DNA of 64,000 nucleotides, from contig OZ241981.1 of NCBI GenBank assembly GCA_965204345.1, positions 224,001 through 288,000 of the forward strand. The letters run 5' to 3'. The notes below the pieces were generated by a model that had not been told where the DNA came from, did no database searches, and saw only the letters and a list, made by a program, of their open reading frames with translations. This DNA comes from Nitrosopumilus sp. Lineage in GTDB: Archaea; Thermoproteota; Nitrososphaeria; Nitrososphaerales; Nitrosopumilaceae. Made by a program: the position numbers and the translations under genes. Of this stretch, positions 1 to 64,000 are shown in pieces. How positions within the stretch are numbered: position 1 is the stretch's first letter; the number at the start of each line of letters is the position of its first letter.

Positions 1-2
1 AT

Positions 3-497
3 TGCATCCCTCCCCAGGTCGCAGACGTCTTATCATCTGACAAGTATTACTCTGATCTGTTTGAGGAATCCCATACCGCATCCAATGCAAAAGAAGTCGC
101 AAATATTATTACAACAGAGTTGATGGGACTAGTAGATACCCGGGAAAAACGGGAATCATCCAAGCTTTCATCCAAACATCTCAGGGAATTGGCAGATTCC
201 ATTAAATCCGGTAGAATTTCCAGAAATTCATCCAAAAATGCACTGCATGAAATTTTAAAGACAGGCAAGGAACTCTCCGTTGTTATCTCAGAGCTAGACC
301 TTGGAAATGTTTCTGATGCAGATGAATTGCAGGATATTATTGCACAGATAATCTCTGAGGAGGCATCTGCTGTAGAACAGGCAAGATCAAATCCCCAGGC
401 AATCAATTATCTGGTAGGCAAAGTCATGCAAAAGACGAGGGGAAAGGCAGATCCTGCATTAACGTTGGATTTATTGAAGAAGCAAATTGAGACCTGA
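3..497 (+). CDS. gatB: Asp/Glu-tRNA amidotransferase subunit B, C-terminal part (runs off window)
   Basis: Frame open from position 3; GatB/YqeY tail AINYLVGKVMQKTRGKADP. Confidence 0.88.
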   Translation, partial: CIPPQVADVLSSDKYYSDLFEESHTASNAKEVANIITTELMGLVDTREKRESSKLSSKHLRELADSIKSGRISRNSSKNALHEILKTGKELSVVISELDLGNVSDADELQDIIAQIISEEASAVEQARSNPQAINYLVGKVMQKTRGKADPALTLDLLKKQIET

Positions 498-760
498 TGG
501 CTGATCTTTCCTTGGAAAATATTGAATTTATCAAGATTCTAGCTGCATCTGATGCAACCATTCTTCAGGCAGGGATAAATGACGCCACTAGGCACAGGTT
601 GGATGGTGAGATAGGCGTTATTTTACGGGAATATTACCGTGAAAATACAATGGGTGCCAAAACCGGCTGGACTCAAAAGTTACTTGATGCCGGAATAGAC
701 GAGGATGCAGGCAAGGCAGCTATTGCATGTGCCAGACGCCTTGGTATTGATATTTCTTGA
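497..760 (+). CDS. Small hypothetical protein
   Basis: 87-aa ORF whose ATG overlaps the gatB stop (TGATG). Confidence 0.7.
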   Translation: MADLSLENIEFIKILAASDATILQAGINDATRHRLDGEIGVILREYYRENTMGAKTGWTQKLLDAGIDEDAGKAAIACARRLGIDIS

Positions 761-812
761 GAGAGAGATAAAAAAAATCTTTTTACCCTCCTAGGTTTTA
801 AAAAACTAAACC

Positions 813-2741
813 TTGTCTGATTTTGAATTTGTTCCAACCAAGCAGCAGATCCAAGAATCCAGCATTTACAAATTTATGAAAAAACACAACATCTCCTCTC
901 TTAGGGAACTATCTGAGAATGCCAGGCATGATCTACAGTGGTTTTGGAGGTCAGTAGATGAGGATGTTGGCATTGTCTGGGACAAGCCTTACTCCAAAGT
1001 ACTAGACAGTTCACAGGGAATTGCATGGACAAAATGGTTTGTAAATGGAAAAACAAACATCTACAAATCATCTGTAGAAAGATTCTCCAGGCTTTCACCT
1101 GAAAAGACTGCATATTACTTTGTATCTGAGGATGGAAAGAAATCGCAGTTATCCTATTTGGAATTGGACAAAAAAGTATCCAAGCTTGCAAATGGGCTAA
1201 AGTCCATCGGTGTCAAAAAAGGAGACGTAGTTGCAATATATTTGCCCATGATTGAAGAGTCGATTTTGGCCATCCTGGCATCTGCAAAAATCGGAGCAGT
1301 CCAAACTGTTATTTTTTCTGGATACAGCACAGAATCACTGCAGATACGACTGCAGGACTGTCATGCAAAGGTTCTTTTAGTTTCTGATGGGTTTAATCGG
1401 AAAGGAAAAGCAGTATCCCAAAAAAAATCTGTCGAATCTGCAGTTTTGAATACTATGGTTGAAAAAATAATCATAATTCCATACAAGGGAGTTGACAAAC
1501 ATTCAGAGTCTGAGAAAATCATTTTTTATGACAAGCTTGTTTCTGCTCAAAATGACAACTGCATGACAGAGGTTCTTGATTCAGAGGATCCGTTGTTTGT
1601 TTTGTATACATCTGGCACTACGGGCAAGCCCAAGGGAGTCATTCACACGCATGGCGGCTTTTCTGTTTTTGCAGGACATCAGGCCGCCTACCTGACAGAC
1701 ATTCAGGCACAAGATACCCTGTTTTGGCCTGCAGATATCGGATGGATTACAGGACTAGTGTGGAATGTTTATGGTCTTTTGATTAGGGGTGCCAATGCAG
1801 TAATTTATGACGGCGCACTGGATTTTCCTACAGCTGACAGGGTTTGGAGGATGCTATCAGACTATAATGTGACAATTTTTGGAATATCTCCAACAGCTGT
1901 AAGATTATTTAAAAAAAACAATGCCGAGCCCTTGAAATCTTTTTCATTGGATAAAATAAAAAACATTCCAACAACAGGAGAGCCCTTGGATGAGGATTCA
2001 TGGTGGTGGCTGTATGAAAAAGTCGGCAATAAAAAAATTCCAATAGTGAATTTGTCTGGAGGTACTGAAATTGGCGGTGCAATGCTGTCTGTGTTTCCCG
2101 GCATGAGCTTAAAGCCCTCCACTGTTGGAATTCCCGTACCCGGAATGGACCTGAATGTAGTTGATGATGAAAAAAATCCCATACGCCAAAAAAATGGCTA
2201 TCTGATTATTAATTCGCCGTGGCCTGCAATGACTCGCGGCCTGCTAAATGATGATGACCGATATATTCAGACATACTGGTCTCGCTTTGAGGATACTTGG
2301 TTTCATGGTGACTATGTCTATGTTGATGGTGATGATCTTTGGTACATGCGTGGAAGAACAGATGATGTGATCAACGTTTCTGGCCACAGGATGAGTACTG
2401 CTGAAATCGAGCATGCCGTAATCTCCCACAGCAAGATATCTGATGCTGCATCCGTTGCAATTCCTGATGATCTTACCGGCGAGGCAATCGTCGTATTTTT
2501 TGTGGCAGATGACAAATCCGAATCAGTTAGTTCCTCTGAAATATCAGACTATGTCTCTGAAAAGATAGGCAAGGTAGCAAAGCCCAAATTTCTTTTTCAG
2601 CTATCTGATCTTCCAAAAACCAGAACCGGAAAAATTATGCGCAGATTACTAAAATCAAAGATTCTAGGAGATGACCCTGGCGACCTGTCTTCGCTTGAAA
2701 ACCCTCAAATTTTGAGTGAAATTCCAAAATTAGGTCGATAA
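813..2741 (+). CDS. Acetyl-CoA synthetase-like AMP-forming acyl-CoA ligase
   Basis: YTSGTTGKPKG AMP-binding motif, ADIGWITG, GRTDDVINVSGHR, LPKTRTGKIMRR. Confidence 0.92.
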   Translation: MSDFEFVPTKQQIQESSIYKFMKKHNISSLRELSENARHDLQWFWRSVDEDVGIVWDKPYSKVLDSSQGIAWTKWFVNGKTNIYKSSVERFSRLSPEKTAYYFVSEDGKKSQLSYLELDKKVSKLANGLKSIGVKKGDVVAIYLPMIEESILAILASAKIGAVQTVIFSGYSTESLQIRLQDCHAKVLLVSDGFNRKGKAVSQKKSVESAVLNTMVEKIIIIPYKGVDKHSESEKIIFYDKLVSAQNDNCMTEVLDSEDPLFVLYTSGTTGKPKGVIHTHGGFSVFAGHQAAYLTDIQAQDTLFWPADIGWITGLVWNVYGLLIRGANAVIYDGALDFPTADRVWRMLSDYNVTIFGISPTAVRLFKKNNAEPLKSFSLDKIKNIPTTGEPLDEDSWWWLYEKVGNKKIPIVNLSGGTEIGGAMLSVFPGMSLKPSTVGIPVPGMDLNVVDDEKNPIRQKNGYLIINSPWPAMTRGLLNDDDRYIQTYWSRFEDTWFHGDYVYVDGDDLWYMRGRTDDVINVSGHRMSTAEIEHAVISHSKISDAASVAIPDDLTGEAIVVFFVADDKSESVSSSEISDYVSEKIGKVAKPKFLFQLSDLPKTRTGKIMRRLLKSKILGDDPGDLSSLENPQILSEIPKLGR

Positions 2742-2807
2742 AATCTCACTCTTTGATATTTTCTATTTCACGTTTTATCTATAATTCATGCTTTATAAGA
2801 CACATCA

Positions 2808-4166
2808 ATGAAGTTTGTAGTTGATCAGCAAGTAGAAGACATTGAGATGCCTGAAAATCTCAAGCTGAATACGTTTTTGCAGGAATTTCACTCAGATTGC
2901 CCTAGTCCTCAATGTAATTTCGGGTTTTACGGCTTTGCCTTTGGACAGTCCCCATTTCCGGTTCCAAAACTAATTCAGGATGCACTAATCAAAAATGCTG
3001 ACAAGGGTGCATATGCTGCTGTACCGGGCATTTCTGAGCTGCGCAATGCCATTTCCAAATACAACAAACACTATTTTGGCATGGACGTTGCACCAGAAAG
3101 GATCTATGTGGGCCCTGGAACCAAGGAGTTAATCTTTAATTTGCTGGAAATTCTGCATGGAACCGTAATTTTACCTACTCCTGCCTGGCTGGGATATCTT
3201 CCGCAAATCCGGTTTTTGAAGAAAAATTATCACATGCTGCCAACTAGGGCAAATAAAAAAATATCCCCAAATGATCTAAGAAAGCTGGCATTACGGCTGC
3301 AGGACAGGCAAAAGGTGCTGATCCTAAACAATCCCCACAATCCCACGGGTCTGCTTTATGACAAGTTGGAATTAGAAGAAATTGCCGATGTGTGCAGAGA
3401 GCAAAACATTGCCATCATCTCTGATGAAATTTATGCTCAAACAACATATGATTTTTCCAGGTTTGTTAGTATGGGGAAGATATATCCAGAGGGCACATTT
3501 GTAACAAACGGCCTTTCCAAATCCCATGCGGCAGGCGGTTACAGGCTGGGCTATGTCGTATTTCCACAGCATGCAGTCGACTTGAAGGGCCAATTTAAAA
3601 AAATCCTTGCAACTGAATATACGGCAGTTTCAACCCCGATTCAGCATGCAGCCGTTGCAGGATTTGAAATAAGCAAGGAAATGGACGAGTATTTTGATGT
3701 AACGCGTAGCATCCATCAGATTATGGGCGAATATACCCATCATGCATTATCTGCCATTGACGGAGTTAAAACTACAAAGCCTGATGCGACATTTTATCTC
3801 TTAGCTGATTTTAACGCATTTGGTACGGACCTGCAAAAATTAAAAATCAGCACGTCCCAAAAGCTATCCGAATCCCTAATAGTTCATCCATATCACACTG
3901 CAATAGTTGGGGGAGACAGTCTTGTTCTAGAAAGAACTGACTTTAGTGCCCGAATTGCATATGTGGATTATGATGGCTCTAGCGTATATCAGAACTATCT
4001 AGAACACAAACCCAAATCTCATTCTGAAAAACTTGAATTTATACAAAGTAATGCACCCAAAGTTGTTTCTGGGATTAAGATGATTGAGAGCTTTTTTGAC
4101 GCTGTAAAAAAGGGAGATATCCCCAATACTGCGCCTAAATTAAATACAGTAATCCCTTCAGCCTGA
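2808..4166 (+). CDS. PLP-dependent aminotransferase class I/II
   Basis: NNPHNPTG, ISDEIY, GLSKSHAAGGYRLG (PLP lysine). Confidence 0.92.
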   Translation: MKFVVDQQVEDIEMPENLKLNTFLQEFHSDCPSPQCNFGFYGFAFGQSPFPVPKLIQDALIKNADKGAYAAVPGISELRNAISKYNKHYFGMDVAPERIYVGPGTKELIFNLLEILHGTVILPTPAWLGYLPQIRFLKKNYHMLPTRANKKISPNDLRKLALRLQDRQKVLILNNPHNPTGLLYDKLELEEIADVCREQNIAIISDEIYAQTTYDFSRFVSMGKIYPEGTFVTNGLSKSHAAGGYRLGYVVFPQHAVDLKGQFKKILATEYTAVSTPIQHAAVAGFEISKEMDEYFDVTRSIHQIMGEYTHHALSAIDGVKTTKPDATFYLLADFNAFGTDLQKLKISTSQKLSESLIVHPYHTAIVGGDSLVLERTDFSARIAYVDYDGSSVYQNYLEHKPKSHSEKLEFIQSNAPKVVSGIKMIESFFDAVKKGDIPNTAPKLNTVIPSA

Positions 4167-4656
4167 TATTTTTTAGTCCTTCATGTTCTTTTAGGGCATC
4201 ATCTTTAACAATCTCATTTGTAAAATTTCTTTGTAGATTGAACGTAAAATTAGGTGGGTTATTTTTTCTTAATCGTATTTATTCTAAGAGAACTCTGACC
4301 TGAATTGTAATCTACTTGTCGTTTTACTCCATACATAGCTCCAAACAATATTCCTAGCAATCTAATTGTTACGGCTATTTGAGAAATCACTGAATTATCT
4401 GTTGTTTCTTGTTTATGTTTTCTGGTATGTGCGATGGTTCTGCTTTTGGAATTATGTCTTTATTCATCATCTTTTGAATTGCAGATTTTATTATTTCAGG
4501 GAGATATAAAGTCAGGAAAATCTGTTACTATATCTGATCCTCTAGGTAGTGGAAAAATTACATTGGGATTATAGCGCAGGTAAGACTGCTGCGATAAAAA
4601 AGATCCATTGATAACTAATCTCAAACAATAATAACATGGCAATTTAATGACAAACC

Positions 4657-5214
4657 TTGCATGCAAACAAAAAGCCAAAGATTAGAAATGTGGTGTGTAC
4701 TGCCGATCTTAAGCAAAATGTGAATGTCCCCAAACTATCAAAACTGTCTTGTGGAATCTATGATCAGGCAATATATGGGGGGCGGTGTGGTTATGTCAAA
4801 ACCCCAGATATGGAAGGCAAAGTCACCATATTTCCTAGTGGAAAGATGATCTCAGTTGGTGCCAAATCTACAACAAATGCAGTCAAACAGCTCAACCACG
4901 CAAAATTTCTTCTAGTTCAGGAAAAATTGATTTCAGACATTAAATTAAAACCCAACATAAGAAATATTGTTGCGACCATAGATGTTGGGCATATCATACC
5001 AATAGACAAACTATCACTCAGCATTTCTGGTTCAATTTATGAACCTGAAACTTTTCCTGCACTTATTGTGAAGGGGCTAGATAGTTGTAGTTTTCTTGTG
5101 TTTGCCTCAGGAAAGATAGTGATTGTAGGTGCAAAATCTGTAAAAGAGACAAACACTTCATCATTTGAGTTGTTACAAAAACTGAATAGTTTTATGAAAC
5201 ATGAAAAAGATTAA
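4657..5214 (+). CDS. Divergent TATA-box binding protein paralog
   Basis: Two TBP repeats: IRNVVCTADL...TIFPSGKMISVGAKS and IRNIVATIDV...YEPETFPAL...LVFASGKIVIVGAKS; TTG start. Confidence 0.85.
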   Translation: MHANKKPKIRNVVCTADLKQNVNVPKLSKLSCGIYDQAIYGGRCGYVKTPDMEGKVTIFPSGKMISVGAKSTTNAVKQLNHAKFLLVQEKLISDIKLKPNIRNIVATIDVGHIIPIDKLSLSISGSIYEPETFPALIVKGLDSCSFLVFASGKIVIVGAKSVKETNTSSFELLQKLNSFMKHEKD

Positions 5215-5492
5215 TTCTGTATTTACTAACCTTCACATTAATTTTTAGCAGTTATAAAATTATGCTATTTTAGTTTCTAAACTAATCAAATGTTGTCTTT
5301 TCTATATCACATGAAATCATCTAGATGTAACGCATGTACAGTATGATTTGGATTTAAAGTTGAACATCAGCAAAGAGATGTGGATTCTCTCATCAAATTA
5401 GTTCTTTAATTTTATTACTAATAAAGTTCTGTTAGCAGAAATATGATTTTTTCAGTATCTAATTTGTGGATTATTATTTTGTCTTATTCCTT

Positions 5493-6757
5493 TTATAAAA
5501 TTCTTATTTCTCCTGACATTAATTTTGGTAAAAGCGAATCTCGAATTTGCATCAGATTAGATATCTGTTTATAATTATTTTTTATTTCTTTAAATAATAT
5601 CTTGAGAATATTTTCTAATTGTGACTGAGTTTTTTGCTTAGGAAGTACAAACTTCAGATTATACATATTATTTTGATTTATTTTTGGCTGTACCGCTCCC
5701 GTTACAATATGATTTACATTCGTATTTTTTAGATAAACATACAATAATTCATTAGATATTTTTTTCCCTTTCAAAACATGAGCATGATTGTTTACCCAGA
5801 ATTTTTCCCAAACATATTGTAAAATTGGATGCCCTTTCTCATCGATGACTGAACCGTCCTCACCCATCAAAACATAAGTCCCATCAAAAATAAAATCATC
5901 AACATAATCTAAGATCTTAGTTGCACCATAATAGGGATAACATCCTTTTTTGGCAAGTCTTTCAATACTTGATAAGGGAATTCGTTTAGAATCAAAATTT
6001 TTTACAACTTCTTTTAATTTCTTTACTTCCCAGCCCTCAGGTATTTCTATCCCTAATTCTTCATTGTAAACCATCTTTCCTCCTGATGATTTGTATGGAT
6101 TATCTTTTTCATTTGGAAATTCATAGTCAACAAACCATGATTTGAAGACTATGCAAACAAGTCAACAAACCATGATTTGAAGACTGTCTGGGCGATTTGT
6201 TCGAGGATTTTGTTCTGTTTTTGAAGGTTTTCTATTGTCGTGTCAAGTGCATCTAATTTAGCAATAATTTTGTCTTGTTTATCTAAAGGAGGTAAATGGA
6301 TTTTAATTTCATCAAAGGTTGACATAGTAATTGTATCAAATACAGTTCCATTGGAAATTTGGGTATACTTATTTTTCAGATTTTTTAAAATATAAAATAA
6401 GTAAAGAGGTCTGACGGATTTAGGAAAAACTTCTAAAGCATAACATGATTGGTTACAACTCATTTCTGATGGAAGGATGCATAATGATCCAACAGTTCCC
6501 CTAGATGAGATAATAATAGTATGCTTTTTTAGTACTTTTGCAGAACTATTGCTAATTCCTTCTGATGTTATTTTTCTTTCGGTATCATAAATATACCTAC
6601 CATTAATTTTTGTGATATCTGTTGGAGTTATCCATTTGATATTTCCGTTCCAATATTCTGGTACTGATGTTTTTGGTGTGCCACTTAAAATTATTTTACA
6701 CATTTCAGAAAGTTTCTTACTGTTTAATTCTTGAATCGGTTTAACTGTCAAATCCAA
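5493..6757 (-). pseudogene. hsdS: Type I R-M specificity subunit hsdS (copy 1), split by a 35-bp insertion
   Basis: N-half 6149-6757 (SGTPKT...YWNG...FKSWFVD) and C-half (YKSSGGKMVYNEELG.EIPEGW...LLPKLMSGEIR) are out of frame; 26-bp duplication 6125-6150/6160-6185 plus 9-bp spacer. Confidence 0.9.
6160..6226. repeat. Left arm of ~66-bp inverted repeat shared by both hsdS central regions
   Basis: Reverse complement of 13584-13649, identical apart from A5 versus A4. Confidence 0.93.
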
Positions 6758-9700
6758 CCTCTTGATAATTATTTTCCGTCTGTTGCATAATCACAGGAAT
6801 CACTTTTTCAATCTCGTCAGTTGGGAAATCTTCTTTTATTAATATTTTAGTTACTCCAACTCGAATTTCGGCTTTGACTTGTTCTTGATTTAACCAATCA
6901 ATCTTTAGATTTTTCTTCAGATAATCAACAACATCTATTGCAATCTTTCGTGCATCGATGTCATTTTCCAGATATTCTCTGCCCATCCTAATGATATCAT
7001 AAAATGCAATTTCCTCATTAGTCATTTCTAGTTCATCCGTTCTTTTTGACTCATCAGTAATATCAGATGCTACCTTTTCAAATTCTGGATATAGTGTGTC
7101 AAAATCTTCAAATTTTCCATGATACCTTGATAATGTCTTTTCAATTCTTTCCTGGAAAGTCTTTTGTTTTGAGATATTCCCTTTTAGTCGCGCCTTAATT
7201 GCATCATCAAGTAACTTGTATGCCAATTCCATCTTGAGATTTTTTTGGGAAAATTTCTTTATCTTTTCCATGTATTCCTTGTTTAGATCAATTTTTTCAT
7301 CATCGTACTTGATGTCATAAAATCGAATATTCTCATCAGCATCAATTGCCTCTTCCACCAAATCCCGGATTGCATCTTCCTTTTCAGGAGGTGTGTAAAG
7401 TATTCCTGCGACTGATTTTGACATGATTCTACGCATTAGCTGGAAGAATCTCAAATCATCTTCTACTTCCTGGCATGCCGGATGTGGCGTACACACAGCA
7501 TATGCTTTGGTCAGTTCTGCAACATTTTTTATGAATTGCTTTCGAACTTCTTGATCATCTAGAATTTCTTCTATTGCATCATCAAGGTATGAGCCTTGTC
7601 TTCTCTGTGAATACGGTTTGTCAACCCCAATATCTACAGTAAAAAAGCTACATAATTCCAAGTGCTTCTTTTGCATGTACAAAACAATCTCCTCAGTTGG
7701 TATCATTGCGCCCCTAACATCGGATTCATTATATGATCGAAACGCAGATTTTAAATCATCAGTAATTCCAATATAGTCAATAATCATTCCACGTGGTTTG
7801 TCCTTGTGAACGCGGTTGACACGGGATATTGCCTGGATTAGGTTATGGTCCCGTAGTAGTTTGTCCACATACATTGTATGTATTACAGGTGCATCAAATC
7901 CTGTCAGATACATGTCACAAACAATTAGTAATTCCAAATCACTGTTTTCATCTTTGAACTCTCTTACCAATTCTTCCATTTCAGATTTTGATTTGTAATG
8001 TTTTGATACTGTTTGTTCTCTATTCTTTTTTTCTTCAGATGCATCATCTGCAAGTGGTTTTGCTAACCCGGAAATCACACAAGTACATTTTGGAGCATCA
8101 GGAATTTGAGAAATTAAATCAGCATATCGAGCAGCTGCTAGTTTTGTTGATGTTGCAAGCATGGCCTTTCCTTTGAGTGTTTTTTGTTTTTCTTTAAAGT
8201 GACAAACCAAGTCTTTTGCAATTACCTCTAGTCTGTCAGGATCCTCCAGCATTGTTTTTAGCTCGGACCATTTTTTTGAAAGGGACTCTATTACATCAGG
8301 ATCTAAATCTTCTGTAATCTTATTAAAATCAGCACCAATCATTTTGTTTTGCAAGTGGAGTTGGACTAGTCTGCTTTGACAGGTAATTTCTACAGTGGCC
8401 CTGTCTCGTACTGCATCGCTAATTCTGTAGGCAGAGAGAACATCTCCAAATACGTGCGTAGTTGACTTGTCTTCTTTCTCAATTGGCGTGCCTGTGAAGC
8501 CAATTTTAAGCGCATTTGGAAGTGCTCTTTGCAGGTTTTGAGCCATGGTCTTGTACTGTGAGCGGTGTGCCTCATCAGCTATTATGATGATGTTTCTCCT
8601 CTCAGAAATTAATGGATATTTTACCATCCCTTCTTTTTCGTCTTGTGTTGTTTGGAATTTCTGAATTGTTGTAAATATTATCTTTCCAGCCGGAACTGCC
8701 AACTTTTCTCTTAAATCAACTATGGAATCAGCTTCCAACATTGCAGTCTTTGGTTTTGGATATGGAAATCCTGCAACCTTGAAGAAATTTCCCAGCTGGC
8801 CATCCAAATCCTTTCTATCAGTTAGGATTACAAAGGTTGGATTTTCCAATTGTTTTATTTGAGAAACAATATTTGTATACAAAATCATTGTTAGTGATTT
8901 ACCACTGCCTGTTGTATGCCAGATAACACCAATTTTATTATCTCCACTTTGTGGATAAACTTCTAATGTTCGTTTAACTGCTGCCTTAACTCCGGTGTAC
9001 TGGTGTTGTTGTGCAATTTTTTTAATTGTTTTACTTCCATCTGATTCGTATTCAGTGTAGTTTTGAATTATTTCCAATAATGATTCTTTGGTTAACATTA
9101 GATGTTGCATCATCTCTAATCTGTTTGCAACTGTCTTGTCAGGATCTTCAGGGTCATTCCAATCTGAAAATCTTTCAAAGGGCGCAGTCATTGTTCCATA
9201 TCTTGCATATATTCTATCGCTGATTATCAAAAATGAAACATAGTTGAATAGACGAGGGATAAATTTTTGATAGTTAGTAATTCCCAGTTGCTTGTATGCT
9301 GAAACAATATCAGTTGATGAGTTTGTTGGATCTTTGTACTCTAAAAGAACCAAAGGCAACCCATTTACAAATATAATGTGATCTGTCCGTCTTTGTTCAT
9401 GTTGCTTAATGATTAGTTGCCTAACTGCCAAAAAGTCATTGTTTTCTGGAACCTCAAAGTCTACTAGTTTTATGGCATAGTATCTGGTCTGACCCTCTGA
9501 TTGATATGGCACCTTGACACCTGCAAGCAGCATTTGGTGAAACTCTCGATTGTTTTCTATCGTAGTTGGATTTGTCAGTGATTTTACCTGGTTTATTGCA
9601 GTTGTGTAGACAGTTTCAGGTAAATTTGGGTTTAATTGACGGATTTTTGTGCCTAACCGGTCTAGTAAGAGAACGTCACTGTAGTTTTTTCGCTCATTGT

Positions 9701-9800
9701 TTAGATCAGTTCCTTCCAATATTTCGTAACCCAACTCTTCGAATGTCTTATGAGCTGGTAGTTCAACTAATTCAATCTCATTTAGTTCTGATGGGGACAT
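6741..9800 (-). CDS. hsdR: Type I restriction endonuclease subunit R
   Basis: DHIIFVNGLPLVLLEYK nuclease motif, WHTTGSGKS, IADEAHRSQY, GFTGTP, MYLTGFDAP, QAISRVNR. Confidence 0.96.
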   Translation of the reverse strand: MSPSELNEIELVELPAHKTFEELGYEILEGTDLNNERKNYSDVLLLDRLGTKIRQLNPNLPETVYTTAINQVKSLTNPTTIENNREFHQMLLAGVKVPYQSEGQTRYYAIKLVDFEVPENNDFLAVRQLIIKQHEQRRTDHIIFVNGLPLVLLEYKDPTNSSTDIVSAYKQLGITNYQKFIPRLFNYVSFLIISDRIYARYGTMTAPFERFSDWNDPEDPDKTVANRLEMMQHLMLTKESLLEIIQNYTEYESDGSKTIKKIAQQHQYTGVKAAVKRTLEVYPQSGDNKIGVIWHTTGSGKSLTMILYTNIVSQIKQLENPTFVILTDRKDLDGQLGNFFKVAGFPYPKPKTAMLEADSIVDLREKLAVPAGKIIFTTIQKFQTTQDEKEGMVKYPLISERRNIIIIADEAHRSQYKTMAQNLQRALPNALKIGFTGTPIEKEDKSTTHVFGDVLSAYRISDAVRDRATVEITCQSRLVQLHLQNKMIGADFNKITEDLDPDVIESLSKKWSELKTMLEDPDRLEVIAKDLVCHFKEKQKTLKGKAMLATSTKLAAARYADLISQIPDAPKCTCVISGLAKPLADDASEEKKNREQTVSKHYKSKSEMEELVREFKDENSDLELLIVCDMYLTGFDAPVIHTMYVDKLLRDHNLIQAISRVNRVHKDKPRGMIIDYIGITDDLKSAFRSYNESDVRGAMIPTEEIVLYMQKKHLELCSFFTVDIGVDKPYSQRRQGSYLDDAIEEILDDQEVRKQFIKNVAELTKAYAVCTPHPACQEVEDDLRFFQLMRRIMSKSVAGILYTPPEKEDAIRDLVEEAIDADENIRFYDIKYDDEKIDLNKEYMEKIKKFSQKNLKMELAYKLLDDAIKARLKGNISKQKTFQERIEKTLSRYHGKFEDFDTLYPEFEKVASDITDESKRTDELEMTNEEIAFYDIIRMGREYLENDIDARKIAIDVVDYLKKNLKIDWLNQEQVKAEIRVGVTKILIKEDFPTDEIEKVIPVIMQQTENNYQEVGFDS

Positions 9801-9835
9801 TTTGATTTACATATTGGATCAGATTCAATCATAAT

Positions 9836-11182
9836 TTAAGTTTGAGTTGTTTTTATTTTTGTATTTTCTAGTACAGATAAAATGGTATAAAGAATGTTTT
9901 CTAGTCGTAAGAGGTGGCTTTGATGCTGGTTCATATCTTTTTGAATGCTACATACTGAACGTTCAATGAATGTCAAATTACATGGTTTGTCATTTACAGT
10001 CTTGTTATTCTGTGTGGTAGAATGTTTCTTACATGAATAGTTGGTAGAGCCTGTAAGGAGATTTATTCTCTCAGATGCTTTTGAGAATTCGTGGATGCTT
10101 GATTCAGGATATAATACAAATTGTTTTTCGTAACTATCCTTTGGACTGTGTCCTATTATGTGATCTGCAACATCTGGCCTGCATCCTGAATCAATAAGTG
10201 TTGATTTGAGAAGATCTCGCATTCGATGTAATCTGTATTGATTTTTGGTCTGAAGGTTTGGCACATGGTTTTGTAGTTTGGATCTTGCAGCCAACTTGCG
10301 AAATCTTTTGTATATCCAGTTAACTGTGATTGGATTTCCCTCCGTATCTACAAACAACGCATTGTCAATTTTGGGTTTATCCTGTCTTGTCTTTAGATAT
10401 TCAGTTATTGCTACAACTGCATCAACATCAAGAAATCCCGTATGCATGAATCCTGTCTTTACCCTGACAAGTGGAATAGGAATCGGTGTGTTATTCAAAT
10501 TCCATGATTCGGGATTCTCAGATCTAAAATGCTTGAGAAGGCACTCCCATACCTCAAAATTAAATCTGTCTACCAGTGTTGAACTATCTAGTCCTCTCTG
10601 AAACTTGCACAAAAGTACAGCTTTCTCTATTGGCTGTATGTCATTGACGGTTAGAATTCCCCAAAGATCTTCAATGGTAAACAATTGATCATGATGTTTT
10701 TTCTCATTTCTGTTGATTCTGTGTTTGAATTGAAACGTAATGTCGGACTCATTTTCCCTAAAAAATGATCTGATGGAATACATGGCAATTTTTGTAGTGG
10801 ATTGTTTTCTTACAGATAACATTTCTGCCAGGTATTTCTTGATCAAGTGTGCAAAATCTGCCTTGTTGGCATAGTCTTTTCTGCTGAGCTCAAGCAAATG
10901 TTCTATTCCTGCAAGTTGTGTAATGGTTTTATGCTGTTGCAAGATGTTTGTATCTACTTGTATCGGTACAACAAACTGAAATTCCTTGTTTAAAAGCCAC
11001 TTGTGAAATCCCAATAATCCATATGTGTATGCATCCCTTGTACCGCCATGTCGTGATTTACCCTTTATGTTTTTTGTATTGGTACCACTCAACTGCTGTC
11101 TCCAATATTTTACAGATTCAAGTTTACAAAAATCATCAAAAGACATATTTGTATAATTTGGTGTGCCTGCAAGTTTTTTCAA
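9836..11182 (-). CDS. Tyrosine recombinase / integrase
   Basis: Catalytic-type motifs RVK, HRMR (HxxR), HIIGH followed by Y in KDSYEK. Confidence 0.85.
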   Translation of the reverse strand: MKKLAGTPNYTNMSFDDFCKLESVKYWRQQLSGTNTKNIKGKSRHGGTRDAYTYGLLGFHKWLLNKEFQFVVPIQVDTNILQQHKTITQLAGIEHLLELSRKDYANKADFAHLIKKYLAEMLSVRKQSTTKIAMYSIRSFFRENESDITFQFKHRINRNEKKHHDQLFTIEDLWGILTVNDIQPIEKAVLLCKFQRGLDSSTLVDRFNFEVWECLLKHFRSENPESWNLNNTPIPIPLVRVKTGFMHTGFLDVDAVVAITEYLKTRQDKPKIDNALFVDTEGNPITVNWIYKRFRKLAARSKLQNHVPNLQTKNQYRLHRMRDLLKSTLIDSGCRPDVADHIIGHSPKDSYEKQFVLYPESSIHEFSKASERINLLTGSTNYSCKKHSTTQNNKTVNDKPCNLTFIERSVCSIQKDMNQHQSHLLRLENILYTILSVLENTKIKTTQT

Positions 11183-11461
11183 GTCATGTCAGACTCTGAA
11201 TCTTTGAATAAAAAATACACTGGCAAAACAAGTGATCATATCAATTATTGTTGGATCTGTTGTTATTTTTTATATTGATATTCTCACAATATATGATTAG
11301 ATATGGGAACTGTATTACTTGATATTTAATTCACATTTGTTTCAACAACCATAATGATTATAATATAGATATGATGGTTTGTTATTGGATAAAATTTGAT
11401 ATGCCAAAACTAATCATGGTAACAGTAGGATATTTCAAAGGGTAAAATATGCAATAAAGAG

Positions 11462-13021
11462 ATGGCAATAAAAAAACAAGATCAGACACTTGAAGACAAA
11501 CTTTGGGATACAGCAGAACTATTAAGAGGAAAGGTATCTCCAACTTCATACAAAGACATTGCATTAGGTTTACTATTTCTAAAATTCATTTCAAACAGAT
11601 ATGATAAAAGACGGGCAGAAATTGAAAAGGAAACCAAGGATTTATCAGAGAAAGAAAGAAAATATCTGCTAAATCTAAAGGATCAGTACACAGCAAAGGG
11701 TGTCTTTTACCTCAAAGAAGGAGATAACTGGAATGACTTGACAAAAATGGCATCAAGTGAGAAAAACCTGGCAATAAAAATTGATGAGATGATTCAGGAG
11801 ATAGAAAACGACAATCCTGACTTGGAAAATGTGCTGCCTAAGGTTTTTGCAGGCTCTGGCATTCCAAATGATAGTTTACAGCAATTAATTGAAACATTTG
11901 ATACGATACCCACTGACGAAATTTCTAAAGATCACTTTGGGCAAATCTATGAATATTTCTTGAGAAACTTTCACAAAAAGATTGGTCAAAAGGGTGGAGA
12001 ATTTTTCACACCAGAATCCATTGTGCAGTTGCTAGTTGAGATTATTGAGCCATATGAGGGAATCATCTATGATCCAACATGTGGTTCAGGCGGAATGTTT
12101 GTGCAAAGCAAAAAGTTTCAGGATGCACACAAAGACAAAAGCAAAAAGGGAACTTCAATTTATGGAGTAGATTCTCAACAAGACATTTGGCGAATTGCAA
12201 AAATGAATCTCACAATGAGGGGAATTGAGGCAAAAAATATCAAAAATGCAGACTGTTTACTGGACCATCCATTTGAAAAAGTAAAGGCAAACCGTATCTT
12301 GGCTAATCCGCCATTTAACATGGGAGAATGGGGACATGAAAAATTAGCCAATGATGCAAGATTTGCAAAGTACGGGATGCCTAGTAATGGAAAACCAGGT
12401 GGAAACTATGCATTCATGTCTCATATGATTCATCATCTGGATGAAAAAGATGGCAAGCTTGGATTGGTATTAGCCAATGGTTCAATGAGTGCAGGTGGAA
12501 AAGAAGGAGACATTAGAGAAAAACTAGTAAAAGATGATTTGATTGATTGTATGATTGCATTACCAACCAATCTGTTTTACACAGTCACAATTCCTGCATG
12601 CCTTTGGTTTATCTCAAAAAATAAAGATGATAAAAAATCAAGAAAAAGAAATGGCGAAACTCTATTCATTGATGCAAGAAAGATTTTTACCCCTGTTGAC
12701 AGGGCACACAATGAATTATCCGAAGAACAGATTCAAAAGATTGCTGGCACTTATCGTTCATTTATCGGAGAGAAGGGACATCCAAAATACAAAGATAAAG
12801 CAGGTTATTGTAAGGCAGTAAAAATTTCAGACATTGAGAAAAACAATTTTGTTCTAACTCCGGGCAGATATGTTGGTGCAGAAGAGATTGAAGATGACGG
12901 AGAGCCATTTGAAGATAAAATGAAACGATTGACTACTGAATATGCAAAACTTTCAGAAGAATCTAAGAAATTAGATAAAGAAATTCGTAGAAATTTGAAG
13001 GGGATTGGTTTTGAAATCTAA
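11462..13021 (+). CDS. hsdM: Type I R-M methyltransferase subunit M
   Basis: GEFFTP, YDPTCGSGGM, ANPPFN, LTPGRYVG. Confidence 0.96.
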   Translation: MAIKKQDQTLEDKLWDTAELLRGKVSPTSYKDIALGLLFLKFISNRYDKRRAEIEKETKDLSEKERKYLLNLKDQYTAKGVFYLKEGDNWNDLTKMASSEKNLAIKIDEMIQEIENDNPDLENVLPKVFAGSGIPNDSLQQLIETFDTIPTDEISKDHFGQIYEYFLRNFHKKIGQKGGEFFTPESIVQLLVEIIEPYEGIIYDPTCGSGGMFVQSKKFQDAHKDKSKKGTSIYGVDSQQDIWRIAKMNLTMRGIEAKNIKNADCLLDHPFEKVKANRILANPPFNMGEWGHEKLANDARFAKYGMPSNGKPGGNYAFMSHMIHHLDEKDGKLGLVLANGSMSAGGKEGDIREKLVKDDLIDCMIALPTNLFYTVTIPACLWFISKNKDDKKSRKRNGETLFIDARKIFTPVDRAHNELSEEQIQKIAGTYRSFIGEKGHPKYKDKAGYCKAVKISDIEKNNFVLTPGRYVGAEEIEDDGEPFEDKMKRLTTEYAKLSEESKKLDKEIRRNLKGIGFEI

Positions 13022-14281
13022 AACTATTCGAGAGTTTAAAGAAACTGAAATTGGTAAAATCCCTACAGATTGGGAAGTAAAAAAATTGGAAGAATTACTT
13101 TTTATCAAAGGCAGAATAGGTTGGAAGGGATTAAAAAAATCTGAATTTGGAAAAGAAGGAATAATCATTATCAACGGTCCTCAAATAAAAAATAATAAAG
13201 TAAATTGGAATCAGTGTTTACGAGTTCCTAAATGGAGATATGATGAATCACCGGAAATATCTGTTAAAGAAGAAGATATTCTAATGACCAAAGATGGCAC
13301 AATTGGTAAAACAGCTTATATTGAAAACATTCGTGAATCTGCTACTTTAGCTTCTGGAATATTTTTAATCCGAAGTATTTCTGAAAAACTAGATCAGCGT
13401 TTCCTTTACTTGTATTTTAATTCTCAATTTTTTAGCAAATTAGTAGAAAGTAGAATTGAAGGTTCTGTCATTCCTCATCTTTATCAACGTGATATTATAC
13501 AACTTTCTATTCCTTTACCCTCAATTTCTGAACAACAGTTGATTGCAAAAATCATCTTAAATATTGATTCAAAAATTAAAAATCTTCAAAACAGAACAAA
13601 ATCCTCGAACAAATCGCCCAGACAGTCTTCAAATCATGGTTTGTTGACTATGACGGGATAACCGAGTTTGAGGATTCGGAGCTGGGTAAAATTCCAAAAG
13701 GATGGAAAGTAGTTAAAATTGGTAGTATATGTAATACATTTGGAGGAGGTACACCATCTACCACAAATCAAGATTATTGGAATGGATGCATTCATTGGCT
13801 TGTTCCACGAGATCTTACTAATTCAGATAGATTATTTTGTACATCTTCTGAAAGAAAAATCACTGAATTAGGATTAAAAAATTGTTCATCACAATTACAT
13901 CCTGAAAATTCAATTTTCATGACGTCGAGAGCTACTATAGGCGCATTTACTATTAATCGAATACCACTAGCTACAAATCAAGGATTCATTGTAATGAGAC
14001 CAAATAATCCAAATCATCTGTATTACCTATTTCTTAATTTTGTTAGTAGAATTGATGAATTTATCAATCATGCAAATGGTAGTACTTTTTTAGAAATTAG
14101 TAGAGGTGATTTTAGACAATTATTAATTGTTATTCCTCCTTCATCAATTCTAGATATATTTCATAATAAAATAAAACCGTTATTTGAGAATAGGTTTGTT
14201 AATGAAAAAAAAATTACGTCTCTTACAAAACTACGTAATATCTTACTGCCAAAACTAATGTCAGGAGAAATCAGAGTATAA
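13005..14281 (+). pseudogene. hsdS: Type I R-M specificity subunit hsdS (copy 2), -1 frameshift in A-tract near 13588-13591
   Basis: ETEIGKIPTDW N-half; adding one A restores LQKQNKILEQIAQTVFKSWFVDYDG...LGKIPKGW...GGGTPST, open through LLPKLMSGEIRV. Confidence 0.9.
13584..13653. repeat. Right arm of the hsdS inverted repeat
   Basis: cttcaaaacagaacaaaatcctcgaacaaatcgcccagacagtcttcaaatcatggtttgttgactatga; complement of 6160-6226 and, in part, 6121-6150. Confidence 0.93.
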
Positions 14282-14921
14282 TTACATCTTAAATGAAACT
14301 AGCAATTACATCAGTCAATCAAGAAATCAGATTCGAATTTGATATGTTTTCCAGATCTTACCTACTGTCAATCTGTTATACATGGACAACCTCTTATTGC
14401 TCTTGTATGACAAAATATTTTGTTATATTTAGAATCATGTCGTGACACCTTGTTATAAAAAATGCCTTGACATGTAGATTGACACTCCTTATTGAAGGTA
14501 GAACATACTTTGAAAGGTTGGCGACATCCGGACGCTTTGGTTCAAATTCAGATATAAGACAGATCGTATTAAGATGTGATCTGTTGTTCATAAGAATGTC
14601 TGTATGAGTCCCACATCAGGATAATCAGATCTTTTCTTTAGATGTTCCTTGAGATCTTGCGTTACAGCATTAATTAAGAGTTCACAAATTTGACACTCAT
14701 TTGTTGGAATGCACTTGTTTTTAATTATCATAGTATTTGCAGTCTTTTATAACATACAGAAAATCATCGTTTATTTTGACTTTATTTTTCTTGTCAAGTA
14801 TTCCATGCGATTTTAGCATTCATAGTTCGAACATAAATTCTTGGAGTTCCTCTCTCAGATTTTTATCATGTTTTCTTCTTGATTAAATCTTTTCATCATT
14901 ACTGGATGTAAATTTCGATAG

Positions 14922-15024
14922 TTTTGAGACAAAACTGTTTCACGTAAATTTAACACATTTACTGGATGTGACTTTGAGGGTTTTTGATAATTTTACAGAA
15001 AATTCAGATCACATAAATTTAACA
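14922..15024. repeat. ~105-bp dispersed element, inverted copy of 28026-28129; probable transposon-end relic
   Basis: Colinear, roughly 80% by eye, including two CAC(G/A)TAAATTTAACA motifs. Confidence 0.8.
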
Positions 15025-15066
15025 TCTTTACTGGATGCACTCATCTCCAAATTATTGAGATAGTAT

Positions 15067-15579
15067 ATGATAGGTCCAATTGATATTTCATATGAGCAAG
15101 AATCTAATTTTGCATTTATATCAATCGTTATTGGAATAGACGAGAATATAGAACACATGTACAAAAGATTAGGGTCAAAGAAAATTCACATGAGTACTCT
15201 ATGTATAATCCAACAAGATGAGAGTCTATCTAAAATAGAATTTGATGATAAAAATAACATTGCATTTTGTGTTAAAATAAACAAAAATATGAAAAAGATC
15301 ACAAACACGCGAAAGATTAAACAAAAAAGTATTCCTACTGGAAAAATATATCAGTTACAACACGGCCAATTATTATATTCAATACAAGAACGCATTGAAA
15401 AATTTCCATTAACACACAATTATGAACTAGATGATATTTTCTTTCGATGTGATAGTGACAGTAAAGGATTTGTAAGGGATGTCAGTTGCACTTTTGATCC
15501 TAAAAATATTCACGAAATTGTCGATACAGTAGCCTGGTTGAATAAACAGGGCAGATACATAAAGAATCTATTGGGATAG
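15067..15579 (+). CDS. Hypothetical protein, possibly a degenerate DUF3800-like (RNase H-fold) protein
   Basis: N-terminal IDIS, central CDSD and C-terminal HEIVDTVAW resemble the acidic motifs of DUF3800; assignment tentative. Confidence 0.4.
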   Translation: MIGPIDISYEQESNFAFISIVIGIDENIEHMYKRLGSKKIHMSTLCIIQQDESLSKIEFDDKNNIAFCVKINKNMKKITNTRKIKQKSIPTGKIYQLQHGQLLYSIQERIEKFPLTHNYELDDIFFRCDSDSKGFVRDVSCTFDPKNIHEIVDTVAWLNKQGRYIKNLLG

Positions 15580-15630
15580 GCAAAGTAGAAAAAAATTAAC
15601 ACAAAAATTCTCAAAGAATTAAGATAAATT

Positions 15631-15693
15631 GCCTCGCACACACATCAGCCCCTAGTTCGCCTGCAAAAGCAGACCTAGAGGGTTCGAGTACGG
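15631..15693 (+). ncRNA. Candidate structured RNA 3' of the DUF3800-like gene
   Basis: GC-rich patch in AT-rich DNA with nested stems ctcg/cgag, gcccctag/ctagagggt, ctgc-aaaa-gcag; strand uncertain. Confidence 0.4.
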
Positions 15694-15956
15694 ACAATAT
15701 ACATAAACAGTAATACCATTTAAACAATCTATTACAATTCCGTTAAACGTAAGCCGTTAGCGTAACAGGCACACCTACAAAACATCCATCAGATGAATTA
15801 CCAAAAGAACGCACGGCTATGGCAAATCTTTCTTGTGCTTTGTGTTTTATCCCATCAATTATGATCTTATCGTCTATACGTTCCATGTTTTTATCCTTTG
15901 ATAGATTCCTTGAATTCATTGTGTTGGTCTTTTGTTTCAGGTATCTCTTTTTTCTC

Positions 15957-16190
15957 CTAATCCACTGATTCTTGTGTATCTGGTTCATCCTTGCTTTCTC
16001 CAGCGATTTGCTTTACACGACCCACTTGGCCGTCTTTTAACCTGACCTTTATCCCATGAGGATGTACTTGACTGGAGGTAAGAATTTCAGATACGGTCCC
16101 CTGTGTTAATTTTCCAGTACCTTGATTCTCTTTTGTTTCTATTAAAACGGTAATTCCTTCCTTGATATGATCTCGTCTTGGAGTCGACAT
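15957..16190 (-). CDS. YwbE family protein
   Basis: QGTGKLTQGTVSEILTSSQVHPHGIKVRLKDGQVGRV; start taken at MSTPRR. Confidence 0.85.
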   Translation of the reverse strand: MSTPRRDHIKEGITVLIETKENQGTGKLTQGTVSEILTSSQVHPHGIKVRLKDGQVGRVKQIAGESKDEPDTQESVD

Positions 16191-16353
16191 AATATTCCAA
16201 GACACATGATGGTTTATCAACATATCATAAACAGGAGTAATTCGGTTCAAGAGGGGCTCTGATTCAGGCAGGCTTTACTCACGGTTCAGGGAACTCGATA
16301 CAAACCAGGGAAGACTTGAGATACGATATTCAATTCAGAATAAGATAATTGTC

Positions 16354-16415
16354 AAGAAAATTATCTCTGACAATTTACTGTTAAATTCCAGTGATCAGAT
16401 AATCAAAATTTGCCA
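16354..16415 (+). repeat. Dispersed ~40-60-bp intergenic repeat (other copies 26441-26481, 29383-29423, 35797-35858, 39266-39302 inverted, 41093-41155)
   Basis: Consensus GT(T/C)AAATTCCAGTGATCAGNTAATCAAAATTTGCCA. Confidence 0.75.
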
Positions 16416-16514
16416 GAACCGCCTGCAACATCTAAAACAGTACATTACGTCACACCCATGTAAGCAAAACTTGACTTGGAAGGCATGCGATTGCTATCTG
16501 AGATTGACTCGTGA

Positions 16515-17741
16515 TTATCTCTTTTTTTTCTTAATCTCTTGAGCTACCATTGGCAAAAACGCCCCGACATCAGAGACTATTCCCAACGCTTGCCAAGTTC
16601 CACGATCCATTAGTTTTGTAACTGTTGGCTGACTAATGTCTACGACGATCACCTTGACATTTGCAGGAAGCATATTTCCTGTTGCAATAGAGTGCAACAT
16701 GGTTGAAATCATAATTACCATGCTGGCGTCCTTTAGGACCCTTTTATATTCACGCTGAGCTTGTGCGACATCGGTAATGACATCAGGCAGTGGACCATCA
16801 TCCCTGATAGAGCCTGCCAAAACAAATGGAACGTCATTTTTTACGCACTCGTACATTATTCCTTTTGTTAATTTTTTAGTTTTTACCATGTTGGAAATTG
16901 AACCTGCCTTAAAGACTGCATTGATGGTATCCATATGGTTTCGATGCCCGTGAAATGCCAATGTCGCATCATGAACATTCATCCCCAAGGATGTCCCTAG
17001 TGTGGCATATTCTATGTCGTGAACTGCAAGGGCATTGCCTGCCAGTACCCCATCAACATATCCGGATCTGATTAGTTCTGATACTGCATCATCTGCTCCG
17101 GTATGAACTATTGCAGGACCTCCAACAATGACTATTTTTCCGCCCTTCTTTTTGGTGTTGTAAATATCATCTGCAACCTTTTTAGCTATGTGTTGGGTTG
17201 GGCGTTCACTGGAACTTGAACTTCCCATAAATTCAAATACATTGACGCCTTCCCTTGGGCGTTCAGGAGGAATAATCTTAATGCCCTCCTCTCCAACAAT
17301 TATCTGATCACCTTTTCTGACATCCCTGACAGGAACACAAAATGCTCGTCTTCCTTTTACCATGATACATTTATCCATCATCATATTTTCAACTGAGATC
17401 CATTGCCCCTTATGAAAAACATTTGTGTGATTGTTAGTAGTGCTGTAAAAATTATCAGGCATCACATAGTTTTTAGGGGATTTCTTCAGAGTAATCTCCT
17501 TTTGAATCTTAGAGACAGCACCCAGACGGTAAACAGTTTCTAGAATTTCATTCAAATGCTTTTGATTTTTGCCTGAAATTAGCAATCTTGCAAATGACTG
17601 ATCCTGCTTCATTTTGCCAATGTCAATTTCCTGTACTTGAAATTCCCCTTGCAAATCCATGATTTTATCAAATATTTTTGTTAAAATTGAGGAATCAATC
17701 AGGTGACCGTTAACCTCAATCTCTTGGGAAAACCTGCTCAT
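16515..17741 (-). CDS. TIGR00300 family protein (LOR/SDH-like, ornithine cyclodeaminase-type)
   Basis: GHLIDS, PDNFYSTTN, GGPAIVHTG, GNALAVHDIE, LAGSIRDDGPLP, MLHSIATGN. Confidence 0.88.
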   Translation of the reverse strand: MSRFSQEIEVNGHLIDSSILTKIFDKIMDLQGEFQVQEIDIGKMKQDQSFARLLISGKNQKHLNEILETVYRLGAVSKIQKEITLKKSPKNYVMPDNFYSTTNNHTNVFHKGQWISVENMMMDKCIMVKGRRAFCVPVRDVRKGDQIIVGEEGIKIIPPERPREGVNVFEFMGSSSSSERPTQHIAKKVADDIYNTKKKGGKIVIVGGPAIVHTGADDAVSELIRSGYVDGVLAGNALAVHDIEYATLGTSLGMNVHDATLAFHGHRNHMDTINAVFKAGSISNMVKTKKLTKGIMYECVKNDVPFVLAGSIRDDGPLPDVITDVAQAQREYKRVLKDASMVIMISTMLHSIATGNMLPANVKVIVVDISQPTVTKLMDRGTWQALGIVSDVGAFLPMVAQEIKKKKR

Positions 17742-17791
17742 TTGTTATCCTATGCCATATCATAACTAAAGTTTTACGTTTTATTTTGAGG

Positions 17792-18148
17792 TCATACGGG
17801 TAAAATTACTTTGCCTTCAAATTTTGCAATTTTGTCATTTTGGAATATTTTCTCCCATGCCTCCTTTTGTTGCCTGGTTACACCTTGGACTATGGTCTTT
17901 GAAGACCCTGTCTTATCAACTAGTGCAAGGATATATCCGCTAGTATCTGTCAGAACAAATCCTGCGGATTCATCAACAAAGGCATACAGGTTTTCTTGGC
18001 CTACAGGCTCCCATACATTGGATTTTGTGTCTACTAGGGCCAAAGCAGGCATGGCTTTTCCATCAGTTATCCTGTTTAGATATTCCCTGGACTCTGCAAC
18101 TCTTTTTTGGCCTAGTTTTAAAGCCTGAAAATATTGCATAGCTGGCAA
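17792..18148 (-). CDS. Hypothetical protein
   Basis: Co-oriented with the TIGR00300 gene; normal composition; real start probably ATG 18139. Confidence 0.7.
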   Translation of the reverse strand: MPAMQYFQALKLGQKRVAESREYLNRITDGKAMPALALVDTKSNVWEPVGQENLYAFVDESAGFVLTDTSGYILALVDKTGSSKTIVQGVTRQQKEAWEKIFQNDKIAKFEGKVILPV

Positions 18149-18217
18149 ATATTCAAATCATTATAAAAACAATTTCACTTCAAAAGATTGTTATAGAATT
18201 TCAAGCTAATCTAGTCA

Positions 18218-18517
18218 GTGCCCCTAACAAACAATGTCATAATCAAACTAAATGAAATCACCACCATGGTTGAGGACAAATCCAAGCTGTCTGAATCAGA
18301 ACAGGAGGATATCAAAACAATCTTTAGAAATCTTGTAGAAAATAACGAAAGATATGATCTGGATGAAATTGAATTTTGGTTTGAAAATGAGGGGAGCTGG
18401 TCCTTTAGGGAGCCGAGAATACGAATTACAAACCTGGCAAGCTACATTCAAGACAAGCATCAGCAAACAGCACACTTGCGAATAATTTCCGATGATGATT
18501 GCGGCTGCGGAAGCTAG
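18218..18517 (+). CDS. Hypothetical protein with C-terminal DDDCGCGS
   Basis: 99-aa ORF, GTG start, convergent overlap with the next gene. Confidence 0.7.
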   Translation: MPLTNNVIIKLNEITTMVEDKSKLSESEQEDIKTIFRNLVENNERYDLDEIEFWFENEGSWSFREPRIRITNLASYIQDKHQQTAHLRIISDDDCGCGS

Positions 18518-18765
18518 GTTTCCAATTTCTCTAACAGCGTACTGACAATTTTTGCATTTTCAGTTCTCTTACTTAATATTCTTTCAATACGATCATGGTT
18601 CTTAGCTTCCTTTGTAATGATCTTAAAATATTCCTCATCCAAATTGTTGTTTGCTTGTAATCTTTTCACAACTTCAAACAGTATTCCAATTACCTGTTTT
18701 TGCGCATCAATTAACTGATCCTTTTCATCCTGGGCCATAGCATCATTTATCCATAATTTGTCCAA
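18514..18765 (-). CDS. Small helical hypothetical protein
   Basis: Follows the HD gene; probable start at MAQDEK. Confidence 0.65.
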   Translation of the reverse strand: MDKLWINDAMAQDEKDQLIDAQKQVIGILFEVVKRLQANNNLDEEYFKIITKEAKNHDRIERILSKRTENAKIVSTLLEKLET

Positions 18766-19276
18766 ACAGCTCTTTTAATTTAGTATTTGTAATGCTGCTT
18801 TCTGCCGACTTTGAAAATAAATTTGTTTTTTCCTTAGAATATCCTTCCCTTTCATATAACTTGGCCTGAAGTGCCATTTCCAACTTGTCAACTTGATGTA
18901 CTAGCTGTGATTCAAAAGAACTGTTTTCTTGATACTCTTGCCATAATTTCAGATAAGCAGCCTGTATGCGTTGAGGCAAATTTTGCAGTATGTCCTCAAA
19001 TGCACTGTTTTCCAATTCCCTCTTTTTTTCTGCCGTGATTTGCTCCGGGGTATAATCTCCAACGAGGGATTCGGCCAAGTCATGCAGCAAAATCATTTTG
19101 AGGATTTTTTCAGAATTATAATTTTCAAGATCAGATATTACCATGCCCATTATTGCCATGACGTAAGTGTGGTCTGCAACGGATTCGGGCACATCCACAG
19201 ATAGCTTGTCGACCCATCCCTGTCTTTGAACTTTTTTTAGCTTTGCAGCTATTCTGAAGAAATCAGAGATCGTCAT
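18743..19276 (-). CDS. HD-domain phosphohydrolase (HDDC2/YfbR-like)
   Basis: RQGW, ESVADH, LHDLAES, DKLEM. Confidence 0.9.
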   Translation of the reverse strand: MTISDFFRIAAKLKKVQRQGWVDKLSVDVPESVADHTYVMAIMGMVISDLENYNSEKILKMILLHDLAESLVGDYTPEQITAEKKRELENSAFEDILQNLPQRIQAAYLKLWQEYQENSSFESQLVHQVDKLEMALQAKLYEREGYSKEKTNLFSKSAESSITNTKLKELFGQIMDK

Positions 19277-19361
19277 GTGTATATTGCAGTCTTTTCTCCT
19301 AATGAATTTTAATACAAAATGACTGCGAATAACATAATAATTATCTCAAAGTAACAAACTT

Positions 19362-19901
19362 GTGAAGATATACACAAAAACAGGGGATGATGGAAATACA
19401 GGACTGCAAGGAAATTACAGGATATCAAAATCTCATACAAGAATTATCTCATATGGCACGGTAGATGAGGCAAATGCTTCCATAGGGATTGCGCTTGCAA
19501 ATACTTTGGATGGAGACATCACTCAAATTTTAACAAGAATTCAAAATGAGCTTTTTTTGGTAGGAGCTGATCTCTCAAATCCAAATCTAAATGATGTAAA
19601 AAACAGGGTTTCATTGGGGATGATTGAATCCTTGGAAAAAGATATTGATCTGCTTGAGTCAGAGTTGCCGCCACTAACAAACTTTGTTTTGCCAGGAGGC
19701 AATAGTGCAGCAGCTCAAATACACCACGCACGAACCGTTGTAAGACGTGCAGAAACCCAAGTTGTCCAATTAAGTGAAAAAGATGAAATCAATTCAAACT
19801 GCATAAAATATCTTAACCGGTTGTCGGATTTACTGTTTGTGATTGGCAGACTAGTCAATAAACGAAAAAACATAAAAGATGTGCCATGGAAGATCAGCTA
19901 A
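19362..19901 (+). CDS. ATP:cob(I)alamin adenosyltransferase, PduO type
   Basis: KIYTKTGDDG, YGTVDEAN, FVLPGG, ARTVVRRAE, YLNRLSDLLF. Confidence 0.93.
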   Translation: MKIYTKTGDDGNTGLQGNYRISKSHTRIISYGTVDEANASIGIALANTLDGDITQILTRIQNELFLVGADLSNPNLNDVKNRVSLGMIESLEKDIDLLESELPPLTNFVLPGGNSAAAQIHHARTVVRRAETQVVQLSEKDEINSNCIKYLNRLSDLLFVIGRLVNKRKNIKDVPWKIS

Positions 19902-20352
19902 TCGCATAGCATGCCAAAATTTTTTAATTTGCTATAAAAATAGACAGGCTCAAAATCAGGGTCTGCTAAGTTAGTGCCGCCTTCTTATCCGTGTCAAGTG
20001 CCGTCATCTAAATCTGGTCATATTGGAAAAATTTGGCTTGTTAACCTGCGTGATTGAATAAAGCAAATGACCTAATTTCTTAACGCAAAAAATATCGCCT
20101 GTTGCAAATTTGGATTTAACACCTAGTTGACCGGATCAAATCCTTCCTACTTTGCCAAGTTCCAAATTAACCGCCTTATTACCAACATAACCGTCAATCG
20201 GACTTTTGAGTAGAGAAAGCATGTTTTCTCTAGCTGTCTTTCAACGTGGATATGCCGCCTTTGGGATTCTGATATGCCAGTGGTTTGCGTATACTCCATC
20301 ACAACACAAAGCATTAACGTATCTTATATAATCTCTAAACTGTGGTTAGATA

Positions 20353-20982
20353 TTGGAAATAGGGGATCTTTTTACAGATTTGGATATTGTTAAAAAAATA
20401 AACACAAAATTACCAAAGTTATTCGTCATGGCCGAAGCTGAAGCATTAAGAGGTGGCAAATTAGGAATGGAAATAGGTTCAGTGCGAGAAAGAATCATAA
20501 TTGCATTACTGCGTCATTATTTTGGAAAACCCAATATCTCTACGGACATGCCAATTACAGAAAAGGAAATCGATGTTATTGTGTTAGATACAAGAATATC
20601 AATAAAGACCATAACAGGAAATACCTTTTCTGGAATAAAGGTTATCTGGACGGTTGATTGGAATAAAATCGACTCGTTTGTGGATTCTTACACCCCTACT
20701 GCCGATATGATATTTATTCAAATCGTATGGAACTCAAGTGATGGCGGATTCTTCTATATTCCCCAAGCAGTACAAAATAAAATTTTTAACAATCTAGGAG
20801 AGAATGATTACTTTAAGAAACCTCCAAAAAATACAAATCCTCGGGGCGTTGAGTATTCAAAAGAAGCCATCAGACTAATGGTAGAAGATTCAGAGACTAA
20901 AAAAATCCCGATAGACTGGATAAGAGAGGATGGCAAAGATATTGATATTTACAAGAAATGGGAGGGCTATTGGGAATCTTGA
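20353..20982 (+). CDS. Type II restriction endonuclease, ThaI-like
   Basis: GMEIGSVRERIIIALL, EIDV...ISIKT (PD-(D/E)XK), TNPRGVE; convergent with a methyltransferase. Confidence 0.8.
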   Translation: MEIGDLFTDLDIVKKINTKLPKLFVMAEAEALRGGKLGMEIGSVRERIIIALLRHYFGKPNISTDMPITEKEIDVIVLDTRISIKTITGNTFSGIKVIWTVDWNKIDSFVDSYTPTADMIFIQIVWNSSDGGFFYIPQAVQNKIFNNLGENDYFKKPPKNTNPRGVEYSKEAIRLMVEDSETKKIPIDWIREDGKDIDIYKKWEGYWES

Positions 20983-21902
20983 ATGTTCTTATTAAACGAT
21001 TTGATTCTATCTTTTGCCACCTTTGTGTATTTTGAATTGTTGTCTACCATAACATAATGACGATCTGATAATATTGCAGCTATAGCTGATGAGCCGGACC
21101 CACAAAAAGGATCAAAGATTACATCGTTTTTGAACGTGTACAACTGAATACATCGATAGGGTAACTCTATGGGGAATGGTGCAGGATGCTTGATTTTTTT
21201 TGCCTGTTCTGTTTTAAATGACCAAACACTTTTTGTGTACTCTAAAAATTCATCACGTGTTATGGTGCTTTTCTTTTTTACGCGGTTGTATTTTCCCTTG
21301 GAAAACACAAGTATGTACTCATGTGTATCCCTTAAAACAGGATTTGAAGCTGATAGCCAAGAGCCCCAGGCAGTAGAACTTCCGGCAGAAGCTCCTTTTT
21401 CCCAAATCACCTCGCCTCGCATCAGAAATCCATTTCTTAGCATTGAATCAATAATGAATTTGTGATACGGAACGTACGGTTTACGTCCTACATTTGCTAT
21501 GTTGATACAAACTCTACCGCCATTGATTAATATCCTGTAAGTTTCTGCAAATACGTTATCTAGCATTTTGACATATTCGATTAGATTCAAGTCCTGATCA
21601 TAATCCTTGCCTACATTGTAAGGGGGCGAAGTGACCATCAAATGAACACTCGAATCCGGTATACATTTTAGATTTTCACTGTTTTTACATAGTACGCTGT
21701 CAAGATATTTGCCTAATTTGTTTTCTTTTTCTGTTTGTTGGTCTTTTTTTTCTTTTGAATCAAATAGTTTTCTATCATAGAACCTGCTTGAATCGTGGTT
21801 TATTCTACTAGTTCCACCAAATCCATTCATGGATGTTTTTTTTATTTTTGTGACATTCAATTGTTTATCGTCAACTATAGTATGTTTTAATGTTTTAACC
21901 AT
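20967..21902 (-). CDS. Beta-class amino-methyltransferase (probably m4C), partner of the ThaI-like REase
   Basis: TSPPY precedes HPAPFP and DPFCGSG. Confidence 0.9.
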   Translation of the reverse strand: MVKTLKHTIVDDKQLNVTKIKKTSMNGFGGTSRINHDSSRFYDRKLFDSKEKKDQQTEKENKLGKYLDSVLCKNSENLKCIPDSSVHLMVTSPPYNVGKDYDQDLNLIEYVKMLDNVFAETYRILINGGRVCINIANVGRKPYVPYHKFIIDSMLRNGFLMRGEVIWEKGASAGSSTAWGSWLSASNPVLRDTHEYILVFSKGKYNRVKKKSTITRDEFLEYTKSVWSFKTEQAKKIKHPAPFPIELPYRCIQLYTFKNDVIFDPFCGSGSSAIAAILSDRHYVMVDNNSKYTKVAKDRIKSFNKNIQDSQ

Positions 21903-22499
21903 CTGTCGATCAATCCCTCTTGATTGCCATCATACTGCTCTGCTAATTATATGATCCTTTATTTTTCCAGAGTTCAAAGAATTCACGTCTTTTCCCAGAT
22001 AACCCATGTTAAAATCCTTTAAGTTATTCCCGTCAAAATCAATTCTGCATAATCATTTGATTTTCTAATGGTTGGAAAACCCTTTTTGATTTCTGGGATT
22101 AGATTACTCCTTGAAACCATGTATTTTGTGATCAAAAACTTGAATATCTGACGCTGGTTTGGATTCAAAGCAAAGGAGCATAGCACAAAGGAGAAGGCAG
22201 TATCAGCTTGGCCGAATCTGAAATTAAGAAAATTTGGTTGTTATGCCTAGGGGTTTTACATAAGATGCAGGGATGATGGTTATCTGCATCAGAGCGTATC
22301 ACTGCCTGAACAGTCTGAAATACATTGCAAAAGTGATTTGTAAATAGTGACAAATAAGATCCTGTCAAGAAAAGACGGATATCCTGAGAATGTCCAAATG
22401 CCGCTGATCTGCTTATTTTTAGATCAAATTTGGCGTGTGATTCCATCAATATGAAAAAGACAAACTTTAATTCCTCAACTAGATTAATTTTTTCTAAGT

Positions 22500-22576
22500 G
22501 CCGAGGTAGCTCAGCCTGGGAGAGCACTCGGCTGAAGACCGGGCTGTCGCTTGTTCAAATCATGCCCTCGGCACCA
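22500..22576 (+). tRNA. tRNA-Phe(GAA) with encoded CCA
   Basis: GCCGAGG/CCTCGGC acceptor stem, ctcgg-CT GAA GA-ccggg anticodon arm, TTCAAAT loop; one T.T mismatch in the T-stem. Confidence 0.95.
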
Positions 22577-22727
22577 CCATTATACAATATTTTTTGATCG
22601 TTGAGACAAACAAAAAGAAATTATTTTGGTTTTGGGCTGTCTATAAAATATACATGATGAATTTCATGGTAAAAACATATTCTGCATAATCTTTAAAAGC
22701 TATCCCACCTCTTGATTTTCGACATTA

Positions 22728-23099
22728 ATGGCTGAAAAAAAGACAGTAAAGAAAGATGCAAAAAAAGATGCAAAAAAAGCACCTGCAAAGACCAGTAAAT
22801 CCAAGGCAAAAACTGCCAAATCCAAGGCAAAGACCAAAAAAGTACCTGCAAAGACCACAAAAGCACCTGCAAAGACCACAAAAGCACCTGCAAAGACCAG
22901 TAAATCCAAGGCAAAGACCAAAAAAACAAAGGCAAAAACTGCCAAATCCAAGGCAAAGACCAAAAAAGCAAAGGATGAGTCAATTGGAGACATGGGCATA
23001 GTCATAGTTGATGATGATATTGAGATTGACCAGGAAAAAGTCAACGAGGAAAGGCGGGCATATCTTGAGGAATCCCGCTCTCAAGAGGCATTTGATTAG
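22728..23099 (+). CDS. Lys/Ala/Thr-rich histone H1-like protein with acidic C-terminus
   Basis: Tandem KAPAKT(T/S) and KSKAKT repeats followed by an acidic tail. Confidence 0.75.
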   Translation: MAEKKTVKKDAKKDAKKAPAKTSKSKAKTAKSKAKTKKVPAKTTKAPAKTTKAPAKTSKSKAKTKKTKAKTAKSKAKTKKAKDESIGDMGIVIVDDDIEIDQEKVNEERRAYLEESRSQEAFD

Positions 23100-23133
23100 G
23101 AATCTTTATCCGATCCAATGACGTATACTATCT

Positions 23134-23373
23134 ATGAGAGCACTGTGTCTAATTACGGTTAGGCCTGGAAAAGTGGATTTTGTTGTTAGTATTCTAAAGA
23201 AAAAGCGTAAAATTGTAAAACAGGTAATGATTGTTGCAGGCAGGGCAGATATCAGCGTTCTTTTACAAGGAAACATCGATGAGATCAATGGCATGGTTAT
23301 TGATTTTAAAAAAATCAAGGATATCGTAACAACTGAGACACTGATTGAAGTGGAGGTTAATTTGGGTTGGTAA
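23134..23373 (+). CDS. Lrp/AsnC ligand-binding domain protein
   Basis: VAGRADI...IVTTETLI pattern. Confidence 0.8.
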   Translation: MRALCLITVRPGKVDFVVSILKKKRKIVKQVMIVAGRADISVLLQGNIDEINGMVIDFKKIKDIVTTETLIEVEVNLGW

Positions 23374-23585
23374 GGGCAATAATCTTGGTAAAATCCCCTA
23401 AAAAATTGATTGCCGCAAGACTGAGAAAAATTACAAACGTGGCAGATTCTTTTCCCACCAGTGGGCAGTTTGATGCAGTTGCAATAATTGATGTGGAAGA
23501 ATTATCACAAATAAAAGATGTGGCAAATCAGATTCAGAAAATCATAGGAGTGGACAGGACCGAGACCATGGTTGAAGTACAATAA
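23367..23585 (+). CDS. Lrp/AsnC ligand-binding domain protein
   Basis: TSGQFDAV...GVDRTETMV. Confidence 0.8.
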   Translation: MVRAIILVKSPKKLIAARLRKITNVADSFPTSGQFDAVAIIDVEELSQIKDVANQIQKIIGVDRTETMVEVQ

Positions 23586-23624
23586 CAATTAATTTAAAGA
23601 AGAACTTCTCTGAGTATAATTAAC

Positions 23625-24038
23625 GTGAACATCAAAAAAGTAGGCAACGTAATTTTGGCTGTCAAGGACATAGACAAATCCCTGCAATTTTACCACGAAA
23701 TCATAGGCCTTCCAATCAAGAGTCAGAGAAGGTCATGGGTGGATCTGGGCACGTCTGGAGCTTTATTGAGTTTGCATCCCGCATCACTAACAGCACAGCA
23801 CATTGGAAGTTCTATTGAAAACGGAATAACCATCGGCTTTCTTGTGGGGGATGTAAAATCAGCAGTTGATGAATTAAAATCCAAAGGCGTTACAATTCAT
23901 CGAGACATTGTCGAGAAGGATGCAGGTAAAAATGCGGTAATTTTAGATCCAGACGATTATCTCATATCTTTGTTTGAGCCAAGCTTTGATGACAAGGATC
24001 AACAAACAGGCGGATACCAGGGATTTACCCCAGCTTAG
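23625..24038 (+). CDS. VOC/glyoxalase family protein
   Basis: LAVKDIDKSLQFY, FLVGDV, LDPDDYLISL. Confidence 0.88.
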   Translation: MNIKKVGNVILAVKDIDKSLQFYHEIIGLPIKSQRRSWVDLGTSGALLSLHPASLTAQHIGSSIENGITIGFLVGDVKSAVDELKSKGVTIHRDIVEKDAGKNAVILDPDDYLISLFEPSFDDKDQQTGGYQGFTPA

Positions 24039-24421
24039 ATTGATTTTTTGATTAGAGATATTATTTTCTCTAAATTCTTTTCTTTTCTGTTTATTGAGAC
24101 GTAATATGTCATGTTATTTTTGTGTAAGATTACAATTGAAACCTTTTGATGCTGTAAAACAACATGTTCGAGTTTTCCAACAGTGCTGCCAGTATCTTTT
24201 CTCAGGGACATTAGAGTTGAAACTATAAAAAATTCATTTTTTACTTGTTCGGATTTTAAAAGGGGCTTGAGATTGGGTCTTACTATTCCGGTCAAGGTTC
24301 TGCCATAGGCATTGATAATTCCCGCATATCTTATGCTGTCAGATATTTCCATAATTTTTTGACATTGTTTTTTGTGTTTTGTTATAATGCCTCTCCATTT
24401 GTCTGCAGGAGTTTTTGTCAT
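24035..24421 (-). CDS. Roadblock/profilin-like small protein
   Basis: IRYAGIINAYG pattern; 128 aa. Confidence 0.6.
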   Translation of the reverse strand: MTKTPADKWRGIITKHKKQCQKIMEISDSIRYAGIINAYGRTLTGIVRPNLKPLLKSEQVKNEFFIVSTLMSLRKDTGSTVGKLEHVVLQHQKVSIVILHKNNMTYYVSINRKEKNLEKIISLIKKSI

Positions 24422-24459
24422 ATAGTAAAACTGATTTTTGAAAGTAATAAGGATTCTGA

Positions 24460-24831
24460 CTATGCTGAACCGGGCTTTTTCTCTAGTTTTTTCTTGAGTT
24501 CCATGTTCTCCTTTAGTAATTTTTCATTTTCAGTCCGAAGTGCAGACACTGAGGTCTGTCGTGTGTACAGCGGGTGTCCCGGAGGAATAATTCCAGAACT
24601 CATCGTAAGCAGACCCGCGGCATACTGCTGATACATGTGCTGGAATCCCTGAAGTTTTTGATTAATCGTATCAGCATTACGTAAGAATTGTTCCTTCATG
24701 GGATTTTCATGGACCTTAAACATTGGGTTGGATAACCTTGGTGGCAGTCGTGGAAATTGAAATGCCATGTGTGGGATGCCAGGATTTAATCCATATAGAT
24801 CCCGCATGTGGTTATCTGTCATATTATCCAT
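24460..24831 (-). CDS. Hypothetical protein with C-terminal coiled coil
   Basis: IIPPGHPLY...LRTENEKLLKENMELKKKLE. Confidence 0.6.
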   Translation of the reverse strand: MDNMTDNHMRDLYGLNPGIPHMAFQFPRLPPRLSNPMFKVHENPMKEQFLRNADTINQKLQGFQHMYQQYAAGLLTMSSGIIPPGHPLYTRQTSVSALRTENEKLLKENMELKKKLEKKPGSA

Positions 24832-24967
24832 AATTTTCTCTAATATTTGCCATATTTGTGGCTTGCCTTAGTCATTTGATATACTGTTTAGCTAAATCTG
24901 AGGTGTTTTAGCTCAAATTGAGCTGATCGCAGATCCTTATAGATTCGTATTTTAGATCGCATATACG

Positions 24968-25114
24968 ATGGTGAAATCAAAGAAAGCCTGTCTGAGATGC
25001 AAAAAAGACATTCAGGAAAAGGATCTACACAAGATTGTAATTTATGTAGTGCAAGAAAAATTTACCGAGCATCATTATGAACACGTGGAATGTCCAGATA
25101 AATTTACAGTTTGA
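24968..25114 (+). CDS. 48-aa putative zinc-binding protein (absent from the ORF track)
   Basis: MVKSKKACLRCKK...EHVECPDKFTV: CxxC plus HxxC. Confidence 0.75.
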   Translation: MVKSKKACLRCKKDIQEKDLHKIVIYVVQEKFTEHHYEHVECPDKFTV

Positions 25115-25128
25115 TCATTGATTAAAAA

Positions 25129-25953
25129 TTATCCGTTAAATTCAAACACGCTGTATATTTCACCTGTCACTCTGGAGCGATATTTCCATTCGTCTTTTTT
25201 CCAGATTATTTCTGTAAAGTCTTTTTGAAACTTTGGGTGCAGCCGCTGATAGACGTCACTTCCAATTAAGATTTGGTTGGGTTTTGCCATGTTTTGAATT
25301 TTTGCCGCAATATTCATGGCAGGTCCCATTAAATCAACGTGAGAATGCTCGACATCAGAGCCGTATCTTACCACGATATTTTTTCCAAAATCAACGCCGA
25401 TTTTTACCATTAAATCGGGATAGTCATACTGATTCAGAATGGGGTTAATCCCCTTTTGAATTATGGATATCATGGACTTTGCACAGTTGACGGCATGATC
25501 TGCTGCAAATAATCCGTTTCCCTCTCCAATAAAATAACCAATTACAGCATCACCTACGAATTTTAAAACGTAGCCCTGGTGCCGCATAATCATAGAGGCC
25601 ATCTCCTGAGCAAATGAGCTTATAATGATTGCAATTTTTTCTTCAGGCATTTCCAAGGTCATGGTGGTTGAACCGACCAAGTCCACATAAAGGACTACCA
25701 TGTCTAGTTTTGAGAAGACGTTTGCCCGCAGAAATTTATCAGACTCGTCAATGGTTCCAGAGTATTCATAGCCCTTCTTGAGTGCGCCCCAAACACGTTT
25801 CTGTGTCTCCAAAATCATGGTTTCAGAATCTAGTGTTTGCATGGGACTTTTGCTCAATAGCATATCTACAAGATTGTTATTGTTTTGTTTTGTGCTGTCT
25901 GCCTTGTTTTCATCAGATGTGTTTTTATTGTCTGTACTAGGCATGGCACTCAC
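25129..25953 (-). CDS. Class III adenylate/guanylate cyclase
   Basis: VLYVDLVGST, LKFVGDAV, KIGVDFG, DLMGPAMNIAAKIQ. Confidence 0.92.
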   Translation of the reverse strand: MSAMPSTDNKNTSDENKADSTKQNNNNLVDMLLSKSPMQTLDSETMILETQKRVWGALKKGYEYSGTIDESDKFLRANVFSKLDMVVLYVDLVGSTTMTLEMPEEKIAIIISSFAQEMASMIMRHQGYVLKFVGDAVIGYFIGEGNGLFAADHAVNCAKSMISIIQKGINPILNQYDYPDLMVKIGVDFGKNIVVRYGSDVEHSHVDLMGPAMNIAAKIQNMAKPNQILIGSDVYQRLHPKFQKDFTEIIWKKDEWKYRSRVTGEIYSVFEFNG

Positions 25954-25954
25954 T

Positions 25955-26077
25955 TTATTCTAATGGAAAATCCACTCCGCATTTTGGGCACCTGCCACGC
26001 TTGCCCCTGTAACCAATATGATAGTATTCTGTAATATCCACCCCACAATTATCACATGTAAACTGAGATTTATTCAT
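25955..26077 (-). CDS. 40-aa zinc-ribbon protein (absent from the ORF track)
   Basis: MNKSQFTCDNCG...GRCPKCGVDFPLE; ends immediately upstream of the cyclase. Confidence 0.75.
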   Translation of the reverse strand: MNKSQFTCDNCGVDITEYYHIGYRGKRGRCPKCGVDFPLE

Positions 26078-26636
26078 GCCTAATTCTTATTGTATGCTTT
26101 GCTTTATTTTATTTGTTAAAATCAATGATTTTTACGCCTAAATTTAGCCAATTTCAATAATTACTGCTCTATAGAGTGTTACATTACATTGGCATCACTT
26201 GCATTATCCGTTGAGAATTTGCGAGTTTCTGTCTGCTGTGATTATGTGGTTTGTAAGTGAATGGTCACATTCAGAACAGACACTTTTCTGTTCCACGCAG
26301 ATTCTGACTCTCTCATAGTTTTCATACTGTCTTCTTGTTGTTAAATTTTTGCTGCCATGTCTTGGCCTTTGCTACTTGGATGGTAATTTTGGATAGGAAT
26401 AGTCTTATTCCAAACCACAAATAACCAGCTGGTCTTCTACTTTGCCGTCAGGTTACGGTGATCAGCTAATCAAAATCTGCCTGAGGCAAAACACTCATCA
26501 GTCTGTTCCTATTCCAATTGCAACAAGATAACTGATTGCTAGAATTCCCCCCCTGATGCAGTCAATCTATATGCTCCGAAAATCTATTTCAAGTGCAACA
26601 AGATGACTGATTGTCAGAAACAAGGCTGACAACCCT

Positions 26637-26843
26637 TCAAAAACAGTATATGCACCGAAAATCTATTTCAAGTGCAACAAGATAACTGATTGTCAGAATT
26701 CCCCAAACACAAGACGACCCAATTGCCAGTTTGAAGCTTTTTCTGACAACATCTTTGTCATCATATGCAAAAGAATTTGAAATCATTGCATGACCTACAA
26801 ATCCAAATAGTATTGGTAAAAAATACCAAAGAAAATTAGTCAT
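26637..26843 (-). CDS. Small membrane protein (copy 1)
   Basis: Two hydrophobic segments; near-identical to 29508-29705. Confidence 0.65.
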   Translation of the reverse strand: MTNFLWYFLPILFGFVGHAMISNSFAYDDKDVVRKSFKLAIGSSCVWGILTISYLVALEIDFRCIYCF

Positions 26844-26877
26844 TATTCATCAAAAAAAGAAAAAAATTTCGGATTGA

Positions 26878-27824
26878 TTACCACTGTGTAGGTTTGCCTA
26901 TTTCGTCAGCGTGCCAAACACCTGTGTACCAAATCCACCACCATACAGGAGGATAATAATCTAGAAATGAAGGATTTGGTTCTTTAATTTGCTTGTTAAA
27001 ATCCCATCTGCCATCATTATCTAAAACAATCTGATCTCTAAATGCTCTGAAATTACAATTGTATGCACTGATTTCTTTTCCATAATCTAGAGAGTTGGAG
27101 TTAAACCATTCAGAAGGACTTGATGCATATTCTGGAACCCTCACATATCCCCAATTTTCTACTATAGATATGGCAGCGCTTTTACTGCTAATTGAGTAGA
27201 TTTCTTTTCCATAATCTAGAGAGTTGGAGTTAAACCATTCAGAAGGACTTGATGCATATTCTGGAACCCTCACATATCCCCAATTTTCTACTATAGATAT
27301 GGCAGCGCTTTTACTGCTAATTGAGTAGATTTCTTTTCGGATATATTCGGGATGTGGGTTATCAAAAGAACCGCCACAAACATCAGTCCATGCAAATGCC
27401 TCAGGAAGAATCCAATCAGATATGTAATCTGTATATTTGATCTTATTCTTACTTTCTTTGATTTGCTTCTTTAATTCAGAGAATTTATTTTCTGTTTCTG
27501 AATCAAAAGAATGTTTTATGTTTGGGTTTTTCTTTACCTTGTCTACGTAATCATTTTGCATTTTAACAAAATCCTTGATGATTTTGATTTCGTGATCAGA
27601 CATTGTTGTCTTTGCAGATTTTTTATCAAAACTTAAAACATACGAGTTTTCGGTAATATAATTATCTGCTTTTCGCATGGCGTTTTTTTATGTTCTCAGG
27701 TGTGTATTTTTCATCGTTTGCCTGCTTTGCTTCTGCAACTTCCATACCGCTAAATGGCAATATCATTGCGGCAATCAGGGATGCAAACAGTATTGTTTTT
27801 GTTTTTTTTTGTGATGTTTTTCAT
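26878..27824 (-). pseudogene. Secreted protein copy 1, with two homopolymer frameshifts and a 129-bp in-frame internal duplication
   Basis: Versus intact 29740-30555: one extra T near 27685 and near 27805; 43-aa block repeated. Confidence 0.85.
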
Positions 27825-28339
27825 GTTATTACCAGCCCCTATGTGTCTTCATTATTTAAATATTGATATTGATTTGCGGTATGCCTTTTTTTATATGACG
27901 TTTTAATTTTTTGCAGTATAGTGAAATCTCACTCAGCAAAGATAGGCTGCCTTTTACAGATGCAGTAAATGTGGTATACCTGCATTTCCTTGGACACTTA
28001 AGAATACGTGACATAGAGTTTTCACTGTTAAATTTACGTGATCTAAATTTTCTCCAAAATTATCAAAAATTCCCAAAATTCACATCCAGCAAAGGTGTTA
28101 AATTTACGTGACATAGTTTTGCCTCAAAATCTAGCTCAGATACAGGTGTTAAATTTACGTGACATAGTTTTGAAGTTTGTAAATATACGTTGAATCTATC
28201 ATAATTGTCGCTTTATTGGACAACGTATGATAAATTTCATTTCTTGACAGCAATTAAGATGTTATATTAAAGAGAACTTTGGGTGTTGGCCTGTATATGA
28301 TCTAAACCGACTGGGTCACAAATGCTTGATCTTTTGTCA

Positions 28340-28720
28340 AACAAACATCTCAACTAGTTCCAACAGCCCCTAGACATGAAATATCAAACAATGTGCTTCA
28401 CTCTGACAACTGTGACTCCATATGTACAATGGAGATTGCTGTTCCACTTTACCTTACACAATACAGCCCTACAATTTTGTCATTTTTGCTTTTTATGGAT
28501 TCCAGTCTTGATCGAGATGAATGCCTCTAGGTAGAACTGTATAATGGAAATTCATGGAATATAATATACCACTGGTCAGATAATCTTGGCGGTGATCACC
28601 ATCCAGACAATCCGACTATCTCACATTTGACAGGTTGGTCGGCTCTGGACTAGATTCTGGCGAATATCTCAAAGTCGAGCTGTATGATGGCAGCCCATGG
28701 AATACAATATTTGACTGGTA
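28340..28720 (+). pseudogene. Remnant of an extracellular beta-rich domain gene
   Basis: Fragments NNVLHSDNCDSICT and YLTFDRLVGSGLDSGEYLKVELYDG resemble NKVLSSDHCNGLCI...ISFDRFVD...LYVQYSINDG in the 1681-aa protein. Confidence 0.6.
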
Positions 28721-29507
28721 GGCATCTGCAAACTAGTTGCTACCATCGTCCCTTACCGAACAGTTTTTGCACTCATTCTTGGAAAAGAGAGGTCAAAAAC
28801 CTATTTTAAAAAAGTTAGAATTATAATTTTTAGGACTTTGTGATCTTATTTCTAAGTCACTTGGATCTTAACTAATTCTTTCAAAATAGACTAATTCTAA
28901 TTGACAACTATCAAACTTGGGATAATCATCAATCATATTGTTTCATGTGTTTCCTGACCACCAAATTCAATACTATCAATAGATGAAAAACCAAATGTTA
29001 CAGTATTGCCTTCAACATCCACACTCTTAAAACATCATAATCCAAACCATATGAACCTGAATTGATACTTGATACACAATAAACAATGGCATTTCTGTAA
29101 GAAAATAATTACTGTTCAATGGATAGCGTTCCATCACATTGACATGACTTGTATTTTCCGTGAACAATTTGTGAGTTTCTGTCTGCGGTGACTGTGGTTT
29201 GTAAGTAAATGCTCGCATCTAAAACAAGCACTTTTCTGTTCCACGCAGATTCCAACTCTCATAGTTTCCATATTATCTCCTTTTGTGAAATTTTTGTTGC
29301 CATGTATTGGACTTTGCTACTTGGATGGTAATTTGGGATAATAGTCTTATTCCAAACCACAAATAACCAGATGGTCTTCTACTTTGCCGTCAGGTTACGG
29401 TGATCAGCTAATCAAAATCTACCTGAAGCAAAACACTCATCAAACTGTTCCTATTCCAATTGCAACAAGATAACTGATTGCTAGAATTCCCCCCTGATGC
29501 AGTCAAT

Positions 29508-29705
29508 CTATATGCTCCGAAAATCTATTTCAAGTGCAACAAGATGACTGATTGTCAGAATTCCCCAAACACAAGACGACCCAATTGCCAGTTTGAAGCT
29601 TTTTCTGACAACATCTTTGTCATCATATGCAAAAGAATTTGAAATCATTGCATGGCCTACAAATCCAAATAGTATTGGTAAAAAATACCAAAGAAAGTTA
29701 GTCAT
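29508..29705 (-). CDS. Small membrane protein (copy 2)
   Basis: Paralog of 26637-26843. Confidence 0.65.
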   Translation of the reverse strand: MTNFLWYFLPILFGFVGHAMISNSFAYDDKDVVRKSFKLAIGSSCVWGILTISHLVALEIDFRSI

Positions 29706-29739
29706 TATTCATCAAAAAAAGAAAAAAATTTTGAATTGA

Positions 29740-30555
29740 TTACCACTGTGTAGGTTCGCCTATTTCGGCATCGTGCCAAACACCTGTGTACCAAATCCAC
29801 CACCATACAGGAGAATAATAATCTAGAAATGAAGGATTTGGTTCTTTAATTTGCTTGTTAAAATCCCATCTGCCATCATTATCTAAAACAATCTGATCTC
29901 TAAATGCTCCGAAATTACAATTGTATGCACTGATTTCTTTTCCATAATCTAGAGAGTTGGAGTTAAACCATTCAGAAGGACTTGATGCATATTCTGGAAC
30001 CCTCACATATCCCCAATTTTCTACTATAGATATGGCAGCGCTTTTACTGCTAATTGAGTAGATTTCTTTTCGGATATATTCGGGATGTGGGTTATCAAAA
30101 GAACCGCCACAAACATCAGTCCATGCAAATGCCTCAGGAAGAATCCAATCAGATATGTAATCTGTATATTTGATCTTATTCTTACTTTCTTTGATTTGCT
30201 TCTTTAATTCAGAGAATTTATTTTCTGTTTCTGAATCAAAAGAATGTTTTATGTTTGGGTTTTTCTTTACCTTGTCTACGTAATCATTTTGCATTTTAAC
30301 AAAATCCTTGATGATTTTGATTTCGTGATCAGACATTGTTGTCTTTGCAGATTTTTTATCAAAACTCAAAACATACGAGTTTTCGGTAATATAATTATCT
30401 GCTTTTCGCATGGCGTTTTTTATGTTCTCAGGCGTGTATTTTTCATCGTTTGCCTGCTTTGCTTTTGCAACTTCCATACCGCTAAATGGCAATATCATTG
30501 CGGCAATCAGGGATGCAAACAGTATTGTTTTTGTTTTGTTTGTGATGTTTTTCAT
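29740..30555 (-). CDS. Secreted protein with KTKTILFASLIAAMILPFS signal peptide and Trp-rich C-terminus
   Basis: Intact 271-aa ORF with N-terminal signal peptide. Confidence 0.8.
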   Translation of the reverse strand: MKNITNKTKTILFASLIAAMILPFSGMEVAKAKQANDEKYTPENIKNAMRKADNYITENSYVLSFDKKSAKTTMSDHEIKIIKDFVKMQNDYVDKVKKNPNIKHSFDSETENKFSELKKQIKESKNKIKYTDYISDWILPEAFAWTDVCGGSFDNPHPEYIRKEIYSISSKSAAISIVENWGYVRVPEYASSPSEWFNSNSLDYGKEISAYNCNFGAFRDQIVLDNDGRWDFNKQIKEPNPSFLDYYSPVWWWIWYTGVWHDAEIGEPTQW

Positions 30556-30883
30556 GTTATTACCAGCCCCTATATGTCTTCATTATTTAAATATTGATAT
30601 TGATTTGCGGTATGCCTTTTTTTATATGACGTTTTAATTTTTTGCAGTATAGTGGAATCTCACTCAGCAAAGATAGGCTGCCTTTTGCATTACTGTAAAT
30701 GTAGTATATCTGAATTTCTTTGGCATGTACGGCATATGCGAAAATCATTTATCTGTATTTTTTGTCCATAAGACCAAAAAAAGTCCGCGATGAGCCAAGT
30801 TCAAAATGATCTGGCTTGGCCTGCAAGGGATGTTCTTGAGGGTTTCCAAGATCCCAATGCGGCATATTTTTATATATTAACCT

Positions 30884-31729
30884 GTGTCACTTTGTGGCAT
30901 GTCTTTGAAGGATGTGCCATCCCATGGAAATCTGGCATCATACCGCACATATACGGGTCCTGTTGCCAGAGAACTCTACGGCTATGCAGGCATTCGCAGA
31001 TCAAAGCACCAAAAGAACATCTGCAGTTTGCTGCACATACTGTTCATGCACGGCAAGTGCACCACATGGGAGATGGCACAGACGCACATGCGCGGCGTTC
31101 CCGCAATAAGAGAACAGGAAAAATCATACAGGCGTCTGCTGGTGGGCAGAACAGACAGGAGCAAACGCAGCTCCGGCCTGATGGAGACTGGGCTGGTGGT
31201 ACGCACCAAGTACACAAGAGAGTACGCCGATTCCGCACCGCATCCTAAAAAAGGCAGGCCCTACTACGAGTACCGGCTTTCCCTTCACGGCATACTCTAT
31301 TGCATAGAGGCACTGGAACCAGACAATGCCGAGATAGATGTCATGGCCATACAGTATGCCGGATTGCTTCCGATGGTGTTTGGAAGGTGGAGACAGATAA
31401 GGTCGGTGCTGGGTGCTGACACCTACGGCCTGCGCATACTTGCCAGCAGTATCTTCCTTGATGGCACGGACACATCGCCGCTCTACGAGCTAATGTCATA
31501 TATCCACACAAAGTATCAGAAAAACTTTGAGTCCATATCAGAAGAGGATCTTGCAGAGCAGATATCGTACTGGTTTTACACGCATCTGCTGCACACAAAC
31601 CCAGGCAAGCTCAAAAAGATTATGCGACGCGATGCGCAGCTTGGATCATGGTATAACAATTTTGTCGGGGAGGCGCGGCAATACTATTTGCAAAGAGCCC
31701 AACATATCAGAAACGTCGACATACTGTGA
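30884..31729 (+). CDS. Putative winged-helix transcription regulator
   Basis: HGKCTTWEMA helix, GLMETGLVV...YEYRLSLHG wing pattern; beside a two-component pair; higher GC. Confidence 0.55.
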   Translation: MSLCGMSLKDVPSHGNLASYRTYTGPVARELYGYAGIRRSKHQKNICSLLHILFMHGKCTTWEMAQTHMRGVPAIREQEKSYRRLLVGRTDRSKRSSGLMETGLVVRTKYTREYADSAPHPKKGRPYYEYRLSLHGILYCIEALEPDNAEIDVMAIQYAGLLPMVFGRWRQIRSVLGADTYGLRILASSIFLDGTDTSPLYELMSYIHTKYQKNFESISEEDLAEQISYWFYTHLLHTNPGKLKKIMRRDAQLGSWYNNFVGEARQYYLQRAQHIRNVDIL

Positions 31730-31741
31730 GGAGAGGAAGAA

Positions 31742-32110
31742 CTACTTTGCATACTCCCTTATCATCCTCCGTATGACGGCAGGCTCTGTGGGTTTTTTAA
31801 TCCTGACCACCTTGTGTCTTGACCTTATCTCCTCGTACAGTGTGTCGTCCATATCGTAGCTTGAGGTAAATACGACTCTGAGATCTCTGTCACGCTTTCT
31901 TATCTGTATGAATGCCTTGTACCCATCGATGTCTGGCATCCGTATGTCCATAAATACCAAGTCCGGTTTGATCTGAGGGTATAGAGATATGGCCTCGCGT
32001 CCGCTGGCAGCAGTGATTACGTGATGCTTGTCCCTGAACAGAATAAGATGCAACGTATCAAGAAAGGAGCGGTCATCATCGACTATCAGTATCCTCTTGC
32101 GTAGAGCCAT
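31742..32110 (-). CDS. Stand-alone response regulator receiver
   Basis: ILIVDDD, DLVFMDIRMPDIDG, FTSS, KKP. Confidence 0.92.
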   Translation of the reverse strand: MALRKRILIVDDDRSFLDTLHLILFRDKHHVITAASGREAISLYPQIKPDLVFMDIRMPDIDGYKAFIQIRKRDRDLRVVFTSSYDMDDTLYEEIRSRHKVVRIKKPTEPAVIRRMIREYAK

Positions 32111-33375
32111 TACATATCATGGGGGGGAAGGTATATTGTAAAGGTTACCGGATCGTTTGATGCCTTGATGGTGCCCCCATGCAGACGCACTATGTTGGCA
32201 CAGCCGGTAAGGCCCAGCCCCGTCCCCTCCATCTTGGTGGTGTATAGGGGCTCAAACACCCTGTCTGTATCCCCCTTTATTGGAGGTCCAGAATTCTCAA
32301 AGGAGATCATGGCATGATCTGTGTCCTTGTGCAGCCACACGGTAATGGTACCTGGTGCATCACCGATAGCCTGTGTGGCATTGAGCAACAGGTTTGCAAA
32401 TACAAACCCCATCTTCTCTGCATCGCAGTTTATGACAAGGTCATCGCTGGGAAGGCACAGTTGGATGTTTTCTGGTATGAATACTGTATCAAGGCACTCC
32501 CGCATCACACCCATCACGGTGGCAGGCCTGAGAACCAGCGGTACAGAGCGCGCATGTGCCATCACACCGTCAACCTGGTGCGACATGCGCCACACGGAGC
32601 GCTTTATCCTTTCTGTCTCCTGCAAGACAGTCTTCGGATCTTCGCTCTCCTGTATCAGGGCAACTGAATTGCGTATGGCGCCAAGCGGGTTTCTCATGTC
32701 GTGGGCCACAGCAGCTGCCAGCTCGCCAATGACTGCAAGCTTGCTTGCTTTGAGTATCTCATCTGTATGCCTGGAGAAGATTCTCCATATGAGCATTATC
32801 ATGAGTACGTGTATTGTGACATTTACAACACCCATGGCAATTTGCAGATGTATCAACCGCGTAGAGGATTTCTCGATATCTGCTGCAAGATCCCCAGTCA
32901 GTACATCAGAGAGATCTACCAGTCTGGTGCCTGCAACCACTACTGTCCCAAGATGGCCGTCTCCCTCCTCCAGTGTTAGGGACACGGCATTCCTATATGC
33001 AACAAACGCATCAGAGACGTTTTCCCATTTGCCTGCAAACTCTGCAGACAACGGAGGTATTTTGACACCGTTTGCGGGTCCCCCGTCCTTCAAAAGCACG
33101 ATGTTATTTTCCAAATCTACGAGTGCGGCATGGATGTCCCCGTGTTTCTGTACGCCGCGGTACAAGACGTTGTTTAGCTCTATCTGGACTGCGCCTGCAA
33201 GAAACCTGTTCTTTCCTGCTATGTTTACGGTGTTTCCTGCAAGGTTTGTCTGTGATTCGTAGTGTATGATTACCAGAAAGCTTGCCAGTATAAGGAGAAC
33301 CTCTGCTGATACTATGAGGGCTATCTTGTGGGAGGGCTTCATGCAATATGGTGGATACGTATCAGATAAATCCAT
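32110..33375 (-). CDS. Membrane sensor histidine kinase with PilJ/NarX-like sensor domain
   Basis: Two TM segments, VNIAGKNRFL, AHDMRNPL (H-box), NLLLNA, FEPLYTTK, GTGLGL. Confidence 0.92.
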   Translation of the reverse strand: MDLSDTYPPYCMKPSHKIALIVSAEVLLILASFLVIIHYESQTNLAGNTVNIAGKNRFLAGAVQIELNNVLYRGVQKHGDIHAALVDLENNIVLLKDGGPANGVKIPPLSAEFAGKWENVSDAFVAYRNAVSLTLEEGDGHLGTVVVAGTRLVDLSDVLTGDLAADIEKSSTRLIHLQIAMGVVNVTIHVLMIMLIWRIFSRHTDEILKASKLAVIGELAAAVAHDMRNPLGAIRNSVALIQESEDPKTVLQETERIKRSVWRMSHQVDGVMAHARSVPLVLRPATVMGVMRECLDTVFIPENIQLCLPSDDLVINCDAEKMGFVFANLLLNATQAIGDAPGTITVWLHKDTDHAMISFENSGPPIKGDTDRVFEPLYTTKMEGTGLGLTGCANIVRLHGGTIKASNDPVTFTIYLPPHDM

Positions 33376-33489
33376 TACGGTAAAAAAAAGACATACCGCA
33401 AAAAAATTAAAAATTTATATAATGAAAAGGCATACCGCAAACCAATATCAATATTTAAATGATGAAGGCACATAGGGGTTAGTAATAAC

Positions 33490-34542
33490 ATGAAAAACAA
33501 AACAAAAACAATATTGTTTGCATCACTGATTGTAGCGATGATTTTGCCATTTTCAATAATGAATTTTGCAGAGGCAAATCCAACAGATGACCAAAACAGA
33601 ATAAACAAAAAGATTTCAGATATAGAAAACAACAAAAAAGCATATCAAGAACTAGTTGAAAAAGCAACTGAACTCGAAGACCAAATCGGCAGACCTGACC
33701 ATGAGGATACATCTAGGTTACAAGACAAGTTAGATACAATATATGCCAAAATAGATATCTTACAAGAAATCAACTATGAATTGTTTTCAATACCAGCAGA
33801 TAAAAGTACAATTTTACTTGCTACAAAAGAAAATATAAAACAATCATTAGCTGATGATGTACTGCTAGATTCATTTATTGACTATAGAAATGAAGAACTG
33901 GTTTTTGTTCAAAATCCTGATTTTGTAAAATCTCTCTCGGATTCAGAGAAGACAACAGTCAAAGAAAAGCTCGATAAGAAAATCAAGGTAAATTCTAACG
34001 GCCAAAAATACAGAATAGAATCAGTAGAAGAAAAAAGGCAACAAAACTGTCTAGCTAGATCTAATAACTGTAATCCTCAAATGGGTGGTCTCAAAGTTCA
34101 AGTAAGTACTGGTGATGGATATGGAACTTTGGGATTTGCATCTGATCGATTAGGTGTAGATGGATTTGTTATCACAGCACATCAAACAGGTGGTACAGTT
34201 TACCAATATACTGCTACAGCAGGAACTGTAACTGATGTTCAATATGGTTTATGTGATTGTGCCTTTGTAGAGAATACCAGTAGTGATTCAACCCAAAACA
34301 AAATTTGGACTACTAGTTATGGAAGATTTTCAATAACAAGTGAAGCAAGTAATGCTGATCATGAAATTGGCACATTACTAAGAAAATCCGGTGCTGCCTC
34401 TGGCGTAACATCAGGTTCTATCTATTCTAACACGGGAAATTTTGTCTACGCTGATATCTACAGTATTCCAGGTGACAGCGGCTCTCCTGTATATGCAGGT
34501 TCAGGCTCTAGTGGCAAGCTATATGGCTTGTTGTGGGGTTGA
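33490..34542 (+). CDS. Secreted chymotrypsin-like (S1) serine protease, probably C-terminally truncated
   Basis: Signal peptide; triad motifs VITAH, CDCAFV, PGDSGSP; stops abruptly at YGLLWG. Confidence 0.8.
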   Translation: MKNKTKTILFASLIVAMILPFSIMNFAEANPTDDQNRINKKISDIENNKKAYQELVEKATELEDQIGRPDHEDTSRLQDKLDTIYAKIDILQEINYELFSIPADKSTILLATKENIKQSLADDVLLDSFIDYRNEELVFVQNPDFVKSLSDSEKTTVKEKLDKKIKVNSNGQKYRIESVEEKRQQNCLARSNNCNPQMGGLKVQVSTGDGYGTLGFASDRLGVDGFVITAHQTGGTVYQYTATAGTVTDVQYGLCDCAFVENTSSDSTQNKIWTTSYGRFSITSEASNADHEIGTLLRKSGAASGVTSGSIYSNTGNFVYADIYSIPGDSGSPVYAGSGSSGKLYGLLWG

Positions 34543-34620
34543 CCATTTTCAGAACCCACTGATACCATCTATACAAAATATCATATAATCGATTACATCT
34601 GAATTTAGATTAGAATAGAC

Positions 34621-35187
34621 ATGCAAAAACTGCTACTTTTTTTCCTTTTTTTATTATTTGGAGTCAATTATGTAAATGCAGAATTTGATTCATTAAAACA
34701 GCAACTAGAAAACAACATACCGCTTGATGAAATTGAATGTAAAAATAAAATGCATATTCTAACTGAAAGACCTAATGGAAAATTAGCTTGTGTATTTGAA
34801 AATACTGCTGAAAAATTAAATTGGAATAAAATTAACCCTATCACGACTGATATTTTTGAGCTAAAATTTAACGATAATGCATACGATATAGAATATGTCA
34901 TAGAGGGTGGTGTAGTTAAAAACATGATGATAAATCCTGAAAATGAACTTTTTACCATATATGTAGACTCATTTCAAGAGGGTAATCTCAAAATGCAATT
35001 ATCTTATGAATTTCTTGATGAATTAAAATCTACTCGTGATCAAATCTTTCTTCTTAGATCCAATGGAGAATCAACTTCATGGACCGCGCTGCCCGGAAAA
35101 GATCCAAACAAAATAGAATTTATGATTTATTTTAAACAAGGAAATACAGTAATCGAATTTCAAAAAGACGAGATAATACTAAAGTGA
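34621..35187 (+). CDS. Secreted protein with SxxQ...IxC...CV...W surface domain
   Basis: Signal peptide; DSLKQQLENNIPLDEIEC...GKLACVFENTAEKLNW; same domain type as 60254-61678. Confidence 0.7.
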   Translation: MQKLLLFFLFLLFGVNYVNAEFDSLKQQLENNIPLDEIECKNKMHILTERPNGKLACVFENTAEKLNWNKINPITTDIFELKFNDNAYDIEYVIEGGVVKNMMINPENELFTIYVDSFQEGNLKMQLSYEFLDELKSTRDQIFLLRSNGESTSWTALPGKDPNKIEFMIYFKQGNTVIEFQKDEIILK

Positions 35188-35823
35188 CCATAGTTGTTTT
35201 TATTTTAGCAATTCAATTTCTGCATTTTCAATCTTAGAGGCTTTCCAAGACACTGTTAAGAATACGTGACATGGAGTTTACACTGTTCAATCTTAGGGAT
35301 CTCAAATGAAAGATTCTGAAATATTCCGAGTTTGGATCGGTGTGTAAACTAGGAAAGAATCGAAGTGACTGAATTTAGGCGTAAAATCAATGGTTTTAAA
35401 AAATAGAATAAAATAAAAAAAACATACAATCAAATGGCTTTTTTGTCTACTTCTTTCTCTGCAACAGCATAACTTACGCCACCTAATATTATGATGGTTG
35501 CCGTTACGATGCTTAACAATTGTATGTTATTCATGTTATTACCAGCCCCTATGTGCCTTCGTTATTTAAGCAGCTATATTGAGTTACGGCATGCTTCTTT
35601 TTCAGCCAATTTATGATACGAGTCAAATTTTTTTATTGTCAATAAACATTATTTCTGCTGTTTCAAGCCCTTCAAGAAATTGCTGATGTTGGCAATCAGT
35701 AACATAAGTGCAAAGAATGTAATGATGAATTTGTCTATAGCAAGAGGACATTGTCTAAGCAGGCCAAAAAAATATTGAAGATGAATTAGATAATTTAAGA
35801 AAATCATCTCTGGGAATTTACCG

Positions 35824-36683
35824 TTAAATTCCAGTAATTAGTTCATCAGAATTTGCCAAACCTGGATTGAACGATCCTATGAAATGTCCCGAGTTTGAAA
35901 CCGTGTAGTAAAAATCCTGGTAAATCATGCAAGCCCAAAAACATAATGAAAAAAATAAAAAAGAGCTAGTGGATATCATCCATGTCCAATCAACACAAAG
36001 GACATTAACATCATTAGTGCTATGTTTTTTGTTTAGAGTTTTAGCATCAGCGACATTAGAACGAAACAGGCAAGACACATGATGACTTGCATCCGAACGA
36101 ACAACCTCTGCATCATAATCGGCATGATAAGAGTATTCACAGATTAAAGCTGATGTACCTTGTATCATCCAAAATGCCCTTAACCAATCATAAGAACCAT
36201 CAACAACTATGGTGCCATATTCCCTTTGAGATTCTGAAACATACGTATGACCTTCAGTAGCAGAATAACATTCAAAGAGCCAATAACAAGGATGAGTATA
36301 TCCAGGTTGAAATTTAATTTGTTTTGTTCCCCTGATAACTGAATAGGACTTAGTTAGTACAGGGCATTGGTAAGAGAATTCTGTCTTGCTTTTTCTGCTT
36401 CTTTTGCATAGTGAGAACGAAGTATCCAGTATTCTGGATTTTCATCAGCCTGTTGCTGAGTAGGTATGCCAAGTTCATTCATCTGAAATACAAGATCGTG
36501 AAATTTTTTCTCTAATTCCATTCTCTTTTCGGGATTTGTTTCTGCTTCTTTTTGGTCATAAACCCTTTTGGCCTCATTGCCAATTCTTTCTATTTTTTCA
36601 TCTCTTGATAGCTCATCTGCGTATACTGTTATGATGGGTATTGCCAGCAGGATGGCTAGTGCTAATAGCAGCTTGCATGTCAT
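35824..36683 (-). pseudogene. Fragmented secreted protein
   Basis: Signal-peptide ORF 36354-36683 continues in another frame (KQIKFQPGYTHPCYW...) into 35824-36168. Confidence 0.6.
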
Positions 36684-37525
36684 CGCACTCTTAGAATTTG
36701 AGGGTATTTAGGTTGAGCTAACTCCTTGCAATCATGCTTCATATTTGTAGAATGAGAATATTCCAATAACAGAGTCTTGCATAACCCAAAACCGGCAAAT
36801 ATATGGTGAAGAAGACGATGATCATGCGCAGAGACCAGATACACATATCTGCCATATTCTGTTATCGCCTGATCATCTGAGAACATCTTTGGTCATCATT
36901 GTTTCAGATTCTTCTACCTTTCGCTTAATTTCTTTGAGTTTGTCTGCATCTGTCATGTTAGTTGACTCGTCATTCCCGTCTTGGTTGGCATAAGATCGGA
37001 TACTGTCGTTGTGGACCGCGGAATTTTACCAGTTCTACGCATCATCTATTACCGTTTGGTATGATTTGAAAGATATGTCCATGTTCGGTGATGAACCTGC
37101 TTTTGCCCATATAGAAAAAACATCTCCCATACCTTCTAGTTTGTATCTGTGCTTTTAGCTGTGGATTGTTTTGATTCCATAAAAATAATTCATGACCACG
37201 CACTGACTGATGCTGTATTAGTGGTTTTGTTTGTGAGTTGTTTTGAGTGTTTTCACCTGCACTAATTTGTTGGACCAAATGGTTCAACCTCCTATAACTG
37301 GCGTAACGTCGCCAGTGGTACGATTCCTATATGAGAATCACTTTGGGAATCTTCCTTTGGAAAATTCTTAGGTGTGGTTCCCAGGAATATTTTTTTGAAA
37401 ACCAATCATGATTTTCTTTAGTCATCACACACCCATCCGCTGAGTCGGCTGATACTATGGTTGCAGGATCAGGTATAATGGGTTTGGATGATTTGACTCA
37501 GTCAAATAAAAAATGTGCCGTATGA

Positions 37526-37921
37526 TTACGACTTTTCTTCGATTCTCTTGAGAGCATCTGTGATGTTGTTACTGAGCTTCTCTTGGGATGATGTCATATT
37601 CTTTAGTGATGTTGCAATATCTTTTTGGGATGTTGCAATATCCTCTAGAATCTCGTCTTGCTTGTCTAATCGCTTGTACAGTGTCTTTGCCACATTTTTA
37701 GTCGTTATCATCATATACACTGCTATACAGCTGGCAATAATAAGTGATATCCCCGATGCAATGGAGATCTCACGCCACAGATGCATAAGATCAAATACGA
37801 CTCCTGTGAATACAATTGAAAACCCGCATACCATGAGCATAAATAAAATCATGTTCTTGCATACGAATTTGCGTATCCTGCTGGGTAGTGACAGCACAAA
37901 CTTTAGCCTATAGCCGCACAT
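37526..37921 (-). CDS. Small two-TM protein with coiled-coil tail
   Basis: Two hydrophobic helices followed by a DIATS repeat. Confidence 0.55.
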   Translation of the reverse strand: MCGYRLKFVLSLPSRIRKFVCKNMILFMLMVCGFSIVFTGVVFDLMHLWREISIASGISLIIASCIAVYMMITTKNVAKTLYKRLDKQDEILEDIATSQKDIATSLKNMTSSQEKLSNNITDALKRIEEKS

Positions 37922-38823
37922 TCTCTAGTTTCCCAAGCGTTCTCAGTGTTTCATCACGCATGATATAGTCAACTGAGGTTCCTACACCGAGGGTCTTGCT
38001 ATGAACTTTCATGGCATAGGAATACCGTGTGGCCTTTTTTGCAATGTGTCTGACTAGTGCCTCAAAATATGGCTGGCCCTCAAGATTTCTGATTGCAAAT
38101 TCCTCGGCAGTCATGATGCATGTCCTGCCTTTTGTGCGCTCATTGGAGCCACAGGTGATCTTGCAAGTCGGGTCTTCTCACAGCACTTCTTCTTTTGTTT
38201 TTGTACTGTCTGCATTGTTGCATATCCCTTTTTGCTGCGATTCTGCGCAGCTCTTTTCTGTCCCAGTTCTTCTGCAGGGACTTGTTTTCTGTTTGCAACC
38301 TTTGCCGTTCTCTGTGACAAAGATGGCATTGCAGAGTCGACCCAAGGGTCGACTAGCTGCTGTGCCTTTTTTGGTGCCATAAAATTGGCATACATTTTTG
38401 ATTCCTTTTGGAACTCTGTATTGTCTGCTGTATCGGCTGGTTCAAGATTGTATTTTTTGAGAATGTCTGATTTCTCATCCTCTCCAATACCTTTACCATT
38501 TTGTGATATTGCTGCCATGAATACCAAGCTGTTGTTCCTTGGGTTTTCCCCTCAGGTATCTGCATTAGATCATCATCGTCCCCTACTGGAACGAGAATTA
38601 TGCCTGGAACATCATGATTCCTGGAATGTCTGCTGCAAGCAATGGTGGGATCACGTATGCGTATGTCAGTGATCCTACTATGACAAAAATCATCGTCAGT
38701 GCCGCAGTCATTGCCGCCCTTTTGACAAATTGTTTTTTTGACATGGACTCGTACGAGTTTCGGAAAATCATTCCTCATCAGCATGCCTTCTGGTTGGGTT
38801 ATATTGGTAAAATCATGTCAAAG

Positions 38824-38897
38824 TGGTGAGGGCTCAGATTGTGGCTGTCATCATATTGATGTTCAGATCAACGCCGGTCTCATCATCGCCCTCACTA
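38824..38897 (-). ncRNA. C/D-box sRNA (copy A)
   Basis: Minus strand: stem-ATGATGA-gaccggcgttgat-CTGA-acatcaat-ATGATGA-cagccacaat-CTGA-stem (gtgagggc/gccctcac). Confidence 0.85.
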
Positions 38898-39015
38898 TCC
38901 TGTATCAGCCTGTCTTGGCTGTCTTGAAAAATTGTGTATAGTCTGAGTTTCAGGAATTAATCCCGCATTCTTAGATGGCATCTAGTTGAGTTATATTGAT
39001 AAAATAATGTCAAAG

Positions 39016-39089
39016 TGGTGAGGGCTCAGACTGACTCTTGTCATCATACTGATGTCACTATGAATGGTGTCTCATCATCGCCCTCACCA
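39016..39089 (-). ncRNA. C/D-box sRNA (copy B)
   Basis: Minus strand: ATGATGA-gacaccattcata-GTGA-catcagt-ATGATGA-caagagtcagt-CTGA inside a perfect 10-bp terminal stem. Confidence 0.82.
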
Positions 39090-40155
39090 TCCTATCTTAT
39101 AATTCCGAATCTTTCAGAAACGTGTATAGTCTTGGATTTTGGAAAAGGCTGTTACAAAAAATGGTTTTAGGTTTTGTAGATTTGGTTTAGGGTTTTGTTT
39201 TTCAGTTTTGATGATTTGGTTTTTGGAAATTGCACAATTTTGGTGTCGTGTGATTACGCGATATCTGGCAGGTTTTGATTATCTGATAACTGGAATTTGA
39301 CAATTTATTGCCAGGATGCACTATTGGCAGTTTTTAGGATGGGTTGCCAGTCATTTCATTGTTAAGGCGGCTTGTATGTCATCCCAACCACTTGAGCATA
39401 CCTCAGTAGGATTTCTTTGCTGTGTGCATAGTAGCGGTTCTACAAGTGAATGAGGATCCTGATTCGGATCGTCTCCGCATATCCGTGGACCCGGATCATA
39501 ATGAGTATAACATGTGGGTATCAAAAGTATGCCAACTATAGTAAAGATTATGGTTGCACTACCAATTAAAGAGAGTGTATGTGAACTTCATCATCGCAAC
39601 CTAAGAAAGACTTGTAATAAAGTTGGTCTTTACTGCAAAAAACCGGGTGATCCTCCAAAATAATAAGAGGTTGACCTTCAGATGATGACTCAAAACACAA
39701 GCGCCACTACGACAAACTCTTACAATTTTAGAGCTGCCATCCATATGATGTATAATTACGCTACTGCTATTGTATTGAGCACTGCCAATTTGTACGACCG
39801 TCATTATCGAATGCATGAAAACCACAAGTATCTTCTTGTATACCGTATTTGTATCAGGAGAAATCACAATGTTTTACCACTGTCCTAGAAAAGAATTTCT
39901 TGTTGCTTATTTGTTCATCATATTGCGGTAAATCATCTACACTTGCAAAACCATCAATTTGCCGAGTTCCACTTTGTGTTGCATGTGCTCTGATGAATGG
40001 CATTATTGAATCATGTTCATGAGGGATGTTGCCATTTTCAAAATCATATGCCATGTTTGGATAAAGTATCTGTCCTTTTGCAGGTTGCAAATATGCATCA
40101 TATGAGCACCATGCAAAAGGATAATGCCGCCTCTTCTTTTTTTATTTTTAAATGG

Positions 40156-40884
40156 AACGAATGTAATAATAAAATATGAAAAAAAAGTCCTCTTGTCTTT
40201 GAGTATAATTTTGGTGATGGGCTTAATCCCTCAAGGATTCTCTCATGCAGACCCTGAATCAATGACATTGATTACCAATGGTACAATTCAGCAAGTCAAA
40301 GTAGTTGGATTAGGTCCTACTGAAGAGTCAGACAAAGAAGAGGTGATTTCAATATTTGGATTACATCCTGTAATTTTCACATTATCTGCAGGAATTGCAG
40401 CAATCATGGGAATCTTTACATGCATCAGTTATAGAGAAGACATTACTGCATTAAAAAACATCAGACGTGAAAAATCATAAAAATAATTCTGTTCCTAATT
40501 TTATCCATAGGCCTAATTCCTATGGCACATGCAGAGTATTTTGATTGGAAATTCTGCAGTGATACCGTAAAATTCCCATATGCAATAACAAATGGAACAC
40601 TAAAAGAAACAATACATCTCAAGCTGGCAGATACTATTCTGTGTGCCGGGCAATATTCGACTGATTATCAACTGCAGTTAATCCACACATCAAACAACCA
40701 AACTGGTTTTCAAATAGGATTGCCTGAGGAACTAGATTTTGAGAAGATCAAGGTACGAATAATTGACAGATATAATGTTGAGACCTTTTGGCTAAATCAG
40801 ACGGCTGATTTTGTATCATTAGATAATTACACTCATGATAAATTTGGGTTCATTGCAGTTATCTTGGATTTTGCAGGAATATGA
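40156..40884 (+). pseudogene. Two small secreted/membrane protein genes with apparently frameshifted signal peptides
   Basis: ATG-A-tract at 40156 is out of frame with KKVLLSLSIILVMGLIPQGFSHA; the second ORF has a signal-like segment upstream of MAHAE. Confidence 0.45.
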
Positions 40885-41394
40885 TCTGAAATACTTTATA
40901 AAGAAATTAAAAATAATAAAAGAAGCAAGTAAACCAATTATGAGATTTGCACAAAATAGTAATTGATCACTAAGATGCACGGCATCTGACGGTATTCTGG
41001 CAAATTTTGATAATTTAGAATGCCGTAAATCACAGATTGTATAGTCTCAAAACTGCACCGTGAGATTTTTTGACGGCTAGGTAACTTTTTTTAAGAAAAA
41101 TTATCTCTTGCAACTTGCCGTCAAATTGCAGTGATCAGCTTAGCAAAATTTGCCAAATCCATCCAGAGACCAGAAACAAGAATACAACACTGTCATTTGG
41201 CCAAACTTGCAAAATATCATAAACCCGTATCAACTGATTCCTTTTGAATCCTTAAAATGCCAAACCAGGAAAGAATTAAGGAGACGGAATTTAGGCATAA
41301 TGTTACTGATTTTAACAAGCAAAATAAAGAAAAAACACGCAACTAAACGCACATTAAAAGAATTCTTAATTACTCTCTAGTTTTTTCTATAATT

Positions 41395-41970
41395 ATGATA
41401 TATTCAAAAAAACCCCTCATAGGAATAATCATGGGATCTAGTTCGGATAGTAGAATTATGCATGGTGCATCTGAAATTCTAGATGAATACAAAATTAGAC
41501 ATGAGGATCAAATAGTATCTGCGCACAGAACTCCTGCCAGATTGGCAGAATATGCAAAACATGCTGAAAAAATGGGATTCAAGATTATTATTGCCGGTGC
41601 CGGTGGTGCCGCACATTTGCCTGGAATGATTGCATCTCATACCACCATACCTGTTATCGGAGTACCTATCCTGGTGTATAATGACAAACATCCAAAAAAA
41701 TCAGATGCCACAAAGTTTTCTGCATTTGGAGGCCTAGATTCGCTCTTATCTATTACTGAAATGCCTTCAGGCTCTCCCGTAGTGTCTGTTGGGGTAAACA
41801 AGGCAGGAAATGCAGGGATTTATGCCATGAAGATACTTGCAAATGAGTTTCCGGATTTAAAAAAGAAATTAAAACAATACAAGTCAACACAGCACAATTC
41901 AGTAATGGAAGAGTCAGATCATCTAAAAAAGGTCGGCCTTTCAAAGTTTGTGAAAAAGAAATTCAAATAA
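41395..41970 (+). CDS. purE: N5-carboxyaminoimidazole ribonucleotide mutase
   Basis: IIMGSSSD, SAHRTP, AGAGGAAHLPGM, GGLDSLLS..EMPSG. Confidence 0.96.
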   Translation: MIYSKKPLIGIIMGSSSDSRIMHGASEILDEYKIRHEDQIVSAHRTPARLAEYAKHAEKMGFKIIIAGAGGAAHLPGMIASHTTIPVIGVPILVYNDKHPKKSDATKFSAFGGLDSLLSITEMPSGSPVVSVGVNKAGNAGIYAMKILANEFPDLKKKLKQYKSTQHNSVMEESDHLKKVGLSKFVKKKFK

Positions 41971-41971
41971 T

Positions 41972-43180
41972 TCATGTCAGCAAAGTAAATTGGATATTTT
42001 TTTCTTTTAATGACCTTATGAGCGTCTCTGCCTGTTCCTTGCCCTGAGTTTCCAGGCTCAATGTGACTCCTGCTGAACCTGCATCGATTTCTGAGCTTAG
42101 TCTGTCATGAACCACTTCAACAATATTTGCATTGGCAAGCGTTATCTCATCTACAATCTCCTTAAAAGCTCCCGGCCTGTCAGGAAGCAAAATTGATATC
42201 TTTAACAATCTGCCCATTGCTGCAAGACCCTTGTCAACTATCTGGCCTAGCAGATACATGTCCACATTTCCTCCTGCCAAAACTACTGCTATCTTTTTTC
42301 CCATGGCGGGTTTTTTTGATATGAGATAAGCCAGACTGGCAGATCCCGCGGGCTCTACCACAAACTTCATTCTCTCCATTAGCAGAAACATTGCCTTTGT
42401 AATCTCTACATCATCCACAAGAACAATCTCGTCTATCAATTCCTTTATTATGTTGTACGTTAACTGTCCCGGTGTTTTTACAGAGATACCATCAGCTATG
42501 GTCCTATTGCCTCCACTTGTAGTAATTGATCCCTTTTTAACTGAATCATACATTGCTGGAAATGATCTTGACTGAACACCTATGACTCTTATTTGGGGGT
42601 TTTTTTCTTTAATGGCAATTAGTGTTCCGGCAGCTAGTCCGCCACCCCCTATGGGAAGATAAATTTCATCGACATCTGGCAGGTCTTCTAATATTTCAAG
42701 TCCAATCACTCCCTGAGCTGCAATTATCTGGGGATCATCAAAGGCATGTATCAGGACAGCTCCCGTATCTGCGGATATCTCTTTGGCCTTGGCTGATGAT
42801 TCGTCATAGTTTACTCCCTCCAAGATAACCTTGGCACCGTATCCCCTAGTGGATGCAACTTTTGCAGGTGACGCATTTTTTGGCATTACAATAGTGCAGG
42901 GTATTTTTTCTAGTGATGATGCAAAGGCCACTCCCTGTGCGTGATTCCCGGCTGATGCTGCAACAACTCCCTGTTTTTTTTCTGCATCAGATAGGGATTT
43001 GATCTTAAAATATGCGCCACGAATTTTAAATGAACCTGTCTTCTGCCTAAACTCTGTCTTTAGATAAATATCTGATCCTGTCAACCTGCTAAACGTGGGA
43101 GAACGTATCAGAGGAGTCTTTTTAATTTCGTTTCCCCTTGACGCATTTGCTTTTAGTATTTCCCCATATGTTGGCTTCAT
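41972..43180 (-). CDS. ilvA: Threonine ammonia-lyase with C-terminal ACT domain
   Basis: TGSFKIRGA, SAGNHAQGVA, PIGGGGL, TIADGI, LPDRPG. Confidence 0.94.
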   Translation of the reverse strand: MKPTYGEILKANASRGNEIKKTPLIRSPTFSRLTGSDIYLKTEFRQKTGSFKIRGAYFKIKSLSDAEKKQGVVAASAGNHAQGVAFASSLEKIPCTIVMPKNASPAKVASTRGYGAKVILEGVNYDESSAKAKEISADTGAVLIHAFDDPQIIAAQGVIGLEILEDLPDVDEIYLPIGGGGLAAGTLIAIKEKNPQIRVIGVQSRSFPAMYDSVKKGSITTSGGNRTIADGISVKTPGQLTYNIIKELIDEIVLVDDVEITKAMFLLMERMKFVVEPAGSASLAYLISKKPAMGKKIAVVLAGGNVDMYLLGQIVDKGLAAMGRLLKISILLPDRPGAFKEIVDEITLANANIVEVVHDRLSSEIDAGSAGVTLSLETQGKEQAETLIRSLKEKNIQFTLLT

Positions 43181-43359
43181 TGGAGATGTTGCTAATAATT
43201 TGGCGTATTTGACTTCTTCTATACAAAAACTACATTTTTGGTCAAATTTTGTGCTTGATTGGCAGGAATGCCTAAATAGTTCAAAAATCCCGTTGAAATT
43301 ATATCAAGGGATCCGGAAACTCCCCTTTGAGAAGTTCTCTCATCTTCCGGTTCCTTGGT

Positions 43360-44202
43360 TTATTGCTTAACAATGATATCCTCAATCTCATCCAAACGCT
43401 TTAGAATATCCTCTTTTACTGATGCAGACATCTTTCTTGGATCAAACATGCCTTCTCTATTTCCGTCTTTGATAAATTCTAAATCTAAAGTCAGCAGACA
43501 CCCTTCCTCTCCTGCTACCAATCGCGGATCGTCAATTAATACGGGGGATGTTTGGTATGTCTCAACCAAAAGAGAATCCAACTCTGAAAGTAATTTTGTC
43601 TTTTTTTCAGACAGTTTGCTAAAATCCACCCCCATGTCTTTTTCAATCTCTGCAAATACCTTTTCTCTAAATTCATCGTTTTCATAAAATATTTCAAATA
43701 GTTTTTGATGATCAAAATCTCTGTATCCCATCTCTTTTAGTTTGTTTAATACCCGCTGATCACTGCTATCGGATATCTGTTCCTGCTCGTTTTTTGTCAG
43801 ATCTATAATTTCAGATAATTCCTTCTGGCAGTCAATCACCCGCTGAACTGGCTTATAGTATAACAAAACATGAAATTGTAAAGACAGGTGTCCTGACATC
43901 AGATAGTTTCCTTCTTTTGTCTCAAATTTGGTAAAAACCCTTCGAATGTCTTCGTTATTTGTAGCTGAAACGTCTTGGACAGACCAGTTTTTTAGTGAAC
44001 CGCTGATTTTTTCAAAATATTCTACAACAGACTTTGGATCAAATGTTTTTTGCACCGTAATTGTGGAATCTCCCAGCATTACCTTGATTTCAACCATTTT
44101 TGTCAAATCGATCATTTTGCAAAGATATGCCTTTTGAATGGATTCATTTTTTTCATTTAATACCTGAATGAATTCGTTTGGAGATCTAGAGCCTAATCGC
44201 AC
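43360..44202 (-). CDS. Hypothetical protein
   Basis: 280-aa ORF with normal composition. Confidence 0.75.
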   Translation of the reverse strand: MRLGSRSPNEFIQVLNEKNESIQKAYLCKMIDLTKMVEIKVMLGDSTITVQKTFDPKSVVEYFEKISGSLKNWSVQDVSATNNEDIRRVFTKFETKEGNYLMSGHLSLQFHVLLYYKPVQRVIDCQKELSEIIDLTKNEQEQISDSSDQRVLNKLKEMGYRDFDHQKLFEIFYENDEFREKVFAEIEKDMGVDFSKLSEKKTKLLSELDSLLVETYQTSPVLIDDPRLVAGEEGCLLTLDLEFIKDGNREGMFDPRKMSASVKEDILKRLDEIEDIIVKQ

Positions 44203-44431
44203 AAGACATAGCAGATAATCGCTCTCCTTAAACCTTCATCAATATCTAAATAGAGAAAATCTAAAAAGGAACTGGTAAGTTAGCGGGGCATGACTACAAA
44301 TCTTATTCCTGGAAAGCCTCGGGGCTTTTATTTATCTGACTTTATGTGATGGTTCTGTTAACTTATTGAGTATTTGATATCCGATCTTCTTCGTGTTAAC
44401 TGTCGGTACCTAGAAATAAAAAAACTGGTTT

Positions 44432-45376
44432 TTAAAGACTTTTCAGCTTTCTAAGCAAATCCAAATCTGGTGATTTTTCTTGTGCATCATTGATTATTTT
44501 GTATATTTTTTCAAAACGGATTTTTGATTCGGGTTTTTTTACTGGTATATTGTTATGTTTGCAGAACTCATACATTTCTTCAAATACTTTGTTTCTTTTA
44601 AACAATATAACATCAATGCCTTTTTTCTTGAATTGGTTGACCATCATACCTGTAAGATCATCAACTAAAAATAATTGAATGTCTCGTGCAAGTCCTTCAT
44701 CTGCTACTTCTGGATTGCCTATTCCCAATAATTTTAATTCTATTTTATAGAGTCTTTTATCACGATCAATCAATATTCCATCTGTTTCTCTTACGGAGTC
44801 TATTTTTTTCTGGATATCCTTAGTTATTAGTATGAAATTATCCTCTGGTATTTCTAAATGTTTGAATAACGTAAGTAAAATTGAATTTTCTGTTTTCTTT
44901 CCAACCTCACTCCAAGCTCCACCCCTAATGGATGATTTCATTGATGAGACTGCATTTATGAAAATCATGCTTTCAGTTTCGTCTAATCGTATTGATTCGT
45001 TTTTGCATCTTATGTCAATTGAAATTAAATATTTTGTCTCTATTGTTTGTAAAAGTGTTTCAAATGCATTAACATTGTCTTTTCCAACTTCGAAGCAAAT
45101 TCGCTTTGATGTTGAACCACTCATGTTAAGTATTGTCTTTTGATTCAGTCCAGCTAGCCATGCTATTTTTTTCTTATCTTCTGATTTCTCATAATGAGCA
45201 TTTATGATTTGTACCCAGTTTTTGCCCTGTTTTTTATATTCGAAAATATTCTCTATCAATTCATCTACCTGTTTTACGAATCTTTCATTTATTATGGCAA
45301 GAATGTATTTTCTATGGTCTTGAGCTGTAAAAACAGAATGAATTATTTTACTTAGCAGATTGGTGCTATATGTCAT
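44432..45376 (-). CDS. Type II restriction endonuclease, CfrBI-like
   Basis: AGLNQKTI, IRGGAWSEVGK, RETDG...IELKLLGIGNPEVAD. Confidence 0.78.
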   Translation of the reverse strand: MTYSTNLLSKIIHSVFTAQDHRKYILAIINERFVKQVDELIENIFEYKKQGKNWVQIINAHYEKSEDKKKIAWLAGLNQKTILNMSGSTSKRICFEVGKDNVNAFETLLQTIETKYLISIDIRCKNESIRLDETESMIFINAVSSMKSSIRGGAWSEVGKKTENSILLTLFKHLEIPEDNFILITKDIQKKIDSVRETDGILIDRDKRLYKIELKLLGIGNPEVADEGLARDIQLFLVDDLTGMMVNQFKKKGIDVILFKRNKVFEEMYEFCKHNNIPVKKPESKIRFEKIYKIINDAQEKSPDLDLLRKLKSL

Positions 45377-45450
45377 TTTTTATTTGTTCGATTGCATCCA
45401 ATATTCGACTTTGATTATCTTTCAGTCTTTTCTTTGTTGGAATCTTATTG

Positions 45451-46755
45451 TTAATGGATGAACCTGGGTTTTTTTTTGACATGATCCAGAAAATCAAACA
45501 TATATGATGTGACACTGTCATGTATGTTTTTCAAAGAATATGCACAATTGCTATCTTTTTGCAAGATCACTATTTGCTCATCATTGATATTTCCAATCTT
45601 GGAATTTGTGTATTTGGTTGTAGGATCTATATTTCTGAAAAATGTTTTTTTGTGTACAAATCCCCCTACATTAGCATATTTTTCAAATAATTTGTACGGT
45701 TCTATTTTTTCAAACTCTATGGTAGATGTGCCTAAAATAACAGCACAGTAACGATTTTTATCAAGAGCATGATTCATTTTAAATAAAAATTTGAGCATAT
45801 CGCCTAGATACTCACTTAATAATCTAAATCTATTATGGACAAATTTTGAATGACTACCTATTTCATGTTTCCTCAGGTCTTTAAAGTTGTATTCCAAGAA
45901 GTGCATGTTGTACATATGGGTTCTGTGATAATCCAATGCGTTAACATATGGAGGTGAAGTTATCACCAAATCCACACTTCCTTTTTTGAGATATAATTCG
46001 TTGATGTCTTTGTTAAACAATGTTACAGAAGGCCTGTTGTCAATACTATAATTCATGTTAAGAATTTCTTCGTGGATAAATGCTATTTTTTTCTTAAAAA
46101 CTTCCAATATGTTGACTGATTTTTTTGAATTAAACATATACCATAATGTAGAACTGAGTGTCAATCTACACAAATTGGATATTTTAGAATCATTTTGACA
46201 ATTAATGAAATTTTTTATTAATAGAATATGTTTGATATTTTGATTAGAAAGTAAACTGGTGATCTTTCTTTTTGGCAAAATACTAATTTCCTCATTTATC
46301 ATTTTCTTTGTAATTTTAATCTCAAAATCGTCAAATCTTTGCAAGGCTCTTGAAAACTTGATTGGTGATATTGAAGTTGTTTTCATTTTTGATATCAATA
46401 TTGACAGAGGATTCAAATCAGAGCCAATAGAATCACGATTATTCATAAAGGATTCTAGAATTGTAGTACCGCTACCGCAAAATGGGTCTAGCACAATATC
46501 ATTTTTTTTACTTAGATTTTTAATAAGACTACTGGCTATTTGTGGGATGAATCTGGCAGGGTATGGATGTATCTTATGCGTAAGATAAGTCTTTGAATTT
46601 GTAAAATTCCAGTCGATTTTATTCATATCAAAAAATGGTTTTTCAGAAATTAAATCATCCTGTCTTTGTATTGATATATTTTTTTGTACCAAGTTTGGTT
46701 TTGTCTTATTGTCTCTACATTTAACGTTTAATTTGGTCAAATTGATCTCACTCAT
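45451..46755 (-). CDS. DNA amino-methyltransferase (probably m4C); C-terminus probably frameshifted in an A9 tract
   Basis: IHPYPARFIP, DPFCGSGTT, TSPPY; with A8 the frame would run on to 45366 and overlap the REase start. Confidence 0.88.
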   Translation of the reverse strand: MSEINLTKLNVKCRDNKTKPNLVQKNISIQRQDDLISEKPFFDMNKIDWNFTNSKTYLTHKIHPYPARFIPQIASSLIKNLSKKNDIVLDPFCGSGTTILESFMNNRDSIGSDLNPLSILISKMKTTSISPIKFSRALQRFDDFEIKITKKMINEEISILPKRKITSLLSNQNIKHILLIKNFINCQNDSKISNLCRLTLSSTLWYMFNSKKSVNILEVFKKKIAFIHEEILNMNYSIDNRPSVTLFNKDINELYLKKGSVDLVITSPPYVNALDYHRTHMYNMHFLEYNFKDLRKHEIGSHSKFVHNRFRLLSEYLGDMLKFLFKMNHALDKNRYCAVILGTSTIEFEKIEPYKLFEKYANVGGFVHKKTFFRNIDPTTKYTNSKIGNINDEQIVILQKDSNCAYSLKNIHDSVTSYMFDFLDHVKKKPRFIH

Positions 46756-46922
46756 CTCAATGGTTTGACATGGATCACCATTTCACCATCTTTTACGGTG
46801 ATCTCCCAATCCAGTTTATCCTTTTCCTTCAGTTTAAAGTGAGTGGTAATACTTTGTGGAATCGTGGTTCTCAAACTAATGGATGTTGTAGTGGCTTTAT
46901 TGATCGACGTTATATCCCCCAT
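46752..46922 (-). CDS. 56-aa AbrB/MazE-like DNA-binding protein (absent from the ORF track)
   Basis: SLRTTIPQSITTHFKLKEKDKLDWEI; ATGA overlap with the MTase start. Confidence 0.82.
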   Translation of the reverse strand: MGDITSINKATTTSISLRTTIPQSITTHFKLKEKDKLDWEITVKDGEMVIHVKPLR

Positions 46923-47014
46923 AGGTAACTAGATAAGACATTGCCATTTATAGTTACCTACCAATAAGTTACCTATAGTGTTACCTTTATTAATAGGTAA
47001 AGATATAGGTAACT
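46921..47014. promoter_or_regulatory. Divergent promoter region with six AGGTAA(C) operator-like repeats
   Basis: taggtaact, agttaccta twice, gttacctt, taggtaaa, taggtaact within 94 bp. Confidence 0.7.
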
Positions 47015-48148
47015 ATGAATGAAAGAGAAATTAGAGGAAAACAAATTGCAGAAAAACAGGATCAGATTAGACGACTAAATGAAACTCATTATGAGGTTAA
47101 CAGTCAGTCAAGAAGAATAACACATGACGTTGTTGGCACTGAATTAGGCTGGTCTTGCAGCTGCGAGGATCATAATTTTAGAAAAATCTGCTGTAAGCAC
47201 ATTCATGCAGTAGAGATCTCACTTAATCTTCATCAAAAGGTAAAAGATGATGTTGTAATTTCAGAAGTGGTAATTGACTGCTGCAAGTATTGCAAATCAC
47301 AAAATATTGTAAAACGAGGCATACGAAAAAACAAGAGTGGTAATATCCAAATATTCTGCTGTAAGGACTGCACACGCAAATTCTCAATTAATCTAGGTTT
47401 TGAGGGAATGAGGGCAACGCCTGACCAGATAACAATGGCTATGAATTTGCGTTTTAATGGTGAATCCTCACGCAAAGTGGCACATTCATTAACCCTTACA
47501 GGTGTTAAAATATCTCATATCACTGTCCAAAACTGGAACAAGAAATATGTCAATCTCATGGAAAAGTATCTTGATAAGATAACCCCACAAGTAGGTGAAC
47601 AGTGGAGAACAGATGAGTTATACCTGAAAATCAAGGGCGATAAAAAATACCTCTTTGCAATGCTTGATTCAGAAACCAGATTTTGGTTATCTCAAATGGT
47701 GTCAGAACACAAGGGACATGATGATGTATCTCCAATGTTTGTACAAGCTAAAAAGAAAGCAAAGAAAGTTCCTAAAACTCTAATTTCAGACGGAGCTGCA
47801 AACTTTCATCATGCTTGGAAAAAACAGTACAAAGCTAAAAACTATCTTCACAAAAAAACAGAACACCGCAGGCATATACACTTGTCAGGGGATATGAACA
47901 ACAACCAGATGGAATCCTTCAACTCAAACACATTACGAATGAGAGAGAAAGTAACAAGAGGAATCAAAAAAGATGATTCTGCAATACTCAAAGGTATGCA
48001 GATTCACCACAACTACATAAGACCACATCAAGGACTAGATGGAGATACACCAGCAGATAGATCAGGGATTAAAATTATGGGTGATAACAAGTGGAAAACT
48101 ATCATTCAAAATGCATCTTCTAAAAGCCCCGAGGCTTTCCAGGAATAA
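47015..48148 (+). CDS. IS6-family DDE transposase with N-terminal SWIM and zinc-ribbon domains
   Basis: CSC...CKH SWIM; CKYC...CKDC; WRTDELY, ISDG, NNQMESFN; RPHQGL..TPA. Confidence 0.88.
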   Translation: MNEREIRGKQIAEKQDQIRRLNETHYEVNSQSRRITHDVVGTELGWSCSCEDHNFRKICCKHIHAVEISLNLHQKVKDDVVISEVVIDCCKYCKSQNIVKRGIRKNKSGNIQIFCCKDCTRKFSINLGFEGMRATPDQITMAMNLRFNGESSRKVAHSLTLTGVKISHITVQNWNKKYVNLMEKYLDKITPQVGEQWRTDELYLKIKGDKKYLFAMLDSETRFWLSQMVSEHKGHDDVSPMFVQAKKKAKKVPKTLISDGAANFHHAWKKQYKAKNYLHKKTEHRRHIHLSGDMNNNQMESFNSNTLRMREKVTRGIKKDDSAILKGMQIHHNYIRPHQGLDGDTPADRSGIKIMGDNKWKTIIQNASSKSPEAFQE

Positions 48149-48358
48149 GATTTGTACACTGTTCAATCTTAGGGGCTTTTCAACTGGGTGTTAAATTAGG
48201 GTCTTTTTGTGTTAAGTTAGGTGCTTTTCGTATTGAAAAAATAAGTAACTGTTCAAAACTCGGGACATGGAATCAATCTTCTAATCCAAAAGATGACCTA
48301 ATGCATTCTGCGTCATCATTGTAATCTTGGAGAGGGCATGTACTAAATTTACAAAAAA

Positions 48359-49447
48359 TCAGATTCGATCTAAGATTTCTTGTGTATATTTACCATCAAA
48401 TTTTTCGACATTGTCATGCATGCCACAATCAAACACATAGTCACAATATTTCAGGCATTTTCGTGGGTTGCCATTACTTTTTTCATATATTACCTTGAAA
48501 AATTCAGGACTGATAAAAGGCCAAGATTTGTGAGGCAATGTTTCTGCATGATTAGTTCTATTTTCTTTAATTCTGTCCACAAGCAGTATTTCAGTATTTT
48601 TCTCTGAGAGAGGAAGTAACTCAATTTTATTGATTTTTGGATTCACTCTATCCATCCAAGGAATTATTCCACCTCCACCTTTTCTTGCCTCCATGTTTGT
48701 GAGAAATTCCCAACATCCCGGAGTCATGGCAATAATAAAAATTGTTTTTGCAAGAGAGTCAGGATTGTTTCCATATTCATCATAAATCTCCTTAAAGAAA
48801 TACAGTATTGCGTCAATCTGTTTTTGATTGTAAACAGTAACGACATACTCAAACTCATCAATTAGTAAATAGATATTTTCTATTTCTGCATGTTTTAGGA
48901 ATTTGAGAAAGTTATGAAATACAAGCAAGGCATCCCTACTTGTAAGTAGATTTGTTGAGATTCCAAGATCTCTTTTGTCTTTATCAGGCAAAGACTGTCC
49001 ACAAAGCCAATCATATGCAATACGCTTCTGATCCCGTATGCCATTGATGATTTTTTGGAAATTTGCATCAGCTAATCTTTGATCCAAGTTGGAGGATTTG
49101 CTGACAATCTCACACATTTTTGGGTATCCAATGTTTCTAAATGCACGTGTTACGATTGAGTGACCAATCTTTGTTTCGGCTTCACCCTCCACCAAACGCA
49201 TAGTAATAACAAGATTTTTTTGGTTATCTTTGATTTTTTTATCGCCAAGTCTTTCTCTGATTTTTTTAAGAAGTAAAGTTTTGCCAATGCCATAATCTCC
49301 AATAATCAAAAAGGTTCTACTGCCAACAAATTTCTTATCGATGAAATCATCAAGACGCCTCATCTCATCTTTTCTCCCTACAACAGGATAGTCCTGACGT
49401 AAATCATCAAAAAGACCATGTTTTAGATGAAAATCTTCAGCGGTCAT
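48359..49447 (-). CDS. AAA+ ATPase (BrxD/DUF2791- or Orc1/Cdc6-like)
   Basis: Walker A GDYGIGKT, Walker B LLIDEFE, DWLCG, SNGNPR. Confidence 0.8.
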   Translation of the reverse strand: MTAEDFHLKHGLFDDLRQDYPVVGRKDEMRRLDDFIDKKFVGSRTFLIIGDYGIGKTLLLKKIRERLGDKKIKDNQKNLVITMRLVEGEAETKIGHSIVTRAFRNIGYPKMCEIVSKSSNLDQRLADANFQKIINGIRDQKRIAYDWLCGQSLPDKDKRDLGISTNLLTSRDALLVFHNFLKFLKHAEIENIYLLIDEFEYVVTVYNQKQIDAILYFFKEIYDEYGNNPDSLAKTIFIIAMTPGCWEFLTNMEARKGGGGIIPWMDRVNPKINKIELLPLSEKNTEILLVDRIKENRTNHAETLPHKSWPFISPEFFKVIYEKSNGNPRKCLKYCDYVFDCGMHDNVEKFDGKYTQEILDRI

Positions 49448-50271
49448 TTTTCAGAAATTGTCAAAAAATGGTAATAAGTCTTGTTATGAAATATCCCGCC
49501 AACTTGTCGCACACCAGTCTCAGACAGGATAATTTTTTTGTCAGGCTTGTCAGTCATTGTTTTGATCAAATATTCTTTAAAATCCAGCGGTGTAAACCCC
49601 TTGTTCTTTAGTTTGGATGAAACCAGAGATTTGATCGAAGGAATTGATACATAGGTTCCCTTTTCTTTTTTGATTTTTTCGTATTCAGCATACAGTATTT
49701 TTTTAAATTCTTTTGAAGAAACTAGTTGAGGCTTGCTTTCTAATGCTTCTACCATGTTTGAATTAAAATGGTAGATTGGAGGTGAATAGGTCAGCAACTC
49801 ACAGTATGCAAGAAATTGCAACCATCTACGCAATTTGTCATCAGTTTTTTTGACTAGTGTGTCTTGTCTACCTAATTCTTCGACGAGGTCGTTATACTTC
49901 AAGTCTTTTTTTGTTTTTTTAAAAATGTCAAGAATGTGACATTTTTCATTATCTAATTGCAAAAGTATTCTAGATAATTCTTTTTTGTACATTTCAAGAC
50001 TATCGGAGATAGAATAAAGATACTTACCTTCTGGCGTCAATGTCACGTTTTGATTTTCACCTTGCAGTAACCGTAGTTTTCTGAGCGAATGCGTAACTCT
50101 TACTCTGAACGGATCAAGATGAGGGGATGCAATTTGTTTGCTGGTTTTTTTATAATGTTTAAGTGCCAATTGTTCTATCTCTTTGCGATTTCCTACATTT
50201 TCTTCAATTATTTTTAGCATTGGAAGTACATCAGTAGGAGAAATTTTTAGTGCTAGAAGAATGATTTTCAT
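49444..50271 (-). CDS. Hypothetical protein, probable tandem winged-helix DNA-binding protein
   Basis: SLRKLRLL...VTLTPEG wing motif, KLRRWLQFL; ATG 50271 overlaps the upstream stop. Confidence 0.6.
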   Translation of the reverse strand: MKIILLALKISPTDVLPMLKIIEENVGNRKEIEQLALKHYKKTSKQIASPHLDPFRVRVTHSLRKLRLLQGENQNVTLTPEGKYLYSISDSLEMYKKELSRILLQLDNEKCHILDIFKKTKKDLKYNDLVEELGRQDTLVKKTDDKLRRWLQFLAYCELLTYSPPIYHFNSNMVEALESKPQLVSSKEFKKILYAEYEKIKKEKGTYVSIPSIKSLVSSKLKNKGFTPLDFKEYLIKTMTDKPDKKIILSETGVRQVGGIFHNKTYYHFLTISEK

Positions 50272-51239
50272 GAAGATGGCCAACAATGATTAAAGTACGA
50301 ACATGATCTGCATTTTTCATCAGAATCGGGCTTTCCTGGATCCTTCTTGGTTTTCATCTGTTCCAGTAAATTTTGACGTCTTAAAAGAAATGCTTTCCTA
50401 TATCTGTCTTCAATCAAGATGACTTCAGAATTAAAGAAATGTGGAACATTACGTTTGTTTGCAAATTCAGGTGTTACAATCATTCCCAAGTTCATTGATT
50501 TGCCATATATTTTTTCATAAATTAATGCGTACCCACCCAATGTGTTTAGATATTCGTCTTTCCATGGAGGGGACTTGACATCAATGATAATTTTGTTATC
50601 AAACAGGAAATCAGGTTGCGCACTCTTAGTTATTCCAAAAGAGGATACAGTAAAGGAAGGTTTTGAAGCAAATGGAAATAAGTTCATAGACATTAAACTG
50701 ATATTGATATCTTTAGTTATTGATATTTTATAATCCAGCAATGCACTTGCTATTTGTGTCTCATAACGTAATGTTTGCTTTAACAGTAAAATGAAATCAT
50801 CAATTACAGGTTGGCTTGGAGAGTTTATTATTTTTGCCTTCTTGTCTTTGATTAACTTCTCTGCATAATCCATAAAATTACTACTATGAGAATCAAAATC
50901 AGTCATAATGTCGGCATTTTTTAAATTAACCGTATTGAGATAATTATGTAATTTTTTTATAAACTTGTCATACACCTTATCCAATATTTGTCCAGACAGC
51001 ATTTCCCATGTTTGTTCATGTTTTGCCTTAGGGACATACTTGTGCAGATATGCATAACGATCAGTAGGACAATATTTAATTGGAATCTGATTAAAAGGCA
51101 CAGACAAAGCAGATTCTCTAAAATCAGCTGGAACATCATTTTTTGGTCTATATCCACGAATGTGGATTTTATCCTCTGCTATTTTTTCTAATTCCTGGAT
51201 TTTGTTGGAATTAAGATTGTCTAAAACAAGCTTCATCAT
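50268..51239 (-). CDS. Cas4/Csa1-like PD-(D/E)XK nuclease with four Fe-S cysteines
   Basis: IRGY...KYCPTDR (Csa1-like), QPD...IIDVK, LGGYAL, DPG...CRSCSYFNHC. Confidence 0.82.
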   Translation of the reverse strand: MMKLVLDNLNSNKIQELEKIAEDKIHIRGYRPKNDVPADFRESALSVPFNQIPIKYCPTDRYAYLHKYVPKAKHEQTWEMLSGQILDKVYDKFIKKLHNYLNTVNLKNADIMTDFDSHSSNFMDYAEKLIKDKKAKIINSPSQPVIDDFILLLKQTLRYETQIASALLDYKISITKDINISLMSMNLFPFASKPSFTVSSFGITKSAQPDFLFDNKIIIDVKSPPWKDEYLNTLGGYALIYEKIYGKSMNLGMIVTPEFANKRNVPHFFNSEVILIEDRYRKAFLLRRQNLLEQMKTKKDPGKPDSDEKCRSCSYFNHCWPSS

Positions 51240-52447
51240 GGTTTTTTCAATATCACAATGTGTTCATTATAAATCCTGTTCGTAATATTTGCTCTTTTTA
51301 TGCCTAACCTATGAAATTTGATTTCGTCTAACATTTCTAATTTAAAATCAAATCCAGATTCTTCTCCCATACGGCGTAAAAATACATTTAATGGCACTCG
51401 TTGCTCCAATACTTTACTATTACCCACAATAATAGCACAATGTCCTCCGGATTTTAGCACTTTGTAAAATTTGTTCATTATTTCATGTAAATCATTAAAG
51501 TACTGACTAGTTTTAAGCCCATAAGAAGTAGATTTGGAATAAATTTTATCTATGAAATTATCAACCTCTTTGATTTGTGTATACATCAATTCCTTATCCA
51601 TACCAGAACTCAGTTCACCATGAATAGATTTTCGTGCTAATTTTCGATACTCCTCTACTGAACCATTATTTAACCAAAAATTTTCCAGTTTGGTACTACG
51701 AAAATATTCCATTGCAGAAAGATAGGGGGGTGATGTGACAATCATATCTACCCTTCGTCGTAAATTAATTTTTTTGACATCATCGCCAATGATCTGAGCT
51801 TTTGACTTTATATCAGAAATTTCATTTATACGATCAATATTGAAATCCAGTTGTAGTAGAAATTCGTTTAGTACATTAGGTGGGTGTGGTTGTTTTGCTA
51901 ATCTTGGCAGGATATCTCGCGGCTCTGCATTTGATACTTTTTTCACAATTGCAGAAAAACAAATCAAAAGAAAATCACGAATGTCATTATCAGTGTCAAC
52001 ATTATCTATCACATGTTTTATTTTTGCTAAATCATTTTGTGTCTTTTTAGTGAACCAAAAGTCTCGATTTTGAAATTGTGGAACAGTTACTTTTTTAGAT
52101 TTTTTTATATCCAAATAACACTGATGAGATTTTTTTTTAAGTTCGTCAACATCCAGTGGAGTTATTTTTACTTTGGAAATCAATCTAGCAATAGGATTCA
52201 ATTCTATACCAAGTGCATCACGCTGTAATAATATAGATTCCAACAACGTAGTTCCAGAACCACAGAATCCGTCCAAGATTGTATCATGTTCCTTGGAAAA
52301 TTTACTGATAAGATAATTTGGAATATGCGGAATTAATTTTGCAGGATATTTGTGAATGTGATGAGTTGCTCTGGTTCTTTTTGAAAGTTCAGGCATAAGT
52401 TCTTTAAAGTTTATTGGAATCGATTGTTTTTGTAAAAGTATAGACAT
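51236..52447 (-). CDS. DNA amino-methyltransferase (probably m4C)
   Basis: IHKYPAKLIP, DGFCGSGTT, GIELNP, VTSPPY. Confidence 0.9.
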   Translation of the reverse strand: MSILLQKQSIPINFKELMPELSKRTRATHHIHKYPAKLIPHIPNYLISKFSKEHDTILDGFCGSGTTLLESILLQRDALGIELNPIARLISKVKITPLDVDELKKKSHQCYLDIKKSKKVTVPQFQNRDFWFTKKTQNDLAKIKHVIDNVDTDNDIRDFLLICFSAIVKKVSNAEPRDILPRLAKQPHPPNVLNEFLLQLDFNIDRINEISDIKSKAQIIGDDVKKINLRRRVDMIVTSPPYLSAMEYFRSTKLENFWLNNGSVEEYRKLARKSIHGELSSGMDKELMYTQIKEVDNFIDKIYSKSTSYGLKTSQYFNDLHEIMNKFYKVLKSGGHCAIIVGNSKVLEQRVPLNVFLRRMGEESGFDFKLEMLDEIKFHRLGIKRANITNRIYNEHIVILKKP

Positions 52448-52999
52448 AATTTATCTCTCAAATTATTTTAAACTCTGAGTTGTGATCAATAATTGACTTT
52501 ATGATCGAATTTCTGGTCGTATTCTGTTTCTTTTGAATTTCTTTTTTGGGAATCTCTACAATAATTTTTTGACCAATAAAAATAGCAGGCATGCCGACTA
52601 TGCTACTTGTATCATTATTTTTTGTGACATGTTTTTGATAGTTAAAATGTGGATTCATTTTGTAATTCAAGTTTGTAAACCATATTTGTATTTAAGATGA
52701 CTTTGACACAAGATTATCATCAAATCACGGTTTTGCATCAGAACCAAGTTTGATGATACAGATACTTTGCACATCCCAATAATATCCAAAAACAACTTTC
52801 TGGTTCGTTTCTAATTGAAGATAAAGAGATAGTATCTGTTTTGTGTAGTTTATGTAAACAGTTCTCCCCTTGGACATACAACAAGTTTGATGAGGAGGAT
52901 CCAATTGCAGTTACAATATGGAATTTTATTTATTGACCGTGACACTTTAAACATGATATTGTGATTATTATAAATTCAGCCTAGCGATTAAAATAAAAT

Positions 53000-55096
53000 C
53001 TAGTTTGCCTGTGAGTCAAGCCATATGGTGTGTCGTATCTCGACAGGTTCTGTAGGAGCAGCAGATCCCATCTGAACCGTTATTCTAAATGGTATGGTTA
53101 TGGTCTGCTCGACTGCAGGCATGTCATATACTATGGAGTTTTGCTTGGTCTTCTCTATCTTGCTCCAGGAGTTATCTGCTGCACTGTACGTCTCTACCAG
53201 ATAATTTCTAAATAATGGCACATGATCCCATCCCAAATGTATGCGAGTTATGTCATTATCAGACGTGGAAGATGCGGCAGTATCAATTGCCCTGACACCA
53301 AAATTATCAGGTGACTCTAATGCAGATGGCATGGATATTGTAACTATGTCAGAGTATATCTTGTGCTGGCCTACCCGCTCAAATATTCTATATGAAATAT
53401 CCTGACCCAGCCATTCTGGTCGTATGGTATCCGATACAGTTCCGTTTCCGGCACTAAACTGCTCTACTATATTCTCACCATCCAGTCTCTGCATACGGTA
53501 TGTGTCATCACCAACTTCGTTACTGTCAGACCACTCTATGCTTATGGTATCAGAGCCTGCAATGTGGGATGCCTTTAACGCAAGATTGCTATCAAATGGC
53601 TCATCCCCGGTATTTACAAGGATGGTACTTTGTGTATTGTCATCTCCTCTTACTCCTACGGATACAAAGTATGCAGTGTCATCTTTGAGATTCTCAAAGG
53701 TGTAGTTGTGTATGCCTGCATCTACGATGTCAGTTGTTTTATCAGCAGGATTAGATACGGGGGCGATAACTATTTTGTATGGTTCCAGTTGTGTGGCATC
53801 ACCTGCCTCCCATGATACAGTTATGGTGCCATCCAATGAAGAATATTGCTTTGATGTAAACAGGACCGTATTTGGATTGCCATCATGCAACATGTCAAGA
53901 ATCTCAACCGTACTCAAATCATTAGTGTACGTATCAATGGCACCTGATGCACTACTGCCACCACCAGACACAGGTATCGTAACTACCTTGACATTATCAA
54001 TATGGAATGTAGAGTTGTCTGGGGATTGGGCCCACCCGAATATTAACAATCTACAGTGGCATTCACTAAAATCAATCAGTGGTACCCTGGCTGTAAACGT
54101 GTTAAACTCTGTTCCCACTGTTGGTTCCTGCGTGGTCTCCCATACGTATGTCTGATAAGAGGGAGTAAACGGACTTCCATCCCCAATCAGATACACCCTA
54201 AAATCGGCAGTGTCTGCTGTGTGCAGATAGTCAAATGAGAACTCCAGGTCGTGATTATCTGTAGGGGCATCAAGCTGGAAATATCTCTGCATGCCAATAT
54301 ATCCGACTCCGCATGCACCGTTAAAGTCAAAGTATGCAGAGCCATTGTTAACTGAGCTGTGTACCAGGCTGTGTCTGTTGGTGTCTGTTCTAACGCAGTC
54401 ATGTGAGGAGAACGTGTGTAGTGGAGCTCCCCAATTTCTCCAGGGATCAGTGTTATTATCAAATGTGTCATGCAGTACGGTGGTACTTTGTTTGATGGGC
54501 TCTTCATTTTTTATGATTATCTTTTGGATGGCAGTAGCCGTGTTTCCGGCAGTGTCAGTAACAGTCCAGGATACAGTAGAGTTTCCAATGCTGCGGCGCT
54601 CGTCTACATCACTGGTTATGAGGGGGGTATCATCAATGTTATCAGACGCAATGGCAAAACCCGTCTGGTCTTGATGCAGTATGACAGTTTCAGTATCTGC
54701 ATTAAGGGCATAACTAGGCGGGGCAGTTATGGTGGGTGCCACTCTGTCCTCGACTATGACTCGCTGGGCAGCAGAAGCAGTGTTTCCGGCAGTATCAGTA
54801 GCAGTCCAGACAATGGTGGTTACGCCTATTGGAAATATGTCAGGTGCGTTGTTAGTTATGACTGGTGCTGGTGTAGGATTGCCAATCAGCGTGGGCGTGC
54901 CAAGATTGACACTACTTTGAGATATGCCGTTACTTGATGTAGCTGTTAGGACTAGTCCGGGCGGAGCTGTAATGCGAGCAGTGGTCATGTTTGTGTCAGT
55001 TGAGCTTTGAGCAAAGGATTCAGCAGAATGCAACAGGATGCCTGCAGAGGCTATTACTGCCACTAAAGCTAGAACCCGTATCAATTTGATGTTCAA
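53000..55096 (-). CDS. Secreted HYR/fibronectin-III repeat surface protein
   Basis: Signal peptide; FPIGVTTIVWTATDTAGNTA HYR units; FN3-like TVSW...YTFENLKDDTAYFVSV. Confidence 0.8.
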   Translation of the reverse strand: MNIKLIRVLALVAVIASAGILLHSAESFAQSSTDTNMTTARITAPPGLVLTATSSNGISQSSVNLGTPTLIGNPTPAPVITNNAPDIFPIGVTTIVWTATDTAGNTASAAQRVIVEDRVAPTITAPPSYALNADTETVILHQDQTGFAIASDNIDDTPLITSDVDERRSIGNSTVSWTVTDTAGNTATAIQKIIIKNEEPIKQSTTVLHDTFDNNTDPWRNWGAPLHTFSSHDCVRTDTNRHSLVHSSVNNGSAYFDFNGACGVGYIGMQRYFQLDAPTDNHDLEFSFDYLHTADTADFRVYLIGDGSPFTPSYQTYVWETTQEPTVGTEFNTFTARVPLIDFSECHCRLLIFGWAQSPDNSTFHIDNVKVVTIPVSGGGSSASGAIDTYTNDLSTVEILDMLHDGNPNTVLFTSKQYSSLDGTITVSWEAGDATQLEPYKIVIAPVSNPADKTTDIVDAGIHNYTFENLKDDTAYFVSVGVRGDDNTQSTILVNTGDEPFDSNLALKASHIAGSDTISIEWSDSNEVGDDTYRMQRLDGENIVEQFSAGNGTVSDTIRPEWLGQDISYRIFERVGQHKIYSDIVTISMPSALESPDNFGVRAIDTAASSTSDNDITRIHLGWDHVPLFRNYLVETYSAADNSWSKIEKTKQNSIVYDMPAVEQTITIPFRITVQMGSAAPTEPVEIRHTIWLDSQAN

Positions 55097-58000
55097 CTTG
55101 TAGTGGCACCTCCATCTTCTGCATTTGCCTGACTAGTTGATATTGTAATGCCTGTCCTTGTGGAATCATCCCCTGTTACCTGTACTGTTACCATGTATTG
55201 GGTGTCCGGTTCTAGTCCTGCAAACATGTGTTGGAGATTGTTATTATTATCAGATGCCAAGACACTGTGTGTTGTTATATCATCGGGATTGGATACTGGC
55301 CATGCAGATACGGTATAGTCATGCGTATAACTGTCATCTATGTCGTCCCATCCTATGCCGATGCTGTTGTTGTTACTATCATCATCCTGAACATATTTTG
55401 CAGATATGATTATCCTGTCATAGTATAATGATTCGGCAATGAATTTTTCCAATTCTGCAACTGTAAGCATGTTTGTTGGTCTGTCTGCCGGTATTTCACT
55501 GTCACCAGATGCCCCAGAGGATGCAGGTTTAGTCATTGCAAGGTGTACGTTATCAATATGCGTGTACAACGGCAACACTTGATCACCCCTGTCAAATCTG
55601 TACAGCTGTATGACACACGGACAACGATCCACATCAAATCCGTTACTCTGTACAATTGTGGTCTGCCAGTGATTGCCCCTTATGTCTATTGAATCATGGG
55701 TTACTAGTTTGGCAGTGCCAAGTACCTGTCCTGTATTGCTGACAATGGCAACATACAGTATGTGTGATTGGGGATCATCTAAGATGTGAATGTGCTCTGT
55801 GACCATTCTAAAGTTATGGTTATCAAATTTATCTGCAATGTCCACTGTCTTGTACATTATGGATGCAGACACCCCGCAGTCATGCTCTCGGTATATCTGG
55901 GCCGAGCCGCCATACTGCTCACTGTACCTTGCACCGTACAGGCTAGTGGGAGCAGGATCACACTGCTCGTCTTGAATTTCATGTGGAACATAGTGACGCT
56001 GTATCCACGAATCAAGCGAGTCATCAAAGGTGTCATGGAATATCTGATTTGCAGTAACTGCCGTACTGTTTTGGACTGTGACATTTTGGTTTAGTTGTGC
56101 AATGTTTCCGCTGGGATCTATTGTGGTCCATTCTACGATGTTGGCCCCTAGCTCAAGCAGGTAATTGTCAAGAAAGATTGGCGGTGATGAGCGATTTACT
56201 AGTAGCTGGTTGTCATGGTATTGGGCAATCCGGGTATCTCCTGTGTTAAAGGGTGTTATCTGCTGGGTGGTATCTATTGTAACTGCAGCAGATAATGTCA
56301 GGCCCGGTGATACGTTATCATGTATTACTATCCACTGGTTTGCAGTTGCGTTGTTTCCATAGCTGTCAGTGGCAACCCATACAACCTTGGTGATGCCAGG
56401 AGAGAATGCCGCAGGTGCGTTGTTTGTTATGACGGGATTAGAATCCATATCATCCTGTACTATGGGTGTGCCAAGCTCTTGAGGTGGCAAAACCACACTC
56501 TGATCTGTCGTGATGATTATCTTTGATGCAGGAGCCGTAATGCTTGGAGGGCTGTCAGCAGCTCTTGATATGATTACACTAAAGGATATAGTTGCCGTAT
56601 TGCCGGAGCTGTCACGCGCAATACACGATACAGTGGTAGAGCCGACAGGGAATATGCGTGATGATGATGGTGATGGTATGCATGTCACAGTAACGTTGGG
56701 ATCTTCGGCATCTGTGGCTGTTGGCAGATCAAACATGACTGTTCTTCCTTGCATGTCAGGGGATACCAGCAGGATATCAGACGGTGTGTGCGTAAATGTC
56801 GGAGGATTCCTATCTCGGACAGTCACCGTCTGTGTGAGAGTTGCGGTATTTCCAGAATCATCAGTGGCAGTCCATACAATGTTGTGTGTTCCAACGGCAA
56901 ATGATGCAGTATCACTGGCAGTTACAGCAACAACGTCTGAATCCACTATGTCAGTTGCAGCTGGCGCGCTTATTGATACGGGTGTAAGTACAGCAGTAGC
57001 ATCCACAGTTATTGGTGCAGGCTGTGCTATTGTGGGAGGAGTGGTATCCTCGATGGTTATTGTGCTAGTTATTGTAGATGTATTGCCTGATGTATCAGTT
57101 GCAGTCCATGTGATTATGGTATTGCCCAGTGGGAATGATGCAGGTGCGTTGTTTGTTATGGTAACATCAGACAAATCCGTTGCAGATGGGATGCCATAGT
57201 CTGCACTATTTAGCGGAGTCAATACGCCTGTTGCCTCAAATGTCATATCACGTATGGTGCCAAGCTGTGGCGGCATGGTATCCCGTATTGTGACATCTTG
57301 GGTCATACTAACAGAGTTGCCTGACGTATCAGTGGCAATCCATGTAACTGTTGTAGTGCCAATGGGAAACCTGTCAGGTGCGTTGTTTGTTATGGTAACA
57401 GGAAAGATATCTGATATTGTGGGGTTTGTCAGCCGTATTGCAGTAAATGATGAGGTAGCCTCTACTAGGATATTGGCAGGTTTTTGTATTACCGGCGGAG
57501 TCGTATCCCGTATGGTTATAACCTGAGTGTCTGTTGCAAAGTTTCGGGAGGCATCAGTTACAGTCCATCTTACTGTCGTATCACCCAGTGGGAAATCCCT
57601 TGGCGCATTGTTTGTTACAGGCAAGAGTCTGTTACCAGTTACCTCTGGCGTTCCAAGCTGTTCTGCGGTAAGACGTGTAAGTATGCCTGTTGCCTCTATT
57701 GTCTTATCTGATGGTGCAGTTATTTCGGGCATAGTAGCAGGCGTTGATATTATGTTTGTCACTCCGCTGGTACCCGAATTCAGATATGCTCTATTTATCA
57801 GAATGCTTGGTCCCGTATATGTCACAGTAATTTGCGTATCATATGGAATGTCTGCAACACGCATCGTTACTGCAGCAGAGTTTGCGCGATGAGACAATGA
57901 AGTAATTGTTCCATGGCTGATCTCAAAGTCAGAGGCATCCAGCCTAACTGGAATTCTCTCCATCAGGCTAAATGATATGCTTGTTCTCTCCGCGCCAAGA

Positions 58001-60138
58001 TGGGGTCTGAGAATGATGTCCGGCTCGGCAGGCGTAGGCTTGTATACCTTAAAGTTGTCTACTTCTACAAAGCCTTTATTTTCAGAGAGGTCCATTAGCA
58101 GACGCAGTTTTGCACTGCTTTGAGGTATTACCAGAGACAGGTATTCGCGCTCCCATTCGTCTGTGTCCTCGTCGTTGTTGCGGGTGTATTCTGCAAGCGT
58201 AGTCCATGTTGTTCCATCATTTATAGAATATTGGACATAAAGACCATTGTCATGCCTAACGAGTCTGTCTACAAATCTGTCAAAGGATATTGTAAGTGGT
58301 TGACGTGTATCAAACTGGGTAGGTATAGTTAAGATGCATAACCCGTTGCAATGATCAGATGACAATACTTTGTTCCTAGTATTGGTTGCAGGGAATATGA
58401 CTTCATCAGGAGTAATTGTTGATGCTCTACCATCACCTGTAATCCTCCACTTTGACAGTCCTCCTTGAAAATTCTCCTCAAAATTGGTAGTGATTGGTCC
58501 TGATATTGGCCTATAAGGTATGCTATTTGCATCAAGTGTTACCATGCCTCCTGAAGTAGGGGTCCTGATAACAGGATTTCCAAATATATCGCGTGCATTT
58601 GAGAATAATATTGAAAATGTGCCATCTTCCCCATCAAGCAGATGCGAGTATTCAAAGGTCGTATCTGATGTACGGGTCATCGTTCCGGTAGTTGACGTAT
58701 AGCCGTTTGTGATTGTAACATCAAGCGGAAAATTGGGGTTTATAATCTCATTAAACGTTGCAGAAATATCCAGACTTCCACTCTGCGGTATGTTTTGGGG
58801 CAGTGTCACATTGCCTGTCGGTCTTATGTCATCGTATGTCTGTGCCGGTCCGCGCAGTGATGCAATGTGTGGTGCTGTTGCAAATATTACTCTGGCATTC
58901 CAGCTGACATCATCACCTGCCCTATTGAGCGTACCAAAGAAATTTCTGAATGGATCCGACCATACTCTTTTTCTTGCACATATTTCTTCTACCTGAGTAA
59001 TTGGACTATCACAGTTGCCACCACTTGATGCCATTATTGTTCTTTGGAAAATGCCTGCATCATAATATCCATGACCCTTACTGAAATTTGGGTTTCTTTC
59101 CATGTCAATGTCGTATCCTGCCCCGTGCATAAGCCCTATTGCATTAGTTGCAGAGTATACAGCAAGACACTTTACGTCCACTACTGCAAATGCTGTACGT
59201 GTACTTCTAACAAGCTGCTGTGCAGTTTTAGAACATTCGTTATTCAAATCTTTACCAATATCATTACCATCAACATCATCATCATTAACATTAATGATAC
59301 TATCAACAAACATTATTGCAATATCTGCCTCTTCTCGTTCTATTAACGCACGAGCTGTTTTGAATTCACGCTCATCAGAGAATCGAAATTTATCAAGATC
59401 ATCTTTCAAGTCATCAGTCTCGACATATCCATCTATCCTAGTACGATCTACGAGATTGAGTTCAACTGGAATACCGTTTTGTCTATACGTACGATTTGTG
59501 TCATCTATTGCATTGGATGCGATGAGACGTATTGAGTTATGAAATTCGCTAACTGCATCCTCAGTTGCGGCTATGAATACATCTATGACCAGTTTTTCGG
59601 TAAATACATCATCGTAATCAAATCCTCCAATGTATGATTCCTTCAAGTGATTTATTTTATCCATGTCAAAGGATTGCTCACCACTTGCACCGGGCGGTAC
59701 AACAGTGTCAGGTGGAAACTGGGATTGATCAATGAGATACACTTCATGTGTTGTGGCCTCTACAGGAAACACCTGGAATGTTTTGTTTAATGTGTCTATT
59801 ATTCCCACTGCCTTTGTACCGCTTATTTCAAACATTGCAGTCTCTTCATCATTATTGGAACCTTTCCACAGATAGTTGCCATCTTCATAATGCTCCACAG
59901 AGTCTTTTGTGAAGGTTGTCGATTCTCCAAATATTGTAATGCTTAGATGTTCTGATGAGAAAATTTGCGTATCTATTGCTACCATCCTTGATTCAAAATT
60001 ATAGCCCTCAAAAACATCAAGTGATTCTAGCTCACTATCTGGCAAGGGTACAAACAGTTCAGATGTCTGTGCATATGCGTGTCCGATACTCATAACTGCA
60101 AATATTGTTAGTAGGAGGGCAAGCAAATTAGTCAACAC
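55093..60138 (-). CDS. 1681-aa secreted multidomain protein: degenerate reprolysin-like (M12B) domain, multiple HYR repeats, FN3
   Basis: Signal peptide; READIAI...AFAVV...GHGY...RTIMA metzincin scaffold; repeated NNAPxxFPxGxTxxxWTATDxSGN; FAGLEPDTQYMVTV. Confidence 0.82.
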   Translation of the reverse strand: MLTNLLALLLTIFAVMSIGHAYAQTSELFVPLPDSELESLDVFEGYNFESRMVAIDTQIFSSEHLSITIFGESTTFTKDSVEHYEDGNYLWKGSNNDEETAMFEISGTKAVGIIDTLNKTFQVFPVEATTHEVYLIDQSQFPPDTVVPPGASGEQSFDMDKINHLKESYIGGFDYDDVFTEKLVIDVFIAATEDAVSEFHNSIRLIASNAIDDTNRTYRQNGIPVELNLVDRTRIDGYVETDDLKDDLDKFRFSDEREFKTARALIEREEADIAIMFVDSIINVNDDDVDGNDIGKDLNNECSKTAQQLVRSTRTAFAVVDVKCLAVYSATNAIGLMHGAGYDIDMERNPNFSKGHGYYDAGIFQRTIMASSGGNCDSPITQVEEICARKRVWSDPFRNFFGTLNRAGDDVSWNARVIFATAPHIASLRGPAQTYDDIRPTGNVTLPQNIPQSGSLDISATFNEIINPNFPLDVTITNGYTSTTGTMTRTSDTTFEYSHLLDGEDGTFSILFSNARDIFGNPVIRTPTSGGMVTLDANSIPYRPISGPITTNFEENFQGGLSKWRITGDGRASTITPDEVIFPATNTRNKVLSSDHCNGLCILTIPTQFDTRQPLTISFDRFVDRLVRHDNGLYVQYSINDGTTWTTLAEYTRNNDEDTDEWEREYLSLVIPQSSAKLRLLMDLSENKGFVEVDNFKVYKPTPAEPDIILRPHLGAERTSISFSLMERIPVRLDASDFEISHGTITSLSHRANSAAVTMRVADIPYDTQITVTYTGPSILINRAYLNSGTSGVTNIISTPATMPEITAPSDKTIEATGILTRLTAEQLGTPEVTGNRLLPVTNNAPRDFPLGDTTVRWTVTDASRNFATDTQVITIRDTTPPVIQKPANILVEATSSFTAIRLTNPTISDIFPVTITNNAPDRFPIGTTTVTWIATDTSGNSVSMTQDVTIRDTMPPQLGTIRDMTFEATGVLTPLNSADYGIPSATDLSDVTITNNAPASFPLGNTIITWTATDTSGNTSTITSTITIEDTTPPTIAQPAPITVDATAVLTPVSISAPAATDIVDSDVVAVTASDTASFAVGTHNIVWTATDDSGNTATLTQTVTVRDRNPPTFTHTPSDILLVSPDMQGRTVMFDLPTATDAEDPNVTVTCIPSPSSSRIFPVGSTTVSCIARDSSGNTATISFSVIISRAADSPPSITAPASKIIITTDQSVVLPPQELGTPIVQDDMDSNPVITNNAPAAFSPGITKVVWVATDSYGNNATANQWIVIHDNVSPGLTLSAAVTIDTTQQITPFNTGDTRIAQYHDNQLLVNRSSPPIFLDNYLLELGANIVEWTTIDPSGNIAQLNQNVTVQNSTAVTANQIFHDTFDDSLDSWIQRHYVPHEIQDEQCDPAPTSLYGARYSEQYGGSAQIYREHDCGVSASIMYKTVDIADKFDNHNFRMVTEHIHILDDPQSHILYVAIVSNTGQVLGTAKLVTHDSIDIRGNHWQTTIVQSNGFDVDRCPCVIQLYRFDRGDQVLPLYTHIDNVHLAMTKPASSGASGDSEIPADRPTNMLTVAELEKFIAESLYYDRIIISAKYVQDDDSNNNSIGIGWDDIDDSYTHDYTVSAWPVSNPDDITTHSVLASDNNNNLQHMFAGLEPDTQYMVTVQVTGDDSTRTGITISTSQANAEDGGATTS

Positions 60139-60253
60139 ATTTCGTCCAAAGAGGGCTGTATATCAAAATTTGCATCCTGAGAATCTGTTTTTGGTCATAT
60201 ATGAATGATCAAGCTTTATTTTTTGAGATGTAATAACAATATTCATATCTGTT

Positions 60254-61678
60254 TTATCTTATCTTGGCATGTTCTGGAATGTTTATCTTGTCAATCCAGT
60301 CATCTATTACCGGAGTGCGAGTAAACCAGCCAATCTCTCCTGTAATACCCTCCATGCGAAGATATAATGTCTCTGCAGGATAAGTAATATTTGCAGGATA
60401 ATTACTATTTGAAGAATAATCCTTAATCATATCACAAGTTCCCACATCTGCTTCCCATATGGGAATCCCTGCTCGGAAGGATACAACTGAAATTTTTTTG
60501 ATATCATCCTTGCTATCGTATAGGACAATGTTATCACACTTAGGTTGGTGGAAACAATCATGATATCGTTTCTTATCATCCTTGCTATCGTATAGGGTAA
60601 GGTCGCACCATTCTCGTTCTATTACGTGTGCATTGTCAATAGCAAACTGATGCATTAATTGACGCATCATATCTTTTGACAACGGAGTAAAGTGAGGTTC
60701 TTCCTTATATAGAAAATACATGTACACGTTATTCCATTGCATTCGCATGTCTATTTTACCATTTTCAAGATATATCCATGAACGGTCAAAATCATGTTGC
60801 GTCTTTACTATCCTTGGCAGTCCTGATTTTTCTACAAAGTTTTGTATGAATTTTTCTGGACCTGCCGTTAGACTTTTGGCAAATGCAAGCTCATCCTTTT
60901 GGTCAAGGGAGTCATATTCGTCCCATTTTTTATCCAAATAATCTGACCTGAATATTTCATCAGGTTCTAATATTATCAGCTCTATTTGATTACTGTAGAA
61001 TGGACTGATAATGTTTCCTTTTTCTGTATAGTATGTATAGTTCATCTTATGTCCTCGAGATCCTCCAGGCGCAGGTTCAAGAGTATAGTCATATCTTGGA
61101 CCTTCAGAATTTGGAAGTATCAGTTTGTCATCTATACCATCAAGTATTTTCTGCATGATGCGCTCATAGTTTTCTATGGTTGTGGGAAGGTAGACACCTT
61201 TAGGAAGTGGTTCAATTACAGATAGGTCTATACCGCCAGAACTACGTGCAATAATGTACGGGTCTCCCAAATGAGGATAGTATGTCTCTGTCTGTACAGG
61301 ATCAGAGACAGCATCTGAGCTGCCCTCTGTCTGGTTGCTAGTAGTTGCCATAGGCAGCTCAGCAGTTGGCAGCTCATCAAATATTTTTATCATATGCCAG
61401 CCGCGCTCTACCAGTATGTCGGCCGTATCACTTTTCACACATACAGGCTTGTTGTTCCTAGGAGATTCCAGCAGAATCTTTTGATACTCACACTGGATTT
61501 CATAGAGCGGTACGCCTGATTTTAGCTGCTCATAGGGGGAGGCAATCTCAGCATATGCACTGGCAACTCCAAAAATGGATACAATGGATATGGCAAGCAG
61601 AATCCGCATCGGTTTGTTGGTTTTTTGGCATACTATATTAGAAGTGCTATCAAATGCTTTGTTGTTTTCCAAAGCCAA
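60254..61678 (-). CDS. Secreted protein with SPxxQ...IxC...PxCVK...ERGW surface domain
   Basis: Signal peptide from MRILLAIS (likely real start); SPYEQLKSGVPLYEIQC...PVCVKSDTADILVERGW. Confidence 0.75.
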   Translation of the reverse strand: MALENNKAFDSTSNIVCQKTNKPMRILLAISIVSIFGVASAYAEIASPYEQLKSGVPLYEIQCEYQKILLESPRNNKPVCVKSDTADILVERGWHMIKIFDELPTAELPMATTSNQTEGSSDAVSDPVQTETYYPHLGDPYIIARSSGGIDLSVIEPLPKGVYLPTTIENYERIMQKILDGIDDKLILPNSEGPRYDYTLEPAPGGSRGHKMNYTYYTEKGNIISPFYSNQIELIILEPDEIFRSDYLDKKWDEYDSLDQKDELAFAKSLTAGPEKFIQNFVEKSGLPRIVKTQHDFDRSWIYLENGKIDMRMQWNNVYMYFLYKEEPHFTPLSKDMMRQLMHQFAIDNAHVIEREWCDLTLYDSKDDKKRYHDCFHQPKCDNIVLYDSKDDIKKISVVSFRAGIPIWEADVGTCDMIKDYSSNSNYPANITYPAETLYLRMEGITGEIGWFTRTPVIDDWIDKINIPEHAKIR

Positions 61679-62033
61679 AGGAAACGCAAAATCAATTTTG
61701 AGAATAAATATGAAAAATGCGCCAAAAAATGCACAATTGGTTCATCTGATGGTACGATTGGTCAAGCAGATTAGAAGCATATTTGAGACTTGGCTATGAA
61801 GATTAACAATCCAGAGTCTGATTATAAAATTAACATTTGCACATGAACCCCTAGTTGGAAATACAGAGAGAGTCTTTATTTTTTTCAACACACAACAGAA
61901 AAAACCTCTCTAGTTTTCCCCACATCCAAAATCAAGCCATATTTTTCTCTCTTGTTTAATTTTTTAATTTCCCTAAGAGTTCTGGTTTCCATCGTCTCTC
62001 ATAATCGATTTTTTCACTGACTGCCATGAATCA

Positions 62034-62171
62034 TCACTTTGATTTTTTTGGAGTGCGATCCCAGTAGACATTTTTGCACTTGGCACATCTTAGCGGCTTT
62101 TCACCGTCGCGTGAGAGCCACTCATGACCGCATCTGCAACATTTCCATACGCTGCGTGTAACTGTTGGCAT
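62034..62171 (-). CDS. 45-aa zinc-finger protein divergent from transposase 2 (absent from the ORF track)
   Basis: MPTVTRSVWKCCRCGHEWLSRDGEKPLRCAKCKNVYWDRTPKKSK. Confidence 0.8.
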   Translation of the reverse strand: MPTVTRSVWKCCRCGHEWLSRDGEKPLRCAKCKNVYWDRTPKKSK

Positions 62172-62222
62172 CACCGAAGGTGATTACTACTCATATAAAA
62201 ACATTCACTGAAGGTGATCACC
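62171..62222. promoter_or_regulatory. Repeated quasi-palindromic TCAC(C/T)GAAGGTGA sites in the divergent promoter
   Basis: tcaccgaaggtgat at 62171 and tcactgaaggtgat at 62205. Confidence 0.6.
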
Positions 62223-62267
62223 ATTAATATCAAAATTTAAATACACTGTTAGGGTTCACTAATAGTT

Positions 62268-63620
62268 ATGTACACAAACAGTAAAAGAAAACAAAAGGCA
62301 GCACAGATCTTCTCAAAGGCAAACTCGATTAGAAAGATTACAAGCAATCACTATGTTGTAAAATCACAAAACTCTGATAAAAAATATAACGTCAAAAAAT
62401 TACAGGATGCAGATGTATGGACTTGTGAGTGCAAAGACTTTCATTACAGGTTAAGAAAATTAGATGAGAAGCACTGCAAGCATATAGAATCATGCATCAT
62501 ATTACAGGATGCCATTCAGACCCAAAGCAGGGTAGAGAGAACAGAACAGCCTCAGGTCTGTCCAAAATGCAGCTCCACTACAATAGTCAAACGCGGATTT
62601 AGGAAACTAAAGAACGGTACAAAGAGGCAAAAATATGGCTGCAAGCAGTGCAATCGTAAATTCATCCTGGGCGAGAACGGATTCTCCAAAGTTTCATCTG
62701 ATCCAAAAATAATTTCCGAGTGTCTTAATCTGGTCATGTCTGGTGTCTCATACAGAAATATTGCACGACATGTCTACTCTGCACACGAGGTTGGGATTAG
62801 TCATGTGTCTGTGAGGAACTGGATGAAGAAATACACCCGAATAATCAAAGAGTATGTGGAATCATTTTATCCCGAATTATCTGATGTGTGGAGCTTGGAT
62901 GAGATGTATCTGAATGTCAAAAATACAAAGAAGACAGGCAAGGGATTTCATGACTGGCTTTGGAGCATAATTGATCCAAAGACTCGATTTCTGATAGCTA
63001 CTGAGGTCTCAAAGAAAAGAGAGATTGCAGATGCAAGAAAGATTATTGCAAGCGGCAAGAAGGTAGTTGCCAAGAACCCAAACTATGTTCTGACTGATTC
63101 GCTAAACTCGTATCAGGAAGCAATCAGAAAAGAATTTGAAAACAGAGCTGCACACATCAGGACAAAGTCACTCAAGGACGGCTTTGTTAACAGGCCAATA
63201 GAGAGATACCACAATGAGATTAGAGAGAGGCTAAAAGCCAGACGTGGGCTGGGCAATGATGAATCTGCACAAAACTTTGCAGAGTTACTCAAAATCAATC
63301 ATAACTTTGTAAAGCCCCATCAGGGGCTAGGTGGCAAGACGCCTGCTCAAGCTGCAAATATTGACTTGAATCTAGGTCAAGACAAGTATCTGGATCTGAT
63401 AAAACAGGCGGGAACCAAAGTGAACTTTGTAAACAATCTGGGAAAGAGAATCAAGAAGGTATCCATAGTAAATGAGGGTGATTCGATAAAAATAACGCCA
63501 AAACGCTGGATCGATAAACACATCTGGCGTGAGATTAATGATATTCTAAGGCTGCATGAGTTTAGCTGGCTGTCCAATGGCAAGGATAGCTGTTGGCTCA
63601 AACTAGTTTCCTCAAGATAG
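62268..63620 (+). CDS. IS6-family DDE transposase with SWIM, zinc ribbon and an extra C-terminal domain
   Basis: CEC...CKH; CPKC...CKQC; WSLDEMY, LTDS, NRPIERYHN; KPHQGLGGKTPA; ~65-aa extension. Confidence 0.88.
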   Translation: MYTNSKRKQKAAQIFSKANSIRKITSNHYVVKSQNSDKKYNVKKLQDADVWTCECKDFHYRLRKLDEKHCKHIESCIILQDAIQTQSRVERTEQPQVCPKCSSTTIVKRGFRKLKNGTKRQKYGCKQCNRKFILGENGFSKVSSDPKIISECLNLVMSGVSYRNIARHVYSAHEVGISHVSVRNWMKKYTRIIKEYVESFYPELSDVWSLDEMYLNVKNTKKTGKGFHDWLWSIIDPKTRFLIATEVSKKREIADARKIIASGKKVVAKNPNYVLTDSLNSYQEAIRKEFENRAAHIRTKSLKDGFVNRPIERYHNEIRERLKARRGLGNDESAQNFAELLKINHNFVKPHQGLGGKTPAQAANIDLNLGQDKYLDLIKQAGTKVNFVNNLGKRIKKVSIVNEGDSIKITPKRWIDKHIWREINDILRLHEFSWLSNGKDSCWLKLVSSR

Positions 63621-63896
63621 TTTCCTAAAACTAGACATCAAAGTATTCAATCAAGAAATAGTCAAAATACTAAAACCATAGAATTTCTTAAAGTAGAATC
63701 ATGTCGTTATGGGGAATCCGCCTTAACTTATTGGTCTGTTATGGGATTTACTTGAAGTAGATTCCAAGATTTGCAAAAACAGTGATTAAAAATCCCGTTT
63801 ATTTCTTCAATATGAAAAGCGCCTAACTTAACACAAAAAGACCCTAATTTAACACCCAGTTGAAAAGCCCCTAAGATTGAACAGTGTAAAGATTTG

Positions 63897-64000
63897 TACA
63901 CTGTTCAATCTTAGTGTCATTTGCCTGTTTTAAACAGACTGTTCAATTCGAGTGATGGGTGTTAAGTTAGGGTGATGACAGATTCAAAAAAATTCACACT
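63897..64000 (+). mobile_element. Probable end of a third related element continuing beyond the window
   Basis: TACACTGTTCAATCTTAG (18 bp identical to the element 2 terminus) directly after the TSD, then further TGTTxAA motifs. Confidence 0.6.

Follow-up and report, generated by a model that had tools for sequence, protein, structure and literature searches.

The question raised by this locus of a sponge-associated Nitrosopumilus is whether two long inverted repeats, separated by some 15 kb of DNA with one transposase gene and a variety of unrelated genes, delimit a single mobile unit and, if so, how this unit came to occupy its present site. The window examined comprises 64,000 bp; coordinates refer to this window unless the genome is mentioned.

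Extent and ends of element A

Element A occupies positions 48155–63888 (15,734 bp) and is bounded by terminal inverted repeats (TIRs) and a target site duplication (TSD). The left TIR (48155–48244, forward strand) and the right TIR (63799–63888, reverse strand) emerged from a repeat search of the window as arms of 95 nt with 95% identity (48150–48244 and 63799–63893), and direct alignment of the tips gave 90 bp with three mismatches, as stated in the original prediction, the 67 outermost bp being identical. The exact 8-bp TSD that it had described was also confirmed, AAGATTTG being found at 48147–48154 and at 63889–63896, where it is at the same time the left flank of a second element, B. Each end contains three sites, in agreement with the three internal motifs proposed for each TIR, at positions 7, 36, and 57 (GTTCAATCTTAGG, GTTAAATTAGG, and GTTAAGTTAGG). 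These were retrieved with a looser pattern in which the spacing of the half-sites varies, and because of this variation the fixed-spacing pattern TGTTMANNTTAGG gave no match. The terminal 18-mer TACACTGTTCAATCTTAG occurs four times in the window compared with 0.12 expected, a number reached in 0 of 100 shuffles.

No second terminal 18-mer was found inside A. The candidates for an inner end that would make the element composite were a 17-nt fragment (62087–62104, within the ORF of a zinc-ribbon protein) and TACACTGTTAGGG, which sits directly upstream of the transposase start, and both were rejected; with no inner ends pointing to a composite structure, A is non-composite, as had been proposed. 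It encloses, within a single TIR pair and a TSD, one transposase gene and eight further genes in 15.7 kb, and presents in this way the features of a unit transposon, including genes unrelated to the transposase. A is a real 15.7-kb unit transposon of a sponge-associated Nitrosopumilus, unusually large for its family, which has received little description.

The arms could in principle derive from two separate elements, one a solo end or MITE and the other an IS, in which case the 15.7 kb would never have been mobile as a unit. Solo or fragmentary ends of the family are indeed common in the genome (the 18-mer has 32 matches at up to three mismatches, many of them unpaired), but only these two A-type 90-bp arms pair in the genome, an exact 8-bp direct repeat lies at both tips, no inner end other than the 17-nt fragment in the small ORF accompanies the transposase, and the TIR of the host element C (see below) is interrupted precisely. 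Such an origin is highly improbable, and the independence of two MITEs, which the original prediction had named as the case against itself, is not supported.

A single transposase distantly related to IS6

The sole transposase ORF in A, in line with the single transposase expected, encodes 450 aa (62268–63620, forward strand); divergent from it lies the 45-aa zinc-ribbon ORF (62034–62171, reverse strand), which is part of the conserved backbone described below. The transposase comprises a CxC..CxH finger, a 4-Cys ribbon, an HTH, and a DDE domain (D211, D277, and E312, followed by R319); the catalytic residues and zinc ligands are invariant in all 10 aligned homologues and R319 is nearly invariant. 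A SWIM, zinc-ribbon, and DDE arrangement had been predicted, but the Pfam match to SWIM belongs to the transposase ORF of C (47015–48148), outside A, and the CxC...CxH finger of A is recognized by alignment alone.

The IS6-family label of the prediction holds as a distant kinship. In its favor are the match to PF13610 (DDE_Tnp_IS240; 51.6 bits for A and 55.8 bits for C, cut-off 27), the DDE triad with the following R, the 8-bp TSD, and an identity of 28% over 308 aa (E 9e-35) with a 340-aa IS6-family transposase from a Clostridium perfringens plasmid, whereas the scores on the NCBIfam model transpos_IS6 (105.8 bits for A and 101.6 for C) are below the cut-off of 125. Also below their cut-offs were the scores on the IS1 model (75.3 bits, cut-off 100), IS1_IS1595_Zn (21.2, cut-off 28), and DDE_Tnp_IS1595 (19.3 bits, cut-off 27, for C only). 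Among the 25 matches listed, each row that names a transposase gives the IS6 family, and the zinc-finger IS6 transposases of Clostridia appear to be the nearest kin of the A transposase among these matches.

A review of the IS6 family by Varani et al. (2021) describes a clade h in Clostridia with an N-terminal zinc finger and 340–350 aa, a clade i with a further N-terminal extension and 450 aa, and short IRs (15–20 bp) with GG tips and cTGTt/caaa motifs, and it names a single member with one passenger gene (PMC7986276). Clades h and i, as portrayed in this review, share with the elements reported here the DDE_Tnp_IS240 core, a K/R seven residues past the E, the N-terminal zinc finger, and the 8-bp TSD; the present elements differ in being archaeal and in having TIRs of 23–131 bp with three repeated sites and several kb of cargo. 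In A, B, and C (TIRs of 63–131 bp) the ends show CTGTT and CAA near the tips, which are GG in C-type and TA in A/B-type ends. Size also sets them apart, since IS6 elements of ~0.7–1.8 kb contain only the transposase gene, while A measures 15.7 kb and its relatives, mostly with cargo, 2–8 kb. In IS26-type pseudo-compound transposons, according to the same review (PMC7986276), the cargo is flanked by a pair of IS copies in direct repeat. A resembles these in its IS6-related transposase, its 8-bp duplications, and the movement of adjacent genes, but its cargo is bounded by one pair of inverted ends with one transposase gene. Insertion sequences that carry passenger genes inside their IRs (tIS), of the IS1595 and IS1/ISMhu11 groups, also have an N-terminal zinc ribbon and an 8-bp TSD; the catalytic domain of A, however, scores far better on the IS240/IS6 models, and further differences lie in the SWIM-like finger, the three-site ends, and the size of the cargo.

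Cargo slot and distribution of the family

The left-hand cargo of A is a four-gene module on the reverse strand, which had been read as a defense-like operon. It encodes an AAA-type ATPase (48359–49447; BrxC/BrxD-like, AAA_16), a 280-aa protein with a weak AAA_assoc_C match alone (49444–50286), a Cas4/Csa1-like nuclease bearing a D..DVK motif and, at its C-terminus, CxxCx5C (50268–51239), and an N6/N4 DNA methyltransferase recognized by type II MTase models (51236–52447). Among 150 further genomes of the genus, three contain this methylase/nuclease/ATPase module; a family end is close by in one of them, whereas no such end lies within the 20 kb examined in the other two. A function of the ATPase and the Cas4-like nuclease as TnsC/TnsA-like partners was considered and rejected: the ATPase is below threshold on the TniB model (17.2 bits, cut-off 22.4), two of the three other modules have no family end in the 20 kb examined, and sibling elements lack these proteins, for which reason the ATPase is regarded as cargo.

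Tn7-like transposons with defense cargo have been reported by Benler et al. (2021; PMC8649781). A resembles Tn7-like elements in its multi-site ends, its defense-rich cargo slot, and its apparently site-directed insertion. Unlike Tn7-like and Tn5053-like transposons, whose members share an rve-type TnsB/TniA and a conserved AAA+ partner (TnsC/TniB), A has no TnsA/B/C set, and its TSD is 8 bp long, that of Tn7-like elements being 5 bp.

The remaining cargo is a captured surface-protein block of ~9 kb (52949–61900, reverse strand), 92.5% identical to genome positions 136216–143747. Three surface proteins had been predicted; two are HYR/fn3 surface proteins (53000–55096 and 55093–60138, reverse strand), and the third, a secreted 474-aa protein (60254–61678, reverse strand), has a signal-peptide-like N-terminus and matches NCBIfam WING-49 but no Pfam family. 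At least 10 copies of WING-49 genes occur in the genome, and a literature search on WING-49 returned no papers.

The A-type transposon family is widespread in Nitrososphaerota. The TIR/TSD-bounded copies that the prediction proposed to look for do occur in other genomes: of the 30 TIR pairs that enclose related transposases in other genomes of the Nitrososphaerota, 18 are flanked by an exact 8-bp TSD (displaced controls, 0/1488) and 12 have none, and the same terminal 18-mer with perfect TSDs is present at four other Nitrosopumilus loci (L020, L022, L024, and L030). Delineated relatives measure 2–6 kb, or up to 8 kb counting one TIR pair without a TSD. Of the large unit transposons envisaged as a class, the unit structure is retained but not the size, which is usually 2–6 kb; A and B exceed this range because of the blocks of surface-protein genes that they contain. 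Restriction or methylase genes were detected in 8 of the 9 delineated A-clade elements scanned. Comparison of A with L020 gave a match confined to the left TIR and to 61900–63888 (80–82%), and the backbone conserved in the family consists of the left TIR and a ~2-kb right module (zinc-ribbon ORF, transposase gene, and right TIR), with the cargo slot between them. The closest paralogue, A2 (genome 332175–335521, 91% identity), has one recognizable end; a second was sought and not found.

A may alternatively have entered C as a smaller element (defense module and transposase, ~6–7 kb), the 9-kb block being recombined in later from the paralogous chromosomal cluster. The 92.5% identity with this cluster, the homology offered by the WING-49 copies, and the smaller size of the relatives elsewhere are compatible with such a history, and one contig from an independent sponge metagenome (X7) joins 52989 to 63789 without the block, although it also lacks the transposase and retains 40 bp of the block, suggesting deletion from an A-like form. 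In addition, no homology partner was seen for the left block boundary (52949), and the junction of the transposase module with WING-49 recurs in A2 at 91% identity and must thus be older than the split between A and A2. Late entry of the block is thus considered unlikely.

With regard to the mode of transposition, we lean slightly toward replicative movement, in which an IS6-like cointegrate is resolved by host recombination. Cut-and-paste is nevertheless a serious contender, though not the favored one, in view of the classical TIR-bounded unit with a TSD in place of directly repeated IS copies, and of the lack of a resolvase in A. Against it, the nearest characterized relatives, the IS6 elements, are reported in the review cited above to form cointegrates (PMC7986276), and both an 18–19-bp deletion beside one end of a relative (L034) and the TIR pairs lacking a TSD fit intramolecular replicative events, though recombination between copies would fit them too.

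A nest of elements at a probable target hot spot

The original prediction delimited A correctly as a bounded element but missed the nest that surrounds it and the probable target hot spot. A has inserted into the right TIR of C, a 3.9-kb restriction-modification transposon, which is preceded by its left TSD copy TCTAAAAA (44260–44267; right copy at genome 305633–305640, outside the window) and begins with a 63-bp left TIR (44268–44330, forward strand; tip GGAACTGG). C carries a CfrBI-type restriction endonuclease (44432–45376, reverse strand; PF09516, 197.9 bits), an N6/N4 DNA methyltransferase (45451–46755, reverse strand), and a 377-aa transposase with a SWIM finger, a zinc ribbon, and DDE_Tnp_IS240 (47015–48148, forward strand), which is 31% identical to that of A by tblastn and 32% in the alignment of homologues. 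Its right TIR is severed by A, the inner part lying at 48121–48154 (forward strand) and the outer 29 bp at genome 305604–305632, after B. Element B adjoins A, starting at 63897 (63897–64000 within the window, forward strand), and extends over 17,699 bp (genome 287897–305595), with the outermost 131 bp of its TIRs identical. Since B is followed by AAGATTTG once more, this 8-mer is present three times, and the two-copy TSD of the prediction is accurate for both flanks of A yet leaves out the third copy beyond B.

An empty site, which had been suggested as a check, exists in equivalent form. Within the left TIR of C, CAAATCTT (the reverse complement of AAGATTTG) occurs once and uninterrupted (44297–44304), flanked by two direct CTGG(T/A)AAG...GGGGC sites, and this TIR therefore constitutes an internal empty site; when A and B are excised together with two copies of the 8-mer, so that the left flank of A meets the right flank of B, a perfect 63-bp TIR is restored to C, which has its own TSD, TCTAAAAA. 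Among the genomes and contigs searched, none showed the same locus free of A, the best C-type relative elsewhere being 85% identical. A recent insertion had been deduced from the near-identical TIRs of A; TIR identity is no insertion clock, but recency is upheld because the TSDs are perfect and so are the C TIRs, which A and B interrupt.

Short-read contigs from sponge metagenomes over 44100–64000 break at repeats and none bridges C/A or A/B. Metagenome depth differs between C and A, these depth figures not being copy numbers, and stretches left uncovered by an RNA run carry no weight. A joint from 48365 to 61830 in a single contig (side 34, depth 4.7) might represent a cargo-less form but is too weak to be used, and joints from 48268 to 56859 and 57485, with 21-nt sides, were discarded as they look like cross-mapping of paralogues.

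A and B might have arrived together as a 33-kb composite, using the left end of A and the right end of B, given that their terminal 18-mers are identical and only 8 bp separate them. Their ends, however, diverge past 18 bp and their transposases are 81% identical; moreover, the 8-mer between A and B is the same as the TSD outside them, so an earlier strike on the same 8-mer elsewhere would still be required and the composite scenario itself needs target specificity. Joint arrival is accordingly judged quite improbable.

Of 151 genomes of the genus, three contain the junction of AAGATTTG with TACACTGTTCAA, always in a C-type TIR, and different TIRs and orientations are involved. As two genomes besides this one have the C-type 8-mer occupied, in arrangements of a different kind, these comparisons indicate that one 8-mer in C-type TIRs is a probable target hot spot, on the basis of about four events distributed over three genomes. 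Although this genome offers 264 copies of the 8-mer, both A and B used the copy in C; unoccupied C-type TIRs with the 8-mer exist. The insertion of A and B in the same 8-mer, between transposase-site-like repeats of the C TIR, points to a target choice directed by a sibling end. It is tentatively proposed that these transposons home to the spacer between two predicted transposase-binding repeats of a sibling TIR, through cross-recognition of the sibling end or its bound transposase, and that defense/surface islands may self-assemble as nests. Insertion at one position in another transposon's TIR is known from IS4321/IS5075 (IS1111 group), which target Tn21-family TIRs by means of a DEDD-type enzyme and are not known to generate a TSD; here the transposase is of the DDE type, the TSD is 8 bp, both orientations occur, and the target is a sibling of the same transposase family.

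Taken as a whole, A is very probably a genuine TIR-bounded unit transposon of a single-transposase family distantly related to IS6, with cargo in a slot and apparent targeting of sibling ends. The family is driven by one protein combining a SWIM-like finger, a zinc ribbon, an HTH, and a DDE domain, which is predicted to bind the three ~21-bp-spaced sites of each end and then pair the ends; these would be joined to target phosphates 8 bp apart, and repair would produce the 8-bp duplication. The sibling end may direct target choice by cross-binding or as a bent, protein-bound spacer, and the cargo consists of the four-gene module and the 9-kb surface block copied from, or shared with, the chromosomal cluster.

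A literature search for these elements retrieved no paper describing them, although supplementary tables might list them as IS copies. A survey of thaumarchaeal mobile elements refers to IS-like transposons with one or two genes (PMC6563490). Comparative studies have found restriction-modification systems to be more numerous in sponge-associated Thaumarchaeota and transposases to be far more abundant in some of their genomes; one of these studies calls the reason for the excess of transposases unclear (PMC7848895). The elements described here mean that the abundance of restriction-modification genes and that of transposases are physically one, in the form of a DDE transposon family with defense genes as standard cargo, which can swell to 16–18 kb via surface-protein clusters and stacks into nests at a defined site. 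They offer a concrete vehicle for variation in defense genes and the cell surface of an uncultured symbiont, as well as a compact system of a single protein and long ends amenable to dissection, with, as far as sequence comparison can tell, an apparent 8-bp-precise target preference. If the proposed homing is true, it would be the DDE/TSD counterpart of the TIR-hunting of IS1111-type elements and would account mechanically for the joint increase of restriction-modification genes and transposases in the Thaumarchaeota of sponges.

Element A and its nesting in a sibling element

The transposon A (48155-63888) lies in a genome of 2.12 Mb and 38.7% GC (G000:C1:224001-288000 for the window), and sponge metagenomes contain DNA near-identical to that of this host. 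Its terminal inverted repeats (TIRs; 48155-48244 and 63799-63888) align over 90 bp with 3 mismatches, the first 67 bp being identical, and the 8-mer AAGATTTG directly adjoins both tips on the outer side. Each arm carries three sites (GTTCAATCTTAGG, GTTAAATTAGG, and GTTAAGTTAGG) at positions 7, 36, and 57. The terminal 18-mer occurs four times in the window against 0.12 expected, with no further copy inside A, where one transposase ORF is found (62268-63620). The original prediction (90-bp TIRs with three mismatches, an exact 8-bp target site duplication (TSD), three internal motifs per TIR and a single transposase) is therefore correct in its description of A.

A second element, B (17,699 bp; arms identical over 131 bp), starts right after A's right 8-mer (window 63897, genome 287897) and ends at genome 305595, where AAGATTTG follows again. 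The sequence left of A (…TAAAAGCCCCGAGGCTTTCCAGGAAT-AAGATTTG) joined to that right of B (AAGATTTG-TAGTCATGCCCCGCTAACTTACCAGTTCC) forms a perfect inverted copy of window 44268-44330, which therefore reveals a third element, C. After removal of A, B and two 8-mers, C measures 3,916 bp, with perfect 63-bp TIRs (tip GGAACTGG), its own 8-bp duplication (TCTAAAAA) and genes for a CfrBI-type endonuclease, a methyltransferase and a 377-aa SWIM/DDE_Tnp_IS240 transposase. In C's left TIR the 8-mer is uninterrupted and occurs once. This internal equivalent of the empty site sought by the prediction identifies A and B as precise insertions that both duplicated these 8 bp. A true empty allele of A's locus was not found among the genomes and contigs compared. 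The transposase-proximal end of A2, the closest paralogue of A, adjoins part of a B-type subterminal region in inverted orientation (genome 332139-332178, L014), a further case of family ends within family ends.

Three DNA runs of different studies and one RNA library yielded contigs that cover parts of A with at least 90% likeness. A 4.2-kb contig (48278-52500) shows zero differences from the window. Another, from the sponge-metagenome run X7, joins 52989 to 63789 and represents a form without the surface block and the transposase; its short side has 77 nt, 5 nt fit either side by contig mapping, and the window sequences at the joint have GATTAAAA in common. The RNA-library contigs map to the ATPase gene, to the surface genes and, in the transposase gene, to 62304-63249, which is no proof of transcription.

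The transposase and the family of A

The catalytic core of the transposase is DDE_Tnp_IS240 (Pfam). In ten aligned homologues C53, C55, C70, and H72 (SWIM-type), C98, C101, C125, and C128 (ribbon) and D211, D277, and E312 are invariant, and R319 nearly so. The NCBIfam scores lie below the cut-offs for both transpos_IS6 (105.8 bits vs. 125) and IS1 (75.3 bits vs. 100). Close homologues in public records are named "IS1/IS6 family transposase" or "DDE-type integrase/transposase/recombinase," and among the 25 plasmid-collection matches listed all those naming a transposase name the IS6 family. The best match listed, a Clostridium perfringens protein of 340 aa (28% identity across 308 aa, E 9e-35), fits the Zn-finger clade h of Varani et al., whose clade i (450 aa) is extended further at the N-terminus (PMC7986276). 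Harmer and Hall questioned the family membership of such long IS6 forms (PMC6807381). As for the predicted IS6 assignment, A appears to be kin to IS6, as judged from profile scores and pairwise identity, but departs from the family's description in its size and in the length of its IRs, and scores below the NCBI cut-off.

A profile-guided scan, covering one genome per species, yielded 79 loci with relatives of this transposase; nearly all of their record titles name Nitrososphaerota, Bathyarchaeia or other archaea. Inverted repeats flank the transposase gene in 30 loci (self-comparison), and an exact 8-bp direct repeat occurs at the tips of 18 of these pairs compared with 0 of 1488 control comparisons with the right flank displaced, so that the anticipated TIR/TSD-bounded copies do occur in related genomes. 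Delineated relatives with a TSD measure 1.97-5.9 kb, with TIRs of 23-86 nt. The terminal 18-mer of A and perfect duplications recur at L020 (5.9 kb), L022 (4.4 kb), L024 (4.3 kb), and L030 (4.8 kb), loci with 75-87% transposase identity.

Nucleotide similarity between A and L020 is restricted to the left TIR and 61900-63888 (80-82%); the backbone is therefore about 2.1 kb, with a cargo slot that extends from the left TIR to a small Zn-ribbon ORF (62034-62171, minus strand). This ORF (45 aa, CxxC...CxxC), oriented divergently to the transposase gene, is also present in A2 and falls in a stretch 80% similar to L020; a 92-aa ORF takes its place in L025 and L027. In L024 (11346-11714) and L027 (11355-11720) a small GIY-YIG nuclease ORF separates the transposase gene from the right TIR.

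Target site, end motifs and mode of transposition

The 8-mer has 264 copies in the genome (both strands), and A and B used the same one. The junction of AAGATTTG with TACACTGTTCAA occurs in 3 of 151 genus genomes. A 5.9-kb type III element interrupts another C-type element in G143, at the transposase-proximal TIR and inverted relative to A. In G144 the same kind of element interrupts yet another C-type element, here at the transposase-distal TIR, and 18-19 bp are deleted on one side of it. C-type TIRs that carry CAAATCTT but are unoccupied are C's left TIR and L105. Within these TIRs the 8-mer occupies positions 30-37, between two direct CTGG(T/A)AAG…GGGGC repeats that, on direct reading, resemble A's first site, CTGTTCAATCTTAGGGGC. 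The flanks of L024 have TAGTCATGC in common with C's TIR, about 3 bp off register, which hints at a fifth event. Since L022, L030, and L087 inserted elsewhere, the C-type 8-mer is probably a hot spot rather than an exclusive site, the few events coming from related genomes and not from strictly independent lineages.

Three direct sites per end, about 21 bp apart, are found across lineages and change in step between them (GTTAA.TTAGG in A and L020 vs. GGTCA.TT.GGGTGAT in L025 and L027), the pattern that would be expected of transposase-binding sites, which these putatively are. A shortened terminal site, TACACTGTTAGGG (62243-62256), precedes the transposase start codon by about 10 bp; it is conserved in A2 and may be an autoregulation site or the relic of an older left end.

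Another family end, with a degenerate tip (35220-35296; TACACTGTTCAATCTTAG 59 nt inside), is without a partner in the window; the CACTGTTCAAT motif is present twice in such ends. Two 60-bp units in L107 (1442-1501 and 2551-2610) consist of C-type tips facing each other (GGAACTGGTAAGTTA...TAACTTACCAGTTCC) and look like miniature derivatives of C-type elements. In a 1.67-kb unit (L016, genome 37392-39063) a WING-49 gene paralogue is bounded on the left by an A-like end and on the right by an end of another type ("D-type") in the same family; the unit has neither a transposase nor matching 8-bp flanks. Direct and inverted repeats of 75-113 nt, 75-89% alike (30440-30620, 33425-33596, and 35524-35602), surround a histidine kinase/response regulator pair and may be MITE-like.

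From these sequences a pathway can be proposed in which the transposase would bind the three sites per end, the ends would synapse, DDE-catalysed joining would take place at an 8-bp stagger and the sibling end might guide target capture. The balance leans to a replicative route with resolution by host recombination, given the kinship to IS6, the absence of a TSD in 12 of the 30 TIR pairs and the deletion beside one end of L034. Recombination between copies would produce these features as well, and no resolvase is present in A. In its workings A resembles a unit transposon or an IS carrying passenger genes, and is not of the Tn7-like kind. The IS6 review names a single member as having a passenger gene (one gene) and puts the IRs at 15-20 bp (PMC7986276); a thaumarchaeal mobilome survey treats IS-like transposons as 1-2 gene elements (PMC6563490), and a sponge-symbiont comparison gives restriction-modification and transposase enrichment separately (PMC7848895). 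No published description of these elements was found in the literature searched, supplements aside.

Cargo genes

The ORFs of nine delineated A-clade elements (L023 and L034 left out) were scanned, and restriction or methylase genes are present in eight: type III Res and Mod (L020, L021), MvaI/BcnI and a methyltransferase (L022), HaeIII and a D12 methylase (L024), MT-A70, Mrr and an SNF2 helicase (L025), a methyltransferase and GIY-YIG (L027), a HaeIII fragment (L030), and an EcoRI methylase with GmrSD/HNH (L087). L032 has only a 119-aa ORF of no family. More distant members carry HEPN, PIN, HicB-like, proteasome-like or unassigned genes.

The surface block of A (52949-61900; two HYR/fn3 proteins and a secreted WING-49 protein) is colinear with and 92.5% identical to genome 136216-143747 plus neighbouring WING-49 genes. 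The secreted WING-49 gene has at least 10 copies, often in tandem beside HYR surface-protein genes (e.g., window 60254-61678; genome 131037-136252, 293965-297053, and 1796211-1799328), which could be substrates for recombination. B carries a similar surface block and two subtilases. The block of B is located distal to an inner, truncated right-end copy, which suggests that adoption of a more distal end enlarged the element.

The left module of A comprises a methyltransferase, a Cas4/Csa1-like nuclease (D..DVK, CxxCx5C cluster), a 280-aa protein and an AAA ATPase, and occupies the position of the restriction-modification pair in siblings; by position and content it is read as a putative restriction-like defence system. 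PADLOC gave no system match beyond weak single-gene matches. The four genes recur in the same order in 3 of 150 other genus genomes, all Nitrosopumilus (L121, G159:C2:1702001-1722000; L122; L123; 53-80% protein identity), and in one of them a family end lies 1.3 kb beyond the methylase. This module may represent an undescribed defence system.

What the first reader, a model, noticed from the sequence alone, without database searches (positions are those of the whole stretch)
48359..52447. Candidate new defence system: methyltransferase, Cas4/Csa1-like nuclease, wHTH protein and AAA+ ATPase, with no CRISPR array
Seen: four co-oriented genes, each joined to the next by an ATGA stop/start overlap (51236-51239, 50268-50271, 49444-49447), carried as cargo just inside a transposon end. 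No cas1/cas2 or array is in the window. Known: Csa1 is the Cas4-like Fe-S nuclease of type I-A CRISPR loci; BREX and Ssp systems combine a DNA-modifying enzyme, a DNA-binding protein and a large ATPase, but PglZ, PglX and Dnd/Ssp sulfur genes are absent here. Inference: a compact R-M-like system in which methylation marks self and a wHTH/ATPase pair loads or licenses a Cas4-type nuclease. I do not recognise this architecture as a named system.
Basis: partly seen in the sequence, partly recalled or inferred. Interest (0 to 1): 0.88.

Follow-up and report, generated by a model that had tools for sequence, protein, structure and literature searches.

The report
Methylase–Csa1 nuclease four-gene defence cassette
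A transposon in a marine ammonia-oxidising archaeon carries four tightly linked genes (DNA methylase, CRISPR-type nuclease, DNA-binding protein, ATPase) that travel together through distant archaea and bacteria and look like an undescribed restriction-type antiviral system.

Summary
Four minus-strand genes (48359-52447) are joined by three ATGA overlaps. They encode an N6/N4 DNA methyltransferase, a Csa1/Cas4-family Fe-S nuclease, a 275-aa protein of three winged helices with no family, and a DUF2791/BrxD-type ORC-like AAA+ ATPase. They lie 115 nt inside a 95-nt terminal inverted repeat of a 15.7-kb transposon.

The same four genes occur in the same order in two congeneric genomes, in Pacearchaeota, Micrarchaeia and bacterial MAGs, and in four metagenome contigs. 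Identity runs from 30 to 84% and the flanks are unrelated. Catalytic motifs are conserved. Canonical Csa1 genes in related genomes sit beside cas1 (5 of 5), whereas this clade is separate.

PglZ was not found, no CRISPR array was detected, and no PADLOC v2 model covers the winged-helix protein. A homologous winged-helix-tail plus ATPase pair sits in a Dpd-like locus on a haloarchaeal plasmid.

Best reading: an ATP-dependent restriction-modification-like defence cassette. The mechanism is inferred, not shown. The scan had noted this same stretch before in another reading of this genome, and not on other DNA.

The parts
51236..52447 (-). DNA methyltransferase (403 aa). Motif I (D.F.GSGT, about residues 58-66) precedes motif IV (SPPY, residues 238-241).
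   Evidence: PF01555 at 4e-18; PADLOC MTase_II PDLC03362 at 2.8e-49 over residues 27-402. Motifs are conserved in 6 of 6 aligned homologs. It is a paralog (26% identity, E 2e-31) of the MTase of the neighbouring CfrBI-type R-M pair.
50268..51239 (-). Csa1/Cas4-family PD-(D/E)xK nuclease with four conserved Cys (323 aa).
   Evidence: Pfam Csa1 at 80.5 bits against a cut-off of 27; NCBIfam TIGR01896 at 79.3 bits, below its cut-off of 103.35. C57, D210, K222, Y237, C310, C313 and C319 are invariant and D220 nearly so in 18 sequences (alignment). 18 of 18 family members hit Csa1.
49444..50271 (-). 275-aa protein of three winged-helix-like modules, with no curated family. Proposed DNA reader.
   Evidence: AlphaFold2 mean pLDDT 90.5, pTM 0.87. 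The best PDB fold matches are the recognition domains of BpuJI, FokI and N.BspD6I (prob 0.77-0.99, E 0.035-0.22, TMq 0.29-0.41). PF09821 is hit by 12 of 47 family members. No PADLOC hit. The family has 119 representatives at 50% identity.
48359..49447 (-). ORC/Cdc6-like AAA+ ATPase of the DUF2791 (BrxC_BrxD) family (362 aa).
   Evidence: PF10923 at 42.1 bits against a cut-off of 22.2. Walker A G55/K56 and Walker B LIDEFEY (194-201) are invariant in 23 sequences. AlphaFold2 pLDDT 86. Fold matches include RuvBL, RuvB, Orc1/Cdc6 (2qby_A, TMq 0.52), RFC, TnsC and RdrA. NCBI names relatives 'DUF2791 family P-loop'.
52458..52658 (-). Small ORF (66 aa from the ATG) 10 nt upstream of the MTase. Possible regulator; membership in the system is uncertain.
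   Evidence: tblastn finds it just upstream of the MTase in L010 (53% identity) and L045 (47%), and not in the other 9 loci searched. No Pfam family at E<=1.
48150..48244 (.). Left 95-nt terminal inverted repeat of the 15.7-kb carrier element. The quartet ends 115 nt inside it.
   Evidence: Inverted repeat I1, 95% complementary to 63799-63893.
63799..63893 (.). Right terminal inverted repeat of the carrier element.
62268..63620 (+). DDE transposase of the carrier element.
   Evidence: PF13610 DDE_Tnp_IS240 at 1.4e-13.

Best explanation
The four genes form one horizontally mobile, ATP-dependent restriction-modification-like defence cassette, carried here as transposon cargo in a Nitrosopumilus genome.

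Shown: the four genes are inherited as a unit across archaeal phyla and bacteria, and the active-site residues of all three enzymes are conserved. The nuclease belongs to a Csa1 clade that is not linked to cas1.

Inferred: the methyltransferase marks host DNA at a short motif (SPPY-type amino-methyltransferase, giving N4-methylcytosine or N6-methyladenine). The three-winged-helix protein reads DNA, probably the same motif when unmethylated, much as the separate recognition domains of Type IIS enzymes do. The ORC/Cdc6-like AAA+ ATPase assembles on the DNA-bound reader and uses ATP to recruit or switch on the Fe-S Csa1-type nuclease, which then degrades unmarked foreign DNA.
For: 1. Linkage. The order MTase-nuclease-WH-ATPase is found in the window, in G036 (70-80% identity) and in G019 (54-62%) of the same genus. 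It is also found in a Pacearchaeota MAG, a bacterial MAG and a Micrarchaeia MAG at 30-40% identity; that is 3 of the 3 loci returned.
2. Metagenome contigs. Among 13 contigs anchored on the ATPase, 6 have at least 3.3 kb upstream. Four of these carry the canonical quartet. One has nuclease-WH-ATPase with the MTase convergent downstream. One lacks an MTase.
3. Flanking genes are unrelated between loci: subtilase, NUDIX, Lhr helicase, a type III R-M system and others.
4. The four proteins diverge in parallel.
5. In a phylum sample of 401 genomes, the full-length WH protein and the ATPase are each found in the same 2 genomes only.
6. Catalytic motifs are conserved.
7. The distribution is patchy: 2 of 36 other genomes of the genus. 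The cassette sits on a transposon next to a second transposon that carries a CfrBI-type R-M pair. In the Micrarchaeia MAG it sits next to a type III R-M system.
8. Canonical Csa1 genes are adjacent to cas1 in 5 of the 5 related genomes tested. The quartet nucleases lie on the other side of a 100/100 branch.
9. The WH fold resembles the BpuJI and FokI recognition domains. An independent language-model search gave a weak FokI-recognition lead at score 0.79.
10. On a Natronococcus plasmid, a DUF2791 ATPase (hhalign 99.2%, E 1.5e-19) is preceded by a 300-aa protein whose tail matches the WH C-terminal module (94.8%, E 5e-8). The pair sits beside two tRNA-guanine-transglycosylase genes, a PLD nuclease and a queuosine-precursor transporter.
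11. RNA-library contigs identical to the ATPase, WH and nuclease genes exist in four marine metatranscriptome runs of one study. Pieces bridge two gene junctions. The tool warns that this does not prove transcription.
Against: There is no functional data of any kind. The methylation target, the DNA binding, the ATPase-nuclease coupling and the anti-virus effect are all untested.

The Type IIS-like fold match of the WH protein is weak (E 0.035-0.22, TMq about 0.3-0.4, rmsd 7.5-16 A). None of the 47 family members hits a FokI or BpuJI Pfam family.

One variant (L055) has nuclease-WH-ATPase with no MTase within 6 kb, so methylation may not be obligatory. Another variant, in G356, has a short MTase and a nuclease split into two ORFs.

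Cas4-family enzymes are known as end-processing exonucleases rather than site-specific endonucleases (passage in PMC5704561).

The sample of contexts is small: 9 other loci with all four genes in the same order, plus L053 with the MTase relocated. The newest DefenseFinder and PADLOC releases and REBASE could not be consulted.
Confidence: 0.6

Rival explanations
1. This is an ordinary Type II R-M pair (MTase plus a Csa1-fold restriction endonuclease). The winged-helix protein is only a transcriptional controller (C-protein-like), and the ATPase is a dispensable accessory.
For: The MTase is a standard Type II-like enzyme (PADLOC MTase_II 2.8e-49). It is a paralog of the MTase of the adjacent CfrBI-type pair. 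PD-(D/E)xK nucleases are the commonest restriction fold (established knowledge). Winged-helix proteins often regulate R-M operons.
Against: The WH protein and the ATPase are kept in every intact variant across domains. They are translationally coupled to the nuclease. At 275 aa and three modules, the WH protein is far larger than a controller protein. WH and ATPase recur as a pair without the MTase (L055) and in a Dpd-like locus. ATPase active-site motifs are invariant.
Confidence: 0.15
2. This is a transposition or mobile-element maintenance module. A TnsC/TniB-like AAA+ ATPase, a TnsA-like restriction-fold nuclease and a DNA-binding target selector serve the 15.7-kb element, or act as an addiction module for it.
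For: The cassette lies 115 nt inside the transposon end. The ATPase gives weak TniB hits (E 0.0036), and its fold matches TnsC among many AAA+ proteins. L055 and L010 have DDE transposases within a few kb.
Against: None of the 3 distant genome loci has a transposase among the flanking ORFs that I scanned. The MTase is co-inherited in 10 of the 11 loci where it could be assessed. The nuclease is a Csa1 with an Fe-S cluster, not TnsA. The carrier element has its own DDE transposase at the far end.
Confidence: 0.07
3. This is a BREX-like or abortive system that blocks virus replication without cleaving at unmethylated sites. The ATPase and WH protein would sense infection, and the nuclease would act non-specifically, possibly on host DNA too.
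For: The ATPase belongs to the BrxC_BrxD family. BrxD is an ORC/Cdc6-type AAA+ of unknown role in type 2 BREX (passage in PMC12839542). An MTase-less variant exists (L055).
Against: No PglZ is found in the genome. NCBIfam BrxD scores 20.8 against a cut-off of 350. No BrxC-sized ATPase, PglX or BrxA/B is in the locus. The near-universal MTase linkage fits self-marking for a nuclease.
Confidence: 0.08
4. This is a remnant or satellite of CRISPR adaptation: a Csa1 that still works with a Cas1 elsewhere in the genome.
For: The Csa1 domain is present. A Cas1 homolog exists in the genome.
Against: That Cas1 is about 1.6 Mb away and has two in-frame TAA stops. No array was detected. The nuclease clade is separate from the cas1-linked Csa1 genes. 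It is always flanked by the MTase and the WH protein.
Confidence: 0.02

Closest known systems
Csa1 (Cas4a) of type I-A CRISPR-Cas adaptation modules
   Same: Same Pfam family (PF06023; 18 of 18 members). Same PD-(D/E)xK core and four-Cys Fe-S motif.
   Different: It is not next to cas1, cas2 or cas4 and there is no array. It scores below the NCBIfam equivalog cut-off. It forms a separate clade from cas1-adjacent Csa1. It is flanked by an MTase and a winged-helix protein instead. PMC5704561 (passages read) calls COG4343 'specific for subtype I-A'.
McrBC-type AAA+-driven restriction (works-like comparison; recalled knowledge)
   Same: A DNA reader, an AAA+ NTPase and a PD-(D/E)xK nuclease would act as one machine.
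   Different: The ATPase is ORC/DUF2791-type, not McrB/AAA_5 (no such hit among 14 Pfam families). A cognate MTase is present, which implies attack on unmodified rather than modified DNA.
ATP-dependent multi-subunit Type II-like systems CglI/NgoAVII (recalled knowledge)
   Same: An MTase together with separate nuclease/recognition and NTPase subunits.
   Different: Those systems use a PLD nuclease fused to a B3-like reader and an SF2 helicase. Here the parts are a Csa1 nuclease, a triple winged-helix reader and an AAA+ ATPase.
BrxD of type 2 BREX (Pgl)
   Same: Same Pfam family PF10923. Both are stand-alone ORC/Cdc6-like AAA+ proteins without a DNA-binding domain (PMC12839542 passage).
   Different: No PglZ, BrxC, PglX, PglW or BrxHI is present. 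NCBIfam BrxD scores 20.8 bits against a cut-off of 350.
Recognition domains of Type IIS enzymes FokI, BpuJI and N.BspD6I
   Same: An array of winged-helix modules of about 280 aa. They are the best PDB fold matches (prob 0.77-0.99).
   Different: Scores are weak (E >= 0.035, TMq <= 0.41). There is no sequence-level match (0 of 47). The protein is not fused to a nuclease.
Solo-Cas4 next to R-M genes in DPANN archaea (Hudaiberdiev et al. 2017, PMC5704561)
   Same: That paper notes, in one sentence, solo-Cas4 genes adjacent to R-M genes in DPANN archaea and suggests uncharacterised defence pathways. Two of my loci are DPANN MAGs.
   Different: The passages I read, chosen by search terms, name no wHTH protein or ATPase partner and define no system; I did not read the whole text. 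The supporting Table S1 is a supplement that I could not open, so overlap with this cassette cannot be excluded.
MADS (eight-gene methylation-associated defence system)
   Same: It is a methylation-based defence system with ATPase-nuclease modules (PMC13662399 passage). The ATPase gives weak mad8 hits (E 8.8e-4 to 3e-6).
   Different: [quoted passage not shown] No other mad model is hit.

Membership tests
Type I-A CRISPR-Cas Csa1 | Csa1 domain (PF06023) above the Pfam cut-off | tested here: met
   80.5 bits against 27; 18 of 18 family members.
Type I-A CRISPR-Cas Csa1 | Scores as an equivalog (NCBIfam TIGR01896 cut-off) | tested here: not met
   79.3 bits against a cut-off of 103.35.
Type I-A CRISPR-Cas Csa1 | Adjacent to cas1/cas2/cas4 | tested here: not met
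   The neighbours are an MTase and a WH protein. The only Cas1 hit in the genome is about 1.6 Mb away with 2 TAA stops. As a control, 5 of 5 related genomes have Csa1 directly beside cas1.
Type I-A CRISPR-Cas Csa1 | CRISPR array in the genome | tested here: not met
   A crude scan looked for exact 20-mers present 3 or more times at 45-95 nt spacing. All 20 candidates are whole-period tandem repeats. No dedicated CRISPR finder was available.
BREX | PglZ present | tested here: not met
   PF08665 gives 0 matches in the 99.7%-complete genome, and the control genomes ring.
BREX | BrxD equivalog | tested here: not met
   NF033438 scores 20.8 bits against a cut-off of 350. At Pfam family level PF10923 is met (42.1 against 22.2).
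Type II restriction-modification | Amino-MTase with AdoMet motif I and catalytic (S/D/N)PPY | tested here: met
   D.F.GSGT and SPPY are conserved in 6 of 6 sequences. PADLOC MTase_II at 2.8e-49.
Type II restriction-modification | Cognate site-specific endonuclease that acts without NTP | not testable with these tools
   A nuclease with intact PD-(D/E)xK residues is present. Site specificity and ATP dependence need biochemistry. The conserved ATPase argues against ATP independence.
MADS | mad6, mad7 and mad8 all present (the mandatory set in the authors' model, 10.1101/2023.03.30.534895) | tested here: not met
   Only weak, partial mad8 hits on the ATPase; there are no mad6 or mad7 hits.
Type IIS recognition domain (FokI/BpuJI) | Fold and sequence match to FokI_D1-D3 or BpuJI_N | tested here: inconclusive
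   Foldseek prob 0.77-0.99, but E 0.035-0.22 and TMq 0.29-0.41. 0 of 47 members hit these Pfam families at E<=0.1. The ESM Atlas lead scores 0.79, which the tool calls often chance.
McrBC | McrB-type AAA+ (AAA_5) GTPase | tested here: not met
   AAA_5 is not among the 14 Pfam families hit at E<=1. The best fold matches are RuvBL, RuvB, ORC and RFC.
Druantia | DruA (PF14236) and the DruE helicase | tested here: not met
   0 of 18 nucleases hit DruA. Only the divergent L055 variant has a DruA-like N-terminal region. No helicase is in the window locus.

The most novel reading that the evidence does not exclude
The triple-winged-helix protein and the DUF2791 ORC-like ATPase form a portable 'modification-state reader plus licensing motor'. 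Evolution has plugged this pair into interchangeable DNA-modification enzymes (amino-methyltransferase here, DpdA-like transglycosylases on a haloarchaeal plasmid) and interchangeable nucleases (Csa1 here, PLD there). This would define a previously unrecognised class of modular ATP-dependent restriction systems spread across archaea and bacteria. It would also be the first non-CRISPR job for the Csa1 branch of Cas4, in ammonia-oxidising archaea where no CRISPR array was detected.
Probability: 0.3. Interest if true: 0.8.

Novelty: new variant of a known kind. Interest (0 to 1): 0.64.

Why it matters
Few defence systems are known in marine ammonia-oxidising archaea. A recent survey finds nearly a third of archaeal genomes with nothing detected beyond CRISPR and R-M (PMC12988326, abstract and passages).

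This cassette would add a compact, testable four-gene system that crosses the archaea-bacteria divide. It would show that Csa1, so far regarded as specific to type I-A CRISPR adaptation, has been recruited as an effector of an R-M-like system. It would also give a first functional handle on the DUF2791/BrxD ATPase family, whose role in type 2 BREX is unknown.

If the winged-helix protein is a stand-alone sequence reader that directs a separate nuclease, the system could be of interest as a programmable-by-swap restriction tool.

Tried and rejected
I used the search for related loci instead. A narrower one (A4) and the ATPase alignment (A6) worked.

Complex prediction. Complex prediction with nuclease + ATPase + WH (three chains, WH as partner) returned 'no answer', score 0.00 in two runs, and the controls were not run. 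This is neither for nor against binding.

Sequence search of solved structures. It gave nothing for the nuclease. It gave only P-loop-level ClpB/Hsp104 hits for the ATPase, and motif-I-level hits for the MTase.

Other collections. tblastn of the WH protein and of an Anaerolineae homolog against plasmids found no match. The ATPase alignment against IMG/VR viral contigs gave none confirmed.

RNA contigs. No RNA contig covered 51380-52945 (most of the MTase gene and its upstream region) in the four runs laid.

Rejected readings. A CRISPR remnant, BREX, MADS, Druantia, Dnd/Ssp (no such hits) and a plain transposition module were rejected for the reasons given under rivals and membership tests.

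Small upstream ORF. It has no Pfam family, and its AbrB-like look is unconfirmed.

Literature. I searched 'Csa1, methyltransferase, defense, solo', 'Nitrosopumilus, defense systems, Cas4, restriction-modification', 'solo-Cas4, Cas4-like nuclease, BrxD, anti-phage', 'DUF2791', 'Cas4, ORC-Cdc6, methylase, conflict systems', MADS terms, 'DUF6884' and 'COG4343'. None of the listings or passages read describes the quartet. Supplements are closed; Table S1 of PMC5704561 may list some of these loci.

Papers seen. I read passages only of PMC5704561, PMC6563490, PMC12988326, PMC12839542, PMC13662399 and 10.1101/2023.03.30.534895. For PMC12094033 I saw only the listing and the start of the abstract.

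Recalled, from no call: M.CfrBI as an N4-cytosine MTase; SPPY as typical of N4C/N6A MTases; the architectures of McrBC and CglI/NgoAVII; the domain layouts of FokI and BpuJI.

Full report
OBSERVATION. The minus strand of 48359-52447 holds four ORFs of 403, 323, 275 (from the ATG at 50271) and 362 codons. Each junction reads ATGA, so the stop of one gene overlaps the start of the next.

Profile searches give the following assignments.
- Gene 1 is an N6/N4 amino-methyltransferase (PF01555 4e-18; PADLOC MTase_II 2.8e-49 over nearly the full length).
- Gene 2 belongs to the Csa1 family (PF06023 1.8e-22, 80.5 bits; PADLOC Cas4/Cas4a models about 1e-23). It is below the NCBIfam equivalog cut-off (79.3 against 103.35).
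- Gene 3 has no family. Its only hit is a sub-threshold PF09821 match at 9e-4, and it has no PADLOC or NCBIfam hit.
- Gene 4 is a P-loop ATPase of the BrxC_BrxD/DUF2791 family (PF10923 7e-11, above the cut-off), with AAA_16 and weak ORC1/Cdc6, BrxD and Sll1717-family hits.

The region is about 31-35% G+C, like its neighbour to the left and unlike the 43-47% G+C surface-protein genes to the right.

CARRIER. A 95-nt inverted repeat (95% complementary) at 48150-48244 and 63799-63893 brackets a 15.7-kb element. The element contains the quartet, two giant HYR/fn3 surface-protein genes, a 474-codon ORF without a family, and a DDE_Tnp_IS240 transposase at 62268-63620. The quartet ends 115 nt inside the left repeat. 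Immediately to the left, perfect 36-nt inverted repeats (44295-44330 and 48121-48156) enclose a second element. It carries a similar SWIM/DDE transposase, a CfrBI-family restriction endonuclease (PF09516 2e-58) and an MTase. That MTase is a full-length paralog of the quartet MTase (26% identity, E 2e-31). The locus is therefore a small island of mobile defence cargo. Source names of near relatives place the genome in Nitrosopumilus.

IS THE QUARTET A UNIT? With the nuclease as query, 2 of 36 other genomes of the genus have a close homolog. In both, all four genes are present in the same order, at 70-80% and 54-62% identity, and the flanking genes differ.

The winged-helix (WH) protein family is small. 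A word-indexed search of 5.8 billion proteins found 20 relatives. A full HMM search of 1.84 billion representatives found 119 at E<=0.001, of which 16 were at E<=1e-30. Source names include Bathyarchaeota and Anaerolineae MAGs.

A genome-collection scan seeded with one bacterial subfamily returned three loci, from a Pacearchaeota MAG, an uncultured-bacterium MAG and a Micrarchaeia MAG. All three carry MTase-nuclease-WH-ATPase in the same order at 30-40% identity to the window proteins. Gene gaps run from -14 to +10 nt and the flanks are unrelated. They include a subtilase, NUDIX and SpoIIE in one case, an Lhr helicase and a type III Res/Mod pair in another, and transport and metabolic genes in the third.

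A metagenome scan seeded with the ATPase returned 13 contigs, sorted as follows.
- Six contigs have at least 3.3 kb upstream of the ATPase. Four of these show the canonical quartet (L045, L046, L050, L051).
- One of the six (L053) has nuclease-WH-ATPase with the MTase convergent downstream.
- One of the six (L055) has a DruA-like N-terminal region plus Csa1, then WH and ATPase, with no MTase within the 13-kb locus and a SWIM/DDE transposase next door.
- Three contigs (L049, L052, L056) are cut by the contig end but agree with the order.
- Three contigs (L048, L054, L057) are uninformative.
- One contig (L047) is a truncated ATPase remnant beside an HNH gene.

In an even sample of 401 genomes of the phylum, the full-length WH protein and the ATPase each occur in the same two genomes only, G000 and G356. 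G356, though of the same genus, carries a distant subfamily (about 25-30% identity to the window). Its MTase is short (280 aa) and its nuclease is split into two ORFs. This points to independent acquisition and decay.

Overall, the four genes are co-inherited, rare, patchy and horizontally mobile between domains. That is the behaviour expected of a defence cassette.

ARE THE ENZYMES LIVE? Six sequences that span archaea and bacteria were aligned.
- The nuclease keeps the N-terminal Cys (C57), PDF (D210), (D/E)-x-K (K222), the YA..YE motif and the C-terminal C-x2-C-x5-C motif. In 18 sequences these residues are invariant or nearly so.
- The ATPase keeps Walker A (G55, K56), Walker B LIDEFEY, a GGGG loop and conserved arginines, in 23 sequences.
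- The MTase keeps motif I and SPPY.

RNA-library contigs identical to parts of the ATPase, WH and nuclease genes occur in four marine metatranscriptome runs of one study. Pieces bridge the ATPase/WH and WH/nuclease junctions. The tool cautions that such contigs do not prove transcription, so I count this as a weak hint only.

WHAT ARE THE TWO LESS OBVIOUS PROTEINS? The WH protein folds with high confidence (pLDDT 90.5, pTM 0.87) into three winged-helix-like modules, at roughly residues 1-90, 92-170 and 186-275. Its best PDB matches are the DNA-recognition domains of the Type IIS enzymes BpuJI, FokI and N.BspD6I. The probabilities are 0.77-0.99, but the scores are weak: E 0.035-0.22, TMq 0.29-0.41. 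A language-model search lists a FokI-recognition cluster among its nearest named clusters at a score the tool calls often chance (0.79). Its top hit is an unnamed 499-member, mostly bacterial cluster. No member hits FokI or BpuJI Pfam families, and 12 of 47 hit PF09821. I take 'multi-winged-helix DNA reader' as likely and 'Type IIS-like sequence recognition' as a lead.

The ATPase model (pLDDT 86) matches AAA+ proteins of the initiator, clamp-loader and RuvB kinds, including Orc1/Cdc6 (TMq 0.52), RFC, TnsC and the defence ATPase RdrA. This agrees with the published classification of BrxD as an ORC/Cdc6-type AAA+ that lacks its own DNA-binding domain (PMC12839542, passage).

A PORTABLE PAIR? 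The only plasmid hit for the ATPase is on a Natronococcus plasmid. There, a DUF2791 ATPase (hhalign 99.2%, E 1.5e-19, full length) directly follows a 300-aa hypothetical protein. The C-terminal 90 columns of that protein match the third module of the WH family (94.8%, E 5e-8). The two sit in one co-oriented run with a PLD-domain protein, two tRNA-guanine transglycosylases, a DUF6884 protein and a queuosine-precursor transporter. That set recalls Dpd-type 7-deazaguanine DNA modification (recalled knowledge). This rests on a single example and a partial match.

NOT CRISPR, NOT BREX, NOT A NAMED SYSTEM. The distant Csa1 hits in related genomes lie directly beside cas1 in all 5 genomes tested, out of 6 such hits; G047 was not tested. 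In a maximum-likelihood tree of 27 rows, the 22 nucleases of the quartet family form one side of a 100/100 branch. These are the window, its 14 database relatives, and L039, L040, L041, L046, L050, L051 and L053. Four cas1-linked Csa1 genes lie on the other side. The MTase-less L055 joins the cas1-linked side on a long branch that the tool flags as unsafe. I left out G054 and G047.

The window genome has one Cas1 homolog about 1.6 Mb away, with two in-frame stops, beside a small Cas4-like ORF. This is probably a casposon relic, as described for Nitrosopumilus in PMC6563490. No CRISPR array was found by a crude scan. PglZ was not found.

PADLOC-DB 2.0.0 has no model for the WH family. Across the window protein and six homologs there is one chance-level hit. 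PADLOC gives only weak, partial hits for the ATPases: mad8, SngB, BrxD and PDC-S20/S27, with the best E at 3e-7. MADS is an eight-gene bacterial system of different composition.

The nearest statement in print that I found is one sentence in PMC5704561, which says that solo-Cas4 genes in several DPANN genomes adjoin R-M genes. Its Table S1 is a supplement that I could not open.

MECHANISM (INFERRED). The MTase marks self DNA. The triple-WH protein binds DNA, plausibly the unmethylated target. The ORC-like ATPase oligomerises on the bound reader, and ATP binding or hydrolysis recruits or activates the Csa1 nuclease, which degrades the unmarked DNA. The logic resembles McrBC (reader + AAA+ + PD-(D/E)xK nuclease), turned towards unmodified DNA by a cognate MTase. 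It also resembles the multi-subunit ATP-dependent systems CglI and NgoAVII (recalled knowledge).

My confidences are as follows:
- about 0.9 that this is a functional four-gene unit;
- about 0.6-0.65 that it is a methylation-based defence;
- about 0.35 for the specific division of labour.

The MTase-less L055 variant, the weak fold match and the exonuclease habit of Cas4 enzymes are the main cautions.

VERDICT. I class it as a new variant of a known kind: an R-M-like, ATP-dependent defence system with a new combination of parts, including the first conserved non-CRISPR context for the Csa1 branch of Cas4. Interest is 0.64.

Noticed in passing
window 44295-48156: A second small transposon lies here, bounded by perfect 36-nt inverted repeats. 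It carries a CfrBI-family restriction endonuclease (44432-45376), its MTase (45451-46755) and a SWIM/DDE transposase (47015-48148). Its right end overlaps the left end of the 15.7-kb element by 7 nt.
   Followed up: partly
window 52458-52658 (-): A 66-codon ORF lies 10 nt upstream of the MTase. It is conserved upstream of the MTase in the two closest relatives only (L010 53%, L045 47%) and has no Pfam family. It may be a controller.
   Followed up: partly
L055 3468-7119: This divergent variant has a DruA-like (Druantia, PF14236) N-terminal region spread over a 170-aa ORF and the start of the next ORF. The second ORF continues into a Csa1 domain and is followed by WH and ATPase. There is no MTase, and a SWIM/DDE_Tnp_1 transposase lies next door.
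   Followed up: partly
L058 (NZ_CP099393.1 347100-362134): A Natronococcus plasmid carries, in order, a PLD protein, a TGT, a DUF6884 protein, a second TGT, a 300-aa protein with a WH-like tail, a DUF2791 ATPase and a queuosine-precursor transporter. It looks like a Dpd-type DNA-modification system using the same reader-tail/ATPase pair.
   Followed up: partly
L059 (G356:C1:1096000-1112000) 6505-10349: A congeneric genome carries a distant subfamily of the cassette. Its MTase is short (280 aa) and its nuclease is split into ORFs of 110 and 207 aa, so it may be decaying.
   Followed up: partly
L019-L038 (for example L022 1492-2001): The C-terminal module of the WH protein occurs alone at the end of small 170-230-aa proteins in 20 genomes of the phylum sample. 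These include 15 of 17 genomes of one genus, which suggests a conserved housekeeping relative of unknown role.
   Followed up: no
own genome C1:1886774-1888668 (outside the window): A Cas1 homolog with two in-frame TAA stops lies next to a small Cas4-like ORF. No CRISPR array was detected. This is probably a casposon relic.
   Followed up: no
L047 268-1531: A truncated copy of the ATPase (residues about 120-362 only) is preceded by an HNH endonuclease ORF. No WH or nuclease gene was detected on the 3.7-kb contig, where only about 740 nt lie upstream of the ATPase. It is a degraded remnant.
   Followed up: no
window 52969-53100: RNA-library contigs of all four runs laid begin or end at the 3' end of the neighbouring 698-codon surface-protein gene. 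Their depths are higher than over the quartet. Contig depths cannot rank expression.
   Followed up: no
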